Notes: generated by a model not told the origin, from the letters alone. A stretch of DNA of 64,000 bases from Candidatus Latescibacterota bacterium (GCA_965221775.1 CBDCSU010000006.1:32001-96000), one strand, 5' to 3'. Counted from the stretch's first letter, positions 1 through 64,000 are shown. Program-made: numbers and translations.

Positions 1-2326
1 GTCCCCCTGGAGGGCGGTCCTGGCCCTGTGGCTGGCCGCGGCGGCGGGCTGCTCGACCCCCGAGCCACCCCCCGGCCCCGCGGGCGACCCCCGGCTGCGC
101 CACGCCCTGCAGCTGACCCGCCAAGGTCGGTTTGCGGCCGCGGCGGACTGTCTGCAGGCCGCCGCGCGGGAGGGTGCCGATCCGGCCGAGGTGAGCCTCA
201 GGCTCGCCGAGGCGCATCTCGGAAGCGGCCGGCGGCAGGCGGCCCTCGAGCAACTGGAGAGCCTGCCGGCAGAAACGCGGCAGAGACCCCTCTACGGCGT
301 GCTGCGGGCGTGGGTGCGGGCCTTCGACGGAGAGGCGCTGCAGGCCCGGAGCGAGACCGAGGGGATCCTCGCCCGCTCGCCGGATTCCGTCGAGGGCCGG
401 GTGCTGCTGGCCAGCCTCTCCCTGCAGGCGGCGGCCACGATGGACCTGGAAGCGGCGGCTCGATGGAGCGCCGAGGTCCTCGAAGAGGTGCCCGGGCATC
501 GCGTCGCCGAAGGCATGCTGCTGCAGGCCGAGTTGCGGCTCGGCCGGTTCGAGGCGGCCGCCGAGCGGGGGCGCGAGCTGGCCCAGCGGCACTCCGACGG
601 GCAGTTGTGGATGCTGGCGGGCACCGCCGCCCTGTGGGCGGACGATCCCCAGGGGGCCATCGGCGCCCTTCGCCGGGCCGTCGATCTCTCCGGCGAAGCC
701 GCCCTCCAGCGGCGGCGGGCCCTGTGGCTGCTGAGCCTGGCGTGGGAGGCGGCGGGATCGCCGGGTTTGCCGGAACCGCGCTACCAGTTCACGCCCTATG
801 CTCCTGCCCCTCCTCCCCCTTCGGTGCCCCGCTTCGTCGACGTCGCCGTGGCTGCCGGCGTTGCCAAGGTCGACCGCGGCCGGGGCAGCAGCTGGCTCGA
901 CTTCGACGGCGATGGCGACTGGGACCTGTTCAGCGTCGGCATCCACGTCCCGCATTCCCTCTACGAGAACGTGGGTGGGCGGTTCGACGACGTCACCGGA
1001 ACCCGGGGCCTCGACGATCCCCGCGGCGGCTGGGGGGCCTCCACCGCCGACGTGGACGACGATGGCGACCCGGACCTCTTCGTCACGCGCGACGCCTGGG
1101 AGGGGGCGGCGCCGAACTCCCTCTACCGCAACGACCGCGCCTCGGGGTTCGTCGATGTCGCGCCGGAGGCGGGGCTGGCGGGGGCGGAGGCCAGCTTCAC
1201 CGCCGCCTGGGGCGACTTCGACATCGACGGCCGGCTCGACCTCTACGTCGCCAACGGCGTCATCGCCGACGGAGGCGCCAACGGCCTGCACCACAACCGC
1301 ACGGCGCCCGGGGGGGCGATCCTGTTTTCCGACGTCGCCCCGGAGGCGGGGGCCGACGACTCCCTCAAGAGCATCGGCACCGCCAGCGGCGACTACGACG
1401 GCGACGGTCTCCCCGACATCTACTGCGCCAACATCGGCGGGCCCAATCGCCTCTATCGGAACCAGGGAGGAATGCTCTTCGAGGAGACCGCCGCCGCAGC
1501 CGGGGTGGTCTTTCCGGTCGAGGGCGGCTACATCTGTTTCTTCCTGGACTTCGACAACGACGGCCTCCTCGACCTCTTCGTCTCGACCATGAGCGCCTTC
1601 GACGATGTCCTCCACAGCGCCGTGAACGGGCGGGCGGTGGAGCCCAACCGGCCCTTCCTCTATCGCAACGAGGGAGACGGCACCTTCACGGACGTGGCCC
1701 GGCCCGCCGGCCTCGGACGTTCCTTCGGCTCCATGGGGGCCGGCGTGGGCGACGTCGACAACGACGGGTTTCCCGACCTCTATCTGGCCAACGGGGGGCC
1801 GGAGATGTTCCGGCTGGAGCCCAACGTGATGTTCCTGAACCGGGGAGACGGGACCTTCGCCGACATCTCCCGGGCCGCCGGGGTGGCCAACCTCGGCAAG
1901 GGCCACGGCGCCACCTTCGCCGACTACGACGAGGATGGGGACCAGGACCTCTATGCCGGCCTCGGCGGGCACTACGACGCCGATCTCTGGGCCAACGCCC
2001 TGTACCGCAACGACGGCCCCGCGGGGCGCTCGATTTCCGTACGCGCCCTGTCGGGGCCGCGTGACGCCCCGGGGGCCCGGATCCTGGTCGAAGCCGGCGG
2101 CTCCCGGGTCCACGCGCAGGTGGCCAGCGGCTTCGGCTTCGGCTCCTCCAACGCCGCTGCCGTCACCGTCGGCCTGGGCACGGCGGAAGAGGTGGACCGC
2201 CTGGAGGTCGTATGGCCCGGCGGCCAGCGCCAGAGCTGGGGGACCCTGCCGGCCGGGGCGCAGGTGCTGGTTCGCCAGGGGCGGGCCGAGGCGGAGATCG
2301 GCCAAGCCGGCTCCGGACCGCCTTGA
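1..2326 (+). CDS. TPR + FG-GAP repeat + ASPIC/UnbV (CRTAC1-family) lipoprotein, 5'-truncated by window edge
   Basis: Frame 2 is open from base 2 (SPWRAVLALWLAAAAGCSTP; lipobox AAGC), so the true start lies before the window, not at 191. TPR-like helical N-half, many D-[FVY]-D-x-D-G-x-x-D-L FG-GAP motifs with LYRN, and a C-terminal ASPIC/UnbV-like segment (VTVGLG...LEVVWPGG). Confidence 0.85.
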   Translation, partial: SPWRAVLALWLAAAAGCSTPEPPPGPAGDPRLRHALQLTRQGRFAAAADCLQAAAREGADPAEVSLRLAEAHLGSGRRQAALEQLESLPAETRQRPLYGVLRAWVRAFDGEALQARSETEGILARSPDSVEGRVLLASLSLQAAATMDLEAAARWSAEVLEEVPGHRVAEGMLLQAELRLGRFEAAAERGRELAQRHSDGQLWMLAGTAALWADDPQGAIGALRRAVDLSGEAALQRRRALWLLSLAWEAAGSPGLPEPRYQFTPYAPAPPPPSVPRFVDVAVAAGVAKVDRGRGSSWLDFDGDGDWDLFSVGIHVPHSLYENVGGRFDDVTGTRGLDDPRGGWGASTADVDDDGDPDLFVTRDAWEGAAPNSLYRNDRASGFVDVAPEAGLAGAEASFTAAWGDFDIDGRLDLYVANGVIADGGANGLHHNRTAPGGAILFSDVAPEAGADDSLKSIGTASGDYDGDGLPDIYCANIGGPNRLYRNQGGMLFEETAAAAGVVFPVEGGYICFFLDFDNDGLLDLFVSTMSAFDDVLHSAVNGRAVEPNRPFLYRNEGDGTFTDVARPAGLGRSFGSMGAGVGDVDNDGFPDLYLANGGPEMFRLEPNVMFLNRGDGTFADISRAAGVANLGKGHGATFADYDEDGDQDLYAGLGGHYDADLWANALYRNDGPAGRSISVRALSGPRDAPGARILVEAGGSRVHAQVASGFGFGSSNAAAVTVGLGTAEEVDRLEVVWPGGQRQSWGTLPAGAQVLVRQGRAEAEIGQAGSGPP

Positions 2327-2352
2327 CAGACCGGAGGGCCCTTCACTAAATC
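2323..2352 (+). promoter_or_regulatory. putative sigma70 promoter (TTGACA, weak -10 TAAATC)
   Basis: Perfect TTGACA at 2323-2328 overlapping the upstream stop codon; AT-rich CTAAATCT 17-18 nt downstream. The -10 match is poor. Confidence 0.3.
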
Positions 2353-2414
2353 TCGCCCTGACCCGCCCTCGCAGCGGTAGACCCGCGGCCCCGAGACGGC
2401 CGCAGAGACGACCG

Positions 2415-5400
2415 ATGCCAGCGCCTGATTCCCGCCCCCACTCCCTCGCCCCCTGGCTGCTCATCGCGGCCATCGCCTGGGCCCTGATCCCACCCGATCC
2501 CGCCCAGGCCCAGCGTCGTACGGGCTACCGGCTCACCCAGGACGCCATCGTCGTCGACAGCCACCGGCACTGGCAGCGGTGGAGCGTGCCCGTTCACGCC
2601 GTCGACCTGGACCGCGATGGCACCGCGAGGCCCCACCGGTTCCGCGATCGCTTCAACATCCTCGACGACCGCGAGACCTTCACCCGCACCCTGCCCGGGC
2701 TGAAGAGGAAGAAGGGCGAGACGGCGATCCTGAACGTGGACAGCACCGAGACCCTCGACGTGCGCGGCGAGATCATCCTCGACCGCAAGGACAACCCGAT
2801 CTACACCTATTTCCTGCGTCCCGGGATCAGCCGCGTCGGCTCGAACCCGGAGGCCGCCGCCAATGTCCTCGACGGCGATCCGAGCACCTATTGGGAGCCC
2901 GACCCCCGCGACCCCGTCGACGACTGGTGGCTGGAGATCGACCTGGGGCGGGTCGTCCCGGTGGACACGCTGCGGCTCCACTTCGTCGAGGAGGACCTCG
3001 GCGATCCCTTCCGCCAGTTCCGCCTCCTCGCCGCCCCCGATCAGGAACCCGTCACCCAGGACGCCGACCGCATCGACTTCTTTCGCGTCGGGGGCACCGC
3101 GGCGCCGAACGAGAGCCGGCGCACCTTCTCCTTCGACTTCCCGCGGGACAGGTCCAGCGCCGAGTGGACGGGACGGATGGTGCAGACGATACGGGTCGTG
3201 GTCACCGATTCGCGTCAGGGGCGCGGCCAGCTCCTCGACGGCGAGGAGGCCTGGCTCGCCCTGGACCCGGGGGACCGCGGCGACATCCTCTACTACATCC
3301 GTGACCTGGCCGGCACGGAGGAGCCGGTGGAGCGGGAGGTCTACGAGTCCCTCGGCACCGACCGCCAGGGGCGCCGCGACTACTACCGGCGTGAACGCCC
3401 GCGCCTGGCCGACATCGAGATCTGGGGAGCGGGGGACAACATCAGCCCCGGCATCATCGAGGGCGGCGGCAGCATCTTCCTCACGGGCGGCACCTTCGCG
3501 CCCGGCCCGGGCTTCGACGGCGATTACTCCACCAATTTCCTGCACCTCGTCTGGTCGCCCACGATCGACCGCGGGGTCCTGACCGTCGACCTGGCCGCCA
3601 CCTTCTGGCTCGACGCCATGCGCATATCCACCTCCCGCCCGCGGCCCTACATCGACGGCTACATCGTGCGCGCGTCGGACGGCTCTCTCGACGCCAACGG
3701 CCGGATCAAGTGGACGCGGATCAGCCCGCGCAGCCGGGAGGACAACAGCGTCTCCGGCTTCCGGAATCTCCTCGACCCGTACGACCTGCCGCCGCTGCGC
3801 TTCCTGGAGGTGAGCATCGTCTCCGTCGACCCGAGGCGGCGCGGAGGCTACAACACCGGCCCCACCATCGCCGAGTATCAGCTCTACTCGAAGGGACATC
3901 CCGCGGAGGTCCTGTTGACCTCCGACCTCATCGAGCTGCCCGGGCCGCGCCACTTCGGCGCCATCACCTGGGATGGCGACGTGCCCCCCGGCACCGGCAT
4001 GGAGATCCGCACCCGATCCGGCGACCTGCTGGGCCGGATCGTGCGCTACTTCGACAAACAGGGACAGGAGATCGCCTTCACCGCCTGGAAGAACCTCATC
4101 GGCAGCTTCAAGGGCCCGGTGGACACAACCCTCGTGCCCACCGCCGGGTGGTCCTCCTGGAGCCGGGCCTATGAGCGCCAGGGAGACCGCGTGACCTCGC
4201 CGGGGCTGCGCCGCTTCGCCCAGATCCAGGTGCGCCTGACCACGACCGACCGGGACCTCGCCTCCGCCATCCGCTCGATCCGCATCGAGCTCCTCGACCC
4301 GGTGGCCGAGCGCATCCTGGCGGAAATCACGCCGACGGAGGTCCCCGCCGTGGGTGTCCTCGACACCTTCGACGTCTTCATGCAACCGACCTTCATCTCG
4401 AGGCCGGAGGCCAGCCTGGGCTTTGACGAGGTCCTGCTGGCCATGCCCGCCTCCGGCCGCATGGAGCTGATCGAGGTCGAGGTCGACGGCGGCCAGGAGG
4501 GAGGTCGGCGCCACTTCCGCCGCGGGGGCGACGGCGGCTACGCCGACGGCGGCGGGAGTCGCCTGACCGTCTTCCGGCAGCAGGCCGACTCGATCTGGGT
4601 GCGCCTGCCCGAGGCGGTGACGCTGCTGCCCGACACCAGCCGGGCCTACTACCGGATTACCGCCGACAGCACCCAGGTCCCGGTGACCCAGGACGGCATC
4701 CCCCTGTCGGCCGCCTCGTGGGGACTGCTCGACGACGACGAGCAGGGGAGAGTCCTCTACTTCAGGAGGCTCGAGTCCGGGGAGCTGGAGGAGACCGACC
4801 AGCGATCATGGGAGGAACTGGACGAGAGCGAGCGGCTGGCGCGCTACTTCCGCGTGCTGGAGGGAGACGGCGCCCAGTACCCCTTCGACGAACGCGGCGA
4901 CTCCCTGGACGCCAGCGACTACTCCCGTCTCTCCAGCCAGGAGCGCGGCCGCGTCGTCGGCCCGGGCCCCCGGGTGCGCGTCCGCTTCCAGGCCCCCGTG
5001 CTCCTCAACGGCACCACCCTCGGCCTGGCGGTGCGCAACGCGGGGGTGGACCCGGACGCGAGTTGGCAGAGCGTGGAGGCCGGCGATGCGGTTCCGGAGA
5101 TGGAGTCGAATACCCTGACCCTCTCCGTCCCCCTGGACGGCAAGGCGGTGGAAGACGTGAGGATCTCACCGAATCCCTTCTCGCCGAATGGGGATCTGAT
5201 CAACGACCGCACCGAGATCGGCCTGTCCGTCTTCCGCATCACCGATGAGCGCAGCCTGCGGGTGAGCATCCACACCCTGGCCGGCCGCCGGGTCTGGCAG
5301 CAGGAGCAGACCGTCACCCCCGGATTGCGGTCCATCTCGTGGGATGGACGCGACGACAGGGGGAACCTCGTTCCCCCGGGGATCTACCTGGTCAAGCTGC

Positions 5401-5465
5401 ACCTCGACATCGACAGCAGAGACTCGGGCAGATCCGTGGTGCGCACCCTGGCCGTCGCCTATTGA
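2415..5465 (+). CDS. large secreted protein (~1016 aa): discoidin/F5-8-like domains + C-terminal FlgD Ig-like domain
   Basis: Start re-called at ATG 2415 (signal peptide ...LLIAAIAWALIPPDPAQA). DGDPSTYWEP...WWLEIDLG is discoidin-like. C-terminus ISPNPFSPNGDLIND...WDGRDDRGNLVPPGIYLVKL...LAVAY. Confidence 0.8.
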   Translation: MPAPDSRPHSLAPWLLIAAIAWALIPPDPAQAQRRTGYRLTQDAIVVDSHRHWQRWSVPVHAVDLDRDGTARPHRFRDRFNILDDRETFTRTLPGLKRKKGETAILNVDSTETLDVRGEIILDRKDNPIYTYFLRPGISRVGSNPEAAANVLDGDPSTYWEPDPRDPVDDWWLEIDLGRVVPVDTLRLHFVEEDLGDPFRQFRLLAAPDQEPVTQDADRIDFFRVGGTAAPNESRRTFSFDFPRDRSSAEWTGRMVQTIRVVVTDSRQGRGQLLDGEEAWLALDPGDRGDILYYIRDLAGTEEPVEREVYESLGTDRQGRRDYYRRERPRLADIEIWGAGDNISPGIIEGGGSIFLTGGTFAPGPGFDGDYSTNFLHLVWSPTIDRGVLTVDLAATFWLDAMRISTSRPRPYIDGYIVRASDGSLDANGRIKWTRISPRSREDNSVSGFRNLLDPYDLPPLRFLEVSIVSVDPRRRGGYNTGPTIAEYQLYSKGHPAEVLLTSDLIELPGPRHFGAITWDGDVPPGTGMEIRTRSGDLLGRIVRYFDKQGQEIAFTAWKNLIGSFKGPVDTTLVPTAGWSSWSRAYERQGDRVTSPGLRRFAQIQVRLTTTDRDLASAIRSIRIELLDPVAERILAEITPTEVPAVGVLDTFDVFMQPTFISRPEASLGFDEVLLAMPASGRMELIEVEVDGGQEGGRRHFRRGGDGGYADGGGSRLTVFRQQADSIWVRLPEAVTLLPDTSRAYYRITADSTQVPVTQDGIPLSAASWGLLDDDEQGRVLYFRRLESGELEETDQRSWEELDESERLARYFRVLEGDGAQYPFDERGDSLDASDYSRLSSQERGRVVGPGPRVRVRFQAPVLLNGTTLGLAVRNAGVDPDASWQSVEAGDAVPEMESNTLTLSVPLDGKAVEDVRISPNPFSPNGDLINDRTEIGLSVFRITDERSLRVSIHTLAGRRVWQQEQTVTPGLRSISWDGRDDRGNLVPPGIYLVKLHLDIDSRDSGRSVVRTLAVAY

Positions 5466-5502
5466 AGGCCCAGGCCTCTTGAAGCCAAATCAGGAGAGAC
5501 CC

Positions 5503-8178
5503 GTGTCCCCAAGGAAGACCCTGATCCACCTGGCCACCCTCGGCGCCCTCGGCCTCCTGGCGCCGGCAGCGCCCGCCGCCGCCCAGGACTACGGCGCACG
5601 CATGGGAGACATCCAGCGCGGCGGCGAGGTCTCCTTTCAGCCCCAGGGTCCGGGTGTGCTCCACGGCGCCCTCGACCCGGCCGTCCGCAGGTGGTACGTC
5701 CCCCAGGAGCTGTTCAACGAGTACCGCTGGCGGCAGTGGGATTACTCGAACTACGCCCGCGACCACTACCAGCGGTACGTCAGCGTCACCCGCGAGGGCG
5801 ACTTCTACTACGATCTCTACGGCAACTTCGTCACCAAGGGCTGGCTGATCTTCAACAACTCCCAGACCCAGCCCAAGCAGTTCGGCTCGTCGGTGCTCAA
5901 GAGCGCCAACTTCAGCCGCTGGTTCGACGGCGTCCTGATCTCGAGCGACTCCAAGGGGCAGCACCACTATGCCCTGACCATGGGCGCCAAGATCCGCACG
6001 ACCCTGACGCCCATGACCTTCTCCAAGCCCCAGTGGGACGGCGTGCAGTTCGACTATGCCTCCGACAAGTACCAGGGCACGGTCCTCTACTCCCGCCTCA
6101 GCCGCACCGGCGGCAGCAGCACGAACGACCAGGAGTCGCTGGTGACCAACCTCACCTCCCTCGTCGGCGGCCGCGGCACGGTGCAGGTGGGCGACTTCGC
6201 CACCCTGGGACTGACAGCCGTCAACTCGCACCAGTCCAACACCCTCATCGACGGCTTCACCGGCAACCCCATCAGCGGCGAGCTCACCGTCGACCAGAAC
6301 AAGACCCTGTCCCTCATCGAGGTGATCCTGCGCGACGACTCCCCCGAGGACGGCGGCGGCGCATCCTTCTTCCCCGCCGGTTCGGACATCATCATCACCT
6401 TCGACGACGGCAGCGTCGACCGGGGCAAGCAGATCGGCTTCGCGCCGGTCATCGAGGGCGGCTTCGAGCGCGACGGCTACCTGGCCGCCGACGGCCCCGA
6501 GGAGATCCGTCTGCGCTACAACTTCGACAGCCCCGGTTTCGTCAACCACGCCAGCGGCTCGAAGGAGGAGATCGTCGGTATCGAGTTCCGCTATGTCCTG
6601 GGCAACGACTACCAGGTGTGGATGACCTCCGACAACCAGCTCAACCAGTCGGAGGGCAACGTGGCGCTCCTGGTGACCCAGGCGGAGGGCAACGTCCAGG
6701 ACAACACCAACCTGCGGATCGTCTCCTTCGAGTACGGGCTGCCCACGGCCACCCAGATCTGGGGCGCCACCCTGGAGTTGAAGAAAGTCGCCGGTTTCGA
6801 CGTCTACGGCGAGTACGACCTCAGCTACAACTACCGCAAGTACCCGAGCGTGGTGAGGAAGGGCCACCGCACCGCCTCCGGAATCCGCGGCGACCGCGCT
6901 GCCGAGGCCTGGATGGTCAACATCTCCCGCAACCGCTATCCGTGGTTCGCCTGGGGAGAGCTCTACAGCATGCACCCGCGCTACTCGACCAGCACCTACG
7001 TCGCCCAGGGCGACGGCTTCATCGATTACGAGGACAAGCGCATCCACGTAGTCGAGCTGGTGGAGGACAACGACGACCAGGACCAGTTCCCGGACACGGT
7101 GCGCAAGGACTGGCAGGCCGGAGATCCCACGGTCTTTCCCGGCTGGGACGAAAACAACGACTTCATCTCGGACTTCAACCAGAACGACAACCGCTTCATC
7201 AGCAACTCGATCCCCGACTACGACGAGCCCTTCCTGCGCCACAACGTGGACCGCCCCGAGTTCCTGTACGGGGTAGACCTGAACAACAACTTCTGGATCG
7301 ACCGCTTCGAGAACGACGAGGAGCCCGACTATCCGTACCGGCGAGACCATCGGGGCTTCAACCTCTACGGGGGCGTGAACGTCACTCCCGACGTCCGAGT
7401 CAGCGTCGGCATCCTGCGCGAAGGGCTGATCTCCTCGAACCAGCGGAACAACGCCGACTACGCCCTCCTCAGCATCGACCGGGACGTGGCCGGCTGGGGC
7501 CGGTTTCGCCTCTTCGACATGATCAAGTCGGTGAAGGACGACATCCCCAACGAGCTGGTGCAGTGGCTGCCGAACGCCAACATCCGCACCGGCGAGGCGA
7601 CCAAGATCGAGGACCTCCTGCTGGCGCGCGACGCCATCGTCAACTCCCTGTGGGCGGGCCACGCGTACGACTACCGGGGACTGAAGACGGACAACTTCCT
7701 GAAGTGGGATCTCTTCCAGTCCCGCCTCGACGCCGAGGAACGCTCGCGGCTGAGCCAGCGGAAGACGAACTACTTCTTCGGGGTCATCAACCGCGTCAGC
7801 TACCGCTTCGACGTCGGCCGGCTCCGCTTCGAGCCGCGGTGGAAGAGCATCTTCCGACACCAGACGATCGATGTCGTCTCCAACGAGCGGAAGCGCTCCC
7901 TCACCGAGCTCGGCGGCCTGCTGGTGGGCTTTCCCCTGCTGCGCTCCACCGACCTGCAGGCCGGCCTGGAGCTGACCCTCCACAACGACATGCTGCGCGA
8001 CTCGCGGGACTTCCGCGGCGTCGTCGGCGCCGTGCAGTTCACCAACCTGTCCGCCTACCTGGGCTACGGGGTGACGACCCAACTGGGCATGCAGATCGAT
8101 CGGCAGGTTCCCAAGGTGGGCGAAACTCTCACCATCAACACGATCTTCCTCTCGGCGTACGCCGGCATCGACCTGTAG
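5503..8178 (+). CDS. hypothetical exported protein (~891 aa), probable outer-membrane beta-barrel with Asp/Asn-rich Ca-binding-like insert
   Basis: GTG 5503 follows an AGGAGAG RBS. Signal peptide (LGALGLLAPAAPAAA-Q), strong GC3 codon bias, many amphipathic aromatic beta-strand-like segments, ending INTIFLSAYAGIDL. The barrel call is inference. Confidence 0.7.
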   Translation: MSPRKTLIHLATLGALGLLAPAAPAAAQDYGARMGDIQRGGEVSFQPQGPGVLHGALDPAVRRWYVPQELFNEYRWRQWDYSNYARDHYQRYVSVTREGDFYYDLYGNFVTKGWLIFNNSQTQPKQFGSSVLKSANFSRWFDGVLISSDSKGQHHYALTMGAKIRTTLTPMTFSKPQWDGVQFDYASDKYQGTVLYSRLSRTGGSSTNDQESLVTNLTSLVGGRGTVQVGDFATLGLTAVNSHQSNTLIDGFTGNPISGELTVDQNKTLSLIEVILRDDSPEDGGGASFFPAGSDIIITFDDGSVDRGKQIGFAPVIEGGFERDGYLAADGPEEIRLRYNFDSPGFVNHASGSKEEIVGIEFRYVLGNDYQVWMTSDNQLNQSEGNVALLVTQAEGNVQDNTNLRIVSFEYGLPTATQIWGATLELKKVAGFDVYGEYDLSYNYRKYPSVVRKGHRTASGIRGDRAAEAWMVNISRNRYPWFAWGELYSMHPRYSTSTYVAQGDGFIDYEDKRIHVVELVEDNDDQDQFPDTVRKDWQAGDPTVFPGWDENNDFISDFNQNDNRFISNSIPDYDEPFLRHNVDRPEFLYGVDLNNNFWIDRFENDEEPDYPYRRDHRGFNLYGGVNVTPDVRVSVGILREGLISSNQRNNADYALLSIDRDVAGWGRFRLFDMIKSVKDDIPNELVQWLPNANIRTGEATKIEDLLLARDAIVNSLWAGHAYDYRGLKTDNFLKWDLFQSRLDAEERSRLSQRKTNYFFGVINRVSYRFDVGRLRFEPRWKSIFRHQTIDVVSNERKRSLTELGGLLVGFPLLRSTDLQAGLELTLHNDMLRDSRDFRGVVGAVQFTNLSAYLGYGVTTQLGMQIDRQVPKVGETLTINTIFLSAYAGIDL

Positions 8179-8211
8179 TCCCAAAGGCCGCCGGAGCCTC
8201 CCGACGCAGCG

Positions 8212-10431
8212 TTGGCCACCGATGTCTCCCGGAAGTCTGTCCGTTGGGCTCTCCTCGCCGGCGCCCTGGCCCTGGCCGTACGCCTCGGCTACCTCTTCGA
8301 GATCGACGAGACGCCGCTCTTCCACGCCCCCGTCGCCGACGCGGCCGCCTGCCTCGACGACGCCCGCTACCTGACGGAGGTCTCCTGGGCCGGCAGGCCC
8401 GAGCCCTTCCGCCAACCCCCGCTCTATCCGTATCTGCTCGCGGCCCTGTGCCCCGTGAGCGAGTCCCCGTGGCTGCCGCGCCTGCTGCAGGCGGCCCTTG
8501 GCGCTGCCTCGTGCGGGCTCCTCGTGGTGGTGGGCAGCCGTCTCCTCCCCGCCCCGGTGGCCGTGGCCGCCGGCCTGGCCGCGGCCCTCTACGGGCCCTT
8601 CGTCTACTTCGCGGGGGAGCTGCTGCCCGTCACGCTGGCGGCCTTCCTCGGTCTCCTCCTGCTGTGGACTCTGCTGCGCACGCCGGCCGCCCCCACCTGG
8701 AGGTGGGCCCTCCCCGGCCTGGTGCTGGGGCTCTCGGCCCTGACGGCGGCGGGCATCCTCCTGCTGGCCCCCTTCGTGCTCTGGTGGTTGTGGCGTCTGC
8801 CGCCGGAGAGGGAGGTGCGCGGACGGCGCTGGCAGCGGGGGTTGTGGTTCGCTGCCGGGTGCGCGCTGATAATGGCGCCGGTGACGGTGCGCAACCTGCT
8901 CCTGGGCGGCGACTTCGATCACGACCGCACCGTGGCCTTGGATACGCCCCGGCGGGAGGCGGCTATCGAGCCGCCCTCGGCGCGCTCCCGGTACTTCCAG
9001 GAGCGGTCCTGGGAGTTCGTCCGGGGCGAACCGTGGACCTGGGCCGGCCTCATGGCGCGCAAGGCGTACCTGTTCTGGCGGGGGGAGGAGATCCCCCGCA
9101 ACCTCGACCCCTACTTCGCCCGGGCCGATTCCCGGATCCTCGCGGTGCTCCTATGGGACTGGGGCCTGGCCTTCCCCTTCGGCCTGGTGGCGCCTCTGGC
9201 CCTCGCCGGGCTGGTGTTCTTCGTCCGCCGGCGGACAGGCGATGCCTCGGGCGCAGCTGCCGGGCGCACGCGGGAAGGGATCCTCGTCGTCGGTTTCGTC
9301 ACCGTGTACGCGGCGGCGGTCGTCCTGTCCCACGTCACCTCCCGCGATCGCCTGCCCGTGGTGCCACCCCTGTTGCTGATGGCCTGCTACGGCGCCTTCG
9401 TCCTGACACGGCGGCCGCTGCGCCGGGGGGCCCTCGCCGCAACCGCCCTCGCGGGGGTGGCCCTCAACGCCGGAACGACGCCCCTGGCGGTGGCCAGTCC
9501 CGCCCGCGAGCACTACTGGCGGGGCCAGGCCCTGGAGGCGCTGGAGAGGCCTGTCGGGGCCGCCCGGGAGTACCGCGCCGCCCTGCGCCTCGACCCCGCG
9601 CTGCCGGAGGCGCTGGCGCGCCTGGCCACCCTGGAGGTGGAGCGCGGCGATTCGCGCGCCGCCGTCGACCTCTACCGCCGCCGCCTGGCCATCGCTCCCG
9701 ACTCGGTGCCCCTCCGCCGGGACCTGGCCGACGCATTGCTCTCGGGCGGCCGTGCCGTCGAGGCGGTGGCCGAGTACGAGAGACTGGTGGAGATGCTCCC
9801 GGAGCGGGCGGACCTTCACGGCAGCCTGGCCTACGCCAGGCTCATGGCCGGGCGCCCCGGCACCGCCGCCCGGGCCTACCGCCGCGTCCTCGAGCTCAGA
9901 CCCGACTCCCTGCTCGTGCGCTACCAGCTCGCCCGGCTGCACCAGGCTCATGACCGCCCCGACTCGGCCGCCGCCCACTACCGGGTTCTGCTGCGGGCGG
10001 AGGGCCACCGGGCCCGGGCCCATCTGGGGCTCGGAGAGGCGCTCGTGGAGTTGGCTGCGGAGGGCCGCACCGGGGTGAGCCTGGAGGAGACGCCCCGGAC
10101 GCTGCGGGCGGAGCATCACCTGCGCAGGGCCGTTCAGCTCGACCCCGCGTCCCTCCACGCCCGCTGGAGCCTGGGCCTGTTGCTGGCCCGTCAGTCGCAC
10201 CGGTACGCCGACGCGGTGCCCCACTTCGAGCGCATCCTCGAGCTGGCTCCCGAGGACCACGCGGCCCACCTCTTCCTCGGGCACCTCTACCAGCGCACGG
10301 GCCGGACCGAGGCCGCCGCCACTCAGTTCGAGCGCTACTCGGCGGCCAAGCGGCGCCGGCGGATGCAGTCGGAGGCAGAGGCGCAGACGCGCGGCCTCGT
10401 GGAACAGCTCTTCGAGAAGGGTGGAGGGTGA
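8212..10431 (+). CDS. GT-C (ArnT/PMT-like, GT39/83) membrane protein fused to C-terminal TPR repeats
   Basis: About 10-12 hydrophobic segments, PFRQPPLYPYLLA motif near the N-terminus and SRxRLP motif, followed by several TPR repeats (AREYRAALRLDP, ARAYRRVLELRP, HFERILELAP). Confidence 0.75.
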   Translation: MATDVSRKSVRWALLAGALALAVRLGYLFEIDETPLFHAPVADAAACLDDARYLTEVSWAGRPEPFRQPPLYPYLLAALCPVSESPWLPRLLQAALGAASCGLLVVVGSRLLPAPVAVAAGLAAALYGPFVYFAGELLPVTLAAFLGLLLLWTLLRTPAAPTWRWALPGLVLGLSALTAAGILLLAPFVLWWLWRLPPEREVRGRRWQRGLWFAAGCALIMAPVTVRNLLLGGDFDHDRTVALDTPRREAAIEPPSARSRYFQERSWEFVRGEPWTWAGLMARKAYLFWRGEEIPRNLDPYFARADSRILAVLLWDWGLAFPFGLVAPLALAGLVFFVRRRTGDASGAAAGRTREGILVVGFVTVYAAAVVLSHVTSRDRLPVVPPLLLMACYGAFVLTRRPLRRGALAATALAGVALNAGTTPLAVASPAREHYWRGQALEALERPVGAAREYRAALRLDPALPEALARLATLEVERGDSRAAVDLYRRRLAIAPDSVPLRRDLADALLSGGRAVEAVAEYERLVEMLPERADLHGSLAYARLMAGRPGTAARAYRRVLELRPDSLLVRYQLARLHQAHDRPDSAAAHYRVLLRAEGHRARAHLGLGEALVELAAEGRTGVSLEETPRTLRAEHHLRRAVQLDPASLHARWSLGLLLARQSHRYADAVPHFERILELAPEDHAAHLFLGHLYQRTGRTEAAATQFERYSAAKRRRRMQSEAEAQTRGLVEQLFEKGGG

Positions 10432-10461
10432 GGACGGGCCCCGTGTGGCGGGACCCGTCCT
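10431..10461. terminator. hairpin between convergent genes (possible bidirectional terminator)
   Basis: AGGACGGG-C-CCCG/TGTGG/CGGG-A-CCCGTCCT inverted repeat spanning the gap between two convergent stop codons; no U-tract. Confidence 0.35.
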
Positions 10462-12547
10462 AGTAGACCACGGCGACGAGGCGGTGCACCTCGTCGTTCC
10501 GGTGGTCGCCGTCCACGGCGACCCTGAACAGGTAGAGACCGGGGGGGACGAGCTGTCCTGCGTCGTCGGTGCCGTCCCAGGCCTTGTCCTCGTAGCGCCC
10601 GTTGCTCTCCAACCCCTGGCTGACGACTCTCACCAGCCGGCCGCCCAGGTCATAGACCTTCAGCGCCACCTGGCGAGGCGCCTCCAGCGACAGCAGGCTG
10701 TAGCTCAGGGACATGGCGTCGTTGACGCCGTCGCCGTTGGGGCTGAAGGGATTGGGCCGCAGCTCCACCTGCCCGAGCAGCCGCCCGCCCAGCAGGGTCG
10801 GACTCAGGACCGTGGTGCCCGACAGGGCCGCTTCGTCCCCCGGGGCCAGCTGGCCCGTGTCGCCCCCCACCAGGGGCTGGATGGCCGGCTCACCCACCCC
10901 GTCCGCCGGCGACAGCTTGGCCGACCCGGTGAAATCGGTGCTGTAGGTGAGGACGTCGCTGCGGAAGTGGATGCGAACCTCGGTCCCGTCCCGAGAGATG
11001 GGGGGGAAGCCGATCTCGAAGCGGTCCTCCCTGACCTCCACGATGCGGAAGCCGCCCTCGTCGAGGGTGTCCGCAAGGCTGGAGAACGTCCGGCCGGATA
11101 CCGGCTGTCCCTCGCTGTCGAGGACCCGCACCTCGTCGATCGCCGCGACTCGCAGGGGCGTGCGGATCTCCAGGCGGTCGAATCCCAGCAGGTCCTCCGA
11201 CTCGAAGCGGGCCCGCACGGCGAGGGTGAAGGGCACCGCGCGGATCTCGTCCACCTCCCTCGGGAAGACCTCCGCCTTGAGCGAATCGGCCAGCGGCGAG
11301 CGGAGCACATCGAAGCTCAGGGACTCGATCGCCCTCGCCGCCTCCAGGTCGCTGCTCTCGAAGGCGATCTGGAACTGCATGTAGCGCCGCGGGCTCGGGG
11401 AGGTGATCAGGGCCCCCGGGGTGTTGGCCACCTCGGCGTCGAAGGGCGTGCTGAAGGGGCTCCAGTTGACCAGGTCGTCCTTGACGGGGCCGGCGTTCCA
11501 CTGCTGGCCCTGGGCGTCGAAGACGGGCAGCTTCTTGTACTCCTCCAGGCTCAACTCGAGCGAGGGGTCCTCCACCGACAGGGGGATCTCCTCCGGGTCG
11601 GCCTGCCCGTGGAGGGTCCGGGTGAAGACGAAGGGATCGGCGTCGGTGCCGGTGCGGGTGCGGATGCTCACCGCCGAGAACCGGGGGTCTCCCAGGACCT
11701 GCTCCGTCCAGCGGAGCTGGTGCCACACGGCCGGCTGTCCCGCGTCGAAGATGTCGGAGACGTAGGCGGCCGTGGCCAGGAACCCGGTGCCGAAGACCTC
11801 GAACTCGTCGATCTCGTAGGAGATCGTCGACTTGGAGCGCAGGCGGATGTGCTGAACGTACCGCGGCGGGTCGAGCCGCACATCGACGACGGGTTCCTTG
11901 TTCTCCTCCTCCGCCGCCACCGGCTCGCCCCAGATCGGCAGGCCCGCCTGGGTGAGGGCGAGGCCGTCGTTCGTGTACAGCTCGAAGGAGCGCAGGAAGT
12001 CGTTCTGGAACGGTGTCGCCGGCGCTATCTGCACCGTGTTGCGCGGATAGAAGCGGATCCTCTCGACTCCGAAGCGGCCCCCCAGGTTGAGGATGACCAG
12101 GATACCGAGGGAGTTGAGGTTCTTGCGCTCGAAGGCTTCCAGCTCCCCGCCCGGGGTGATCAGCTCCTCCAGGGCCTGCTTGAGGTCGAGGGGCTTGAAG
12201 GTGCCGCTGAAGTCGAAGACGTTGGGAGCGGTGATCTCACCGCCGCGCTCGAGGGTGCCGTGGGCCACGTTCTGGCCGGGCGCGATGCGCAGGGGAAGGA
12301 TGGCGCCGGGGTGGTCCTGGCTGTCGAAATCGAGGAGGGCTCCCGGGGCGTTGCCCTCGAGGAGGTTGTCCGACTCCAGCAGGGAGCGGTGCCGGGCGGG
12401 GATCGTGGCGACCACGGCGGAGCCCCCTCCGGCCCAGCCGAACTCGCCGCCGGCGCCGATGGTGACCGTCTCCGCAGCCGGCGCGGCCTCCGACAGGCCG
12501 ATGCCGGCCAGGACCGCCGCGGCGATGAGAGGAGATGTGCGATTCAT
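10460..12547 (-). CDS. secreted protein (~695 aa) with C-terminal FlgD Ig-like domain; paralogue of 2415..5465 and 12672..14825
   Basis: Start re-called at ATG 12547 (MNRTSPLIAAAVLAGIGLSEAAPAA). Motifs IRFYPR, IRTRTG, NWSPFS, SPSPRRYMQ, GFDRLEI, LRPNPFSPNGDGVND...WDGTDDAGQLVPPGLY...VAVVY. Confidence 0.8.
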   Translation of the reverse strand: MNRTSPLIAAAVLAGIGLSEAAPAAETVTIGAGGEFGWAGGGSAVVATIPARHRSLLESDNLLEGNAPGALLDFDSQDHPGAILPLRIAPGQNVAHGTLERGGEITAPNVFDFSGTFKPLDLKQALEELITPGGELEAFERKNLNSLGILVILNLGGRFGVERIRFYPRNTVQIAPATPFQNDFLRSFELYTNDGLALTQAGLPIWGEPVAAEEENKEPVVDVRLDPPRYVQHIRLRSKSTISYEIDEFEVFGTGFLATAAYVSDIFDAGQPAVWHQLRWTEQVLGDPRFSAVSIRTRTGTDADPFVFTRTLHGQADPEEIPLSVEDPSLELSLEEYKKLPVFDAQGQQWNAGPVKDDLVNWSPFSTPFDAEVANTPGALITSPSPRRYMQFQIAFESSDLEAARAIESLSFDVLRSPLADSLKAEVFPREVDEIRAVPFTLAVRARFESEDLLGFDRLEIRTPLRVAAIDEVRVLDSEGQPVSGRTFSSLADTLDEGGFRIVEVREDRFEIGFPPISRDGTEVRIHFRSDVLTYSTDFTGSAKLSPADGVGEPAIQPLVGGDTGQLAPGDEAALSGTTVLSPTLLGGRLLGQVELRPNPFSPNGDGVNDAMSLSYSLLSLEAPRQVALKVYDLGGRLVRVVSQGLESNGRYEDKAWDGTDDAGQLVPPGLYLFRVAVDGDHRNDEVHRLVAVVY

Positions 12548-12554
12548 GCCCGCT

Positions 12555-12583
12555 AGGAAAAACCGCCGCGGGAGGACTGTCAA
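12555..12583 (-). promoter_or_regulatory. putative sigma70 promoter giving a leaderless transcript
   Basis: Minus strand TTGACA (12583-12578), 17 nt spacer, TTTCCT (12560-12555), 7 nt, then ATG 12547. No Shine-Dalgarno. Confidence 0.45.
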
Positions 12584-12671
12584 TTGCCTTGTCCCCCCGG
12601 CATGGCCGCCGTACCGTTTTGCCCCGAAGCCGGTCCGGAGCCCGGCCTTGCCTGACGGAGAGACCTCGCCC

Positions 12672-14825
12672 ATGCGACACCTCCTCGACTGCTGCCTCAT
12701 CCTCGGCCTTTCCCTCCAGGCCGGCGCCGCCTTCGCCCGAACCGAGTACGTCCTCGGCGGCGCCGAGGGCAACCCCTGGCAGGCGGCCCTGTCCGAAGAC
12801 GCCGCCGGCGAGTTCGTCGTCTTCGACGAGGAGGGTGCGGCGGTGCGCCGCGTCGCCGTGCCCACAACCCCCTACGGCGAGGGGGGTGACCGCGTTGTCG
12901 AGTACGAGGCCTCTCCGGGCAGCATCCTCCCCCTGTACCTGCATCCCGAACAGAACCTGGCCCTCACCGATCCCGACTCCCCCGAGATCAGGATCCCCCT
13001 TCCCATCACCCGTGGACTCGCCTGGACGACGGACGGCTGCTCCGCCATCGACGATCAGATCCGGGCGGTGAAGAGACAGTTCGACGGCGATGTCACCACC
13101 GCCCATTTCCGCCGGTTCACCCCGGGGACCAGCATCTTCGCGGGCGGCGGCCGCATCGTCGCCGGGGTCACCGGCGAGGGTTGGAAGAACGCCGTGGTCC
13201 TGAACTTCGGCGCCGCCGTCCCCGTCAACCGGATCCGGTTCTTCCCGCGCCTGAGCCGCGTCGAGGACCGGCTGCTGATCGAGGAGCTGCAGGAGCCGAG
13301 CCCCCCCCTCGAGGAGTTCGGCGAGAGCAGCTTCGCCGCCAACTTCGTCGAGGGCTACGAGATTCGGGTGGCCGACGACAGCCAGCGCTTCGCCAACAGC
13401 CCCTGCGACGCCGTCGGCTTCTCCCGCGGCCTGCGCTGGATCCGGACCGGCGACGCCAGTCTCGAGGTCCTGGAATCCAGGCCCGAGAACCTCGAGCGTG
13501 TCGTCGACCTGACCTTCCCCACCCGGTCGGTGCGCTACATGACCTTCAAGACCTTCCCCCTGCGCAACTGGGAGGTGGCGGAGTTCCAGGTCTTCGGCGA
13601 GGGCTACGTGGAGCACACCTCCTTCCGGACGCAGATACTCGACTTCGGCCAGGACTCGGGGAGCGCCGTCAACTGGGGCAAGATCCGCTGGAGCGGCGAG
13701 GCCCCCGAGGGCACGCGCGTCGAGATCCGCACGCGCACGGGGCACACACCGGACCCCAACTTCTACGTCGCCGAGAGCGTCAACGGCGACATCCGCAGGA
13801 TTACCACCGAGGAGTACTTCGCCATCGACGCCACGGGGCGTCTCGACCCCCGGCCCGACGTGGACAACTGGAGCTTCTGGTCGCCGCCGTACACCTTCGA
13901 GGCGGGCCTGCGCGACTCCTCGGCCGCCGCCGAGAGCTGGGAGGACGGCACCTCACTGCTGTCCCCGGGGCCGAGCCGGTACCTGCAGATCGACATCCAG
14001 CTGTACAGCACCTTCACCCGGGCGGCGCGCCTGGACCAGTTGTGGCTCCAGTTCAGCGAGTCCCCCCTGGCGCGGGAGGTCCTGGGCGAGATCTGGCCCA
14101 CGGAGGTGACCTCCTTCGATCCCACCCCCTTCACCTACGTGGTGCGGCCCGACTTCGAAGCCTCGGACCTCGGCTTCAACCGCCTGGAGATCCTCACCCA
14201 CAGTCCCGTCGATCCCGATCGCCTCTCCCTCTCCGTCGACGGCGCGCCGGTCGACTTCGATCTCCATCCCCCCGACCTGCGGGAAGACCGGCTCATCCTG
14301 TCCTTCGACGAGCTCAAGGGACGCTCCGACCGCCTGAAGCCGATCGAGGCGACCTTCGAGGTTCCGGTCCTGCGCTATGGAGCCGAGTTCCGCGGCTGGG
14401 TCTTCCACAGCGACGACCCGGACCGCATCCGCCAGCAGGTTCGTCCCGGCAACGCGACCTTCCGGTTCGGCGGCAACGTGCTGGCCGTGGCCACGCCCCT
14501 GGAGGGCGGTCTCCTCGGCGATCTGACCGCTTCGAGCCGGGCCATCTCCCCCAACGGGGACGGCGTGAACGACGAGCTCCTGCTCACCTACGAGCTTCGC
14601 CAGTTGACCGTGCAGCGGCCCGTGCAGCTGCGCATCTACGATCTGGGGGGCCGCCTGGTCCGCGTCCTGGAGCCCCGCTCCGGGGCCAGCGGCCTCGGCA
14701 GCCAGAGCTGGAACGGAAGGGACGGCGCAGGTGAGTTGGTGGCGCCCGGAACCTACCTCTACGAAGTAGCCCTCAGCGCCGAGGAAACCGAACGCCGGGT
14801 CGGCGTGGTGTCCGTGGTGTACTGA
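12672..14825 (+). CDS. secreted protein (~717 aa) with C-terminal FlgD Ig-like domain; third paralogue
   Basis: ATG 12672 after GGAGAG; signal peptide ending AGAAFA. Motifs FDGDVTT, IRFFPR, IRTRTG, NWSFWSPPY, SPGPSRYLQ, GFNRLEI, ISPNGDGVND...WNGRDGAGELVAPGTY...VSVVY. Confidence 0.8.
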   Translation: MRHLLDCCLILGLSLQAGAAFARTEYVLGGAEGNPWQAALSEDAAGEFVVFDEEGAAVRRVAVPTTPYGEGGDRVVEYEASPGSILPLYLHPEQNLALTDPDSPEIRIPLPITRGLAWTTDGCSAIDDQIRAVKRQFDGDVTTAHFRRFTPGTSIFAGGGRIVAGVTGEGWKNAVVLNFGAAVPVNRIRFFPRLSRVEDRLLIEELQEPSPPLEEFGESSFAANFVEGYEIRVADDSQRFANSPCDAVGFSRGLRWIRTGDASLEVLESRPENLERVVDLTFPTRSVRYMTFKTFPLRNWEVAEFQVFGEGYVEHTSFRTQILDFGQDSGSAVNWGKIRWSGEAPEGTRVEIRTRTGHTPDPNFYVAESVNGDIRRITTEEYFAIDATGRLDPRPDVDNWSFWSPPYTFEAGLRDSSAAAESWEDGTSLLSPGPSRYLQIDIQLYSTFTRAARLDQLWLQFSESPLAREVLGEIWPTEVTSFDPTPFTYVVRPDFEASDLGFNRLEILTHSPVDPDRLSLSVDGAPVDFDLHPPDLREDRLILSFDELKGRSDRLKPIEATFEVPVLRYGAEFRGWVFHSDDPDRIRQQVRPGNATFRFGGNVLAVATPLEGGLLGDLTASSRAISPNGDGVNDELLLTYELRQLTVQRPVQLRIYDLGGRLVRVLEPRSGASGLGSQSWNGRDGAGELVAPGTYLYEVALSAEETERRVGVVSVVY

Positions 14826-14862
14826 AGGTGCGAAGGGGCGCTGGCAGGCCCGTCCAGAAATC

Positions 14863-14891
14863 TTGATTTTCTGCCGGCCCGTTGGTAAGTT
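14863..14891 (+). promoter_or_regulatory. putative sigma70 promoter with extended -10
   Basis: TTGATT, 17 nt spacer, TGgTAAGTT, in an AT-enriched intergenic gap. Confidence 0.5.
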
Positions 14892-14966
14892 GGTGCCCTG
14901 CATTGGAGTCTCCTATCCCCCCAAGAGCGGCCTGTGGCCGCATTTCGCAATCAGGAGGATCCCGCC

Positions 14967-15857
14967 ATGAAACGCTTTGTCCTGTGTGCGTCGCTGGTCG
15001 TCGCCGTATCCGCCGGTGCCCACAATCCGCCGGGAGAGCTGTTCTTCGCCGCTCAGTTCCCCGACAACCTCGTGCCCCAGATGGACGGCGATCTGTCCGA
15101 CTGGGACATCGTGCCCATCGATGGCCCATACTGGGTCGGCAACGACCGGCTCTACTCCCCCGTGGCCGACATCCAGCCGGTGGGCCGGGGCGAGATCGAC
15201 GCCAGCGATATCAACATCCGCAACATCATCGGCTGGAACGACAACCTCAACAAGCTCTACTTCGCCACCTCCGTGTTCGACAACGTCCACAACCTGGACC
15301 GCGAGAACCCCTCGGCCTTCTGGCAGGACGACGCCTGGGAGGTGGAGGTCAATCCCGACCACACGCCCACGGAGGAGCACAACCTCGAGGGCGAGCCAGC
15401 CAACAATTTCAGCTACAAGTGGGCCGTGCCCCCTGTGGAAGGCGCCTACCAGTTCTACCGTCCCAACCGGGCCATCCCCTGGTTCGTCGACGGTTCCCAG
15501 TGGATCGAGTTCGGCTGGGACTTCGACGGCGACCAGTTCGGCGAGAGCACCTACTACTACGAACTGGCCATCACCCCCATCCTGAGCATGCCCAGGGGTG
15601 ACGACGTCGACGAGAGCAGCGTCGTCGTCCACGACCTCTCGGAGGAAGAGGTCATCCACATCTCCGTGACCGTAGGCGACTTCGATGAGCCTTGCACCGA
15701 GTGCGCCCTGGAGAGCTACCAGGGCTTCTGGACGATGTCGCCCGAGAGCTGCTGCACCGCCACCAACGACGTCGTCATGGCCCAGGTGGAGCCCTCCATC
15801 GCCGCCCTGACCGCCGTCGAGGACATCAGCTGGGGCCAGATCAAGGCCGCCCACTGA
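14967..15857 (+). CDS. secreted acidic CBM9/DOMON-like protein with C-terminal TAVExxSWGxIK tail
   Basis: ATG 14967 after AGGAGG; signal peptide MKRFVLCASLVVAVSAGA. PQMDGDLSDW, IGWND...LYF and DDAWEVEV resemble CBM9/DOMON-like sugar-binding folds. Ends TAVEDISWGQIKAAH. Confidence 0.7.
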   Translation: MKRFVLCASLVVAVSAGAHNPPGELFFAAQFPDNLVPQMDGDLSDWDIVPIDGPYWVGNDRLYSPVADIQPVGRGEIDASDINIRNIIGWNDNLNKLYFATSVFDNVHNLDRENPSAFWQDDAWEVEVNPDHTPTEEHNLEGEPANNFSYKWAVPPVEGAYQFYRPNRAIPWFVDGSQWIEFGWDFDGDQFGESTYYYELAITPILSMPRGDDVDESSVVVHDLSEEEVIHISVTVGDFDEPCTECALESYQGFWTMSPESCCTATNDVVMAQVEPSIAALTAVEDISWGQIKAAH

Positions 15858-15868
15858 ACAAGCACCGC

Positions 15869-17581
15869 TTGCGCCGCCGCATCCGTGGCAGCGACTCCTC
15901 CCCCGGGCGCCTGCTCCAGGCGCCCGGGGGCTTTTTCTTTGCCCTGGCGACAATCCCCTCCCTGCTGTCGTGCGCCGACCCGGTCCCGGACCGGGCAACG
16001 GAGGGAGGCCCGCTGTTCGTCGACGTGGCCGACGATGCGGGGCTGCACCGGCCCCACGTGGGCGGCACGGCGGAGAAGGGCTACATCGTGGAGGCCAAGG
16101 GTGGAGGCGTCGCCGTCCTCGACGCCGAGGGCGACGGCGATCTCGATCTCTACTGGGTGAATGGGGCGACGCTGGAAGATCCCCTGGGGGCGGGAAACGC
16201 CCTCTACCGCAACGACGGCAAGGAGGGGTTCCGCGATGTGGCCGCCTCCGCGGGCGTCGTGGGCCGCGGCTGGGGCATGGGGGCCCTCGCCGCCGACTTC
16301 GACAACGACGGTGACTCCGACCTCCACGTCACCTGCCTCACCCACAACCTGCTGTTCCGCAACGACAGCGGCCGCTTCGCGGAGTGGGGGTCCCGGGCCG
16401 GTGTGGACCTGCCCCTGTGGAGCACGGGAGCAGCGGCCGGCGACTACGACCTGGACGGGGATCTCGACCTCTACGTGGCCAACTACGTGGACTTCGACCC
16501 CGACAGCGTCGCCCACCTCGGCACCCGCTGGAAGGGTGTTCCCGCCTTCATCGGCCCCCTGGGCCTGCGCGCCCTCCCCGACCGCCTCTACCGCAACGAG
16601 GGCGACCGGTTCACCGACGTGAGCGCTCCCTCCGGCGTGACCGGCGTGGACCCGGGTTACGGGCTGGGCGTGCTCTTCGCGGACCTCGACGTCGACGGCG
16701 ATGCCGACCTCTACGTGGCCAACGATTCGTCGCCCAACTTCCTCTTCAGCAACGATTCGCGTGGCCGGTTCAGCGAGACGGGCCTGGGGGCGCGCGCAAG
16801 CCACGGCGCCATGGGCAACGCCCAGGCCGGCATGGGGGTCGCCGCCGGCGACTTCGACGGCGACGGACTCCCCGACCTGCTGGTGACCAACTTCGACGAC
16901 GACTACAACACCCTCTACCAGAACCGGGGCGGCGCCACCTTCGAGGATGTCAGCTTTGCCGCCGGCCTGGGGCGCGAGGGCCTCCCCTTCGTCGGTTTCG
17001 GGGCCGCCTTCCTCGACTACGACCGCGACGCCGACCTCGATCTCTTCGTCGCCAACGGCCACGTCTACCCCCAGATCGACACGTCGGGCACGAACTCGAC
17101 GTACGCCCAGGCCGATCACCTCTTCGCCAACGTCTCGGGCCGCTTCGAGCGGGTCCTCCACGACGGTTCGGACCCCTTCGGCCCGCCTCGAGTCAGCCGC
17201 GGAGCGGCGGCCCTCGACTTCGACGACGACGGCGACCTCGACCTGTTCGTGGCCCACCTCGACGACAGGCCCGCCCTCTACCGCAACGACGCGCCGGGAG
17301 GCAACTGGCTGGGACTCCGGCTGGTGGGTGTTCGCAGCAACCGGGAGGGGATCGGGGCCCGGGTGGCCGTCCACGCCGGAGGCCAGCGGCAGGTTCGTGA
17401 GAGCCGGCGCGGCAGCAGCTTCCTCGGCAGCGAGGACCCACGCCTCCACTTCGGGCTGGGCGCGGCCACTCTCGTCGACAGCCTGACCGTCCACTGGCCC
17501 GGGGGCGGCGTGCAGGTCCTCACCGCCGTCTCGCCGAATCAGTACCTGGTTGTGACACAAGCGGCTTCCGCCAGCCGTTGA
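15869..17581 (+). CDS. CRTAC1-family FG-GAP repeat + ASPIC/UnbV lipoprotein
   Basis: Likely start TTG 15869 (MRRRIRG...FFFALATIPSLLSC; lipobox LLSC). Repeated DFDNDGDxDL/LYRN motifs, QAGMG, SRGAAALDFDDDGDLD, and C-terminal SNREGIGARV...LHFGLG...VHWPGG. Start uncertain. Confidence 0.85.
   Translation: MRRRIRGSDSSPGRLLQAPGGFFFALATIPSLLSCADPVPDRATEGGPLFVDVADDAGLHRPHVGGTAEKGYIVEAKGGGVAVLDAEGDGDLDLYWVNGATLEDPLGAGNALYRNDGKEGFRDVAASAGVVGRGWGMGALAADFDNDGDSDLHVTCLTHNLLFRNDSGRFAEWGSRAGVDLPLWSTGAAAGDYDLDGDLDLYVANYVDFDPDSVAHLGTRWKGVPAFIGPLGLRALPDRLYRNEGDRFTDVSAPSGVTGVDPGYGLGVLFADLDVDGDADLYVANDSSPNFLFSNDSRGRFSETGLGARASHGAMGNAQAGMGVAAGDFDGDGLPDLLVTNFDDDYNTLYQNRGGATFEDVSFAAGLGREGLPFVGFGAAFLDYDRDADLDLFVANGHVYPQIDTSGTNSTYAQADHLFANVSGRFERVLHDGSDPFGPPRVSRGAAALDFDDDGDLDLFVAHLDDRPALYRNDAPGGNWLGLRLVGVRSNREGIGARVAVHAGGQRQVRESRRGSSFLGSEDPRLHFGLGAATLVDSLTVHWPGGGVQVLTAVSPNQYLVVTQAASASR
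15900..15940 (+). terminator. Rho-independent terminator
   Basis: Perfect 14-bp stem CCCCCGGGCGCCTG/CTC/CAGGCGCCCGGGGG followed by CTTTTTCTTT. Confidence 0.8.
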
Positions 17582-17606
17582 CAGGTCGAACCCCTCCCCG
17601 TAACGT
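17578..17606 (+). promoter_or_regulatory. sigma70 promoter
   Basis: TTGACA (17578-17583), 17 nt spacer, TAACGT, about 25 nt upstream of the next ATG with a GGGAGGA RBS. Confidence 0.6.
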
Positions 17607-17630
17607 GGTCGCAACGCCAGGGAGGATCCG

Positions 17631-18416
17631 ATGCTTGCCGAGACCGTCCACCGCCGACTGCCTACCTGCCTCCAGGGCCTGCGGGCTGCCACGGCGGTCC
17701 CAGCCCTCGCCTTGGCGCTGCTCACCGCCTGCGGGGGCGGCTACCACCACTACGCCGGCCCCTTGCGTCCCATCGACGACCAGGACCCCGCCATGACGAT
17801 CGCCGATGACGGCGGCGTCACCTACGTGCAAGGCCGGCTCGAGGTCCGGATGCGGCCCCTGACCGATGAAGAGCTGAACCGGCAGTTCGCCTCCCTGTCG
17901 AACTCGGGACCGCGGTCGACCAACCCCTACACCTTCGGCGACCACCAGTTCTACGAGGGCCAGGAGACCCGCCAGCGCTTCACGGTCTTCAGCCTCGGCG
18001 TCAAGAACTACGCCTACCCCAAGGTGCAGCTCGACCCGACACGCATCGAGCTGGCCGCGTCCAACGGGCGCACTTACTGGAGCCTCCGCCACAAGCAGCT
18101 CGAGCGCTACTACCGGGCCTACGCCATCGGCTTCCGGGGCAACGAGTACGCCCGGTTCCGGGCGCGCCAGGATCTGCTGCTCAACACGATGTTCCCCTCC
18201 GAGCCGATCTTCAGCGGCCAGGAGGTCGGCGGATTCGTGGTCTTTCCCGCCCTCCATCCCGACGTGGACCACATGCGGGTCGTCCTCCACGGTGTCAACC
18301 TGCGCTTCGACTACCGCAACGAGCCGGTCGAGAGCGTCGACATCGCCTACGAGTTCGTGCGCGACGTGGGCCGCCTCTACGCCGACGGCACCGTGGAGCT
18401 CACGGCGCGGGACTGA
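17631..18416 (+). CDS. hypothetical lipoprotein
   Basis: RBS GGGAGGA; lipobox LALLTAC; high GC3; no recognised domain. Confidence 0.75.
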   Translation: MLAETVHRRLPTCLQGLRAATAVPALALALLTACGGGYHHYAGPLRPIDDQDPAMTIADDGGVTYVQGRLEVRMRPLTDEELNRQFASLSNSGPRSTNPYTFGDHQFYEGQETRQRFTVFSLGVKNYAYPKVQLDPTRIELAASNGRTYWSLRHKQLERYYRAYAIGFRGNEYARFRARQDLLLNTMFPSEPIFSGQEVGGFVVFPALHPDVDHMRVVLHGVNLRFDYRNEPVESVDIAYEFVRDVGRLYADGTVELTARD

Positions 18417-18432
18417 TTCCCCGGGCGTGGAC

Positions 18433-19614
18433 GTGGCGACCTCCGCCGAGTTCTACACCTACCCGTGGGACCTGTCGGATGAGGGCGTCGAGGCGGCCTC
18501 CGGGGTGATCGCCGACACCCTCGGCCCCGGAGGCGGCGTGCTCCTGACCCTCAGCTACCACGTCTCCACCTACTTCTCTCCCCACAACCCGACGCGGAAG
18601 ATCTACTTCGGGGAGGAAGGCGCCGTCTATTTCCAGCCCGACGAGGGCCTCTACGGCCGCACCGAAATCCGCCCCCTCGTATCCCATCTCGTCAGCGGCC
18701 CCGACTACATGCCCGGCCTGGTGCGCGGCATCGGCGAGAGCGGGCTGGAGTTCTCCGCCTGGGCGATCTACCTCTACAACCACCACCTCTCCCAGGCCTT
18801 CCCCGGCACGGCCCGGCGCGACTGCTTCGGCCAGCCCCACCTCGGCCAGTTGTGCCCCGCCCATCCCGACGTGCGCGCCTATGCCGTGGCCCTGACCCGC
18901 GACATGGTCCGCTTCGCTCCGCGGCACGTGCAGATCGAGTCACCCGGCTACCTGGGCTTCGGCTACGGCTTCCGCAACCCGAAGGTGGCCGTGGCCATCG
19001 ACCCCTTGCACCAGTTCCTGATGGGGTTGTGCTTCTGCCGCCACTGCATCGACGCCGCCAACGGCGCCAACCTCGACGGAGAGCGGTTGCGGGCGGAGGT
19101 GGCACGGGATCTGGACCGCGACCTGCGCCCGGACCCGGGGCACGGAGCGGCCCACAAGGGAGACCGGGAGGACTGGATCGAGGGCGCCTACGATGGCCGG
19201 CTCAAGGGCTACCTGGAGGCCCGGGTGGACACCGCCACCTCTCTCTTCGAGGAGGTCTCCGCCGCCGTGCGTGAGGGCGGCGCCGGGGTCACCTTCTTCG
19301 GCTCCCTGGACCGTGGCGTCACCGGCCTCGACCGGCACCGGGTGCTGGCCTGCGTCGACGCCGTGTACACCTCCGTGCCCGGCCCGCCGGAGGAGGCCGA
19401 CCAAGGGGTGCAGCAGCGGCGGGACGAGCTGACGCCGGAGGTGCGCCTGGTCTCCATCGTGCGTCCGGGCGGCTTCGAGAGCGAGTCGTACACCCGGCGG
19501 CTGATCCAGGCCCAGGCCGAGGCCGGGGTGGACGGATTCGCCTTCTACACCTACGGGCAGCTGCGCGAGCATCACCTCCACTGGATCCGGGGAGCCCGTG
19601 ACGCCTGGTCCTGA
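18433..19614 (+). CDS. putative glycoside-hydrolase-like TIM-barrel protein (YPWD / CFCxxC type)
   Basis: Start re-called at GTG 18433 (or 18427). Motifs YTYPWDL, LCPAHPDVRAY, LCFCRHC and terminal GVDGFAFYTYG resemble GH10-like/GH42-like barrels. Function is inferred. Confidence 0.6.
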   Translation: MATSAEFYTYPWDLSDEGVEAASGVIADTLGPGGGVLLTLSYHVSTYFSPHNPTRKIYFGEEGAVYFQPDEGLYGRTEIRPLVSHLVSGPDYMPGLVRGIGESGLEFSAWAIYLYNHHLSQAFPGTARRDCFGQPHLGQLCPAHPDVRAYAVALTRDMVRFAPRHVQIESPGYLGFGYGFRNPKVAVAIDPLHQFLMGLCFCRHCIDAANGANLDGERLRAEVARDLDRDLRPDPGHGAAHKGDREDWIEGAYDGRLKGYLEARVDTATSLFEEVSAAVREGGAGVTFFGSLDRGVTGLDRHRVLACVDAVYTSVPGPPEEADQGVQQRRDELTPEVRLVSIVRPGGFESESYTRRLIQAQAEAGVDGFAFYTYGQLREHHLHWIRGARDAWS

Positions 19615-21010
19615 GCTGATCCGGCTCTGCCGGTGGACGGCGCCGTGGCTGGTGTGGGCCGGTACGCTGGCCGCGGAAGACGACCACGAGCGGTTCCGCG
19701 GCGGAGACGTCGTCGCACTGGGCGGTCCCGCCCTGCTGCAGGCCCCGGACTCGGTGTCGGCCGCCGACTTCGGATACGTCCCGGCTGCAGAGGCGCCGCG
19801 GGTCGACGCCGTCCTCTACCCGGTCCCGCTGCGGGAGGAGGGCAACCTCTGGTCCCAGTGGGGCGACGGCCTGATCGCCAGCGACGGGCGGTTCTGGTCC
19901 GCCATCGGCGACCACGGCGGCCCCGGGGGCCGCAGCTACGTCTACGCCTACGACCCGGAGGACCGCCGCCTGGAGCTGGTCTTCGACCAGCAGCAACTGC
20001 TCGGGCAGCGGCAGGGGGACTGGGGGTTCGGCAAGATCCACTGCCGCCTGGAGGAGCTCGAGGACGGCCGCATCTGCTGGGGAACCTACTGGGGCAACGC
20101 GCCCCCCGAGGACTGGGAGCAGGAGAACGAGCACCACGGCATGGTGGTCGCCGCCGATCCCGTCTCCCGCCGCCTCGACGTCCTCGGGATCCTCCGGCGG
20201 CCGTACGTGATCCCGGCGGCCATGGCCGACACCCGCCGCGGCCTGTTCTACGCCCTGCCCTGCGACCGCAACTGGCAGGGGCAGGGGTTCGCCGTCTTCG
20301 ACCTGCGCCAGGGGCGCACGATCTACTACGGACATGTGGAGACCGAGGCCAGCCGGCGCTTCGTCCTGGTCGACGAGGCCGGCGGCGGCGCCTGGTTCTC
20401 GGTGCGCCCCGACACGTCACGGCAGGTGTGGCTGGCCCGCTACGACGCGGCCACCAACACCGTGGAGGAGCGCGCCCTGCCCCTTCCCGAGGGCTACGGC
20501 CCCATGCGCGCCGGCACCGAGAAGCGCGACGGCCGCGGCTTGTTCTACGGCGTCTGCGAAGGCCGCCTGGTGCGCATCGACCCGGAGGGGCGAAGCTCCG
20601 AGCCTCTGGGCGCGGTCTGGCCTGACCGAGGGGGCCTCCGCGAGAAAGGCGCGCACCGCGGTGCCTACACCACGGCCCTCGAGATCAGCCCCGGGGGCCG
20701 CTATCTCTACGCCGTGCCGTGGGCCCACGGCCAGGCCTGGAGCCACGGCGCCCCGGTGGTGCAGTTCGACCTGAAGACGCGTCAGCGCAAGGTCCTGGCC
20801 TTCCTCGGCCCCCTCTTCGAGAGCCGCTTCGGCTACCGCGTGGGCGGCTCCTACTGCCTGGAGCTGGACGCCGGCGGCGAGCGTCTGTTCATCGGCATGA
20901 ACGGACAACTGCTCGAGCCGGATGCGCGGCCGCCCGAGAGCGCCTTCGGCCATCCCGCCTGCATGGTCCTCCACATCCCTGCCCCGGAGCGCCTGAATGA
21001 CTCGCCCTGA
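19598..21010 (+). CDS. secreted beta-propeller-like hypothetical protein
   Basis: N-terminal hydrophobic segment; repeated YAYDP/VFDL/RYDA/RIDP/QFDL propeller-type strands; overlaps both neighbours, consistent with an operon. Confidence 0.65.
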   Translation: MTPGPELIRLCRWTAPWLVWAGTLAAEDDHERFRGGDVVALGGPALLQAPDSVSAADFGYVPAAEAPRVDAVLYPVPLREEGNLWSQWGDGLIASDGRFWSAIGDHGGPGGRSYVYAYDPEDRRLELVFDQQQLLGQRQGDWGFGKIHCRLEELEDGRICWGTYWGNAPPEDWEQENEHHGMVVAADPVSRRLDVLGILRRPYVIPAAMADTRRGLFYALPCDRNWQGQGFAVFDLRQGRTIYYGHVETEASRRFVLVDEAGGGAWFSVRPDTSRQVWLARYDAATNTVEERALPLPEGYGPMRAGTEKRDGRGLFYGVCEGRLVRIDPEGRSSEPLGAVWPDRGGLREKGAHRGAYTTALEISPGGRYLYAVPWAHGQAWSHGAPVVQFDLKTRQRKVLAFLGPLFESRFGYRVGGSYCLELDAGGERLFIGMNGQLLEPDARPPESAFGHPACMVLHIPAPERLNDSP

Positions 21011-21758
21011 GAGACTCCTCGTCCCGTTGCTGGTCCTGGCCTGCAGCCCTCCGCCGCTTCCCGCCGAGCCGATCCCCGACCACGTGCCGCGAGCCGTGGT
21101 GCAGCGCACGGCGGGTCCGATCGCCGTGGACGGCGTCCTCGACGAGCCCTCGTGGGCCGCGGCGCCGATGATCGACAGCTTCGTCTTCCCCTGGTACACC
21201 TCCGGGGCCAAGGACCGCACCGAGGCCCACCTGCTGTGGAACGACGAGGCTCTCTACGTCGCCTTCCGCGCCTTCGACCCCCACATCTCCGCCGTCCACA
21301 CCGAGCGCGACGACCCGGTCTCCAGGGACGACTGCGTCGAGGTCTTCATCGCCCCCGACACGGCCGACGTGAGCATCTACTACAACTTCGAGTTCAACGC
21401 CCTGGGCACGATTCTCGACCGCTCGCCGCGGGACGGGCGCAGCTCCGAGTGGAATGCCGAAGGCCTCCAGGTCGCCATCCGGATCGACGGCACCCTGAAC
21501 CAGGAGGACGACGTCGACAGCCTGTGGACCACCGAGATCGCCATCCCCTTCGACACCTTCGAGGGATTCGCGCCGAGGCTTCCCCCCGAGGACGGCGACG
21601 TGTGGCGCCTGAACCTCTACCGCACGGGCGGCGCCGTGAACCTGCAGTACATCACTTGGTCCGACACGGGCACCGAGAAGCCCCAGTTCCACGCGCCGGA
21701 GGGCTTCGGCGTGGTGCGGTTCTCCGATGGTCCAGTGGGCGCTCGCGGCACTCCGTGA
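20997..21758 (+). CDS. carbohydrate-binding family 9-like lipoprotein
   Basis: Lipobox LLVLAC; IAVDGVLDEPSW, LLWNDEALYVAF, DDCVEVFIAP, WTTEIAIPF, WRLNLYR and FHAPEGFG are typical of CBM9-like proteins. Confidence 0.85.
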   Translation: MTRPERLLVPLLVLACSPPPLPAEPIPDHVPRAVVQRTAGPIAVDGVLDEPSWAAAPMIDSFVFPWYTSGAKDRTEAHLLWNDEALYVAFRAFDPHISAVHTERDDPVSRDDCVEVFIAPDTADVSIYYNFEFNALGTILDRSPRDGRSSEWNAEGLQVAIRIDGTLNQEDDVDSLWTTEIAIPFDTFEGFAPRLPPEDGDVWRLNLYRTGGAVNLQYITWSDTGTEKPQFHAPEGFGVVRFSDGPVGARGTP

Positions 21759-22031
21759 ACGGGCGACGCCTCGAGCCCGGCCGGACTACGGGGGACCCGA
21801 CCCGGAGGTTTGTCCCCATGCAGGGTCGAGGTGATATTCCTCTTCAGCCACCACCGGAACCCGTGATCCCCCGAATTCGCCCCCCGGCGGCGCATCTGTG
21901 ACGAACGCGGTCCGTCGTCACGGACCTTCCGGGACATCTCCCAGGCACCCCGCGGGAGGAGCGCCCCACCCCGAAGGCGGAGACCCCGGCTCCACCGGGG
22001 TTCGTCGGGAGGAGATGCGGAGCCCTGGCGG

Positions 22032-23300
22032 ATGAACTTCCTCCGCGGTTTCTCGCTCACCGCCGTCTCGACCGGACTGGTATACACTCTCGGACTGGCA
22101 AACCAGTGGCTGCTGGCCAACCATCTCGGCAAGAACGGCTACGGGAAGCTGGCCCTGTGGTCCACCGCCGCCGTTGTCGGCGCCACCCTTCTGGGGGAGT
22201 GGCTGCGCCGCGGGACCACCTACGTGGTGGGGCGGGAAGAGGCCGGGGCCGAGGCGCGCGACAACGCGTTGATCTGTCTCCTGGTGCTTCTTGCGGCCAG
22301 CCTGGGGGGCGCCTTCCTCGGCGCCGGAGTGGTCTCTCGCCATCTGGGCCCGGAGGCCCTCTCCTGGTGGCCGCTGCTGGCGGTGCTCCCCACCCTCATG
22401 GTCCTGCAGCGTGCAGGCCAGGCGATCCTGCTGGGCATGGATCGCATCCGCCTGTACGCGGCGGTTCCCGTGATCTTCATCGCCGTCTACCTCGGGGGCA
22501 ACGCGGCGCTCCTGGCCGCGGGCGAGCTGCGCCTGCCGAACGCGCTGATCGCCTGCGCCGGGGGCGCCGGGCTGTCGGGTCTTGCGGCGTTTGCCGCGCT
22601 GAGCGGCTCGGGGAGGTTCACATGGGGCCACCGCCGGCTCCTGCAACGGACCCTGGCCGTGGGATGGCGCGGCGCCGTCTCCGTGTCGCTGGTCCTCCTG
22701 CTCCTGCGGGGGGACATCTTCGTGATCAAGCACTTCCTCGACGATGCCGCCGTCGGCAGCTACCGGGTGGCGCTCAACTTCGCGGAGATGATGCAGCGCG
22801 TGCCCGACGTGGCCGGCGCCGTGCTGCTGGCCAAGGTGGTGCGCGGCGAGGACGGTCAGTTGAGCCTGCGCGTCGCCAGGGGAATTCTGCTGTTCTCCCT
22901 GGTCGCCGCCGTCGCCCTCCTGGCGGCGGGCAGGCCCCTGATCGGCTGGTTCTTCCCACCCTATGGCGAAGCCTTCCTGCCCCTTGCGTGGATGCTGCCA
23001 GGGCTGGTCTTCCTGGGACTGGGCTCGGTCTGCAACACCAAGCTGGCGGGGCAGGGGTATCCTGCGGTCACCATGTGGGCGGCGGCCCTCGCTTTCGCCC
23101 TCAATGTCGGCCTCGGCCTCTGGCTCATCCCCGGGTGGGGACTGGTCGGGGCCGCCTGGTCGAAGTCGATCGCCTACACCGCCTGGGCCTTTCTCATCGG
23201 ACGACGCTACCTGCGCTCCGAGGGCGTTGGGTGGGGCGCGTTTCTCGTCGGTGGTGCGCGGCGCCGGCCATGGACCCGCGAGGCTGATCCCGGATCATGA
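22032..23300 (+). CDS. oligosaccharide flippase (Wzx/MOP superfamily)
   Basis: About 12 TM segments; LGKNGYG, RGDIFVIKHFL..AAVGSY and LIPGWGLVGAAW flippase motifs. Confidence 0.85.
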   Translation: MNFLRGFSLTAVSTGLVYTLGLANQWLLANHLGKNGYGKLALWSTAAVVGATLLGEWLRRGTTYVVGREEAGAEARDNALICLLVLLAASLGGAFLGAGVVSRHLGPEALSWWPLLAVLPTLMVLQRAGQAILLGMDRIRLYAAVPVIFIAVYLGGNAALLAAGELRLPNALIACAGGAGLSGLAAFAALSGSGRFTWGHRRLLQRTLAVGWRGAVSVSLVLLLLRGDIFVIKHFLDDAAVGSYRVALNFAEMMQRVPDVAGAVLLAKVVRGEDGQLSLRVARGILLFSLVAAVALLAAGRPLIGWFFPPYGEAFLPLAWMLPGLVFLGLGSVCNTKLAGQGYPAVTMWAAALAFALNVGLGLWLIPGWGLVGAAWSKSIAYTAWAFLIGRRYLRSEGVGWGAFLVGGARRRPWTREADPGS

Positions 23301-24740
23301 GCACCCTGGCCGACAGAGACTCGAGGGCCTTCTTCGACCGCCGCTGGTTCGTCCTCTTTCTCGTTCTCCAGGCCGCCCTGGCGGCGGGCAGCCTCTTCCT
23401 CACCTGGCTGCTGCCCGTCTTCGTCATCGGCGCCGTGTGCGCGGCGGCCTATCTCCTCGCTTCGCTGTCGAAACCCTGGCTCATCGTTCCTCTCGTGCTG
23501 CTCACCACCGGCCTCGACAGCACGGGCCGGCTCTTTGCCGAAGCGGGCAAGGTGGGGGGCAGCTTCTACCTGACGGGGTTCCACCTCGCCTTCGCCCTGC
23601 TGATCGTCGCCATGGCGGTGCACATCTGTCTGACGCGGCGTACCCGCTTCCCCGACTTCGAGATCAAGGCACCGCTGATCCTGTTCCTGGGTTGCATCGC
23701 CGTCTCCCTCACCTACTCGCCGAACCAGCCGGAGGCGACGGTCAGCTTCTTCAGACTCTGCGCCCTGGTGCTCTTCACCTACATGATCCAGATCGTCATC
23801 GACTCGAGGCAGACGGTGTCGGTGACCATCTGGTCGATCGTCGTCCTTACCGTGGCCGGGGCGGTCATGGGGACCTATCAGGTCCTGACCGGCCAGTTCC
23901 ACCTGCCCGCCGAGGTCATCACCGCCCTGGGGGGCAACGTGCCCAGGGCGACGGGCACGTTCCACAACCCCAACATCTTCGCCATCTTCATGATGGGCGG
24001 CGTGGCCGCTCCTGGCGGTGTTGCTCAACTTCCGCCAGCCCCTGTGGCAGCGGTCGCTCTTCGGCCTGGCGGTTCTGATCGGCGTCGGGGGACTCCTGGC
24101 CTCCTTCAGCCGCTCCAGCTGGGTGGCGATGGCCGTGGGCGTGATGGTCATGCTCTGGCTGAGCGGAAAGCTCCGCTACTTCTTCATTCTCGTCATCGCG
24201 TCGATCGTCCTGGTTCTGGGGATGAAGGAGTTCGTGCCCTTCGCCCAGTACATCTTCGAGCGCTTCATCTCCATCTTCACCCTCTTCGAGGAGTTCGGCA
24301 CCATCGGCCGCGCCTCCAGCACGGCGCGGATCTACCTCGTCATCGCCTCCCTGGACATGTTCCTCGACCATCCGGTCCTCGGCATCGGCTGGCGGGCCTT
24401 CCCCCACGTCTTTGCCGAGTACGCGCCGCCCGGGTATCCCCACTGGAGCTACGTCAACGAGCCCCACACGGTGGTGACCATGGTCCTGGGCGAGCTGGGC
24501 ATCGTCGGCTTCGCGGCCTTCATGTGGTTCGTCGGGCGGACCTTCTTCCTGAGCCTTCGTCGATTCCGAGAGATGGAGGACCCCTATCTGCGGGCCGTGA
24601 CCATCGGACTGATCTCCACTTTCGCGGCCTTTCAGGTCAACCAGTCCTTCAACGGCGACCTGTCCAACAACATGTTCTGGTTCTACATCGGGATGCTGTT
24701 CGCCGTGCAGCGCATAGAGGCCGCCTCGCGCTCCCCGTGA
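23297..24740 (+). pseudogene. O-antigen ligase/polymerase (Wzy_C) family protein with a +1 frameshift near 24006 (real or sequencing error)
   Basis: The N-half (to RATGTFHNPNIFA) is in the frame of 23297. The C-half (LLAVLLNF...SFSRSSW...DHPVLGIG...EPHT...ELGIVG) is in the frame of the 24018..24740 ORF. Length 1444 = 3n+1; removing one C from GTGGCCGCTC restores a 480 aa ORF. Confidence 0.8.
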
Positions 24741-25903
24741 AGGTCCTGGTCACCTCCCGTCTCTATCCGAGCTCCCCCCTTCCCACCCGGGGGACCTTCG
24801 TTCACGAGCAGGCGCGCTTCCTCAACACCCACTGCCGGGTCGAGGTCGTCTCTCCCACGCCGTTCTCCCTGCCCCTTCGGGGCCTCGGGCGCCGGGCCGT
24901 CTACGCAAGGATCCCGGGTTCCGAACTTCTTGACGGGCTCGAGATCCGCTATCCCCGCTACCTCTCGCTGCCCCGCCGGCTGCTGTTCTCCCAGGCATGG
25001 CGCTTCTACCTGGCGGCGCTGAAGGGGGCCGTCCGGACTCGGCCCGACCTGATCCACGCGCACCTCGCCTATCCCGACGGTCTGGCCGCCGTGGAGTACG
25101 CCCGCCAACTCGGCTGTCCCGTGGTCATCTCCGTACACGGCCACGACGTGCGGGAGATCCCCGAAGCAAGGGCGAGCTGGCGCGCCCTGGTCGCAAGGGC
25201 CCTCGGTCAGGCGGCAGCGGTGATCGCCAGCAGCGGGGACATTCGGGAACGGGTCCGTGCACTCGGCGTGGAAGACGGACGCATTCGCGCCATCCCCCAG
25301 GGAGTCGATTGCAGGCTCTTCCGGATCGGCAAGCGCGTCGGAGGGGAGGGTGGCTGGCGGGTCCTCTACGTGGGGCGTTACGATCCGCGCAAAGGACTGG
25401 ATGTGCTGCTCGAGGCCATGCACCGGGTCCGGCAGCACCGCGGCGACGTGCGGCTGCAGCTCGTTGGCGCGAGCTCCCTGGGTGGAACCGCTGCCGCCTA
25501 CGGCCGAACCATCGACGACCTGGGCCTGGGCGATTGCGTCGAGTTGGTGGATGAGCAGCCCCACGAGGAGATCCCGCGTTTCATGGCCGAGGCCGATCTC
25601 TTCGCCCTGCCCAGCTACTACGACAGCTTCGGTGTGGTGGTGGCAGAGGCGATGGCCTGCGGCCTTCCGGTGGTGGCCACTCGGTGCGGCGGGCCCGAGG
25701 AACTGGTGGAGGAGGGATCGGGGAGACTTGTGGCCGTAGGCGACGCCGAGGATCTCGCCGCCGGCATCCTTGCGGTCATCGAGGGCTACGGCCGCTATGA
25801 CCGACCGGCCATTCGCCGGCGTGCCGAAGGGCTCTGGGACTACCGCGGGATAGCAGCCCGCATCCACGCGCTCTACGAGGAGATCCTCGAGAGCAACGCC
25901 TAG
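24737..25903 (+). CDS. glycosyltransferase family 4
   Basis: GTG start overlapping the upstream TGA (GTGA); MKVLVTSRLYP...RGTFV, LIHAH, VGRYDPRKGLD, FGVVVAEAMACGLPVVAT. Confidence 0.9.
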   Translation: MKVLVTSRLYPSSPLPTRGTFVHEQARFLNTHCRVEVVSPTPFSLPLRGLGRRAVYARIPGSELLDGLEIRYPRYLSLPRRLLFSQAWRFYLAALKGAVRTRPDLIHAHLAYPDGLAAVEYARQLGCPVVISVHGHDVREIPEARASWRALVARALGQAAAVIASSGDIRERVRALGVEDGRIRAIPQGVDCRLFRIGKRVGGEGGWRVLYVGRYDPRKGLDVLLEAMHRVRQHRGDVRLQLVGASSLGGTAAAYGRTIDDLGLGDCVELVDEQPHEEIPRFMAEADLFALPSYYDSFGVVVAEAMACGLPVVATRCGGPEELVEEGSGRLVAVGDAEDLAAGILAVIEGYGRYDRPAIRRRAEGLWDYRGIAARIHALYEEILESNA

Positions 25904-25910
25904 GGGCCCC

Positions 25911-27026
25911 TCAGGAGTTGCCGGCCTTCAGGATGGTCTCGTAGAGGCGCACCAGCTTCTCCGCCTGCGAATCCCAGTTGTAGGTGGTTCGCGCCGCCTC
26001 CCGCCCCTTTTGCCCCATGCGCCGCGCCACCTCCGGATTCTCCCACAGGTAGCGCACCGCGGCCGCCGCCTCTTCGGCGTTCTGCGGATCGACGCAGATC
26101 CCGCATTCCGTCTCTTCGACGATCCTGCGCAGGTTGGGGAAGTCCGCGCACAGCACGGGAATACCGAAGGCCATGTACTCGAAGATCTTGGTCAGCTCCT
26201 TGCGCCGGGTGTGCGGGCCGGGGGGGAAGAGAGCCAGACCGGCGGTCCAACTCTCCCGGAGATAGTACGAGACGATGCGCTCGTGGGGCACGTAGCCGCC
26301 CACGCCGTCGAGGTGGAGGCGGCTCCCATCGCCGTGAGCCTGCACTTCGGAGGCCATCTCCGGATCGCAGCGGCCCACGAGGAAGAGCTCGGCATCGGGC
26401 AGGTGCTGCAGGAGCCGCCCGTGGAGGTGCGCCCCTCGGTAGGACTTGACGTTGCCGGTGTAGATGAGGCGCGGGACGTGCCCGCGGGGCCGGGCCGCCA
26501 GCCGGTCCTCGTCGAGACGGGGGAAGCGGACGTAGTTCAGGACCGCCTCACCCCGGGGGAAGCGCTCGGCGTAGTAGCGCTCGGCCAGGACGAGGTGGAA
26601 GTGCCGGCTCGCACCTTCTTCGATCCACCCGAGAGGCCCGGCGAAAGCGGCGCGGAGCCACGGGGGCAGGTACTCCCGTTCCTGGAGCGCGGTGCGGTTG
26701 TCCTCGTGGATGTCGTAGACCACCCGCCTGCCCAGCAGCCGCAGCAGCAGACCGGCGGGAATGAGCTCCGGGTCGTGGAAGTGGTAGAGCTCGGCCGGCG
26801 TCGCCAGGGCCTTGAGGAATGTGCGCGCCACCCCCAGGCTCATGCGGACGAACCGGTTGCCATGGCGCGGCAGGCCGCCGACACGGATGCCCTCCGTCAC
26901 CGTGCCCTCCCCCGGGGCCAGGAGCACCACCTCGTAGCCGGCGTCGGCCAGGCTCCTGCATTCGCGGTGGAAGACGCGGTTGTCGAAACGGTCGTGGACG
27001 GTGGTCAGGTGGACGACTCTGGGCAC
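25911..27026 (-). CDS. glycosyltransferase family 4
   Basis: GTG 27026 after GGAGG; VVHLTTVHDRFDNRVFHREC, YHFHDPEL, VYDIHED, KIFEYMAFGIPV. Confidence 0.9.
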   Translation of the reverse strand: MPRVVHLTTVHDRFDNRVFHRECRSLADAGYEVVLLAPGEGTVTEGIRVGGLPRHGNRFVRMSLGVARTFLKALATPAELYHFHDPELIPAGLLLRLLGRRVVYDIHEDNRTALQEREYLPPWLRAAFAGPLGWIEEGASRHFHLVLAERYYAERFPRGEAVLNYVRFPRLDEDRLAARPRGHVPRLIYTGNVKSYRGAHLHGRLLQHLPDAELFLVGRCDPEMASEVQAHGDGSRLHLDGVGGYVPHERIVSYYLRESWTAGLALFPPGPHTRRKELTKIFEYMAFGIPVLCADFPNLRRIVEETECGICVDPQNAEEAAAAVRYLWENPEVARRMGQKGREAARTTYNWDSQAEKLVRLYETILKAGNS

Positions 27027-27145
27027 ACTGCCTCCCGGACCGGGACAGGCCGCAGGCGACGAGCGGAACCGGACCCTCACGACGGCTGACGAGCCGCCGG
27101 CTCTCCTGCCCGGCAGGCAGGGCCCCGTCCCGGGGCCGTGCCCCT

Positions 27146-28342
27146 CTACGGGCCCGCCGCCGGCCGCTCCTGCCAGTGCTGCCCGACGGCCCGCACGTAC
27201 CCCGCCCCCAGGGTGTAGCAGATGGTGGCGAAGAGGCTGAGAACGCCGGTGATGAGGACGATGAGCAGCCGCTGAGGACGGGCCTTGATCTCGGGCGGCA
27301 CGGGTGGATCGAGGACCTGAACGGTGGACGTCGTGTTGTTGGCCTCGATGAGCGCCTCGGCCTCCTGCTGCAGCAGGAGCTGCAGCAGGGCCTTCTGGAC
27401 CAGCACGTCCTTTTCCAGGGTGGCGAACTCCTGGGCCACGCCCGGGATCTTCCTGAGCGGGAGGAAGAGGTTCTCGTCCAGCTCGAACTGCAGCGTCTTG
27501 TCGCGGAGCAGGTCGTCGGAAGCGCCTTCGAGGCCCTCGCGCAGCACCACCATCCACATCTCCCGCAGCCTGATCTCCTGCTGAAGCTTCTTGACCCTGT
27601 CGTGGTCGGGGTCCAGCCCCGAGAGGATCAGGCCCAGCCGGGCGACCTCCAGCTCCATGGCCTCGGTCTGCATGCCGGCGGCGGCCCCGATCACCGCCCT
27701 GGCCTGGTCCTCGATGGAGATGGCGTTGTACTCCGACTGGAACTCCTCCAGCTTCTTCATCTTCGCCTCGAGCTTGTCGTCCTCCTGCTGGAGGAGGGTC
27801 CCGATGAAGTCGAGACGCTCGGAGGCGGTCTTCTGTGAGATCTGCTTGTTGGTGAGGTCGAGGAGCTCGATGTAGTGAGTGGCCATCTCGGCAGCCCTCT
27901 GTGGATCCTGGTCGAGGACCGCGATTTCGATCGTTCCCTCCTCCGTCTTGTCCACGGTCGTCTTGCTGCCCAGGATCTCGATGGCATCGGTCATGGTCTC
28001 GACTTCGTAGCGATGCAGCAGCCCGAACTTGTCGACCATCTGGCGCCGGATCCTCTGGCTCTTCAGCGTGGCGATGAAGATGTCGGCGGGGGTGCCCTTG
28101 TCGCCCAGACGCAGGGTCGGGATGGGCAGGGCCGAGAGCAGGTCGGAAAAGCCGAATCCCTGCTTCTGCTCCTTGGGGGGAAGGATCTGGGCCCTGGCCT
28201 CGTACTCCACCGGTATCAGGAAGCTGACCGCCCCGGCCAGGATGCAGAGCATCAAGGTTCCACCCAGGATGAGGCGCCTGCCGGCGTAAAGGGCGGCGAG
28301 GAGGTCGAGGAAATCGGCTTCCTTCTGTCTTTCCGTCTCCAT
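27146..28342 (-). CDS. Wzz/GumC-like polysaccharide co-polymerase (no kinase domain)
   Basis: N-terminal TM followed by YEARAQILPP, a long coiled coil, and VLDPPVPPEIKARPQR before the C-terminal TM. Confidence 0.85.
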   Translation of the reverse strand: METERQKEADFLDLLAALYAGRRLILGGTLMLCILAGAVSFLIPVEYEARAQILPPKEQKQGFGFSDLLSALPIPTLRLGDKGTPADIFIATLKSQRIRRQMVDKFGLLHRYEVETMTDAIEILGSKTTVDKTEEGTIEIAVLDQDPQRAAEMATHYIELLDLTNKQISQKTASERLDFIGTLLQQEDDKLEAKMKKLEEFQSEYNAISIEDQARAVIGAAAGMQTEAMELEVARLGLILSGLDPDHDRVKKLQQEIRLREMWMVVLREGLEGASDDLLRDKTLQFELDENLFLPLRKIPGVAQEFATLEKDVLVQKALLQLLLQQEAEALIEANNTTSTVQVLDPPVPPEIKARPQRLLIVLITGVLSLFATICYTLGAGYVRAVGQHWQERPAAGP

Positions 28343-28368
28343 TTGAGCTGGGCTCCTTGGTTTACCGG

Positions 28369-28438
28369 AGGGACTGCACCAGGACCACCAGGGTCAGGGT
28401 CTCAGGGACTGCACCAGGACCACCAGGGTCAGGGTCTC
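28369..28438. repeat. perfect 35-bp tandem duplication
   Basis: AGGGACTGCACCAGGACCACCAGGGTCAGGGTCTC at 28369-28403 and again at 28404-28438. Confidence 0.95.
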
Positions 28439-30169
28439 GGCGATGGTGCGCATCGTCGACTGGGTCGCTTCCCAGAAGTCGACTCGCTCCTTCTGCGGCA
28501 CCCAGATCTCGTCTCCGGGCTCGGCTTCGAGATCGAAGTCCAGCCTCTCCCGGATCCCGGTGCGCGCCCGGATGAGCCGGGCTCCTCCCTTGTCGGCGTC
28601 ATACGAGTAACCGCCGGCCTTCTCCATGTAGTAGCCGACATCGCTCCCGGGCACGAAGTCGATGAGACCGGGCTTCTGCACTTCGCCGCTGACGCTGACC
28701 GTGCGCCGCTGCGGAGGGATGTAGATCACGTCGCCGCTCTCGAGGAAGATGTTCTGCTCCTCGTCATCCTCTCTGAAGAGCCGCTCGAAGTCGACCGAGG
28801 CCCGCCCCTTCTCCTCGCGGCCCTTGGTGCGGAGATAGGCGCGGTCCTCCTTGCTCATGTCGGCCATTCCCGTCACCCTGGCCAGGGTCTGCAGGCGATC
28901 GAGCTCCGGATCGATCTGGGTCCGCATCTTGGTGCGGATCACCTTGGACCCCACGAGGGAAGCCTGGTCCGTCAGGCCCCCGGCCATGGCCACCGCGTCC
29001 TTGATGCGCGAGACCCCGGGCACGACCCGGTAGCGGCCCCGGTAGCGGACCTCGCCCAGGACCATGACCGTGGGCATCAGCTGCCACTGGGCGCGGGCGC
29101 GGATGAAGACCATGTCGTTGGCTTGCAGCTCGACGCCGCGTATGTCGTCGTAGCCGAACCCCGCCTCCCCGGGCTCGTTGCTGCCCAGCAGGATGACCTC
29201 GTCTTCCTCGGTCCCCTCCTTGAAGCGCCACAGCTCGGCCCGGATCAGGGGCGCGTCCAGGCGAATCCCCTTGGCCAGGTTCACCAGGTCCTCCACCGTG
29301 TCCCCCGGCCGGTACTCCTGCTCGCCTTCCTGGTTGACCGCGCCGAAGATGTAGACGGCGGTGTCGCGGTATCTCACGTGGATCACGTCGCCCATGCGCA
29401 CGTAGGGGTTGTGGGCGACGTCGCCGGTGGAGAGGAACATGTCGAGATCGACCGTCTCGGTGGTGCCGTCGCGGTGATGCAGCCGGATCGAGCGCCGGGC
29501 GGTGGACTGCTCGATGATCTGGCGCACGCGGGTGACCTTCTTGCCCCCCACCTCGTCCTGGAAGGTCGTGCCCCGCAGCTCGTCGGTGAACCCTCCCGCC
29601 AGCTCGATCAGGTCCGAGACCCGCGTGGTCGGGTGGATGATGTAGCCGCCCTCGTTGAGCACGGCGCCGGTCACGTAGGCTGTGAAGAACCGCATGCTCG
29701 CCAGGGTCAGGGTGATCTCCACGGCCGGGTACTTGTCCTCCGCCGCCGCGAGGATGCGCCTCTTCGCCTCGGCCAGGGACAGGCCCGACACGTGGAAGGC
29801 GCCCACCGTGGGGACGAGGACGCTGCCCACCGGGTCGACCTGAACCATGTACGAGAGATCGAACTCCCCCCAGATATAGAGCTGCAGCGCGTCCCCGGGA
29901 CCGACGATGTAGGTATCGGGGTCGACCTCCCGGTCCTGGCTGATGCGCAGCTTCTCCACCTCCTCGCCGGTGGGCAGGCGGAGCTTGCCGGAGACCAGGT
30001 CCTGGCCGAGCCCCTGCAGGTCGGCCCCGGGGATCTGCTGCAGTTCGGCCTCTTCCTGCTCCCCCTGGTCGACCATCCGCTGCAGCTCTTCCTCGTCCTG
30101 GGAATGGGCGGGACCCGCCATACCTTGCAGTGTCAGGGCGAGTGCGAGGCCGAGTAACCATGTCAGCAT
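28394..30169 (-). CDS. polysaccharide export protein with multiple SLBB domains (Wza/KpsD-like)
   Basis: ATG 30169 after AGGAGGA; signal peptide; YIVGPGDALQLYIWG poly_export motif; repeated V.GEV..PG/AGG SLBB motifs; C-terminal amphipathic helix. Confidence 0.9.
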   Translation of the reverse strand: MLTWLLGLALALTLQGMAGPAHSQDEEELQRMVDQGEQEEAELQQIPGADLQGLGQDLVSGKLRLPTGEEVEKLRISQDREVDPDTYIVGPGDALQLYIWGEFDLSYMVQVDPVGSVLVPTVGAFHVSGLSLAEAKRRILAAAEDKYPAVEITLTLASMRFFTAYVTGAVLNEGGYIIHPTTRVSDLIELAGGFTDELRGTTFQDEVGGKKVTRVRQIIEQSTARRSIRLHHRDGTTETVDLDMFLSTGDVAHNPYVRMGDVIHVRYRDTAVYIFGAVNQEGEQEYRPGDTVEDLVNLAKGIRLDAPLIRAELWRFKEGTEEDEVILLGSNEPGEAGFGYDDIRGVELQANDMVFIRARAQWQLMPTVMVLGEVRYRGRYRVVPGVSRIKDAVAMAGGLTDQASLVGSKVIRTKMRTQIDPELDRLQTLARVTGMADMSKEDRAYLRTKGREEKGRASVDFERLFREDDEEQNIFLESGDVIYIPPQRRTVSVSGEVQKPGLIDFVPGSDVGYYMEKAGGYSYDADKGGARLIRARTGIRERLDFDLEAEPGDEIWVPQKERVDFWEATQSTMRTIAETLTLVVLVQSLRP

Positions 30170-30225
30170 GATTCCTCCTGTCGCCGATTGGCGTAGTGGC
30201 ATTCGCGGGCAGGAACGGTTCCGGC

Positions 30226-31158
30226 TCAGGGCTCGTACGGCGCGCCCGTGCGCCGCAGGGACCTGGTCACCGCCAGCTGCACGGTGATGTAGCCGCCCGG
30301 ATGGGGACGGCCGCGGACGTTCAGATCCCCCGCCGAGTAGCCGGGGCGGGCGTCGGCGATGGTGCCGACGATCAGGTTGGCCTGCTCCACGGTGCAGTCG
30401 TAGCGGTCGGCGATGAGGGCCACCATGTCGATCCAGGCCGCCTTCACCGCCTCCTGCCAGTTGCCCCCCTGGCCGCTGGTGAGCCACTCGTCGCCGTCCT
30501 CGACGTGGCGGCTCTTCTCCACCACCGGGGCGTGGCAGGGAAATCCCGGGGACCGGTCGACCTTGAGGGTGACGGCCGAGTCGATCTCCACGCCCGTGGC
30601 GGTGAGCTCGCCGTCGCCCATGCGGGCGTGCACGTCGGTGAGCAGGAAGAGGCCGCCCTTCTTCTGGGCGCGGATGTGGACGGTGCTTCCGGGCTGGACG
30701 GAGTTGTAGTCCAGGTTGCCGCCGGTATCGATCTCGTACGGGGCCACCGACTCCAGGCGCACGTAGCCGATCATGGGACGGACGGGCACGACGAAGTCGG
30801 GCGGGAAGTGCACCAGCCCGTCGCGCACCGGGGCCACGCAGCGCATGCTGCCCCACAGGGGTCCGCCGTTGCGGTAGAACCCGTAGGGCCCGACCTCAAT
30901 GTCGATGATCTGGAGGGAAAGCCAGTCGCCGGCCTCGATCCCCTCCACGAAGAAGGGGCCGCCCTGGCGGGAGTCGCGTTTCTCGCGGACCTCGAAGACC
31001 GCCCCCGGCCGGAGACTGTCCTGGTTGGCGTAGTCCTGGTCGTGGCCGCCCACCGTCTCGATGACCACCGTCTCTCCGAGCTGAAGCCGGCCGCGTACCT
31101 GGCCGCGCTCCGGGTCGTCGGGACCGGTGTAACAGGGCGTGCGGGTGAATCGTCTCAA
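30226..31158 (-). CDS. acetamidase/formamidase family protein
   Basis: GPFFVEGIEAGDWL, PMIGY, GGNLDY, DVHARMGDGE motifs. Start uncertain (TTG 31158 or ATG 31239). Confidence 0.85.
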   Translation of the reverse strand: MRRFTRTPCYTGPDDPERGQVRGRLQLGETVVIETVGGHDQDYANQDSLRPGAVFEVREKRDSRQGGPFFVEGIEAGDWLSLQIIDIEVGPYGFYRNGGPLWGSMRCVAPVRDGLVHFPPDFVVPVRPMIGYVRLESVAPYEIDTGGNLDYNSVQPGSTVHIRAQKKGGLFLLTDVHARMGDGELTATGVEIDSAVTLKVDRSPGFPCHAPVVEKSRHVEDGDEWLTSGQGGNWQEAVKAAWIDMVALIADRYDCTVEQANLIVGTIADARPGYSAGDLNVRGRPHPGGYITVQLAVTRSLRRTGAPYEP

Positions 31159-31288
31159 GGGGTTCGTGTGGTGGTGGGCCCTCGGGCCTGGACGTGGCGG
31201 GAGGAGGACGGCGCAGGATCCTGCCGCCCCTCGGGCCATGCGAAACTCCGCAGAGACGGCCGTGAAGGCAAGGCGGCGCCCCCTGGCC

Positions 31289-32290
31289 TCACCACGGCAG
31301 GGGCACGTCGAGGTACTCGCTCAGATCCCTGGCCGCCCGCTGCTCGTGCTCTCCGAAGCGGATCCCCTCGCGGCGGTGCAGCTCCATGATCCGTTCCTCC
31401 ACGTGCCCGGGAAGGAGGACCTCGTCGTACCCGGGCAGGGGCGCGTAGTTGTCGCGGATGGCGCGCACGTAGCGGTCGACCTCGGCGTTGAAGGCATCCC
31501 CGGGCAACAGGCTGTCCACGTCGATGGCCAGGACCAGGCCGCCGAGATTGGCCCCCGGCCAGCGCTCGACGACCTCGTCCGCCTCGGGCAGGGTGACCCC
31601 CGCCAGGGCGCCGCCCAGAAGGGTGGCCGCCGCCACCAGACCCATGCTCTTGAAGAACGTGGCCGGCACCCGCTCCAGCAGGTCCTCCACCTTCTTCGGG
31701 CCCTCGCCCGAGACGGCGTGGGCCACCATGTCGAGGACGATGCCGGGCTCGCCGCCGGCGGGGATGGCGAAGGACATGGGGGGCGCCCCGGTCCATCCGG
31801 CGGAGGGCTTGGGGTCCTGGCCCGGCTGGCCGCCGGCGCCGCGGTACCCCTGCACCGAGAAGCCGACGCACCCGGCCTCCATGCACCGGCGCGTGTAGTG
31901 CCCCGCCGACCCGTAGTGGCCGATGCCGCGCACCAGCCCGATGCCGACGCCGGCGGACTTCGCTTTGTCGACGGCCTGGTCCGCGGCCAGCATGGAGGGG
32001 ACGTACCCGAGGCCCCCGTCGCCGTCGACGATCGCCGTGGTCGCCGTCTCGTGCACGACCCGGATGCGGGGATCGGGGTTGAGGCGGCCCTCCCGGAAGT
32101 GGCGGCAGTACCCGGGGACGAAGTTGATGCCGTGGCTGCGCACGCCGCGCAGTTCCGAGTTGGTCAGGAGCCGCGCCGTCCGCGCCGCGTGGTCCCGGCT
32201 CTTCATGCCGGACTTGACCAGGCACTCGGTGAGGAAGGCCAGCTCGCGCTCCTCGGCGACCCGGACGAACTCCTCCGGGGGGCGGTTCAC
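31289..32290 (-). CDS. Ldh_2 family (malate/L-lactate/ureidoglycolate-type) oxidoreductase
   Basis: LRGVRSHG, VDGDGGLG, GHYGSAGHY, LDM and LLPG motifs; GTG start overlapping the upstream TGA. Confidence 0.85.
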   Translation of the reverse strand: MNRPPEEFVRVAEERELAFLTECLVKSGMKSRDHAARTARLLTNSELRGVRSHGINFVPGYCRHFREGRLNPDPRIRVVHETATTAIVDGDGGLGYVPSMLAADQAVDKAKSAGVGIGLVRGIGHYGSAGHYTRRCMEAGCVGFSVQGYRGAGGQPGQDPKPSAGWTGAPPMSFAIPAGGEPGIVLDMVAHAVSGEGPKKVEDLLERVPATFFKSMGLVAAATLLGGALAGVTLPEADEVVERWPGANLGGLVLAIDVDSLLPGDAFNAEVDRYVRAIRDNYAPLPGYDEVLLPGHVEERIMELHRREGIRFGEHEQRAARDLSEYLDVPLPW

Positions 32291-33093
32291 GAACGCTCCC
32301 CCGCGAGCCGGCGCAACTGGGCGGCGGCCAGAGTCAGCACCTCGCGGTCGTCGCAGGCGTTGGCGTCCTTGCCCTCGAAGACGACCCCCAAGGTGCCGTT
32401 GAAACCGGCGCCGGCGAGGATGTCGACGATGCGGTCGTAGTCGAGCCACTCCTCGCGGCCGGAGTCGATCTTGTAGAACTTGGCGCGCACGTGGGCGGCG
32501 TGGTGCGCGGTCTGCTCCATGTACCGGTAGATGTCGTGGTCGGGGTCGGGCCGGCCCTGGGTGCGCGCCGGCGATCCCTCCCACTGCCCGGTGTCGAGGA
32601 TGAAGGTGAAGTTGTCGCGCCCCACCTCGTCGAAGAGCCGCAGGATCCCGTCTCCGGTGCACGGGTGGTTCTGCAGGCCCACGGCGATGCTGTGCGAGGC
32701 CGCGTAGTCGCAGCAGGCCTGGAAGCACTCCACCTCGCGGCGGCGGGCGCCGGCGTCCTCGGGGGTGGAGCCGCAGAACACGCGCACCATGGGCGCCCCC
32801 AGGGAGACGGCCACGTCCACGTCGGTGCGCACCCGCCGGACCTTCTCCTCCAGCTCGGACTCGGTGCCCACGAAGTGTCCGCCCGTGGCCAGGTAGCCGA
32901 TGCTCAGCCCCTTGCGCAGGCAGTCCATCTTGGTCCGCAGCAGGTAGCCGGACCCGTGCTCCTCGAAGCCGACGTCGCTGCGCAGGTCGATCACGTCGAG
33001 GCGCAGCTCGTAGGCGAGGTTGATGAAGCTCTCGATGTCGGGGAAGCTGTTGCGGTCCTTGCCGAACATCGATGCGTACAGTCCTACCTTCAT
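32287..33093 (-). CDS. sugar phosphate isomerase/epimerase (xylose isomerase-like TIM barrel)
   Basis: LGAPMVRVF, LQNH, LDTG, HVRAK, LDYDRIVDIL..GFNG..VFEG. Confidence 0.85.
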   Translation of the reverse strand: MKVGLYASMFGKDRNSFPDIESFINLAYELRLDVIDLRSDVGFEEHGSGYLLRTKMDCLRKGLSIGYLATGGHFVGTESELEEKVRRVRTDVDVAVSLGAPMVRVFCGSTPEDAGARRREVECFQACCDYAASHSIAVGLQNHPCTGDGILRLFDEVGRDNFTFILDTGQWEGSPARTQGRPDPDHDIYRYMEQTAHHAAHVRAKFYKIDSGREEWLDYDRIVDILAGAGFNGTLGVVFEGKDANACDDREVLTLAAAQLRRLAGERS

Positions 33094-33221
33094 TCCGAGA
33101 CTCCCATCATCAGGTGTGGTGTGGAAACAACGTCGCCGTCGGCGGGTAGACAAGAGGGCCCGGGCCGGACAGTTTTTCACCCCCCGCCGTCCATTGACCC
33201 GGCAACCGAAAGCGAGTTCCC

Positions 33222-34457
33222 ATGTCCTCCCACCGCATCACCTCCGTCGACGTCATCCCCATCTACCCGCGCCTGGCGCGCCGCTACGCCGGCCGCGTCG
33301 TCGACCTCTACGGCATCGACTGCCGCCTGCTGTTCCGCGTGGCCACCGACTCCGGCCTCGTGGGCTGGGGCGACCAGCGCGTCCGTCCCTGGTTCGAGCC
33401 GGCCGCCGACATGGGCCAGGAGCTGGTGGGGCGCGACCCCTTCGACTACCTCAACGGCAACCTCTCCGGCGGGCTGAACACGGCGGCCTACGACCTGATG
33501 GGCAAGTGCCTGGAGGTGCCGGCCTGGAAGCTCATGGGGCCGAAGCGGCGGGACTGGGTGCCCGTGGCGGCCTGGACCCGGCCCGCGTCGCCGGAACAGT
33601 TCGCCGCCGAGATCCAGCGCGCCGCCGCCCAGGGCTACCGCACCTTCAAGATCCACACCTGCACCTACCACGACGTCTTCGAGCAGACGAAGGCGGCCGA
33701 GGCGGTGGCCCCCGAGGGCTTCCGCATCCACTACGACTTCAACCACAACCGCTCTCTCGGGGCGGTGCTGCCGATCGTCGCCGAGCTGGAGCGCAACCAC
33801 CCCATCGTCGGCTACATCGAGGACCCCATCCTCAAGGGCGACGTCGAGGGCTGGGCGGCGATCCGCCGCAAGTCGCGCATCCCCATCATCATGCACGGCA
33901 CCCCCCAGGGCGGAATGCTGGAGTACCGGCAGGACCTGGCCGACATCTACATGATCGGCGGCACCATGTACGAGACGATGACCATCGGCTGGGCCCTGGG
34001 CCGGGCCAACATCCAGGTGATCCTGCAGCACGAGTCGGGGACTCTGGGCAAGGCGATGGCCATGCACATGGCCGCCGTCCTGCCGAGCCACTCGGCCCAC
34101 TCGATCAACCTCGACGACCAGTACGAGGAGGACGTGACCACCGCGACGATCCCCGTCGTCGAGGGATCCTCGCCCGTGCCTTCCGGGATCGGCCTGGGGT
34201 ACGAGGTGGACGAGACCGCCGTGGAGCGGCTGGCGGCGCAGGCGCCCGCCGAGCGGCCCCGCCACATCGGCATCCTGCACATGCCCGGGGGCGCCACCTG
34301 GTACGGCCGGGGCTACGTCTCCCCCACGAGCGTCACCGGCACCGAGGAGGCCGGCGTCCGCGGCTTCCGTTCCGAGCTGTGGGAGGACGACGGCACCCCG
34401 GGGTTCGAGGAGATGCACGCCCGCGTCGAGAAGGAGGGACGGGTCCTGGCCACCTGA
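33222..34457 (+). CDS. mandelate racemase/muconate lactonizing enzyme (enolase superfamily) protein
   Basis: TDSGLVGWGD, AAYDLMGK..VPAWKLMG, DFN, IEDP, VPSGIGLG. Confidence 0.9.
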   Translation: MSSHRITSVDVIPIYPRLARRYAGRVVDLYGIDCRLLFRVATDSGLVGWGDQRVRPWFEPAADMGQELVGRDPFDYLNGNLSGGLNTAAYDLMGKCLEVPAWKLMGPKRRDWVPVAAWTRPASPEQFAAEIQRAAAQGYRTFKIHTCTYHDVFEQTKAAEAVAPEGFRIHYDFNHNRSLGAVLPIVAELERNHPIVGYIEDPILKGDVEGWAAIRRKSRIPIIMHGTPQGGMLEYRQDLADIYMIGGTMYETMTIGWALGRANIQVILQHESGTLGKAMAMHMAAVLPSHSAHSINLDDQYEEDVTTATIPVVEGSSPVPSGIGLGYEVDETAVERLAAQAPAERPRHIGILHMPGGATWYGRGYVSPTSVTGTEEAGVRGFRSELWEDDGTPGFEEMHARVEKEGRVLAT

Positions 34458-34476
34458 GCCTGGGTCGGCCGACGGA

Positions 34477-35304
34477 TCAGCGCAGGCCGAAGACCTCCCG
34501 CGCCGTCTCGCCCAGCAGCCAGCGGCGGTCCTCGTCGCTCAGGAAGTCGAGGTGGCGCTGGAACAGCTCCAGGGCGGGGGCGTACCCCGTGCTGCTGAGC
34601 ACGCCCGGGAAGTTCGTCCCCCACATGACCCGCCGGGGGCCGTAGGCGTCGAAGAGCCTGCGGTAGAGGTCGAAGGTGTCGCGGTGGGGGAACGGTTCCT
34701 GCGAGCGGTGGCGCTGGGGCGTGAACTTGACGTGGACGTGCTCGTGGCGGGCGAAGCCGACCACGTACTCGAGGAGGCGGTCGTGGTCGTCCTCGTCGGG
34801 ACGGGGCACGCCGCCCACGTGGTCGAGGACGACCTTGACGCCGGGGAAGCGGGCGACGATCGGCTCCACCACCTCCAGGTGGGCGGCGGGGCCGTAGAGG
34901 GTGAAGTTGGCGCCGATCTCCTCGGCCTTGCGCCACAAGGGGTCCTGGTCGGGCGTCGCCCACAGGGACGGGTGGTCGACCCGCGACGCCAGGTGGATGC
35001 GCAGTCCGATGAAGCCGTCCTCGCGCACGAGTTTCTCGAGGACGTCCGCGGCGTCCGGCGCCTTCTGGTCGATGAGGGCGGTGCCCGCGAAGCGGCCCGG
35101 AAACCGCCGCAGGCAGTCGGCCACGTAGCGGTTGTCGTGCATGTACCCGACGGCCTGCACGATCACCGCCTGGTCGACGCCGGCGGCGGCCATGTTCTCG
35201 TTGAGCAGCTCCACGGGCGCCGCCTCGCGGGGCTCGCGGCCCTCGGCCACGGGATACCGTTCCAGGTCGGCGCTCCAGACGTGCAGATGACTGTCGACGA
35301 TCAT
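34477..35304 (-). CDS. amidohydrolase_2 family protein
   Basis: MIVDSHLHVW, AGVDQAVIVQ, VLDHVG, YGPRRVMWGTNFP. Confidence 0.9.
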   Translation of the reverse strand: MIVDSHLHVWSADLERYPVAEGREPREAAPVELLNENMAAAGVDQAVIVQAVGYMHDNRYVADCLRRFPGRFAGTALIDQKAPDAADVLEKLVREDGFIGLRIHLASRVDHPSLWATPDQDPLWRKAEEIGANFTLYGPAAHLEVVEPIVARFPGVKVVLDHVGGVPRPDEDDHDRLLEYVVGFARHEHVHVKFTPQRHRSQEPFPHRDTFDLYRRLFDAYGPRRVMWGTNFPGVLSSTGYAPALELFQRHLDFLSDEDRRWLLGETAREVFGLR

Positions 35305-35318
35305 TCGAACTCCACCTC

Positions 35319-37805
35319 TCAGTGTGGGATGCGGTGCTGGTGGAGACGGCGGTGGATCGCTTCCCGCGCCTCCAGGAAGGGCGACTCCAGGTAGGCCATG
35401 TGGTCGCCGCCGCCGTGGTGGTGGGTGGCGGTGCCCGGCGTGTGCTGGCGGCTCTGGCCGCGGATGTACTGGAGGCAGCCGTCCACCAGGGTGAGCATGT
35501 ACTGGGCGGTGCTCTCGTCGAACATCCACCACTCGCCGTCGCCGCAGGTCAGGTAGACCGGCGAGGTGTGGGCCATGATCGACCGGCCCCAGCCGTCGTG
35601 GTGCGCCACCCCCGTGTACCCGGGCCCGGCGCAGCGCGCCGCGATCCACGAGTTCCCCTTCACCTCGACCTTGGCCGCCACCTTCAGGGCGCGGGTGCCG
35701 CCGGCGTCGTTGGCCGAGGCGACCACGCGCCCCTCCTGCACGATCTGCAGGGTGTGGATCGGCACCACCGACCCGGCCTGCGCCTCGACCTCGACGGTGC
35801 CGCCGTTGCCGGGCAGGCGCAGGGTGTCGCCGATGTCGCAGCCGTCGACCTTCAGCCGCAGGATCGGGCCGCCGCTGTGGAAGGTGCGGCCCCGGGCGAC
35901 GTTGGCGCACCAGCTGTCATAGGTGAAGGGCTCGTCCTCGGGGATGCGCACGTAAGTGCGGTAGAGCCCCACGGGGACCTCGTTCGACATCTTGTCGGTG
36001 CCGCCCACCAGGGGCAGGCGGTAGCCGCAGTTGAGGTAGCGGTAGTACTCCTGGTGCTCGAAGGGGCCGTGGCGCAGCATCTCCACGGCATCGGCGCGGC
36101 CCGTGGCGATCAGGGTCGCCGGCTCGCCGTTGGGGTTGGGCAGATGCGGGATCACCACCGTGCCGCCCTGGCCGCGGCACTGGTCGGCCCAGTCGGACAT
36201 GGTCACCTCCAGGGTGCCGCCGATCTCGGCCTCGCCGGGACCGTCCGAGCACCAGGGCATGACCGGCTCCTTGAGGCCCCACAGGATCAGGTGCCCGAGG
36301 AAGTGCTGGCGGTTCTCCTGGGAGACGTAGACCAGGCTCTCGCCGTCGCTGGAGACGCCGCCGGTGAACTCCTGGGTGTCGGTGAACAGGCTGCCCCACT
36401 GGGACTGGAGCATGTTGACCACGTCCAGGTCCTCGCCGTTGGCCTCCAGGTGGCTGCCCTGGGCGGAGAGGAAGTGGACGTGGGAGTCGCCCGAGTACCA
36501 GCCCTCGCCGTTCATGTCGACCCAGCGGTCGAGGGTCAGGTCCAGCTCGGTCTGGCCGGGCCGGATCTCCACCTCCCGGCGCAGGGGCTCGTACTCGAAG
36601 CCCCGGGCCACGTCGACGATCACCCGGCCCCGGGGCAGCCAGCCCTGGCAGGTGCCGTCGGTGTAGGCGTACGAGAGCTGTCCCATGCGCACGTCGCCGC
36701 CGACGTCGATGTGCCAGCTGTCCATGTCGGAGTTGACGTGCCCGTGGTGGCCGTGGGGGGCGTAGGCCACCCCCTCGGGAGAGCGGAAGTGGATGCGGCA
36801 CGGCACCGGCCGGCCGGTCTTGCCGTCGAGGACGCGGGTGCGCACCCAGTTGCGGCCGTGGTCGATCATCTCGACGCGCACGCGGCCGTCGGCGCTCTCT
36901 GCCGACCCGGCCTCCACCACGTCGCCCCAGCGGGTCTCGCCCACGGGCTCGCCGTCCTGGCGGACCTTCACCGTCGCCGACGGTGACGCCGCGATCTGCA
37001 GGCCGGCGGGGCTGCTGGCCTGATTCTGCGCCTCGCCCCAGCCCTTGCGGTCGGCGACGAACTCCTCCGGCGTCTTCCGCGAAAGCGGATAGGGATAGGT
37101 GGTGACGCCGCGGTCGACCTCGACCTCCAGGTCGAAGGGGCGGTCCGCCGCCTCGGGATCGGTGAGGGTGATGCGCACGTCCCTCAGCCCCTCGCGGCAG
37201 ATGGGGAACTCGTCGGCGTGCCCGAGGGTGACGGCGGCCACGGCGAAGACCCGGTCCCCCGGTTCCACCTCGATCGCCTCCAGCTCCTGCTCCGGGTGCG
37301 GGTTCGACCACACGTAGAGGGCGAAGTGCATGTTGCTGGCCGCCGCCGTCTCCGTCTGCCGCCGTCCGGCCGCGTCCCAGCGGCCCTCCCAGCGCGGCAG
37401 CAGCTCGTCCTTCTGATCGGGGAAGGCGACGAAGGGGCGTCCGCCGTCGCTGGGCACGGTGCAGATCTCGAAGCGTTCCCGCTGCGGCGCCGGGACCACC
37501 TCGCCGCCCTTCAGGTGGAAGCGGTAGGTGGCCACCGTGTCGCCCGTGGGGGCGCCGTCGCGGATGGAGGACTCGGCCAGCCGTTGGGCGAAGACGACGT
37601 GGCGGGCCGAACGCCCGACGGGGATCCTCAGGCTGGAGGTCCGGTGGCCCGGACCGAAGGCGACGAGGCAGTGCCCGCCGCCGCCGCCCACCTGGAAGGG
37701 CAGACCCTGCCAGCACTGCTGACCGGTGGGCACCTCCGCTCCGAAGAGATCGGCGCCGGCGTTGCAGAAGGAGGTCAGCTCCACGGGCTCGTAGTCGTTC
37801 ATCAC
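35319..37805 (-). CDS. CehA/McbA-like PHP-type metallohydrolase with N-terminal beta-sandwich extension
   Basis: RGFEY...WYSGDSHVH, ENRQHFLGHL, YYRYLNCGYRLPLVGGTD, VGLYRTY, GRTF..GP, SWIAAR, AHTSPVY. Confidence 0.8.
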   Translation of the reverse strand: MMNDYEPVELTSFCNAGADLFGAEVPTGQQCWQGLPFQVGGGGGHCLVAFGPGHRTSSLRIPVGRSARHVVFAQRLAESSIRDGAPTGDTVATYRFHLKGGEVVPAPQRERFEICTVPSDGGRPFVAFPDQKDELLPRWEGRWDAAGRRQTETAAASNMHFALYVWSNPHPEQELEAIEVEPGDRVFAVAAVTLGHADEFPICREGLRDVRITLTDPEAADRPFDLEVEVDRGVTTYPYPLSRKTPEEFVADRKGWGEAQNQASSPAGLQIAASPSATVKVRQDGEPVGETRWGDVVEAGSAESADGRVRVEMIDHGRNWVRTRVLDGKTGRPVPCRIHFRSPEGVAYAPHGHHGHVNSDMDSWHIDVGGDVRMGQLSYAYTDGTCQGWLPRGRVIVDVARGFEYEPLRREVEIRPGQTELDLTLDRWVDMNGEGWYSGDSHVHFLSAQGSHLEANGEDLDVVNMLQSQWGSLFTDTQEFTGGVSSDGESLVYVSQENRQHFLGHLILWGLKEPVMPWCSDGPGEAEIGGTLEVTMSDWADQCRGQGGTVVIPHLPNPNGEPATLIATGRADAVEMLRHGPFEHQEYYRYLNCGYRLPLVGGTDKMSNEVPVGLYRTYVRIPEDEPFTYDSWCANVARGRTFHSGGPILRLKVDGCDIGDTLRLPGNGGTVEVEAQAGSVVPIHTLQIVQEGRVVASANDAGGTRALKVAAKVEVKGNSWIAARCAGPGYTGVAHHDGWGRSIMAHTSPVYLTCGDGEWWMFDESTAQYMLTLVDGCLQYIRGQSRQHTPGTATHHHGGGDHMAYLESPFLEAREAIHRRLHQHRIPH

Positions 37806-37922
37806 GGACCTTTCCCCCGGCCGGCTCCCTGCCTCGCACCGGGCGGTGTGCTACATTGGTTCCGAGTCTTGCGAGCCGCCAAAGATAGGTCCCGCCGCTG
37901 GCGAGGACAGAGAGGAGGCCCC

Positions 37923-39269
37923 ATGCGCCCCAGGCCGATCCCGCTCGACGACGACGCCCTGCAGCGCTTCCTGCGCGACGGCTACATCACCCTCGACGCC
38001 GGCCTGTCCGCCGACTTCCACCGGGAGCTGTTCGAGGAGGTGGACCGCGTCTTCGAGGCCGAGTCCAACCCCGGCAACAACATCCTGCCGCGGGTCCCCG
38101 GCATCCGCCGCGTCCTCGACAGCCCCCCCGTCCACGGCGCCCTGCAAAGCCTGCTGGGGGAGGACTACTACCTGCACGCCCACCGCTTCTGCCACTACCG
38201 GCAGCCCGGGAGCGAGGCCCAGCAGCTGCACAAGGACAGCTGGTCCCGGCGGCACCACCGCACCCGCTGGTGCATGGCCTTCTACTACCCGCAGGACACC
38301 ACCGGGGAGATGGGCCCCACCGGCGTCGTGCCGGGATCGCAGTACCTGAACTCACCGCCCGACCCGGCCGGCGAGATCCCCCTGGCCGGCGGCGCCGGCA
38401 CGGTGACGATCGTCCACTACGACCTCTGGCACCGCGGCCTGGCCAACACCAGCGACCGCAAGCGCTACATGGTCAAGTTCCTCTTCACCCGCCTCGACGA
38501 GCCGGCCGCTGACGGGCGCGGTCCGGCCTCCTTCGACGGGGAGGACCGGCTGGCGCCGCTGTGGCGGTCCATGTGGCGCTGGCACACGGGCCAGGCCGGC
38601 GCGGCGGCGGCCACGGTCTCCTCCGCGGAGGCGGAGGACCTGCCCGGGGATCTCGGCGCCGGGGACGAGACCCGGGCCCTGAGCGCCGCCTACCGCCTCG
38701 GGGAGTCGGCCGACGGCGCCGCCGTGAGCGCCCTTCTGGACGGCCTGCGCGGCGGCGATCCCGCCGTCCGGCGCAACGCCGCCTACGGGCTGACCGCCGC
38801 GGGGGCCGCCGCCGTCCCCGGGCTGGCGGAGTGCCTGGCGCACGCCGACGCCGGGGTGCGGGCCGCGGCCGTCGACTGCCTGGGCGACCTCGGCCGCCAG
38901 GCCGCCGAGGCGGAACCCGCCGTGGCCGCGAGTCTGGAAGACGGCGACGTCGAGGTCCGCCGCCTCGCCGCCCATGCCCTCGGGACCATGGGAGCCGACT
39001 CGGCGGTGCCGCGCCTCGCCGAGGCCTGCTCGGAGGCGGACGAGTGGGTGATCCGCAACGCCTCCCTGAGCCTGGCGCGCCTGGGCGCCGCCGCCGAGGG
39101 CGCCCTCCCGGCCCTGGACCACGCCCTCGACCACGACAACCGCTACGTCCGCGCCAACGCCCTCCGCTGCCTGCAGCGCATCGACAGCGACGGGGCCCGC
39201 GAGTTGCTCTACCACCACCTGGCCACCTCCCGCTGGTGCCCGATCACGGCCAGCGGCACGCCCTACTGA
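37923..39269 (+). CDS. phytanoyl-CoA dioxygenase (PhyH) family protein fused to HEAT/PBS-lyase repeats
   Basis: ATG after GAGGAGG; FLRDGY, LHKD (HxD) and LWHRG facial triad; C-terminal repeats VRRNAAYGL, VRAAAVDCLG, VRRLAAHALG, VRANA. Confidence 0.85.
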   Translation: MRPRPIPLDDDALQRFLRDGYITLDAGLSADFHRELFEEVDRVFEAESNPGNNILPRVPGIRRVLDSPPVHGALQSLLGEDYYLHAHRFCHYRQPGSEAQQLHKDSWSRRHHRTRWCMAFYYPQDTTGEMGPTGVVPGSQYLNSPPDPAGEIPLAGGAGTVTIVHYDLWHRGLANTSDRKRYMVKFLFTRLDEPAADGRGPASFDGEDRLAPLWRSMWRWHTGQAGAAAATVSSAEAEDLPGDLGAGDETRALSAAYRLGESADGAAVSALLDGLRGGDPAVRRNAAYGLTAAGAAAVPGLAECLAHADAGVRAAAVDCLGDLGRQAAEAEPAVAASLEDGDVEVRRLAAHALGTMGADSAVPRLAEACSEADEWVIRNASLSLARLGAAAEGALPALDHALDHDNRYVRANALRCLQRIDSDGARELLYHHLATSRWCPITASGTPY

Positions 39270-39276
39270 GCCCCCG

Positions 39277-40320
39277 GTGCTGACGATCGAGACGCGTGGA
39301 CCGGCGCGCGACCGCGGCCGCCAGCAGGGAGAGCAGTGCCGCGCTCTCGCCGAGGGCTGGCTTCGCCGGGTGCTGGCCAGCCTGGCGGCGCAGCAACGGG
39401 CGCCCTCCTGGGACGCCCTGGTCGAGGCCCTGGGCCGCAACGCGCGCCGCTGGACCGACCAGTGGGCCGCCGTCTACCCGGCCGGGGCGGAGGAGTGCCG
39501 AGGCATCGCCGCCGGCCTGGGCTGGGACGAGGATCTCTACCTGGCCGCCCTCTGCCACCACCGCCTCTCCGGCCAGCTGCCCCAGTGCACTCTCGTCGGC
39601 CGGCGGCAGAACGGGTCGGCGCGCTTCGGCAAGACCGACGACATCGAGCGTCACCAGCTGGGCCTGAACCTGCTCGAGATCAGCCGCCCCGAAGACGGCC
39701 ACGACCACGGCCACTTCCACTTCGCCGGCACGCCGTGGACGGTGGCGGGCTTCAACCGCCCGGGGCTGGCCATGGGCATGACCGGCATTCCGGGGCCGAT
39801 GAAGGAGGAGGACGGCCTGTTCTCGCTGATGGCCCTGCACACGGTGCTGCCGGCCTGCGCCGATGTGGGCGAGGCGATCGAGCACCTGCGGGACCTGCCG
39901 GTGAACGCCTACGGTTTCAGCCTGATGCTCGGGGATGGCTCGGGCCGCCTCGCTCTCGTGGAGAAGACCGGCGCCGGGATGACCGTGGTCGAGGCGGAGG
40001 ACGGCCGCCCCCTCGGCCATACGAACCACATCCTGAACGCTGAGTTCGCCCGCAGAAACCCGCCCCAGAGCCCCGCCATCGACACCAACGGCCGGCGCCG
40101 CCTCGACAACGCCCTGCGCCTGGCGAGGGAGGGTACCGCCATCGAGCGGATCCTGGCCGACCGCTGCCCCGTCGGGGCCGTCTGCCAGCAGGGGGAGGAC
40201 GGGCTGCACACCGACTTCGCCGTCCTCTTCGAACCGGTGGAGCGGCGCCTGCGCCTGTGGTCCGGCCCGCCCGCCCTGGTGGAGTCGAGGGAGTACGACT
40301 TCGGGCGCCTGCTGGCCTGA
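39277..40320 (+). CDS. C45 family autoproteolytic acyltransferase/peptidase (Ntn hydrolase)
   Basis: EECRGIA, QCT nucleophile motif, GKTDD, GFNRPGL, HTNHIL. Confidence 0.8.
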   Translation: MLTIETRGPARDRGRQQGEQCRALAEGWLRRVLASLAAQQRAPSWDALVEALGRNARRWTDQWAAVYPAGAEECRGIAAGLGWDEDLYLAALCHHRLSGQLPQCTLVGRRQNGSARFGKTDDIERHQLGLNLLEISRPEDGHDHGHFHFAGTPWTVAGFNRPGLAMGMTGIPGPMKEEDGLFSLMALHTVLPACADVGEAIEHLRDLPVNAYGFSLMLGDGSGRLALVEKTGAGMTVVEAEDGRPLGHTNHILNAEFARRNPPQSPAIDTNGRRRLDNALRLAREGTAIERILADRCPVGAVCQQGEDGLHTDFAVLFEPVERRLRLWSGPPALVESREYDFGRLLA

Positions 40321-40331
40321 CGCCTCCCGGG

Positions 40332-42341
40332 CTACGCCTCCAGCCCGACGAAGCCCCCGGGGTCGCGCAGGTTTTCCCACGACGTGCGCACCCAGCCCCC
40401 GGGCACGGACCCCACCCGAACCCGGACGTCCAGCAGATCGCCCGCCAGCCGTCCCGTACCCCCCGGCAGGTGCCCCACCGTGAGGGGCGCCGAGCCCTCC
40501 ACCGGGCGCCCTCGGGGCGGCGCCTCGCCGACGAGCTCGCCGTCGATCCACAACTCGGCCCCGCGGCCGGCGCGGTAGACCCCGGCCACGTGGTGCCGCC
40601 CCGCCTCCGGGAGGCGGTGGGCCCGCACCGAGACCGGTCCGTCCTCGCAGTTGACCAGGAAGGAGGCCCCCGGAAGGGCGCCGCCGAGGCCGCCGTTGTG
40701 GCCGCAGTCCATCCACCGCAGCTGGAACCGCGCGCCCTCGCCGGCCGTGTCCAGGCGCAGGACCTGTCCGTGGGAGCGGATCTCTCCCGATGGGTCGTCC
40801 TCCCGCCAGGGCGCCATGTAGAGGAACCTGCCGTCGAAGGCGCCGCCGTTGAACCCCCCGGGGTTCGGCGGCGCCAGGGCGCACCCGTCCGCCGCCTGCC
40901 AGGAGGCCGGGTCGTCGAAGGGGCGGGCGGTGTCGTAGCGCAGGGTGCGGGCGTGGAACCCGAGACCGGGGTCATCGCCCTCCCAGAAGGGGATGAAGTA
41001 GACGAAGCGGCCGTCGAAGGCGGCGCCGTCGTAGCCGCGGGTGCGCAGGCCGCCGATCCCGCCCGCCTCGAAGACCTGCCAGCCGGCGGGGTCGGCGAAG
41101 GGGGCCCGGGTGTCGTAGCGGACCACGCTGGAGTGGGCGTACGGCGTGAAGTAGATCCAGCGGCCGTCGAAGACGGCGCCGACGCACTGGCCGAAGGACC
41201 CCGCCGGCAGCCGACCGGTATCGAAGGCTTCCCAGGCGGCCGGGTCGTCGAAGGGCCGTCGCGGATCGTGGCGCAGAACGGCGCCGCCGGCGAGGGGGGC
41301 GAAGTAGACGTGCCGGCCGTCGTAGAGGGCGCCGTCGTAGTTGGTGCAGTTGAGCCCGCCCGTGGCCCCGGCGTCGTGAACCGCCCAGCTGGCCTCGTCG
41401 TGGAACCGCCCCCCGGTGTCGAGGCGCAGGACGCGGCCGTCGGCGCCGCCGGCCTGGTGATAGCCCGGGGCGAAGTAGGCGTAGCGGCCGTCGAAGGCGC
41501 CGCCCTGGCTGGAGATCGGGCCGCCGGCATCGTGGGCGGACCAGCTCGCCGGGTCGCGGAAGTCGCCGGCGGTGTCGAAGCGCAGGACCCGCCGGTGCAT
41601 CGCCTCGCCGTCGGTGCGCGGCACGTAGTAGACGCAGCGGCCGTCGAAGACGGCGCCGTAGTAGCCGCGGGTGGCCAGGCCCTCCGTGGCGCCGGCGTCG
41701 CAGCCCTCCCAGGCGGCGGGGTCGTCGAAGGGCCGGCGCGTGTCGTAGCGCAGGGCCTGCCCGTGGCGGCCCTCGTCGTTGCACTGGGGGGCGAAGTAGA
41801 CATGGCGGCCGTCGAAGACGGCGCCGAAGAAGCCCCGCGTCAGGAGGCCGTCGGTGGACCCGGCGTCAAAGGTGGCGAAGCCGGCCATCTCCCCGGCGAA
41901 GACCCACTGGGCGGCGATCACCTGCGCCGCCTCGGCCCGCACCTCCTCGGCGGCGAGCCAGCCCTCGACGACGAAGTCGTCTGCCGCCGGAGCGCGGCCG
42001 GTCTCCCTGCTGGCGAAGAAGGCGTAGTCGGAGAACCCGCCCCCGGCGGCCGAAGCCTCGCCGAGGTCCAGGAACAGCCGGGCATCGCGCCCCCGCTCCA
42101 GGCGCCGGATCTCGATCCAGCCCTCGACCCGCCCGGTGGCCTCGTCGGCCGTCAGCCGGTGGGGCACCTCGCCCTCCGAGTCCCGTACGCGCATGCCCGA
42201 TCCCGCGGCTGCCCGCGCGCCGGCGGGCAGGACGAGATCGACGCGGACCGGGAAGCGCTCCAGGTCCCCGTGGACGCGCTCTCCGGCGACGCGCAGCTTC
42301 AGGGTGAGAGGTTCCGTGGCCAGGACGCGGCTCCGGTTCAT
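40332..42341 (-). CDS. DUF2341-like/LamG protein containing seven FDGRxxYFxP repeats (putative 7-bladed propeller)
   Basis: Start re-called at ATG 42341. Seven G.xFDGR.(V/A/I/L)Y(F/Y/M).P repeats, and a LamG-like C-terminus (HHVAGVY, LWIDGE, LTVG, LAGDLLDVRV). Confidence 0.7.
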   Translation of the reverse strand: MNRSRVLATEPLTLKLRVAGERVHGDLERFPVRVDLVLPAGARAAAGSGMRVRDSEGEVPHRLTADEATGRVEGWIEIRRLERGRDARLFLDLGEASAAGGGFSDYAFFASRETGRAPAADDFVVEGWLAAEEVRAEAAQVIAAQWVFAGEMAGFATFDAGSTDGLLTRGFFGAVFDGRHVYFAPQCNDEGRHGQALRYDTRRPFDDPAAWEGCDAGATEGLATRGYYGAVFDGRCVYYVPRTDGEAMHRRVLRFDTAGDFRDPASWSAHDAGGPISSQGGAFDGRYAYFAPGYHQAGGADGRVLRLDTGGRFHDEASWAVHDAGATGGLNCTNYDGALYDGRHVYFAPLAGGAVLRHDPRRPFDDPAAWEAFDTGRLPAGSFGQCVGAVFDGRWIYFTPYAHSSVVRYDTRAPFADPAGWQVFEAGGIGGLRTRGYDGAAFDGRFVYFIPFWEGDDPGLGFHARTLRYDTARPFDDPASWQAADGCALAPPNPGGFNGGAFDGRFLYMAPWREDDPSGEIRSHGQVLRLDTAGEGARFQLRWMDCGHNGGLGGALPGASFLVNCEDGPVSVRAHRLPEAGRHHVAGVYRAGRGAELWIDGELVGEAPPRGRPVEGSAPLTVGHLPGGTGRLAGDLLDVRVRVGSVPGGWVRTSWENLRDPGGFVGLEA

Positions 42342-42373
42342 CGATCCGATGGGTGCCGGGTCGCCACCCCGGG

Positions 42374-43645
42374 CTAGGACCGCTGCTCGCGCACCGGCCC
42401 GTGCTGCAGGCGGGCGTAGAAGTCGGCCCACTCCTTGGAGCCGTCGTCCTCCCGGATCTCCAGCCTGACCCCCGGCTCCTGGGCCGGATCGTTGCCGGCC
42501 TGCCGGAAGTGCGGCCAGCACTGGTCGCGCATGCTGGAGAAGTGCACGACGCGGCCGCCCTCCCAGACCACCGAGAGGATGTGGCGCGGCGTCTCCACCT
42601 GGTACGGGGGTTCCATGGCGCAGCGGCTGAGGGCCTCCTCGTCGACGTCGACGCCGAGACCCGGCCCCTCGGGCACGCGCAGGTACCCGCCGCGGATGGT
42701 GAGGGGCTCGCGCAGCAGGTCGTCGGTGTAGTTGTTCAGACAGGTGATCGCCGGCCACTGGGCGAAGTTCAGCACCGCCCCGAGATGGGCGGCGAAGGCG
42801 GTCACCAGGCCGACGCCGACCATCTGCAGCCAGAAGGGCTTCTCGAACTCGGCGGCCAGCTGGCCCTGGCGCAGCACGGCGGAGACGCCGCCGCCGATGA
42901 CGAAGCCGTCGCAGACCGCTTCCTTCACCGCCGTGGGAAAGGGGGGCGCCCCGAAGTGGAGGGCGATCGGCCGGGAGACCTTGCGCCGCAGCTCGCGCTG
43001 GCCCTCCACGTCGCCCTGGTTGATGGGGCCCTCGTAGATGGAGACCCGCTCGTACCCGTCGAGGCGCTGCAGGACGGGGGCCGCGGTGCCGACGTTGAGG
43101 AGCATGCCGTTCCAGTCGAGGTCGAGGCGGTAGTGGCGGGGGGTGACGGCGCTGACGGCCTCCACCTGCTGGTAGACGTCGATCCAGGGGCGGGTCTTGA
43201 ACTTGTGGAAGATGTAGCCCTGGGCCACCGCGTCTTTCGCCTCCTCGGCCAGGTCCTCGGGGCCCATCTTGGTGTTCCACCAGGCGATGGGGCACCAGTC
43301 GCGCACCTTGGGCAGGTTGAACAGCTTGTACGCGGGTACCCCCAGGGCCTTGCCGACCACGTCGTAGAGGGCCATCTGCAGACCGGCGCCGAGGCTGTCG
43401 TCGCCGAGCAGCTCGGCGGGGTTGCGGCCGCGCACGCCCTCCAGCGACGCGTCGCTCACCGGCCCCCAGGTGTAGTGCGGCAGGGTCTCGCCGTAGCCGA
43501 CACTGCCGTCGTCGGTGGTGACGCGGATGATCTCGACGATCTGCCACTGCCAGACGAGCAGCGCGTTCCAGCGGCTCACGCGCTCGGTGAAGGGCACGCG
43601 CACGGTGATGCGCTCGACCTCCTGGATGCGCAGGGGGGCGGGCAT
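42374..43645 (-). CDS. second mandelate racemase/MLE (enolase superfamily) protein
   Basis: TDDGSVGYGE, ALYDVVGKALGVPAYKL, KFK, DWN, YEGP, VPEGPGLG; ATG 43645. Confidence 0.9.
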   Translation of the reverse strand: MPAPLRIQEVERITVRVPFTERVSRWNALLVWQWQIVEIIRVTTDDGSVGYGETLPHYTWGPVSDASLEGVRGRNPAELLGDDSLGAGLQMALYDVVGKALGVPAYKLFNLPKVRDWCPIAWWNTKMGPEDLAEEAKDAVAQGYIFHKFKTRPWIDVYQQVEAVSAVTPRHYRLDLDWNGMLLNVGTAAPVLQRLDGYERVSIYEGPINQGDVEGQRELRRKVSRPIALHFGAPPFPTAVKEAVCDGFVIGGGVSAVLRQGQLAAEFEKPFWLQMVGVGLVTAFAAHLGAVLNFAQWPAITCLNNYTDDLLREPLTIRGGYLRVPEGPGLGVDVDEEALSRCAMEPPYQVETPRHILSVVWEGGRVVHFSSMRDQCWPHFRQAGNDPAQEPGVRLEIREDDGSKEWADFYARLQHGPVREQRS

Positions 43646-43817
43646 GGGACTCTCCAGGCTGGAGGGTGAGGGGCGGGATGGTTCCCGCCCGGGGCAGGAC
43701 CCCCGGCCGGCGGACCCGGGCCGCCAGGGCCGAGGCCGGCGGCCAAGGGCTCTCGGCCGCCAAGGTAGGAGCCTCCCGGCCCGGTCACAAGCGGACGCTG
43801 GCAGGCTCCCGGACCGC

Positions 43818-43847
43818 TTGACGATCTCGAGCCACCCCGCGTAACCT
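43818..43847 (+). promoter_or_regulatory. putative sigma70 promoter of the Mrp operon
   Basis: TTGACG, 18 nt spacer, TAACCT, about 90 nt upstream of mnhE. Confidence 0.5.
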
Positions 43848-43936
43848 TTTGTGGATTCTGCACCTTGGCGGACTTGCCGAGGCACCGCAGCCGCCTTCCC
43901 CACCGGTCCCGAGCACCCTCCCCGGAGTCGCGCCAC

Positions 43937-44416
43937 TTGATACGCGCCGTCAGCCTGGGCCTCCTCTCCTTCGCCGTCTGGCTTCTCTGGTCCGGCCACT
44001 ACACCCCCCTGCTGCTGACCTTGGGCGCCGGTTCCTGCTTCCTCGTCGTCCTCATCGCCCGGCGCATGGAGGTCCTCGACGAGGAGGGGGTGCCCGTTCA
44101 CGTCGGGCCGCGGCTCCTCCTCTACCTCCCCTGGCTCATGTGGGCCATCGTCCGGGCCAACATCGACGTGGCCCTGCGCATCCTGCGGCCGGGAACGCCC
44201 ATCTCCCCGCGCCTGCTGCGGGTCCGGCCGGGACAGAGGACGAGCGTGGGCCGCGCCATCTACGCCAACTCGATCACCCTGACGCCGGGGACCCTGACCT
44301 GCGATGCCGACGGCGAGGGGTTCACGGTCCACGCCCTGACCCGGGAGGCGGCCGAGGAGCTGGAGTCGGGCGCCATGGACCGGCGGGTGCGGCTTCTAGA
44401 GGGCCGGGAGGACTGA
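43937..44416 (+). CDS. mnhE: Na+/H+ antiporter subunit E
   Basis: WLLWSGHY, ANIDVA, YANSITLTPGT, VHAL; TTG start after GGAG. Confidence 0.9.
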   Translation: MIRAVSLGLLSFAVWLLWSGHYTPLLLTLGAGSCFLVVLIARRMEVLDEEGVPVHVGPRLLLYLPWLMWAIVRANIDVALRILRPGTPISPRLLRVRPGQRTSVGRAIYANSITLTPGTLTCDADGEGFTVHALTREAAEELESGAMDRRVRLLEGRED

Positions 44417-44421
44417 GAGCC

Positions 44422-44700
44422 GTGTTCGCGATGACCATGGCCGCCGTGCTGTTCACCATGGCGCTGGCCCTGGCGCGCACCGCCCTCGGTCCAACGGTGT
44501 ACGACCGCGTCCTCGGGGCCAACATGTGCGGCACCAAGACGGTGCTGCTCATCGCCGTCCTCGGCTTCCTCACGGGGCGGCCCGAGTTCCTCGACCTGGC
44601 CCTGATCTACGTCCTCATCAACTTCATCTCCACCGTGGCGATCCTGAAGTTCGTCCAGTACGGGAGCTTCCACGGACCCGGGCGGGTGGGCCGCCGCTGA
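44422..44700 (+). CDS. mnhF: Na+/H+ antiporter subunit F
   Basis: GPTVYDRVL, DLALIY.LINF motif; three TM segments. Confidence 0.9.
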   Translation: MFAMTMAAVLFTMALALARTALGPTVYDRVLGANMCGTKTVLLIAVLGFLTGRPEFLDLALIYVLINFISTVAILKFVQYGSFHGPGRVGRR

Positions 44701-44702
44701 CC

Positions 44703-45044
44703 ATGGACCTCATCGACCTGGCCAGCTGGGTGCTGCTGATGTCGGGGGCCTTCTTCTGCGTCGTCGGCGGCGTCGGGCTGCACCGGCTGCCCGACTTCTT
44801 CAGCCGCATGCACGGCGCCGGCGTCACCGACACCCTGGGCGCCGGGCTGGTCCTCGGGGGGCTGATGCTGCAGGCGGGGTGGACGCTGGTGCTGGTCAAG
44901 CTGGTCTTCGTCCTCGCCCTGTTGTGGATCACCGGTCCGACGGCGGCGCACGCCATCGCCAAGGCGGCCCTCGAGGACGGGCTGGAGCCCCACACCGGAG
45001 AGCCGGAGGCCCCCCCCTCCGGGAGGGAGGGCGACTCCTCGTGA
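44703..45044 (+). CDS. mnhG: Na+/H+ antiporter subunit G
   Basis: GLHRLPDFFSRMHGAG..DTLG, PTAAHAIAKAA. Confidence 0.9.
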   Translation: MDLIDLASWVLLMSGAFFCVVGGVGLHRLPDFFSRMHGAGVTDTLGAGLVLGGLMLQAGWTLVLVKLVFVLALLWITGPTAAHAIAKAALEDGLEPHTGEPEAPPSGREGDSS

Positions 45045-45586
45045 CCGGGCTGATCGACCTCAGCCTCCTCCTCTTCCTGGCCGGTATCGCCGTGGCCGTG
45101 GCCCGTCTCCACAACCTCCTCGCCGTGGTCGTCTTCCTCGGCTTCTACACCCTCGTCTCGGCCGCCCTCTTCACGGTCCTCGACGCCGTCGACGTGGCCT
45201 TCACCGAGGCCGCTGTCGGCGCCGGCGTGTCCACCGTCCTCATGCTCGCCACGCTGCTGCTGACGACGAGGCAGGAGAAGCACGGACAGCCCACGGTCGT
45301 GCCCTTCCTCGTGGTGGTGATCACCGGGGCCGCCCTGGTCTTCGCAACCCTCGACATGCCGAGCTACGGCGACCCCGCGGCGCCGGTCCACCGGCACGTG
45401 GCGCCGCGCTACATCGAGCGCTCGGGCGAGGAGATCGGCGTGCCCAACATCGTCACCTCCGTGCTGGCCAGCTACCGGGGCTACGACACCCTCGGCGAGC
45501 TGACCGTGATCTTCACCGCCGGCGTCGGCGTACTGCTGCTCCTGGGCGGACGCCCGCGGCCCCGGGGCGGGGGGGGTGCCTCGTGA
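45041..45586 (+). CDS. Mrp subunit, DUF4040 + MnhB N-terminal part
   Basis: AVDVAFTEAAVGAG and NIVTSVLASYRGYDTLGE motifs; GTGA-coupled to both neighbours. Confidence 0.85.
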   Translation: MTGLIDLSLLLFLAGIAVAVARLHNLLAVVVFLGFYTLVSAALFTVLDAVDVAFTEAAVGAGVSTVLMLATLLLTTRQEKHGQPTVVPFLVVVITGAALVFATLDMPSYGDPAAPVHRHVAPRYIERSGEEIGVPNIVTSVLASYRGYDTLGELTVIFTAGVGVLLLLGGRPRPRGGGGAS

Positions 45587-46017
45587 GCCACCATCTCATC
45601 CTCCGGGTCGCGGCCAAGCTGCTGATCCCCTTCATCCTCATCTTCGCCCTCTACGTGCAGTTCCACGGCGACTACGGCCCCGGAGGGGGATTCCAGGCCG
45701 GGGTGATCTTCGCCGCCGCCTTCGTCCTCTACGCCCTCGTCTTCGGCGTCGAGGCGGCCCGGCGGATCGCCCCCGCCCGCCTGCTCGAGGCGGGGATCGC
45801 CGGCGGCGTGCTGCTCTTCGCGGGGACCGGTCTGGCGTGCATGCTGATGGGCGGCCACTTCCTCGACTACGACTTCCTCGCCGCCGATGCCGTGGAGGGC
45901 CAGCACCACGGCATCCTGCTCGTCGAGCTGGGGGTGGGAATCACCGTGGCCGCGGTGATGATCGCCGTCTTCCTCGCCTTCGCCGGGCGCAAGGGGGATT
46001 CGTGCACGTCGGGCTGA
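45583..46017 (+). CDS. mnhB: Na+/H+ antiporter subunit B
   Basis: HGDYGPGGGFQAGV, ELGVGITV. Confidence 0.9.
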   Translation: MSHHLILRVAAKLLIPFILIFALYVQFHGDYGPGGGFQAGVIFAAAFVLYALVFGVEAARRIAPARLLEAGIAGGVLLFAGTGLACMLMGGHFLDYDFLAADAVEGQHHGILLVELGVGITVAAVMIAVFLAFAGRKGDSCTSG

Positions 46018-46349
46018 TGAACTACTGGGTCGTCGTCTTCCTGATGATGACCGGCTTCTACATCGTCATGTCGAGCCGCAACCTGATCAAGAAGATGGTC
46101 GGCCTGGGCCTCTTCCAGACCTCGGTCTTCATCCTCTACATCACCATGGGCAAGATGGAGGGAGGGACGGCGCCGATCCTCACGGAGGCGGGCGCCGCCT
46201 ACTCCAATCCCCTGCCCCACGTCCTCATCCTCACCGCCATCGTCGTCGGTATCGCCACGACGGCCCTGGGCCTGGCCCTCATCGTCCGCATCCAGGAAGC
46301 CTACGGCACCGTGGAGGAGGACGAGATCCACGCCGCCGACGCCGGGTGA
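46002..46349 (+). CDS. mnhC: Na+/H+ antiporter subunit C
   Basis: NLIKK..GL, NPLPHVLILTAIVVG; start GTG 46002 or ATG 46017. Confidence 0.9.
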   Translation: MHVGLMNYWVVVFLMMTGFYIVMSSRNLIKKMVGLGLFQTSVFILYITMGKMEGGTAPILTEAGAAYSNPLPHVLILTAIVVGIATTALGLALIVRIQEAYGTVEEDEIHAADAG

Positions 46350-47833
46350 GCCTCTCCGAGCACCTGCCGGTCCTGCAGATCGTCGTGCCCCTCGCGGCAT
46401 CGCCGGTCTGCGTCCTCCTGCGCCGCCGCCGCTGGAGCTGGGGCCTGGCCCTGGCCGCCGCCTGGACCGCCTTCGGCGTCGCCGCCCTGCTGCTCCACCG
46501 GGCCCTGGCCGAAGGCGTCGTCGTCTACGCTCTCGGCGGCTGGGAGCCGCCCTGGGGCATCGAGTACCGCGTCGACCCGGTGAACGCCTTCGTCCTGCTC
46601 CTGGTGGCCCTCATCGGCGCCGTGGTCCTGCTCTACACGCCGCGCAGCCTCGCCGCCGAGTTGCCCGACATCCGGGCCGGCCTGTTCTACAGCGCCTGCC
46701 TGCTCTGCCTCACCGGGCTCATGGGCATGGCGATCACCGGGGACGTCTTCAACCTCTTCGTCTTCCTCGAGATCTCCTCCCTGTCGAGCTATACCCTCAT
46801 CGCCCTCGGGCGGGACCGGCGCGCCCTGAGCGCCTCCTTCCAGTACCTCATCATGGGGACGGTGGGGGCGACCTTCTTCGTCATCGGCATCGGCCTGCTC
46901 TACATGATGACGGGCACCCTCAACATGGTCGACCTGGCCCAGCGCCTGCAGCCGGTGGTGCACACGCGCACGGTGCTGGCCGCCTTCGCCTTCCTCACCG
47001 TGGGGGTCGGCCTCAAGCTGGCCCTCTTCCCGCTGCACCTGTGGCTGCCCAACGCCTATGCCCACGCCCCCTCGGCGGTGACCGCCCTGCTCGCGGCGAC
47101 GGCGACCAAGGTCTCGGTCTACGTCTTCCTGCGGTTCTACTACGGGATCTTCGGCCCCGCCTTCGCCTTCGGGACCCTCGGCATGGACGCGCTGCTCGTC
47201 GGCCTGGGGCTGGCGGGGGTCTTCGTCGCCTCCCTGGTGGCCCTCTCCCAGGAGAACCTCAAGCGCCTCCTCGCCTGGTCGAGCATCGCCCAGGTCGGCT
47301 ACATGATCGTCGGCGTCGGGCTGGGCTCGGCCACGGGGCTGACGGCGACCCTGGTGCACCTCTTCAACCACGCCGTGACCAAGGGCGCCCTGTTCCTCGC
47401 CGTGGGCTGCATGGTGGCCCGCCTCGGCGCCTGCGAGCTGGATGACCTGCGGGGCATGGGCCGGCGCATGCCGGTGACTACGGCGGCCGTCGTCCTCGGC
47501 GGGCTGAGCCTGATCGGGGTGCCGCTCACGGCGGGCTTCGTCAGCAAGTGGTACCTGGTGCTCGCCGCCGTGGAGCGCGGCTGGTGGCCGGTGGCGGTCC
47601 TCGTCCTCCTCGGCTCGCTGATCGCCGTCGGCTACGTCTGGCGGGTCGTGGAGGCCGCCTACTTCCAGCCCGCCGAGGGCCGCACCGCCGAGGTCTCGGA
47701 GGCGCCCGGCTCGATGCTGGTCCCCACCTGGATCCTGGTGGGCGCCACCCTCTGGTTCGGGATCACCGCCGTCTTCACCGCCGGCGTCGCCCGCCGGGGG
47801 GCGGAGGTGCTCATGGCAGGTCTGGCGCCGTGA
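46346..47833 (+). CDS. mnhD: Na+/H+ antiporter subunit D family (proton-conducting membrane subunit)
   Basis: GGWEPPWGIE, GDVFNLFVFLEI, KLALFPLHLWLPNAY, KRLLAWSSIAQ. Confidence 0.9.
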   Translation: MSLSEHLPVLQIVVPLAASPVCVLLRRRRWSWGLALAAAWTAFGVAALLLHRALAEGVVVYALGGWEPPWGIEYRVDPVNAFVLLLVALIGAVVLLYTPRSLAAELPDIRAGLFYSACLLCLTGLMGMAITGDVFNLFVFLEISSLSSYTLIALGRDRRALSASFQYLIMGTVGATFFVIGIGLLYMMTGTLNMVDLAQRLQPVVHTRTVLAAFAFLTVGVGLKLALFPLHLWLPNAYAHAPSAVTALLAATATKVSVYVFLRFYYGIFGPAFAFGTLGMDALLVGLGLAGVFVASLVALSQENLKRLLAWSSIAQVGYMIVGVGLGSATGLTATLVHLFNHAVTKGALFLAVGCMVARLGACELDDLRGMGRRMPVTTAAVVLGGLSLIGVPLTAGFVSKWYLVLAAVERGWWPVAVLVLLGSLIAVGYVWRVVEAAYFQPAEGRTAEVSEAPGSMLVPTWILVGATLWFGITAVFTAGVARRGAEVLMAGLAP

Positions 47834-49299
47834 CCGCCGAGACCGCCCTCCTGCTGGCCGTCCTGCTCCCGGCCGGGGCGGCGGGGTTGGTGGCCCTGGC
47901 CGGGGGGCGGCCGAACCTCCGGGACGGTCTGAGCCTGGCGGCGGGGGCCGCCACCTTCGGCGTCGTCCTCACCCTCGTGCCCACCGTCGCCGCCGGCCGG
48001 CTTCCGGAGGTGGTCCTCCTCGAAGTGGTGCCCGGCCTCGATCTCGCCTTCCACGCCGAGCCCCTGGGCATGGTCTTCGCGCTCGTGGCCTCGGGCCTGT
48101 GGATCGTCACCACCCTCTACGGCATCGGCTACATGCGCGGCCACCACGAGGGGAACCAGACCCGGTTCTTCTTCTTCTTCGCCGTCGCCATCGGCGCCGC
48201 CCTGGGCGTGGCCTTCGCCCGCAACCTGCTGACCCTGTTCATCTTCTACGAGGTCCTCACCCTCTCCACCTATCCCCTGGTCACCCACCGGCGCACGGAC
48301 GAGGCCCGCGCCGGGGGCCGAGTCTACCTGGGGATCCTCATGACCACGTCGGTGGCCTTCCTGCTGCTGGCCGTGGCCTGGACCTACGCCGCCGCGGGCA
48401 CCCTCGACTTCGAGGCCGGCGGCATCCTCGCCGGCAAGGTGGAGGGCCCCGGTCTCTACCTGCTCCTGGGGCTGTTCGCCTTCGGCACCGGCAAGGCGGC
48501 GCTCATGCCCTTCCACCGCTGGCTGCCGGCGGCGATGGTGGCTCCGGCGCCGGTGAGCGCCCTGCTGCACGCGGTGGCCGTGGTCAAGGCGGGGGTGTTC
48601 ACCATCCTCAAGCTGCTGGTCTATCTCTTCGGCCTCGATTACCTGAGCGAGACCGGCGCCAGCGTGTGGCTCATGTACGCCGCCGGGGCCACGGTCCTGG
48701 CAGCCTCCCTGGTGGCCATGACCCGGGACAACCTCAAGGCGAGGCTCGCCTACTCGACGGTGAGCCAGCTCTCCTACATCGTCCTCGGAGCGGCCCTGGC
48801 CACGCCGCTGGCCGTGGTCGGCGGGGCGATGCACATCGTCATGCACGCCTTCGGCAAGATCACCCTGTTCTTCTGCGCCGGCGCCATCGACGTGGCCCTC
48901 CACAAGACCGAGGTCAGCGACATGCGCGGCATCGGCCGGCGGATGCCCTTCACCATGGCCGCCTTCCTCGTGGGCGCCCTGTGCGTCATCGGCCTGCCGC
49001 CGCTGGGCGGCTTGTGGAGCAAGTGGTACCTGTTCCTCGGGGCCCTGGAGGCGGGGCAGCGGGTCTTCGTGGCGGTGCTCATGGTGAGCTCCCTGCTCAA
49101 CATCGCCTACCTCGTGCCGATCCCGGTGCGCGCCTTCTTCTCCCGCCCCGGCGAGGACGGTACCGGCCTCCGGGAGGCCCCGGTGTTGTGTCTCCTGCCC
49201 CTCGCGCTCACGGCCCTGGGGTGCGTGGTCCTGTTCTTCCAGGCCGGGCCGATCTACCGGTTCCTGGCGGCACTGGCCCCGGGTCTGGCGGGAGACTGA
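47830..49299 (+). CDS. second MrpD/MrpA-like proton-conducting subunit
   Basis: NLLTLFIFYE, KAALMPFHRWLPAAMVAP, LLHAVAVVKAG, KARLAYSTVSQ; GTG start coupled to the upstream stop. Confidence 0.9.
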   Translation: MTAETALLLAVLLPAGAAGLVALAGGRPNLRDGLSLAAGAATFGVVLTLVPTVAAGRLPEVVLLEVVPGLDLAFHAEPLGMVFALVASGLWIVTTLYGIGYMRGHHEGNQTRFFFFFAVAIGAALGVAFARNLLTLFIFYEVLTLSTYPLVTHRRTDEARAGGRVYLGILMTTSVAFLLLAVAWTYAAAGTLDFEAGGILAGKVEGPGLYLLLGLFAFGTGKAALMPFHRWLPAAMVAPAPVSALLHAVAVVKAGVFTILKLLVYLFGLDYLSETGASVWLMYAAGATVLAASLVAMTRDNLKARLAYSTVSQLSYIVLGAALATPLAVVGGAMHIVMHAFGKITLFFCAGAIDVALHKTEVSDMRGIGRRMPFTMAAFLVGALCVIGLPPLGGLWSKWYLFLGALEAGQRVFVAVLMVSSLLNIAYLVPIPVRAFFSRPGEDGTGLREAPVLCLLPLALTALGCVVLFFQAGPIYRFLAALAPGLAGD

Positions 49300-49302
49300 C
49301 CG

Positions 49303-49569
49303 ATGGAATCCTCCGGCAAGCGCCACCTCTTCGACGACGCGCGCAACGTGAAGCGCATCATCCGGCTGCTCTTCGCCTGCTGCGCCGTCCTCCTGGCGTC
49401 GGACTTCGTGATCCACCGCCACCTGAGCTTCCGGGAGGGCCTCCTCGACTCCGAGGGCTGGTACGGCTTCTACCCGGTGTACGGGTTCGTCGCCTGCGTC
49501 CTGCTGGTGCTGGCGGCCCGGCAGATGCGCAAGTTCCTCATGCGCGGCGAGGACTACTATGAGCGGTAG
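49303..49569 (+). CDS. small two-TM membrane protein within the Mrp operon
   Basis: Two hydrophobic segments, GFYPVYGFVAC...LMRGEDYY; 3 bp from the upstream gene and overlapping the downstream one. Confidence 0.75.
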   Translation: MESSGKRHLFDDARNVKRIIRLLFACCAVLLASDFVIHRHLSFREGLLDSEGWYGFYPVYGFVACVLLVLAARQMRKFLMRGEDYYER

Positions 49570-51274
49570 CCTCCACCCGGCCCTCATCCTGGTGGCCGGC
49601 GCCCTGCTGCTGCCGCTGCTGCGGGGCCGCTGGCGGGGGGCGGCGACGGTGGTCCTGCCCCTGGCGGGGTTCCTCAACCTCCTGGGGCTGGAGACCGGGG
49701 ACGAGCTGCGGCTGGGCCTGGCCGGCCTCGAGCTGCACGTGCTGCGCGTCGACCGGCTCAGCCTGATCTTCGGATACCTCTTCCACCTGGCGGCCCTCGT
49801 GGGCGCCGTCTACGCCCTGCATCTGAAGGACTGGCTGCAGCCGACGACGGGCCTGGCCTACGCCGGCAGCGCCGTGGGCGCCGTCTTCGCCGGCGACCTG
49901 GTCACCCTGTTCCTGTTCTGGGAGCTGCTGGCGGTCACCGCGGTCTTCCAGATCTGGGCCCGGAGGACCGAGCGCGCCCTGGGGGCGGGGATGCGCTACC
50001 TCCTCGTCCACGTCACCTCGGGCCTGCTGCTGCTGGCCGCCGCCGCCCTGCGCCACCACGAGACCGGGTCGCTGGCCTTCGGCCCCATGGAGCTGGACGG
50101 CCTGGCGGCGTGGCTGCTGCTGCTGGCCATCGGCGTCAAGTGCGCCTTCCCCCTGCTGCACACGTGGCTCGTCGACGCCTACCCGGAGGCGACGCCCACG
50201 GGCACCGTCTTCCTCTCGGCCTTCACCACCAAGGCCGCCGTCTACTGCCTGGCCCGCGGCTTCGCCGGCGCCGAGGTGCTGATCTGGATCGGGGCGGCGA
50301 TGACCCTCTTCCCGATCTTCTTCGCCGTCATCGAGAACGACCTGCGCCGGGTCCTCGGCTACAGCATGATCAACCAGATCGGCTTCATGGTCGTCGGCGT
50401 CGGCCTCGGCGAGGGGCTGGGGGTGAACGGCGCCGTGGCCCACGCCTTCAACGACGTGTTCTTCAAGGGCGTGCTGTTCATGTCCATGGGGGCCGTCCTG
50501 CTGCGCACGGGACGGATGAACGGCTCCGACCTGGGCGGCCTCTACAAGTCGATGCCGTGGACCGCGGGGTTCTGCATCGTCGGCGCCTCGTCGATCTCGG
50601 CCTTCCCCCTCTTCAGCGGCTTCGTCAGCAAGTCGATGGTCATGGCCGAGGCCGCCCACCAGGGGCACGTCGTGCTGTGGCTGATGCTGCTCTTCGCCTC
50701 GGCGGGGGTCTTCCATCACGCCGGCATCAAGATCCCCTTCTTCGCCTTCTTCTCCCACGACGCCGGCATCCGCTGCCGCGAGGCGCCGCGGAACATGCTG
50801 ATCGCCATGGGCCTGGGGGCCGCCGTCTGCCTCTTCAACGGCATCTGGCCGGGGGTCCTCTACGGACTCCTGCCCTACCCGGTGGTGTTCTCCGACGGCA
50901 CCGTGTACCACCCCTTCGAGCCGAGCCACGTCCTGCACCAGCTGCAGCTCCTGTTCTTCTCGGCCCTCGCCTTCGCCGCCCTCAAGCTGACCCACCTCTA
51001 CCCGCCCGAGCTGCGCTCGGTGAACCTCGAGGTCGACTGGCTCGGGCGGAAGCTGCTGCCCCGGGGGATCCGCAGACTGGTGGATCTCACCGCGCCGCTG
51101 CGCGAGGGGCTCTCAGGCGCGGGCCGGGGCCTGGCGGCGTGGACGATCGATTTCCTCCGTCCCGATCACGGACCCGCCGCCTGGGCGGAACGGACCTGGC
51201 TCACCAGCACCTCCGTCCTCGTCGTCGTCGGGGTCCTGGCGGCGTACCTGCTCTACGTCTACCGGACGTTCTGA
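49559..51274 (+). CDS. third MrpD/MrpA-like Na+/H+ antiporter subunit
   Basis: GDLVTLFLFWE, AFPLLHTWLVDAYPEA, AFTTK, ENDLRRVLGYS, FPLFSGFVSK. Confidence 0.9.
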   Translation: MSGSLHPALILVAGALLLPLLRGRWRGAATVVLPLAGFLNLLGLETGDELRLGLAGLELHVLRVDRLSLIFGYLFHLAALVGAVYALHLKDWLQPTTGLAYAGSAVGAVFAGDLVTLFLFWELLAVTAVFQIWARRTERALGAGMRYLLVHVTSGLLLLAAAALRHHETGSLAFGPMELDGLAAWLLLLAIGVKCAFPLLHTWLVDAYPEATPTGTVFLSAFTTKAAVYCLARGFAGAEVLIWIGAAMTLFPIFFAVIENDLRRVLGYSMINQIGFMVVGVGLGEGLGVNGAVAHAFNDVFFKGVLFMSMGAVLLRTGRMNGSDLGGLYKSMPWTAGFCIVGASSISAFPLFSGFVSKSMVMAEAAHQGHVVLWLMLLFASAGVFHHAGIKIPFFAFFSHDAGIRCREAPRNMLIAMGLGAAVCLFNGIWPGVLYGLLPYPVVFSDGTVYHPFEPSHVLHQLQLLFFSALAFAALKLTHLYPPELRSVNLEVDWLGRKLLPRGIRRLVDLTAPLREGLSGAGRGLAAWTIDFLRPDHGPAAWAERTWLTSTSVLVVVGVLAAYLLYVYRTF

Positions 51275-51355
51275 CCGGCCACGGCCGGCCCGCGCCTCCG
51301 CCCGAACCGCGGCGGGGGTTGCATCCCCGGGTGGCCGCGGACGCGTGACCCGGCC

Positions 51356-51860
51356 TCAGGCCTCGAGCCCGAGGGCCGCCAGCACGGCCTCGGCCGGCCT
51401 CTTCCGGGGTGCCGGAGACGTCCACGAGGAGCGCGTTGACGGGCGTCTCGAGGGCCTCGAACTGGCTGCGGAGGAGGCCGGCGGGCATGTAGCGGTGGAC
51501 GCGGCGGCGCAGGCGATCGGCGATGAGCGCCTCGGGGGCGGAGAGGTGGACGAAGCGGACCCGGTCCCGGCGGGGGCCGCGCAGGACGGCGCGGTAGCTC
51601 TCCTTGAGGGCCGAGCAGCCGAGGAGGCAGCTGCGGCCGGTGTCGAGGCGCCCGCCGATCTCATCGGACAACCGGCGGAGCCAGGGCCAGCGGTCCTCGT
51701 CGCGCAGGGGGATGCCGGCGGCCATCCTGGCCACGTTGGCCTCGGGGTGGAAGTCGTCGCCGTCGAGGAAGGGCCAGCCGAGGCGCTCTTCGAGGAGGCG
51801 GCCCACGGTGGTCTTGCCGCATCCGGTGACGCCCATGAGCACCACGGCCACCGCGTCCAT
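51356..51860 (-). CDS. gntK: gluconokinase (GntK/IdnK family) with an apparent +1 frameshift near the 3' end
   Basis: [11 protein letters not shown]-loop, DGDDFHP..NV.RM..G.PL.D.DR.PWL, CSALK..YR, SQF.ALE. The natural C-terminus ([12 protein letters not shown]) is in another frame after ~51396; span 505 = 3n+1. Confidence 0.85.
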
Positions 51861-51984
51861 CGTCTCCGTTCCCCCGCGGGCTTGCGGTAGAGCCGCTTCC
51901 GGAGCTGGAGCGGCGCCCCCCCGCGCCGCTCGTGGCGCCGGGGGTTTCCAGTATAGACATTTGCCCCCGGGGATCCCGAACGCC

Positions 51985-52896
51985 ATGCCCGAGCTGCCCG
52001 ATGTCCTCGCCTACCTGACCGCCCTGGAGCGCGGGGTCCGCGGCCGTGTGATCGAGGCGATCCAGCTGCGCAGCCCCTTCCTGGTGCGCACCGTCGACCC
52101 CCGGCTCGACGCCGCCGAGGGCCTGCGGGTGGCCGCCTTCCGCCGCATCGGCAAGCGCATCGTCTGGGAGCTGGAGGACGACCTGTTCCTCGTCTTCCAC
52201 CTGATGATCGCCGGCCGGTTTCACTGGAAGAAGGCCGGCACCCGGCCGACGCGGAAGGTCGACCTGGCGGCCTTCCACTTCGACACGGGAACGCTGATGC
52301 TCACCGAGGCCGGCTCGAAGAAGCGGGCCTCCCTGCACGTCATCCGCGGCGCCGGCGGGCTGGCCGACCACGACCCGGGCGGCCTGGAGGTGCTGGAGGC
52401 GAACCTCGACGAGTTCGCCAGCGTCCTGCGCAGCCGCAACCACACCCTCAAGCGGGCCCTCACCGACCCGCGGCTGTTCTCCGGCATCGGCAACGCCTAC
52501 TCCGACGAGATCCTCCACGCCGCCGGGCTGTCGCCGGTGAAGTGGACCTCCCGCCTCGGCGACGACGAAGTGGAGCGCCTCTACGAGGCCGCGCGCTCGA
52601 CCCTGGAGGACTGGTGCGCCCGCCTCCGGGCCGAGGCCGAGCAGGCCTTCCCCGAGAAGGTCACCGCCTTCCGCCCCGAGATGGCCGTCCACGGCCGCTA
52701 CGGCAAGCCCTGCCCCGCCTGCGGCACCGCCGTGCAGGAGATCGCCTACGCCTCGAAGGAGACCAACTACTGCCCGCGGTGCCAGACCGGGGGCCGGGTG
52801 CTGGCGGACCGGCAGTTGTCGCGCATGCTGAAGAACGACTGGCCGCGGACGATCGAGGAGCTGGAGGCGCGGCTCGGGACCGCCGGCGCGGACTGA
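51985..52896 (+). CDS. mutM: formamidopyrimidine-DNA glycosylase (Fpg/Nei family)
   Basis: MPELPDV N-terminus, [21 protein letters not shown]2TH motif, CPACG...YCPRCQ zinc finger. Confidence 0.9.
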
Positions 52897-52900
52897 CTCC

Positions 52901-53803
52901 GTGGCCTCCCCCGTCGACGTCGCCGGTCTCGGAATGATCACCGTGGACCACCTCTTCCGGGTGCCGGAGCTGCCCGCCGTCGGCGCTCCCCGCCGGGCCT
53001 CGGGCCACGCGCGCGCCTGCGGCGGCCCCGTGCCCAACGCCCTGGCGTGCCTGTCGCGCCTCGGGGTCTCGACCCGCTTCGTCGGCAAGGTGGGCGACGA
53101 CGAGGAGGGCGACTTCGCGAGGTCGGAGCTTCGCCGCCGCGGCGTCGACGTCTCCCGGGTGCGGGTGGCCCGGGGGCGGTCCCGCCTCGTCCTGGTCCTC
53201 GTCGAGGAGGACGGGGGCGAGCGCGCCTTCGTCTCCCGGCCGGAGTCCTTTCCGCCCCTGACCGGCGCCGACCTGAAGCCGGAGGACGTGGCCGGCGCCC
53301 GGGTCCTGCACCTCGACGACGCCGACGACGCCGCCATCGGCGCCGCCCGCCGGGCGCGCGCAGGCGGAGCCGCCGTCGTCCTCGACGGCACCTGGCAGAG
53401 CGACCGCCTGGAGGAGCTGCTGCCGCTGGTCGACCACGCGGTGGTGAGCGGGTTCTTCGCCCGCCGCTGGCTCCCCGGCGCCGGGCGTTGGCAGGTGCTG
53501 CGGCGGCTGCGCGCCCTCGGGGCGGGCACCGCGGTCCTGACCCGCGGCGAGCGCGGCGCCGCCGCCGAGGACCACCGCGGCCGGGTCGAGGTTCCGGCGC
53601 CCTCGGTGGAGGTGGTCGACACCACCGGCGCCGGAGACGCCTTTCACGGGGGGTTCATCTTCGGAGTGCTCCAGGGCTGGCCCCTGGAGCGGACCCTGCC
53701 CTTCGCCTGCGCCGCGGGCGCCCTGAACTGCCGCGCCCTCGGCGGACAGGCCGGACTCCCGAGCCGGGAAGAGGTCGAGGGGCTGCTGGCGGCGAGCCCC
53801 TGA
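52901..53803 (+). CDS. PfkB family carbohydrate kinase
   Basis: GGPVPNA...LG..VGDD and VVDTTGAGDAFHGG signatures. Confidence 0.9.
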   Translation: MASPVDVAGLGMITVDHLFRVPELPAVGAPRRASGHARACGGPVPNALACLSRLGVSTRFVGKVGDDEEGDFARSELRRRGVDVSRVRVARGRSRLVLVLVEEDGGERAFVSRPESFPPLTGADLKPEDVAGARVLHLDDADDAAIGAARRARAGGAAVVLDGTWQSDRLEELLPLVDHAVVSGFFARRWLPGAGRWQVLRRLRALGAGTAVLTRGERGAAAEDHRGRVEVPAPSVEVVDTTGAGDAFHGGFIFGVLQGWPLERTLPFACAAGALNCRALGGQAGLPSREEVEGLLAASP

Positions 53804-53968
53804 GCGAGGCCGCGGCCCTGGCGCGGCGGCGCCCTCGCCCTCGCCCGCTCCCGGCGCAAGGGAGGGTGCTTTCCCGCGCCATCCCGAGGCGGTATTGTGT
53901 GAGCCCGGGAGGGACGCCGGCGGGAGGACGAAACCGGCGGCGTGGCCCCCCGGGGATGGGAAAGGCCG

Positions 53969-54922
53969 ATGGATCTCCCCGGACTCCGAGGCTCGTCGAG
54001 CCGCCGCCGGCTGCTCGCCCTGGCATGCGCCGCGGCCCTGGCGGCCGAGGCGGCGTGGTCCGCCGAGACGATCCCCCTGCAGCTGGTCCGCGCCCTGCCG
54101 GTGGAGGGCCTCGACAACGCCCACCCCTCGGGCCTGACGATCGTCGACGGCCAGCTCTACGCCGTCTCCGACCAGCACGACCACGCCGTCTGCCGCATCC
54201 GCCTGCACCCCGACCGCGCCGTCCTCGAGCCTCACGTCACCTTCAACGCCCCCTGGTCGGGCGCCTGGGTCCTCTCCCTCGACTTCGAGGGGATCGCCTA
54301 CAAGGACGGTTTCTTCTTCCTGGTGAGCGAGGCCATCCTGCGGGTGCTGCGGGTCCACGAGACCGGCACCGACCTGGCCTGGGTCACCCCCGGCGTCGAG
54401 AAGGAGGGCCTGGAGGCCGGGCTCTTCGGCGACCGGAAGGCCCGCCTCGAGGGCCTGGCCCTCCTCGGCGGGGGCCGCCTCCTGCTGGCCGCCGAGCGCG
54501 CCCCCCGGGGCCTGGTGGAGGTCGTCATCGCTCCCGGCGGCGGCGAGGCGGCGGTCTCCGCCCACGCCTTCGGCGAGTCCCTGCTGGAGCTGCCGGAACC
54601 GCTGGAGCCCGACTTCTCCGACCTGTTCTACGACGGCAAGGACCTCTACGCCCTGAGCCGCAACGCCGAGGCGGTGCTGCGCATCGAGTACGAGGCCGGC
54701 GAGCTGCGGGAGCTGGCCTTCTGGAGCTTCGGCGAGGTCACCGGCGCGCCGGAGTACCGATACCTGAACCAGCGCTCCGGCCGGGCCGAGGGTTTGTGCA
54801 TGGACGCCGAGCACGTGTACGTCGTGCTCGACAACAACGACCGCGGCCGGCAGACCGACCCCGGGGACACGCGCCCCCTGCTGTTCCTCTTCCGGCGGCC
54901 CCCTGCCGCGGCGGCGGACTAG
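53969..54922 (+). CDS. exported beta-propeller protein (SdiA-regulated / phytase-like esterase family)
   Basis: SRRRLL + hydrophobic leader (possibly Tat); PSGL, AVSD, DFEGI, LEGL, DFSDL, AEGL, LDNN repeats. Confidence 0.7.
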   Translation: MDLPGLRGSSSRRRLLALACAAALAAEAAWSAETIPLQLVRALPVEGLDNAHPSGLTIVDGQLYAVSDQHDHAVCRIRLHPDRAVLEPHVTFNAPWSGAWVLSLDFEGIAYKDGFFFLVSEAILRVLRVHETGTDLAWVTPGVEKEGLEAGLFGDRKARLEGLALLGGGRLLLAAERAPRGLVEVVIAPGGGEAAVSAHAFGESLLELPEPLEPDFSDLFYDGKDLYALSRNAEAVLRIEYEAGELRELAFWSFGEVTGAPEYRYLNQRSGRAEGLCMDAEHVYVVLDNNDRGRQTDPGDTRPLLFLFRRPPAAAAD

Positions 54923-55680
54923 GGGCCGAAGCCGCTGGGGCCCTCGAAGCCGGCCGCCTCCGTGCCCAGGCGCACGAAGGCCTCGGCGAACTCGCAGCCC
55001 TTCATCCAGGCCGTGGACTGGGCCTCCAGGGCGCGGTAGCGAGCCAGGGTCTCGTAGCGGTCGGGCAGGTCCGGCTGGGCCTTCAGGTGCTCCAGGGCCT
55101 CGCGCTTGCGGGCCTGCGCCGGGCCGATGTCGACGAACAGGTTGGGCAGGAAGCGGGCCACCGGCGCCGTGCCCAGGGTGGTCTCGTAGAACGCCACCTG
55201 GGGCGCCGGCGTGGGCGGCTCGTCGAGCTCGAGGCCGGGCCGGGAGCAGTAGCGGCTGGCCCAGACCACGGCGCGGGTCGTCTCCATGTGATCGGGGTGC
55301 AGGACGTCGTCGATCCAGTGGCTCAGCACCAGGTCGGGCCGGAAGCGGCGGAACAGGGTCAGCAGCTGCTGCCGGCGGTCCTCGTCGACGACGAGGGGGC
55401 TGTCGCCCCAGTCGAGGCACTCGATCTCGGCGCCGAGGACCTGCGCCGCCGCGCTCATCTCCCGTCCCCTCTCGGCTTTCACTTCCTCCATCGTCGGCGC
55501 CGGCTGCCGCGCCCACAGGGCGGGTGACTCGCACTTCTCCCCGTAGCTGAGGTCGTAGACGCGGACCTCGCTGCCCTTGTCCGTCAGCCGCGCGATGGTG
55601 CCCCCGGCGCGGGAGCAGAAGTCGGCGGCGTGGGCGCTGAAGACCAGCACCCGCCTTCCCTCTCGAATCATGTCGCTCAC
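54919..55680 (-). CDS. PIG-L family metalloenzyme, GalB (4-oxalomesaconate hydratase)-like
   Basis: SAHAADF..RAGG.IA, LSYGE..ES..LW, PD.VLSH, HPDH; as I recall it this matches the GalB subtype rather than the usual HPDD deacetylases. Confidence 0.75.
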   Translation of the reverse strand: MSDMIREGRRVLVFSAHAADFCSRAGGTIARLTDKGSEVRVYDLSYGEKCESPALWARQPAPTMEEVKAERGREMSAAAQVLGAEIECLDWGDSPLVVDEDRRQQLLTLFRRFRPDLVLSHWIDDVLHPDHMETTRAVVWASRYCSRPGLELDEPPTPAPQVAFYETTLGTAPVARFLPNLFVDIGPAQARKREALEHLKAQPDLPDRYETLARYRALEAQSTAWMKGCEFAEAFVRLGTEAAGFEGPSGFGP

Positions 55681-55860
55681 TCGTGCCTCCTCGGATGGCC
55701 TGCGGTCAGTGGAGCGGGAGATTCAAGTCTACCCGGCGGTGCCGATCAACGCCGGGCCTCGTACCGCCCTCCCATGGCACTCGGCCGGATGACACCTGGC
55801 GCCGTGCGGCGGCGATCCCTCTATCTTACCCGCTCACCCCGATCGATCCCAGGAGACCTC

Positions 55861-57090
55861 ATGCGCTTCGACCTGTTGCTGCGCGGCGGGCACGTCATCG
55901 ACCCGGCCAACGGCATCGACCAAGTCCGTGACGTGGCCGCCGCCGGGGGCCGCGTCGCCGCCGTGGACACCCGCATCCCGCCCGACCAGGCGGCTCGCGT
56001 CATCGACGTGAGCGGCCTCTACGTCACCCCCGGCCTGGTGGACATCCACGTCCACCTCTACGCCACCCCCGGCAACCCCCAGGGGTGGGCCGGCGACAAG
56101 AGCGTCCTGCCCGACGGCTTCAGCTTCCGCGCCGGCACGACGACCATGGTCGACACCGGATCGGCCGGGTACCGCAACCTCCCCGACTTCCGCAACCGGG
56201 TCCTCGACCGCTTCCAGACGCGCACCTACGCCCTCGTCAACATCGTCGGCCTGGGCATGACCATGATGCCGGCGGAGCAGAACGTCCACGACATGGACCC
56301 GGAGGCCTGCGCCGGCGTCGCCCGCGAGCACGAGGACGTGGTCGTGGGCCTGAAGTGCGCCCACTACATCCCCCCCGACTGGACCCAGGTGGACCGCGTC
56401 CTCGAGGCCGGCGAGCAGGCGGAGATGCCGGTCATGGTCGACTTCGGGTTCTTCAAGCGGGAGCGCCCGTACTACGAGCTCGTGGGGCGCAGGCTCAGGC
56501 CCGGGGACATCTCCACCCACGTCTACCGCGGTCCCGTGCCCTGCGTCGACGCCGAGGGACGGGTCCTGCCCTACCTGCCCGCCGCCCGCGAGCGGGGCGT
56601 GCTCTTCGACGTCGGCCACGGGGCCGGCAGCTTCTGCTTCCGCAACGCCGTGCCGTGCGTGGAGCAGGGCTTCTGGCCGGACTCGATCTCCACCGACCTG
56701 CACCACAGCAGCATGAACCTGGGCATGCTAGACATGCCGACGACGATGTCGAAGTTCCTCGTCCTGGGCATGCCCCTGGCCGACGTGGTGCGGCTGTCGA
56801 CGGTGGAGCCGGCCCGCGTCATCGGCCGGCCGGAGCACGGCACCCTGTCCGTGGGCGCCGCCGCCGACGTGGCCGTCCTGCGGCTGGAGGAGGGCCGCTT
56901 CGGCTACATGGACTCCTTCGACGGCCGGCTCGAGGGCGACCGCCGCCTGCTCTGCGAGCTCACCCTCAAGGACGGAGAGGTCGTCTGGGACTGGAACGCC
57001 CGCTCCGGCACCGACTACCGCGAGCTGCCGCCGACGTACGGGGTCCGCGACCAGGAAGAGCTGGTCATGCCCCCGGCGGCGAGTGCCTGA
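55861..57090 (+). CDS. amidohydrolase/deacetylase family metallohydrolase (dihydroorotase-like)
   Basis: ATG after AGGAGA; LLRGGHVIDPANG, PGLVDIHVH, GTTT.VD.GS.G, LRPGDI.TH, FDVGHG.GSF, ISTDLH. Confidence 0.9.
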   Translation: MRFDLLLRGGHVIDPANGIDQVRDVAAAGGRVAAVDTRIPPDQAARVIDVSGLYVTPGLVDIHVHLYATPGNPQGWAGDKSVLPDGFSFRAGTTTMVDTGSAGYRNLPDFRNRVLDRFQTRTYALVNIVGLGMTMMPAEQNVHDMDPEACAGVAREHEDVVVGLKCAHYIPPDWTQVDRVLEAGEQAEMPVMVDFGFFKRERPYYELVGRRLRPGDISTHVYRGPVPCVDAEGRVLPYLPAARERGVLFDVGHGAGSFCFRNAVPCVEQGFWPDSISTDLHHSSMNLGMLDMPTTMSKFLVLGMPLADVVRLSTVEPARVIGRPEHGTLSVGAAADVAVLRLEEGRFGYMDSFDGRLEGDRRLLCELTLKDGEVVWDWNARSGTDYRELPPTYGVRDQEELVMPPAASA

Positions 57091-57093
57091 GGC

Positions 57094-57999
57094 GTGGCCC
57101 ACCTCCTCGGCGCCCACGTGTCGATCGCCGGCGGACTGCACCGGGCCTTCGACCGGGCCCTGGAGGCCACCTGCGACGCCATGCAGGTCTTCAACAAGGC
57201 GAACCACCAGTGGGCGGCGCGCGACCTCGAGCCCGGGGGGCTGGAGCTCTGGTTCGAGGCGATGACGGAGACGGGCGTCCTGGTGGCCTGCTCCCACAAC
57301 AGCTACCTGATCAACCTGGCGACGCCCGATGCACAGCTGCGGGAGAAGTCGTGCCGGTCCTTCCGCGAGGAGGTGGAGCGCTGCCACGTGCTCGGTATCC
57401 CCAACCTCGTCTTCCACCCCGGGGCCCACCTCGGCTCGGGCGTCGACGCGGGGGTGGCGCGGATCGCCGAAGCCTGCAACCGCGTCTTCGACGAGTTGCC
57501 CGGCAGCGAGGTCGTCCTCTGCCTGGAGACGACCGCCGGGACCGGCACCCACCTGGGGGCCCGCTTCGAGGAACTGGCCGCGATCATCGACCGGGTGGAC
57601 AACCGGGCGATGATGGGCGTGTGCCTGGACACGTGCCACGTCTTCGCCGCCGGTTACGACCTGGCCGGCGCCGAGGGCTATGCGGGGATGATGGATCGAC
57701 TCGCGGAGACCGTCGGCCTGGAGAGGCTCAAGGTCCTGCACGTGAACGACAGCAAGACGCCCCTGGGCTCGCGGCGGGACCGCCACGAGCACATCGGCGC
57801 CGGCTGCATCGGTCTCCGGGGGTTCCGCAACGTCCTCGCCGACCCGCGCCTGCGCGGGCTGCCCATGATCCTGGAGACGCCGAAGGGGCCCGACCTGGCC
57901 GAGGACGTGATGAACCTCGGGACCCTGCGCCGCCTGGCGGGAGAGCGGACCGCAGCGGTCCGGGGGCCTCAGCCGGCGGCCTGCTCCAGGAGCTGGTAG
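57094..57999 (+). CDS. nfo: deoxyribonuclease IV (AP endonuclease)
   Basis: LGAHVSIAGG, H.SYLINLA, VFHPG, LETTAG.G, VCLDTCH.FAAGYD, H.NDSK..LGSRRDRHEHIG, ILETP. Confidence 0.95.
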   Translation: MAHLLGAHVSIAGGLHRAFDRALEATCDAMQVFNKANHQWAARDLEPGGLELWFEAMTETGVLVACSHNSYLINLATPDAQLREKSCRSFREEVERCHVLGIPNLVFHPGAHLGSGVDAGVARIAEACNRVFDELPGSEVVLCLETTAGTGTHLGARFEELAAIIDRVDNRAMMGVCLDTCHVFAAGYDLAGAEGYAGMMDRLAETVGLERLKVLHVNDSKTPLGSRRDRHEHIGAGCIGLRGFRNVLADPRLRGLPMILETPKGPDLAEDVMNLGTLRRLAGERTAAVRGPQPAACSRSW

Positions 58000-58811
58000 C
58001 GCTCGGGACCCCGCATCCGGCCGAGGGCGCGCTCCTTCAACTGGCGCACGCGCTCCCGCGTGAGACCCATGGACCCGCCGATCTGCTCGAGGGTCAGGGG
58101 TTCCTCCCCGTCGAGACCGTAATAGCAGCGCACGATGTAGCGCTCGCGGTCCTCGAGGGTGGCCAGCACGCCCTCGATCCGGGCCCGGCAGTCGCGCTCG
58201 GAGACGGCGTCGTCGGCCAGGTCGACGGACTCGTCGGGGATCGTGCTCAGCAGGTTGCGGTCGTCGCCCTCCTCGAAGGTGCGGTCGAGGGAGGTCTCGG
58301 GCCGCCCCTTCAGCATCGTCTCAAGGACCTCGGCCTCGGCCAGGCCCAGGTTCTCGGCGATCTCGGCCACCGTGACATCGCGCTGGTCGCCGCCGAGATG
58401 GTGAGTCGCCCGGTTGATGTCGCGCATCATGTTCTGGCGCGTCACCGGCACCCGCACCGTGCGCGTCTGATCCGTCAGGGTCTGCATGATCGACTGGCGG
58501 ATCCACCAGACGGCGTAGGAGATGAACTTGAAACCCCGCTCGCCGTCGAAGCGGTCCGCCGCCTTCATGAGGCCCATGTTGCCGGCGCTCACCAACTCGG
58601 CCATGGTGAGCCCGCGGTTCTGGTACTGGCGGGCCACGTCGACGACGAAGCGCAGGTTGGCCCGCACCAGCTCGTCGCGGGCCTCCATGTCCCCCCGGGT
58701 GATGCGCTCCGCCAGCTCGACCTCGCGCTCCCGCGACAGGGGCTGGGAGTCCTCGATGTCGTGGAAGTAGCGGCGCAGGACCTCGGCGTCGTCGTCGACG
58801 TGGATGACCAT
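57969..58811 (-). CDS. RNA polymerase sigma70 factor (RpoD/RpoS-like, no region 1.1)
   Basis: LSREREVELA, LVRANLRFVV.VA..Y, GN.GLMKAA.RFD..RGFKFISYAVWWIRQ, TLEQIG..MGLTRERVRQL. Confidence 0.95.
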   Translation of the reverse strand: MVIHVDDDAEVLRRYFHDIEDSQPLSREREVELAERITRGDMEARDELVRANLRFVVDVARQYQNRGLTMAELVSAGNMGLMKAADRFDGERGFKFISYAVWWIRQSIMQTLTDQTRTVRVPVTRQNMMRDINRATHHLGGDQRDVTVAEIAENLGLAEAEVLETMLKGRPETSLDRTFEEGDDRNLLSTIPDESVDLADDAVSERDCRARIEGVLATLEDRERYIVRCYYGLDGEEPLTLEQIGGSMGLTRERVRQLKERALGRMRGPERYQLLEQAAG

Positions 58812-58925
58812 GGGGTTCCTCGTGGGTTGCAGGAGACCGGTCTGTTCCCCCTCCCCGCCTCCCTGTCGCGGCCGAGAGCGGATTCACCAGAACATCCATA
58901 TACGCGTTGATCGCGCAACCGCCGG

Positions 58926-58964
58926 AAAGCAAACGACCTCCCCGGCGGGTGCGGGGGAGGTCGT
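58926..58964 (-). terminator. putative intrinsic terminator after the Gfo/Idh/MocA gene
   Basis: 11-bp stem ACGACCTCCCC/GGGGAGGTCGT followed on the minus strand by TTGCTTT. Confidence 0.55.
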
Positions 58965-59006
58965 CGGAGGGGCGGGCCGGAGTCGGGAGCGGACTTCGGG
59001 CGCCGG

Positions 59007-60173
59007 TCAGGCGCGGCCGAGACGCCGGTCCTCGACCTGCAGCCACTCCCCGTAGGGGCGCGGCATCTCCGCCGGCTCGCCGAGGCCGGCCGCCGCCCGC
59101 CAGGCCTCCAGGGGGTGGCCCCGGTCGGCCTGGGGCAGCTCCACCTCCCGGCGGTGGGCGCCGGACTCGAAGATCCCCATGAGGATCTCCATCACGTGGC
59201 GGCCCTCGATGCCGCTGCACTCGTGCTCGCGGCCCTCGTCGAGGGCGCGCACGTACTCGTCGGCGTAGTTGTAGTCGGCCTCGGTGGACGGGCCCTCCGG
59301 GTCGTAGTGATCGGGGACGATGCTCTCCAGGTGCTGCCACTCGACCCCGGAGCCGGGCACGTCGTGGGGCGCCGGCAGGAGCCAGGCGTTGCGCATCGTC
59401 CAGAACAGGCGGCCCTCCGAGCCGTACACCTCCAGGCAGTACCCGGTGGAGTCGACCACGGGGAAGCGGTGCTGCACGAGGACGCCGGTGAGGCCGTGGC
59501 CCTCGCAGGGATCGAAGCGCAGGTTGGCGGTCACGTGCTCGCCGGCGACGATGCCCATGCCCGAGGCCGCCGGGACCACGTCCTCGGGGGTGACCGGCCG
59601 GCCCGCGGTGAGGGCCGTGGCCTGCACCGACCGGCAGTGGCCGGCGAGGCCGATCATGTTGTTGAGCATGTGGGTGCCGATGTTCATCAGACCGTAGCCG
59701 GCGTAGTACCCCTTGCAGCTGCCGAGGAGGAACCGGAGGGCGCCGATGGCGCCCTCGTCGACGGCCTTCTTCACGGCGCGCATGGCCCCTCCCGTGCGCC
59801 CCTGGTGGTGGACGGCGATGCGCACCCCCTTCCCGGCGGCCCGGTCGATGACCCGGTCGGCCTCGTCCAGGGCCTGGCACATGGGCTTCTCCACGTCGAT
59901 GGAGACCCCGTGCTCGAGAACGCCCATGGACAGGGCGTAGTGGAACTCGGTGCCCGTGGGGATGGCGACGATGTCCGGGGCCTCCTGCTCGATCATGCGG
60001 TGGTAGTCGTCGTAGCGCGCCGACACACCCAGCTCCCCGCCGAGTTCCTCGAGCCGTTCCGGCACCAGGTCGCAGAGGGCCACGACTTCGGTCCGCGGAT
60101 GCTGGAAGTAGGCGCGTCCCGCGGCTCCGCCGCGGCCCCGGCACCCGAGAATGGCTACGCGATAGGTCTTCAT
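59007..60173 (-). CDS. Gfo/Idh/MocA family oxidoreductase
   Basis: ATG after GGGAGGAG; VAILGC.G.G, VALCD, PDIV.I.T...H, VEKPM, GTH. Confidence 0.9.
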   Translation of the reverse strand: MKTYRVAILGCRGRGGAAGRAYFQHPRTEVVALCDLVPERLEELGGELGVSARYDDYHRMIEQEAPDIVAIPTGTEFHYALSMGVLEHGVSIDVEKPMCQALDEADRVIDRAAGKGVRIAVHHQGRTGGAMRAVKKAVDEGAIGALRFLLGSCKGYYAGYGLMNIGTHMLNNMIGLAGHCRSVQATALTAGRPVTPEDVVPAASGMGIVAGEHVTANLRFDPCEGHGLTGVLVQHRFPVVDSTGYCLEVYGSEGRLFWTMRNAWLLPAPHDVPGSGVEWQHLESIVPDHYDPEGPSTEADYNYADEYVRALDEGREHECSGIEGRHVMEILMGIFESGAHRREVELPQADRGHPLEAWRAAAGLGEPAEMPRPYGEWLQVEDRRLGRA

Positions 60174-60187
60174 GCTCCTCCCCTCCT

Positions 60188-60925
60188 TCAGGAATCGAGA
60201 TCCTTCAACTGGGCCCGGCGCCAGTAGACCTTCAGCTTGGACTGCACCCATTCGACGGGCGTCAGGGTCAGCGCGTTGTACCCGCCCCAGGTCCACCGCA
60301 GCGGCCACGAGCGGCGCCGGATGAGCCGGCGGACCAGGCTCTGCCGCTGCGGTGTGACCAGGGAGAGGCGGTTGCTCAGCCGCGCGAGGGCGTGCTCGTA
60401 GGCGCCGGTGACGAGGTTGCGGGCGTGGCGGACGAGCTTCTCCGGCTGCGTCACCGTCACCCGCGGGCAGACCATGCCGCTCTCGCGGCGGACGAAGCGG
60501 CGGACCCACTCCTCCGGCACCTCGCCCTCGTGGCGCCGGGCCGCCTCGCGGATGGTCTCGGGGTTCATCACCGCATAGGTCCGGCAGATCAGCGGCCTCG
60601 CGGCGTAGATCGTGCAGCCGCGGTCAGGGCCCAGGAAGGGGCAGCGCCGGGGCCGCTCCTCGGTGAAGCTCAGCAGCTCGCGCTGCCGCTCCTCCGGGAA
60701 GTTCGAGCGGACGTGATCGACGATGTGGGCGTACTCGGCCCGGTAGAGGGGAAACATCGTCGCGTAGCCCTCCACCATCTCCTCCTCCGTGAGCTCGCAG
60801 CACTCCCCCGAGTTGGCGCAGCAGGTGGAGGGCACCTGCTCGTAGAGCGCCTCGAGCTCGCGCGCGAGGGTGTCGAGCTGATCGCGGGACAGATCCATGG
60901 CCGGCGGAGGAAGCGATTGGCTCAT
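60188..60925 (-). CDS. YkgJ-family cysteine-cluster (Zn/Fe-chelating) protein
   Basis: CCANSGECC and CPFL....GCTIY..RPLICRTY; start could be 60946, 60925 or 60898. Confidence 0.85.
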   Translation of the reverse strand: MSQSLPPPAMDLSRDQLDTLARELEALYEQVPSTCCANSGECCELTEEEMVEGYATMFPLYRAEYAHIVDHVRSNFPEERQRELLSFTEERPRRCPFLGPDRGCTIYAARPLICRTYAVMNPETIREAARRHEGEVPEEWVRRFVRRESGMVCPRVTVTQPEKLVRHARNLVTGAYEHALARLSNRLSLVTPQRQSLVRRLIRRRSWPLRWTWGGYNALTLTPVEWVQSKLKVYWRRAQLKDLDS

Positions 60926-60982
60926 CGGTCGATGAAGATGTCTCAAGGGCAGAGCCGGGGCAAACCCGGGCGCCGGTCTCGA

Positions 60983-62329
60983 TCAGCGCCGGCCGATCCC
61001 CAGACTCTCGAGCACCTGCCAGGCCCCGGCGCGGACGATCCCCTCGCTCTCGGGGGCGATCATGCGCACGCTCGGATAGACCTTGCAGGCCTGGTCGATC
61101 TCGTAGCCGCCGCGCTCGTACTCGTCGGCGGTGGGTACGTACCCGACGCAGCCGTTGGCGTATCCGCACAGCACCAGCGGCGCGGCGCACTCGCGTTCCA
61201 GGTCGATCTGGTAGCGGACGAAGATCTCGCCCTCCATCCCGAGCAGGGCGAGGGGGCCGATCCGCAGGCCGTGGATCTCGAAGGCCTGGCTCCCCGGGGG
61301 ACCGCCCCGGGCGGCCTCGGCGAGCCACTGCCGGGCCCAGTCCCGGTACGCCTCCGGGACCCGTCGGTCCCACGGGTCCGGACCAGCGCGGGTCACCGCC
61401 TCCTCCAGCTCGTCCATGGAGCGCCGGACCTCCTCCTCCATGGCCGCGGTCGGGGCGGTCAGGGGCAGGTCGAGACGGGCCTGGCTCCAGGCGATGCCGT
61501 CCCCTTCGAGTTCCGGGGCCCCGAGGGACGCGGCGGCGACGGCGGCGCCCAGCTCGGCGCCCAGGGACTCGACCGCGTCGAAGGAGCCATGGCCCCCGCG
61601 GGGATTGATGTCGGCGGCGGCGCCGTTGACGAAGACCGCCAGGGCGCCGGTGCGCTCCTCCACCGTGCGGCAGGCGGCCCCCGGGAAGTCGGCGCTGATC
61701 TCGTGGTTGGAGCCGGGGAGGACGACGGGATGACAGGCGTGCTGGAACAGGACGGCCCTGCGGGGGGCGCCGGAGCGCGCCTCGATTACCAGGACGTGCG
61801 CGTGGGAGGCCACCGGCCCGAGGGGATCCTCGCCGATGACGACCTCGCCCCTCCGGGCCTGCCGCCGGTTGATGCCGATGCGGACCGACGGACGGGCGTA
61901 TCGCAGGCGCGCCGGCCGAAGGCCCTCCGCGGCCCTCCCGGCGCAGCGCCCCACGCGCTCGCAGACCGCTTCCAGGTAGCCGGTGTCCACCTCCCCCATG
62001 CCGCGGAAGGGAATGGTCAGGGGGCCGGCGTGGGTGTGGCTGCAGCAGACGGTCACCGCTTCGGGGCGGATGGAAAGGGCGGAGCCCACCGCCGACACCA
62101 CCCGGGCCCGGATGCGTTCCGTCAGGCCGGGCGTGACGCCCACGAGGTCGAGGGCGACCAGGGCGGCGCCTCGGGCCCCTCGGCGGCCCGAACGCCAGAG
62201 GATCACCGAGGCGGCCAGCGGATCGTGGATCCCGGTGGCGCCCGAACGGCGTCCCCAGTAGCCGCCCATGTGGATCCCGGCCGGGGGCGTGATCTCCTCC
62301 CGCGCCCAGCCGGCGCACAGTCCCGTCAT
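60983..62329 (-). CDS. neutral/alkaline ceramidase N-terminal domain-like protein
   Basis: ITPP.G..MGGY..R, HDPL.A, CSHTHAGP, ACHPV, SADFPG, NGAAADINP, GE.F, GYANG..GY.P, GGYE; ATGA-coupled. Confidence 0.85.
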   Translation of the reverse strand: MTGLCAGWAREEITPPAGIHMGGYWGRRSGATGIHDPLAASVILWRSGRRGARGAALVALDLVGVTPGLTERIRARVVSAVGSALSIRPEAVTVCCSHTHAGPLTIPFRGMGEVDTGYLEAVCERVGRCAGRAAEGLRPARLRYARPSVRIGINRRQARRGEVVIGEDPLGPVASHAHVLVIEARSGAPRRAVLFQHACHPVVLPGSNHEISADFPGAACRTVEERTGALAVFVNGAAADINPRGGHGSFDAVESLGAELGAAVAAASLGAPELEGDGIAWSQARLDLPLTAPTAAMEEEVRRSMDELEEAVTRAGPDPWDRRVPEAYRDWARQWLAEAARGGPPGSQAFEIHGLRIGPLALLGMEGEIFVRYQIDLERECAAPLVLCGYANGCVGYVPTADEYERGGYEIDQACKVYPSVRMIAPESEGIVRAGAWQVLESLGIGRR

Positions 62330-62835
62330 CGCGCGCGCTCCCAGCCGGAGGGCAGCAGGATCAGGTCGACGCTGTCCGCCGCGGCGTCGAAGAGGGCCCG
62401 CAGATCCTCGCTCCGCAGCCGGATCGATGGAGGACGCGCGGGACTCCAGACCTGCGCGGCGTACAGCAGCAGGCCTTCGGAGAACAGCAACGCGGCCTCG
62501 GCCGTGGCCTCCGAGACCAGGTAGTGCTCCCAGTCGAAGGGGCCGGACTCGATGGCGGTGAAGGGATCGGCCCTGCGGTGGCGGCGCAGCCTGGCCGTCA
62601 GCCGCTGCCGCAGTGGAGCGCCGGCGCCAAGGGAGTCGGAGACGACCGGACACTGGCGCAGTACCGCGGCCCCGTGCTGGACCCGCAGCTGCCCCGCCGA
62701 CCGGTCCAGGAGGAGGTAGACCCGATCCGCCTCCATCAGCTGCAGCCACTCCCTCAGGGCCTCGTTGATGCGGCCGAGATCCTCGGAGGCCTGGACGCGC
62801 CCGGTGGAACTCCAACCGACGAGCGCCACCGCCAC
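62326..62835 (-). CDS. hypothetical protein resembling an L,D-transpeptidase domain lacking catalytic His/Cys
   Basis: Aligns by eye with the upstream LDT (see findings); start uncertain. Confidence 0.55.
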   Translation of the reverse strand: MAVALVGWSSTGRVQASEDLGRINEALREWLQLMEADRVYLLLDRSAGQLRVQHGAAVLRQCPVVSDSLGAGAPLRQRLTARLRRHRRADPFTAIESGPFDWEHYLVSEATAEAALLFSEGLLLYAAQVWSPARPPSIRLRSEDLRALFDAAADSVDLILLPSGWERAR

Positions 62836-62896
62836 GATGGCATGGAGGGACCGAAGCCGGGTCCCGCAGCGGAGGAGCGCTCCCCCGGGCGCGGAC

Positions 62897-63484
62897 TCAG
62901 AATACGTAGACCGGCCAGCCGGTCCGCACGCGCTCGAAGAGATGGCTCAGGTCCTCGTCGCCGACGCGGACGCATCCGTGGGTGATGCTCTTCCCCAGGT
63001 TCGTCTCGTACAGCGTCCCGTGGATCATGTAGTCGGGCAGGAAGTAGAGAGCGTAGCGGCCGAGAACGCCGCGCTGGAACCGGCGGAAGTCCTCCGGGAG
63101 GACCGGTATCTCCTCTCCCGACTCCAGGAAGTGCCACGGCGGTTTCGTCCACAGCGGGTCCTCCACCTTGCGCTGGATCTCGAATCGGCCCTTGGGCGTG
63201 GCGAAGACCCACTTCTGCCAGGGCTTGCGTCCCTCGAAGCGCCGGGCCGCGCCGGTGGAGCAGACCGCCCTGTGCTTCACCTGATGGACGGAGTCCCGCA
63301 GCACCAGGAGGTTGGCGCGCGTGTCGATCACCACGTAGGGCGTGGGCATGGGGCGGTGGGAAGCCACGCGGGCGAGGAGTTCCCGGTGCTCGCGGGCCGG
63401 ATCGGAGGGGGAATCCACCGCCGAGCCGCCGGGGGGTCCTCCCGCCTCGCCCTCGGACCGGGCGGCCCCCGGGGGTGCGGACAC
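62897..63484 (-). CDS. L,D-transpeptidase (YkuD family)
   Basis: CSTG, TPKGRF, P.W..P.W, YMIHGT...LGKSITHGCVR catalytic motif. An in-frame hydrophobic leader lies upstream of GTG 63484, so the start is uncertain. Confidence 0.9.
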   Translation of the reverse strand: MSAPPGAARSEGEAGGPPGGSAVDSPSDPAREHRELLARVASHRPMPTPYVVIDTRANLLVLRDSVHQVKHRAVCSTGAARRFEGRKPWQKWVFATPKGRFEIQRKVEDPLWTKPPWHFLESGEEIPVLPEDFRRFQRGVLGRYALYFLPDYMIHGTLYETNLGKSITHGCVRVGDEDLSHLFERVRTGWPVYVF

Positions 63485-63510
63485 GAGCAGGATCAGCGCG
63501 ACAGACGCAC

Positions 63511-63553
63511 AAAAAACAAGGACGGCCGGAGAGGATCGCCCTCTCCGGCCGTC
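63511..63553 (-). terminator. Rho-independent terminator
   Basis: Perfect 14-bp stem GACGGCCGGAGAGG/CCTCTCCGGCCGTC with a 5-nt loop, then CTTGTTTTTT on the minus strand. Confidence 0.8.
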
Positions 63554-63603
63554 GAGATGGAAAGCGCGGGATCCGCCGCGGACCCCGGTGTGGCCAGGCT
63601 GGA

Positions 63604-64000
63604 TTACCCGCCCATTCCGCGCTCGTACCAGGGGGTTCTCTCCTCGACCAGTTGGTGATAGCGGGCCACGGCCGCATCGATGCCCTCGCTGACGGCCGAG
63701 GCCGCGGTCTTGGCGGAGCCGGCCTTGGATGTGGCCATGTCGAAGTCTTCGGCGGAAGCCGCGGCTCTTGCCGCGCTCAAGTCGGCGTCGGCAGCGTCGA
63801 GGTCGGCGCGCAACTGCTCGATATCGACCTCGGTGCCCTTGCCGGCCGGGGCGGCTTCGAGGCTGGCGCGGACCCCCTGGATGACCATGGAGGCGTCGGC
63901 GATGGCGGCCTCGGCGGCGGCCATGGCGGCGGCCTTGGCGGCCTCGGCCGACGAACGGGCCATGTCGGCCTTGGACTTGGCGTCGGCGATCTGCGGCACC
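63604..64000 (-). CDS. Ala-rich helical/coiled-coil protein (DUF4398-like), 5'-truncated by window edge
   Basis: Open to the window end; Ala/Lys/Asp-rich helices with an APAGKG turn; followed by a strong terminator. Confidence 0.65.
   Translation of the reverse strand, partial: VPQIADAKSKADMARSSAEAAKAAAMAAAEAAIADASMVIQGVRASLEAAPAGKGTEVDIEQLRADLDAADADLSAARAAASAEDFDMATSKAGSAKTAASAVSEGIDAAVARYHQLVEERTPWYERGMGG

Follow-up and report, generated by a model that had tools for sequence, protein, structure and literature searches.

Does a block of genes for secreted proteins with a shared C-terminal domain, lying beside the gene for a large barrel-like protein, encode a surface-display system in which the cargo has its own cognate barrel, and in a lineage outside the Bacteroidota? 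To our knowledge, T9SS experiments have been almost wholly confined to Bacteroidota, and no paper describing such a cargo–barrel module was found in the literature. According to PMC9143113 and PMC12618676, type-B cargo both bind and require PorP-like proteins, and a passage of the review PMC11285876 counts other FCB phyla among possible T9SS hosts, Latescibacterota not being named there. The block considered here occupies positions 2415-18416 of a 64,000-nt stretch of DNA (the window) from Candidatus Latescibacterota bacterium. The bacterium is uncultured and sponge-associated, and the stretch is present in many runs labelled sponge metagenome.

The gene block and its tail-bearing cargo

Nine genes, A to I, were called in the window, with reading frames backed by GC3:

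A, 2..2326, plus strand: TPR, FG-GAP_3 and UnbV_ASPIC domains; lipobox; 5' end precedes the window
B, 2415..5465, plus strand: 1016 aa; signal peptide; FlgD_ig/CHU_C tail
C, 5503..8178, plus strand: 891 aa; GTG start preceded by AGGAG; signal peptide
D, 8212..10431, plus strand: 739 aa; PMT_2-like/TPR membrane protein
E, 10460..12547, minus strand: 695 aa; cargo paralogue, convergent with D
F, 12672..14825, plus strand: 717 aa; cargo paralogue, divergent from E
G, 14967..15857, plus strand: 296 aa; C-terminus SWGQIKAAH
H, 15869..17581, plus strand: FG-GAP_3 and UnbV_ASPIC domains; lipobox LLSC; TTG start at 15869
I, 17631..18416, plus strand: 261 aa; lipobox LTAC

Exactly 37 nt separate B from C, 33 nt C from D and 124 nt E from F. 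The start of H is more likely to be 15869 than any position further upstream, and the cassette extends to the left of the window, where the genome has genes for a SurA-like PPIase and a TPR protein close by.

The original prediction had recognised three paralogous signal-peptide proteins with the same C-terminal domain within 16 kb, and Pfam agrees, placing FlgD_ig/CHU_C at the extreme C-terminus of B (residues 919-997 of 1016), E (598-683 of 695) and F (623-714 of 717), all of which have signal-peptide-like N-termini as read from their translations. E (FlgD_ig 35 bits, CHU_C 31.6 bits) and F (38.5 and 33.0 bits) both exceed the CHU_C cut-off of 27, as does E for FlgD_ig (cut-off 27); the CHU_C score of B is 25.0 bits in a full-length scan and 29.8 bits when the tail is scanned alone, with FlgD_ig at 28.5 bits. 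The type-B model TIGR04131 (cut-off 35) gives 21.4 bits for E, 19.9 bits for F and nothing for B in full-length scans; the type-B-like domain of E reads …PNPFSPNGDGVND… AVVY. Ahead of its tail, B (sequence end ...LAVAY; Pfam F5_F8_type_C, CHU_C and FlgD_ig) has several discoidin/CBM32-like beta-sandwich domains, and its AF2 model (pLDDT 80.2) is all-beta, with Foldseek matches to fucolectin, neuropilin b1b2, CBM32 and the galactose-oxidase N-domain and to no enzyme or catalytic fold.

Considering the genome as a whole, tails of this kind occur in 115 ORFs (~3% of genes), which divide into two classes. Judged by their non-tail parts, 28 of the 115 form one paralogous lectin-like family, E and F among them; 26 of these 28 genes lie <=10 kb from a barrel gene, and all 11 tail genes found directly upstream of barrels are members. 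The motif [ST]P[ND][GN]DG.[NY]D is present in 24 of the 28 cargo-family tails and in 0 of the 84 other tails, and is likewise missing from a separate 3-member tail family. When 27 cargo tails (the 28th being outside the fetched loci) were compared with curated models at E<=0.01, all 27 matched CHU_C and 21 matched TIGR04131; among 20 tails picked from the 84 others, type-A TIGR04183 matched 20 and TIGR04131 none. The type-B-like class is almost exclusive to barrel loci and the type-A-like class is never there.

A large predicted barrel and its linkage to cargo

C is predicted to be an outer-membrane barrel of an undescribed family. As expected, the largest of the three cargo genes lies 37 bp upstream of it, and C, unannotated and foreseen as a barrel-like protein of ~890 aa much larger than PorP, proves to be about three times PorP's size. 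Failure to be predicted as a membrane barrel had been named beforehand as a possible refutation; the AF2 model (pLDDT 71.8, pTM 0.72) is a beta-barrel of ~26-28 strands, with a conserved low-confidence N-terminal region of ~90 residues, an inserted beta domain (~271-340) and an invariant Asp/Asn-rich segment (~520-612). Nor does C match a known family of other function: neither Pfam nor NCBIfam recognises it at E<=0.01, and its family profile finds nothing among PDB sequences at E<=10. Its fold matches are generic large barrels only, with the ushers FimD and PapC and LptD among the better Foldseek matches (TM-scores 0.2-0.3), a SusC-like chain reaching only Z 9.7 amid generic barrels, and SlpA-type chains (SDBC, SlpA) providing three of the four best matches (E 3.4e-10 to 3.3e-09; TM 0.18-0.24). 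Weak SlpA_C (PF21620) matches of 16.8-21.7 bits (cut-off 35), covering ~80-100 residues, were seen in 4 of 10 distant family members and not in the window copy, whilst PF11751/TIGR03519 matched neither C (E<=0.01) nor the 10 distant members (E<=1). The genome holds 20 barrel copies in about 14 runs, and the family comprises 1019 representatives at E<=0.001 among 1.84 billion.

Barrel and cargo homologues, whose co-occurrence in other genomes was the further check proposed, prove closely linked, in this genome as in others. Here 11 of the 20 barrel genes have a same-strand cargo gene that ends <450 bp before them and 6 of the remaining 9 follow in tandem runs, with no same-strand upstream cargo gene found for those at C5:371958, C6:1349106 and C6:2582747; among 80 foreign loci a tail-bearing cargo gene is directly upstream, on the same strand, of 83 of 101 barrel genes, and for 15 of the 101 no cargo gene was found upstream on that strand. 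Against the ~3% of genes that bear a tail, this adjacency exceeds chance. It could be supposed that these are co-regulated envelope genes whose products form no direct complex, the linkage stemming from duplication of whole operons of side-by-side surface and outer-membrane proteins; all the evidence is genomic, and duplication of the entire cassette would alone yield repeated adjacency. However, the adjacency survives divergence to 37-66% identity in cargo and 51-93% in barrel, as in the 44 full-length orthologues of B (37-66% identity), each directly upstream of a barrel orthologue, and it extends to a distant barrel subtype; moreover, tail class as well as protein family tracks the barrel. 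We regard co-regulation without a complex as quite improbable.

In the conserved core, lectin-like cargo genes (one to three) come first, followed by one to three barrel genes of ~900 aa and then by a PMT_2/TPR membrane protein; a CBM9-like SWGxIK-tailed protein and a SurA-like PPIase are usually encoded near. The last core gene corresponds to D, the GT-C plus TPR membrane protein that had been placed after the barrel, whose polytopic N-terminal half is PMT_2-like (GT-C) and whose C-terminal domain matches TPR families strongly. The window copy scores 17.4 bits against PMT_2 (PF13231), below the cut-off of 26.1, and at E<=0.01 the model picks up 21 of 24 orthologues, the best of them at 2e-12; the N-terminal 420 residues have no match among PDB sequences at E<=10, and the family profile finds only TPR proteins there. 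All six D paralogues are <=15 kb from a barrel, and D is a true core part of the cassette because 62 of 76 foreign barrel genes are directly followed by a D-like ORF.

The remaining genes had been seen as completing the block, with CRTAC1/ASPIC lipoproteins at both ends, a SWGxIK-tailed protein and an orphan lipoprotein; all are present, but they recur unequally in other genomes. A (FG-GAP_3 6.7e-44, UnbV_ASPIC 3.7e-14, TPR_19 1.3e-09) and H (scanned from 15914; FG-GAP_3 2.3e-35, UnbV_ASPIC 2.8e-22) are CRTAC1-type proteins, A having FG-GAP beta-propeller repeats, and within <=15 kb of a barrel lie 11 of 14 A paralogues (vs 6.6% of the genome) and 11 of 15 H paralogues. An H-like ASPIC gene is found in 30 of the 80 foreign loci, and A and H are loose companions of the cassette, not core members. 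G is secreted and weakly CBM9-like (CBM9_1 E 0.0014, under the cut-off), ending in the short tail TAVE..SWGQIKAAH, a motif that falls within the final 25 residues in 26 of the 3690 called genes and is found at no other position in any of them; 8 of 9 G paralogues are <=15 kb from a barrel and 60 of the 80 foreign loci have a G-like gene. The lipoprotein I, with no Pfam or NCBIfam match, has 6 of 8 paralogues <=15 kb from a barrel and recurs in only 2 of the 80 foreign loci.

Across 151 sampled genomes of the phylum, the barrel was found in 94 and B-type cargo in 80; each occurs in 62-63 of the 63 genomes of the bacterium's own family. Two sister families yielded neither (0 of 30 genomes and 0 of 19).

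Possible roles: anchoring, export or glycan capture

A search of the host for T9SS genes, as had been suggested, recovered SprA_N (117 bits), two PorU above cut-off and a PorV-like gene adjoining one PorU. No PorP/SprF was detected: against the whole genome PF11751 found nothing and TIGR03519 only 20.2 bits, on the PorV-like gene, and 0 of 63 own-family genomes gave a PorP/SprF match, with weak matches in 25 of the 30 genomes of one barrel-less sister family. GldL and GldM had no match and GldK a partial one only, in searches that lacked a positive control, so their absence is not established. With SprA, PorU and a PorV-like protein present and PorP/SprF undetected, a cargo-plus-cognate-barrel reading in a non-Bacteroidota lineage therefore fits.

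On balance we narrowly favour this reading, in which the block would be one copy of a multi-copy surface module akin to type-B cargo with PorP/SprF, the pairing probably serving to display cargo on the cell surface. The module as first proposed is upheld in part, in its gene linkage, barrel prediction and T9SS setting, and from the genomic evidence we infer cargo–barrel binding, anchoring and secretion. Cargo would be exported by Sec, and its C-terminal domain would take it through the SprA translocon; it would then be passed to the adjacently encoded barrel and not to PorV, which would serve type-A-like tails, and the barrel would retain it on the cell surface, as PorP/SprF does for type-B cargo in Bacteroidota, leaving the displayed discoidin/CBM32-like domains to bind glycans. 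The PMT_2/TPR protein may glycosylate cargo or barrel in the periplasm, and the SurA-like PPIase may chaperone the giant barrel.

Each giant barrel might instead be a dedicated translocon, exporting as pore or usher the product of the cargo gene before it, with the type-B-like tail targeting the barrel directly and independently of SprA. Gene order is strictly cargo then barrel, ushers and LptD are among the better fold matches, a SurA-like chaperone lies <=10 kb away in 70 of 80 loci, and type-B-like tails keep almost entirely to barrel loci. The fold matches, however, are generic, and SprA_N is present in 143 of the 151 phylum genomes, including 62 of 63 other own-family genomes, all barrel-bearing. 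Moreover, hhalign finds the cargo tails homologous to the genome's type-A-like tails (probability 99.2%), and they resemble PorU's own tail, which points to a common T9SS route, and a private export pore is, in our estimation, very unlikely.

More weight, though still falling among the unlikely readings, attaches to a Sus-like system, already raised in the original prediction, in which the barrel would be a channel for solutes or oligosaccharides, with its conserved N-terminal ~90 residues or inserted domain perhaps as the gate, and the lectin-like cargo would be its surface binding partners, comparable to SusD/SGBPs for SusC. Under this view the repeated copies would fill, in Latescibacterota, the place of polysaccharide-utilisation loci, a role compatible with anchoring. 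Consistent with this are the likeness of the cargo domains to CBM32, fucolectin and discoidin with no catalytic fold, the CBM9-type proteins both within and beside the block, the roughly 14 barrel runs in a single genome, the predicted strand number and extra domains of the barrel, and the location of 3 of 4 ExbB and 5 of 5 ExbD paralogues <=15 kb from barrel genes, the sole canonical TonB_C being beside the fourth ExbB. The proposal nevertheless gained little: a Pfam scan of C found no Plug or TonB_dep_Rec domain, whereas 25 ordinary Plug-domain receptors are encoded elsewhere in the genome by their coordinates; none of 10 neighbours scanned from other cassette copies had a named glycoside-hydrolase family (one DUF4838 and one GDSL esterase were seen); and ExbB/ExbD, in 1 of 80 foreign loci of C's barrel subfamily, are not core.

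A bolder synthesis, offered tentatively and as a doubtful one, would make the barrels a new kind of T9SS partner spread across the phylum, at once anchor for cognate lectin-like cargo and glycan import channel. PUL-like capture of nutrient or host glycans would then be built from T9SS parts instead of SusC/SusD, and the tail classes would form a cell-wide address code (PorV for type-A-like, giant barrel for type-B-like).

The locus matters in that an uncultured phylum has a clean genome-wide split into two tail classes, one tied to a barrel family without Pfam, NCBIfam or PDB match that is present here in 20 copies. Were the barrels anchors or shuttles, sorting by a cognate barrel would predate the PorP/SprF family and take more forms than it, and about 1000 representative clusters of 'hypothetical' proteins would gain a name. 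Since the stretch recurs in sponge metagenome runs, the displayed lectin-like proteins would be candidates for symbiont–host or symbiont–food glycan recognition.

Comparison with known systems

The SlpA-type 30-strand barrels of Deinococcus/Thermus resemble C through its top Foldseek matches and the weak SlpA_C matches of distant members, but C has no SLH domain or coiled coil, its TM-scores against them are low and the SlpA_C scores are far under 35 bits. The SusC/SusD loci of Bacteroidota share with the cassette many diverged copies and a large outer-membrane barrel gene beside genes of surface glycan-binding type. Unlike them, the cassette has no Plug/TonB-dependent receptor domain, no SusD-like lipoprotein and no named glycoside-hydrolase family in the 10 neighbours scanned; its gene order is reversed and its binding proteins carry T9SS-type tails in place of lipid anchors.

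The nearest known pairs, SprB–SprF, PG1035–PorP–PorE and Fjoh_3952–Fjoh_3951, join T9SS type-B CTD cargo to cognate PorP/SprF-family proteins, and several differences from them tell against our favoured reading. PorP/SprF proteins are of ~300 aa (models of 273 and 292 positions), whereas C is larger, has ~26-28 strands and shows no sequence or specific fold similarity to them; the cargo tails score under the TIGR04131 cut-off and are also like that of PorU; several cargo genes can share a single barrel, and a locus may hold as many as three cargo genes and three tandem barrels, unlike the one-to-one Flavobacterium pairs; and some barrel genes have no same-strand upstream cargo. The conserved PMT_2/TPR membrane protein and SurA-like PPIase have no counterpart in the Bacteroidota pairs. 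The TPR and beta-propeller of A recall, as a resemblance only, the TPR and WD40 domains that the relevant portion of PMC12773672 gives for PorE. In common with the type-B/PorP-SprF pairs, the cargo tails match CHU_C and, in most cases and under its cut-off, TIGR04131 and carry a TPNGDGxND-type motif, the barrel gene lies directly downstream of a type-B-like CTD cargo gene, and several cargo–partner sets occur in one genome, in a host with SprA, PorU and a PorV-like protein.

A conserved cassette of cargo, barrel and membrane protein

Because the window has a G+C content of ~70%, reading frames were picked by third-position G+C, together with the context of starts and ribosome sites. The resulting genes, lettered A to I, are as follows.

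Genes of the block at window 2415-18416, with gene A to its left
A, 2..2326, + strand, 5' end cut: lipoprotein with TPR, FG-GAP_3 and UnbV_ASPIC
B, 2415..5465, + strand, 1016 aa: cargo
C, 5503..8178, + strand, 891 aa: barrel (predicted)
D, 8212..10431, + strand, 739 aa: PMT_2-like and TPR membrane protein
E, 10460..12547, - strand, 695 aa: cargo
F, 12672..14825, + strand, 717 aa: cargo
G, 14967..15857, + strand, 296 aa: protein with SWGxIK tail
H, 15869..17581, + strand: lipoprotein with FG-GAP_3 and UnbV_ASPIC
I, 17631..18416, + strand, 261 aa: lipoprotein

Only 37 nt separate B from C and 33 nt separate C from D. In Pfam, FG-GAP_3 and UnbV_ASPIC are common to A and H, B matches F5/8-type-C, and FlgD_ig and CHU_C lie at the very C-terminal end of each of B, E and F; D matches TPR strongly and PMT_2 weakly, G has a weak CBM9 match, and C and I have no Pfam match. 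NCBIfam returned T9SS tail matches for B, E and F, all of them sub-threshold, and none of its models matched C, G, H or I. The original prediction had placed in this block three cargo proteins with a shared C-terminal domain, a large barrel, a membrane protein with TPRs and several lipoproteins; the gene calls and the Pfam and NCBIfam results therefore confirm every listed element in place.

The same prediction called for a test of whether cargo and barrel genes co-occur in other genomes; the two are linked both in the host genome and in foreign genomes. An HMM grown from the tails of B, E and F finds 118 tail domains in 115 ORFs of the host genome, where a same-strand tail-bearing ORF ends <450 bp upstream of 11 of the 20 barrel genes. 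Six of the remaining nine come after another barrel in a tandem run, and the host barrel genes with no tail-bearing ORF upstream and outside such runs are C5:371958, C6:1349106 and C6:2582747 (contig and position; C6 carries the window). Clustering of the tail-bearing proteins on everything but the tail gave, as its largest group, a set of 28 members, hereafter the cargo family. All 11 barrel-adjacent genes belong to it, and 26 of the 28 lie no farther than 10 kb from a barrel; in the cluster that comes next, of 21 members, none is near a barrel.

For foreign genomes, 101 barrel genes in 80 loci, each preceded by 2.5 kb or more of sequence, were counted. A same-strand tail-bearing ORF ends ≤400 bp upstream of 83 of the 101, lies farther off in three and is absent in 15. 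At least 44 of these adjacent foreign cargo are full-length orthologues of B (37-66% identity). Of the 76 foreign barrel genes with sufficient sequence downstream, 62 are directly followed by the start of a D-like ORF, and the 10-kb flanks of the 80 loci contain a SurA-like PPIase in 70, a G-like gene in 60, an ASPIC gene in 30, an I-like gene in two and ExbB in one. From this adjacency and these flank counts it follows that cargo, barrel and PMT_2/TPR protein form the core of the cassette, and that a SurA-like PPIase and a protein of the G type usually accompany it. The window's own copy has its PPIase and a TPR gene just to the left of the window, at C6:28869-31990. Across families, the distribution of B-type cargo matches that of the barrel except in one family (0/13) and one single-genome family (0/1), whose barrels match less strongly (best E between about 1e-34 and 1e-95). 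Mere co-regulation of cargo and barrel genes is a rival explanation for such linkage.

Two classes of C-terminal tail and the proteins that accompany them

Within the host genome, the motif [ST]P[ND][GN]DG.[NY]D occurs in 24 of the 28 members of the cargo family, in 0 of 84 other tails and in no member of a separate three-member family. The usual C-terminal end is ...VAVAY in the cargo family and ...RKLLLLR, after NYPNPFN.xT, in the other tails. For comparison with family models, 27 of the 28 cargo tails (C4:821829 was left out) and 20 of the 84 others, hand-chosen for clear tails, were used: all 27 cargo tails match both CHU_C and FlgD_ig in Pfam, the type-B model TIGR04131 matches 21/27 cargo tails as against 0/20 others, and the type-A model TIGR04183 matches 12/27 cargo tails, weakly, and 20/20 others. 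The two groups are homologous (hhalign probability 99.2%) and are set apart by a seven-residue insertion bearing the NGDG motif. Cluster positions and the split in motif and models therefore define two tail classes, one tied to barrel loci; judged by sequence, tails of type-A-like appearance never lie at barrel loci in the host genome and those of type-B-like appearance lie almost exclusively there. Among the 66 start-trimmed adjacent foreign cargo, the motif is present in 51, and the last residue is aromatic in every one, with a small or aliphatic residue before it.

The AlphaFold2 model of B (alignment A2, 41 orthologues; pLDDT 80.2) is all-beta and multi-domain, and Foldseek matches it to fucolectin, neuropilin b1b2, CBM32 pairs, the galactose-oxidase N-domain and a CBM of an Akkermansia glycosidase, with no catalytic fold among them. 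No named glycoside-hydrolase family was present among the neighbours scanned at other cassette copies, which are TPR proteins, SurA-like PPIases, DUF4159, GDSL esterase, DUF4838, DUF6785 and an FtsX-type protein. A Sus-like import channel is one reading of a barrel next to such cargo, and it may well hold together with anchoring; by coordinates, the 25 Plug-domain receptors of the host genome are located away from the barrels. The N-terminal half of D matches PMT_2 in 21 of 24 orthologues (best 2e-12); its first 420 residues gave 0 phmmer matches in the PDB, where the D family profile finds TPR proteins only. One sponge-metagenome DNA run carries an in-frame 33-base skip in D (window 8967-9001), a strain-level length variant.

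A tail of another kind ends G (window 15800-15857). Of 3690 called genes, 26 have its motif, TAV(E)..[STA]WG.[IVLM]K plus a short remainder, within their final 25 residues, and none of the 3690 has it at any other position; by sequence it seems to be a C-terminal sorting tag in its own right, as yet undescribed.

The window's cassette copy lies inside an island of ~50 kb (C6:1-50 kb), which has, besides, DUF4159, an ExbB-ExbD-ExbD set and, after two tail-bearing genes, three barrels of the distant type. The 6.6% of the host genome within 15 kb of a barrel gene holds 3/4 of its ExbB, 5/5 ExbD, 6/7 SurA-like PPIases, 3/3 DUF4159, 6/6 D-like, 8/9 G-like and 11/15 H-like genes. Three ExbB-ExbD(-ExbD) sets lie ≤15 kb from barrels (C6:27142-28727, C5:284369-285448 and C5:344125-345671), often accompanied by DUF4159 and large TPR proteins. 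The sole strong TonB_C match is beside the fourth ExbB, at C6:342614-344767, and the barrel-near sets may power the barrel islands as motors without TonB. The block is followed downstream by two proteins without family, a CBM9 protein (window 20997-21758), one more protein without family and then Wzy/Wzz polysaccharide assembly genes (Wzy_C, window 23994-24740; Wzz/GNVR, window 27146-28393, - strand).

The 891-aa barrel: predicted fold and distribution

C has no sequence match in the PDB, where a profile of 56 homologues (alignment A1) gave 0 matches at E≤10. Its AlphaFold2 model, built from the same alignment (pLDDT 71.8, pTM 0.72), predicts a barrel of ~26-28 long strands, counted from the strand list, between residues ~114 and 888, with a beta domain inserted at ~271-340. 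The N-terminal residues 19-113 are of low confidence in the model, yet belong to the best-conserved parts of the alignment. Residues 535-583, also of low confidence, fall inside an Asp/Asn-rich segment (~520-612) with about 30 invariant residues in alignment A1, which might form a cluster of Ca2+-binding loops. Foldseek finds large outer-membrane barrels at TM 0.2-0.3 (SlpA/SDBC, MtrB, FimD and LptD), and VIA-align finds FhaC (Z 14.1), PgaA, CymA, TamA, a SusC-like chain (Z 9.7) and SprA (Z 9.2); these are generic large barrels only, and C is therefore given no fold family. In a Pfam scan of 10 distant family members, SlpA_C matched four weakly (16.8-21.7 bits against a cut-off of 35). The nearest ESM Atlas clusters are all unnamed; the nearest named one, DUF6029 at 0.88, is only a lead. 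On its model, C is thus best described as a predicted barrel outside any assignable family.

A word-indexed search returned 993 relatives of C at E≤0.001 among 8000 scored candidates; the 120 listed have no Pfam domains and are named solely as 'hypothetical protein' of Candidatus Latescibacteria/Latescibacterota. When 1.84 billion representatives were searched exhaustively, 1019 matched at E≤0.001, 348 of them at E≤1e-30, and by record label the best 80 genomic loci are 65 Latescibacter*, 12 Gemmatimonad* and three other. Among 151 sampled genomes of the phylum the barrel is present in 94: in all 63 of the host's own family, in none of two sister families (0/30 and 0/19), and in most genomes of ten further families. 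The 20 copies in the host genome are 12 close (671-1519 bits) and eight distant (223-325 bits). All eight distant barrels are arranged in runs, at most three barrels long (C6:6819-19859, C5:358541-374624 and C3:5260-12353), each run preceded by one member of the 28-protein cargo family and one of the separate three-protein family, which has two FlgD_ig domains.

At least half of the words of window 2415-10431 are present in 17 sequencing runs, many of them labelled sponge metagenome, and near-identical contigs of one sponge-metagenome DNA run span all of window 1-18416. Three metatranscriptome runs from two studies have short near-identical contigs on cargo B, and one has a 535-base piece on barrel C that shows 18 differences and probably stems from a related strain; because such libraries may contain DNA, these contigs are not taken as proof of transcription.

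Proposed export of the cargo and comparison with PorP/SprF

The original prediction looked to the T9SS of Bacteroidota, and its components were found in part in the host genome: SprA_N (117 bits, in a 2192-aa frame), two PorU matches above cut-off (580 and 542 bits) and, adjoining one PorU, a PorV-like gene (148 bits against a cut-off of 250). PorP was not detected, PF11751 (PorP/SprF) having no match and TIGR03519 reaching 20 bits in the PorV-like gene only; GldK was partial (101 bits against a cut-off of 350), and the GldL and GldM models gave no match, which does not establish absence, the controls being equally silent. The motor and ring parts have diverged beyond the reach of the Bacteroidota models, or else this T9SS is energised in another way. 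SprA_N occurs in 143 of the 151 genomes of the phylum. Weak PF11751 matches (20-28 bits) occur in 29 of them, with 0/63 in the host's own family and 25/30 and 0/19 in the two barrel-less sister families, which is no more than suggestive of a pattern partly complementary to that of the barrel.

A complex prediction of the barrel (residues 27-891, A1) with the B tail (residues 895-1016, A2) scored 0.00, run without controls, and weighs neither way on binding; a dedicated translocon is an alternative to anchoring of the cargo by the barrel. Parallel divergence of barrels and tails would be an ambiguous signal, one that duplication of entire cassettes would equally produce.

No paper was found that connects Latescibacter* to type IX secretion (T9SS), and broader searches found nothing on a cargo-barrel module; a review passage (PMC11285876) names other FCB phyla, not Latescibacterota. 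The nearest known counterpart comes from Porphyromonas and Flavobacterium, where, according to PMC9143113 and PMC12618676, type-B cargo bind PorP/SprF-like proteins and rely on them. By this precedent, the type-B-like cargo would be exported through SprA, after which the barrel encoded alongside would take them over and retain them. C would thus work like PorP/SprF, yet it is kept out of that family because the sequence test and the size test both failed.
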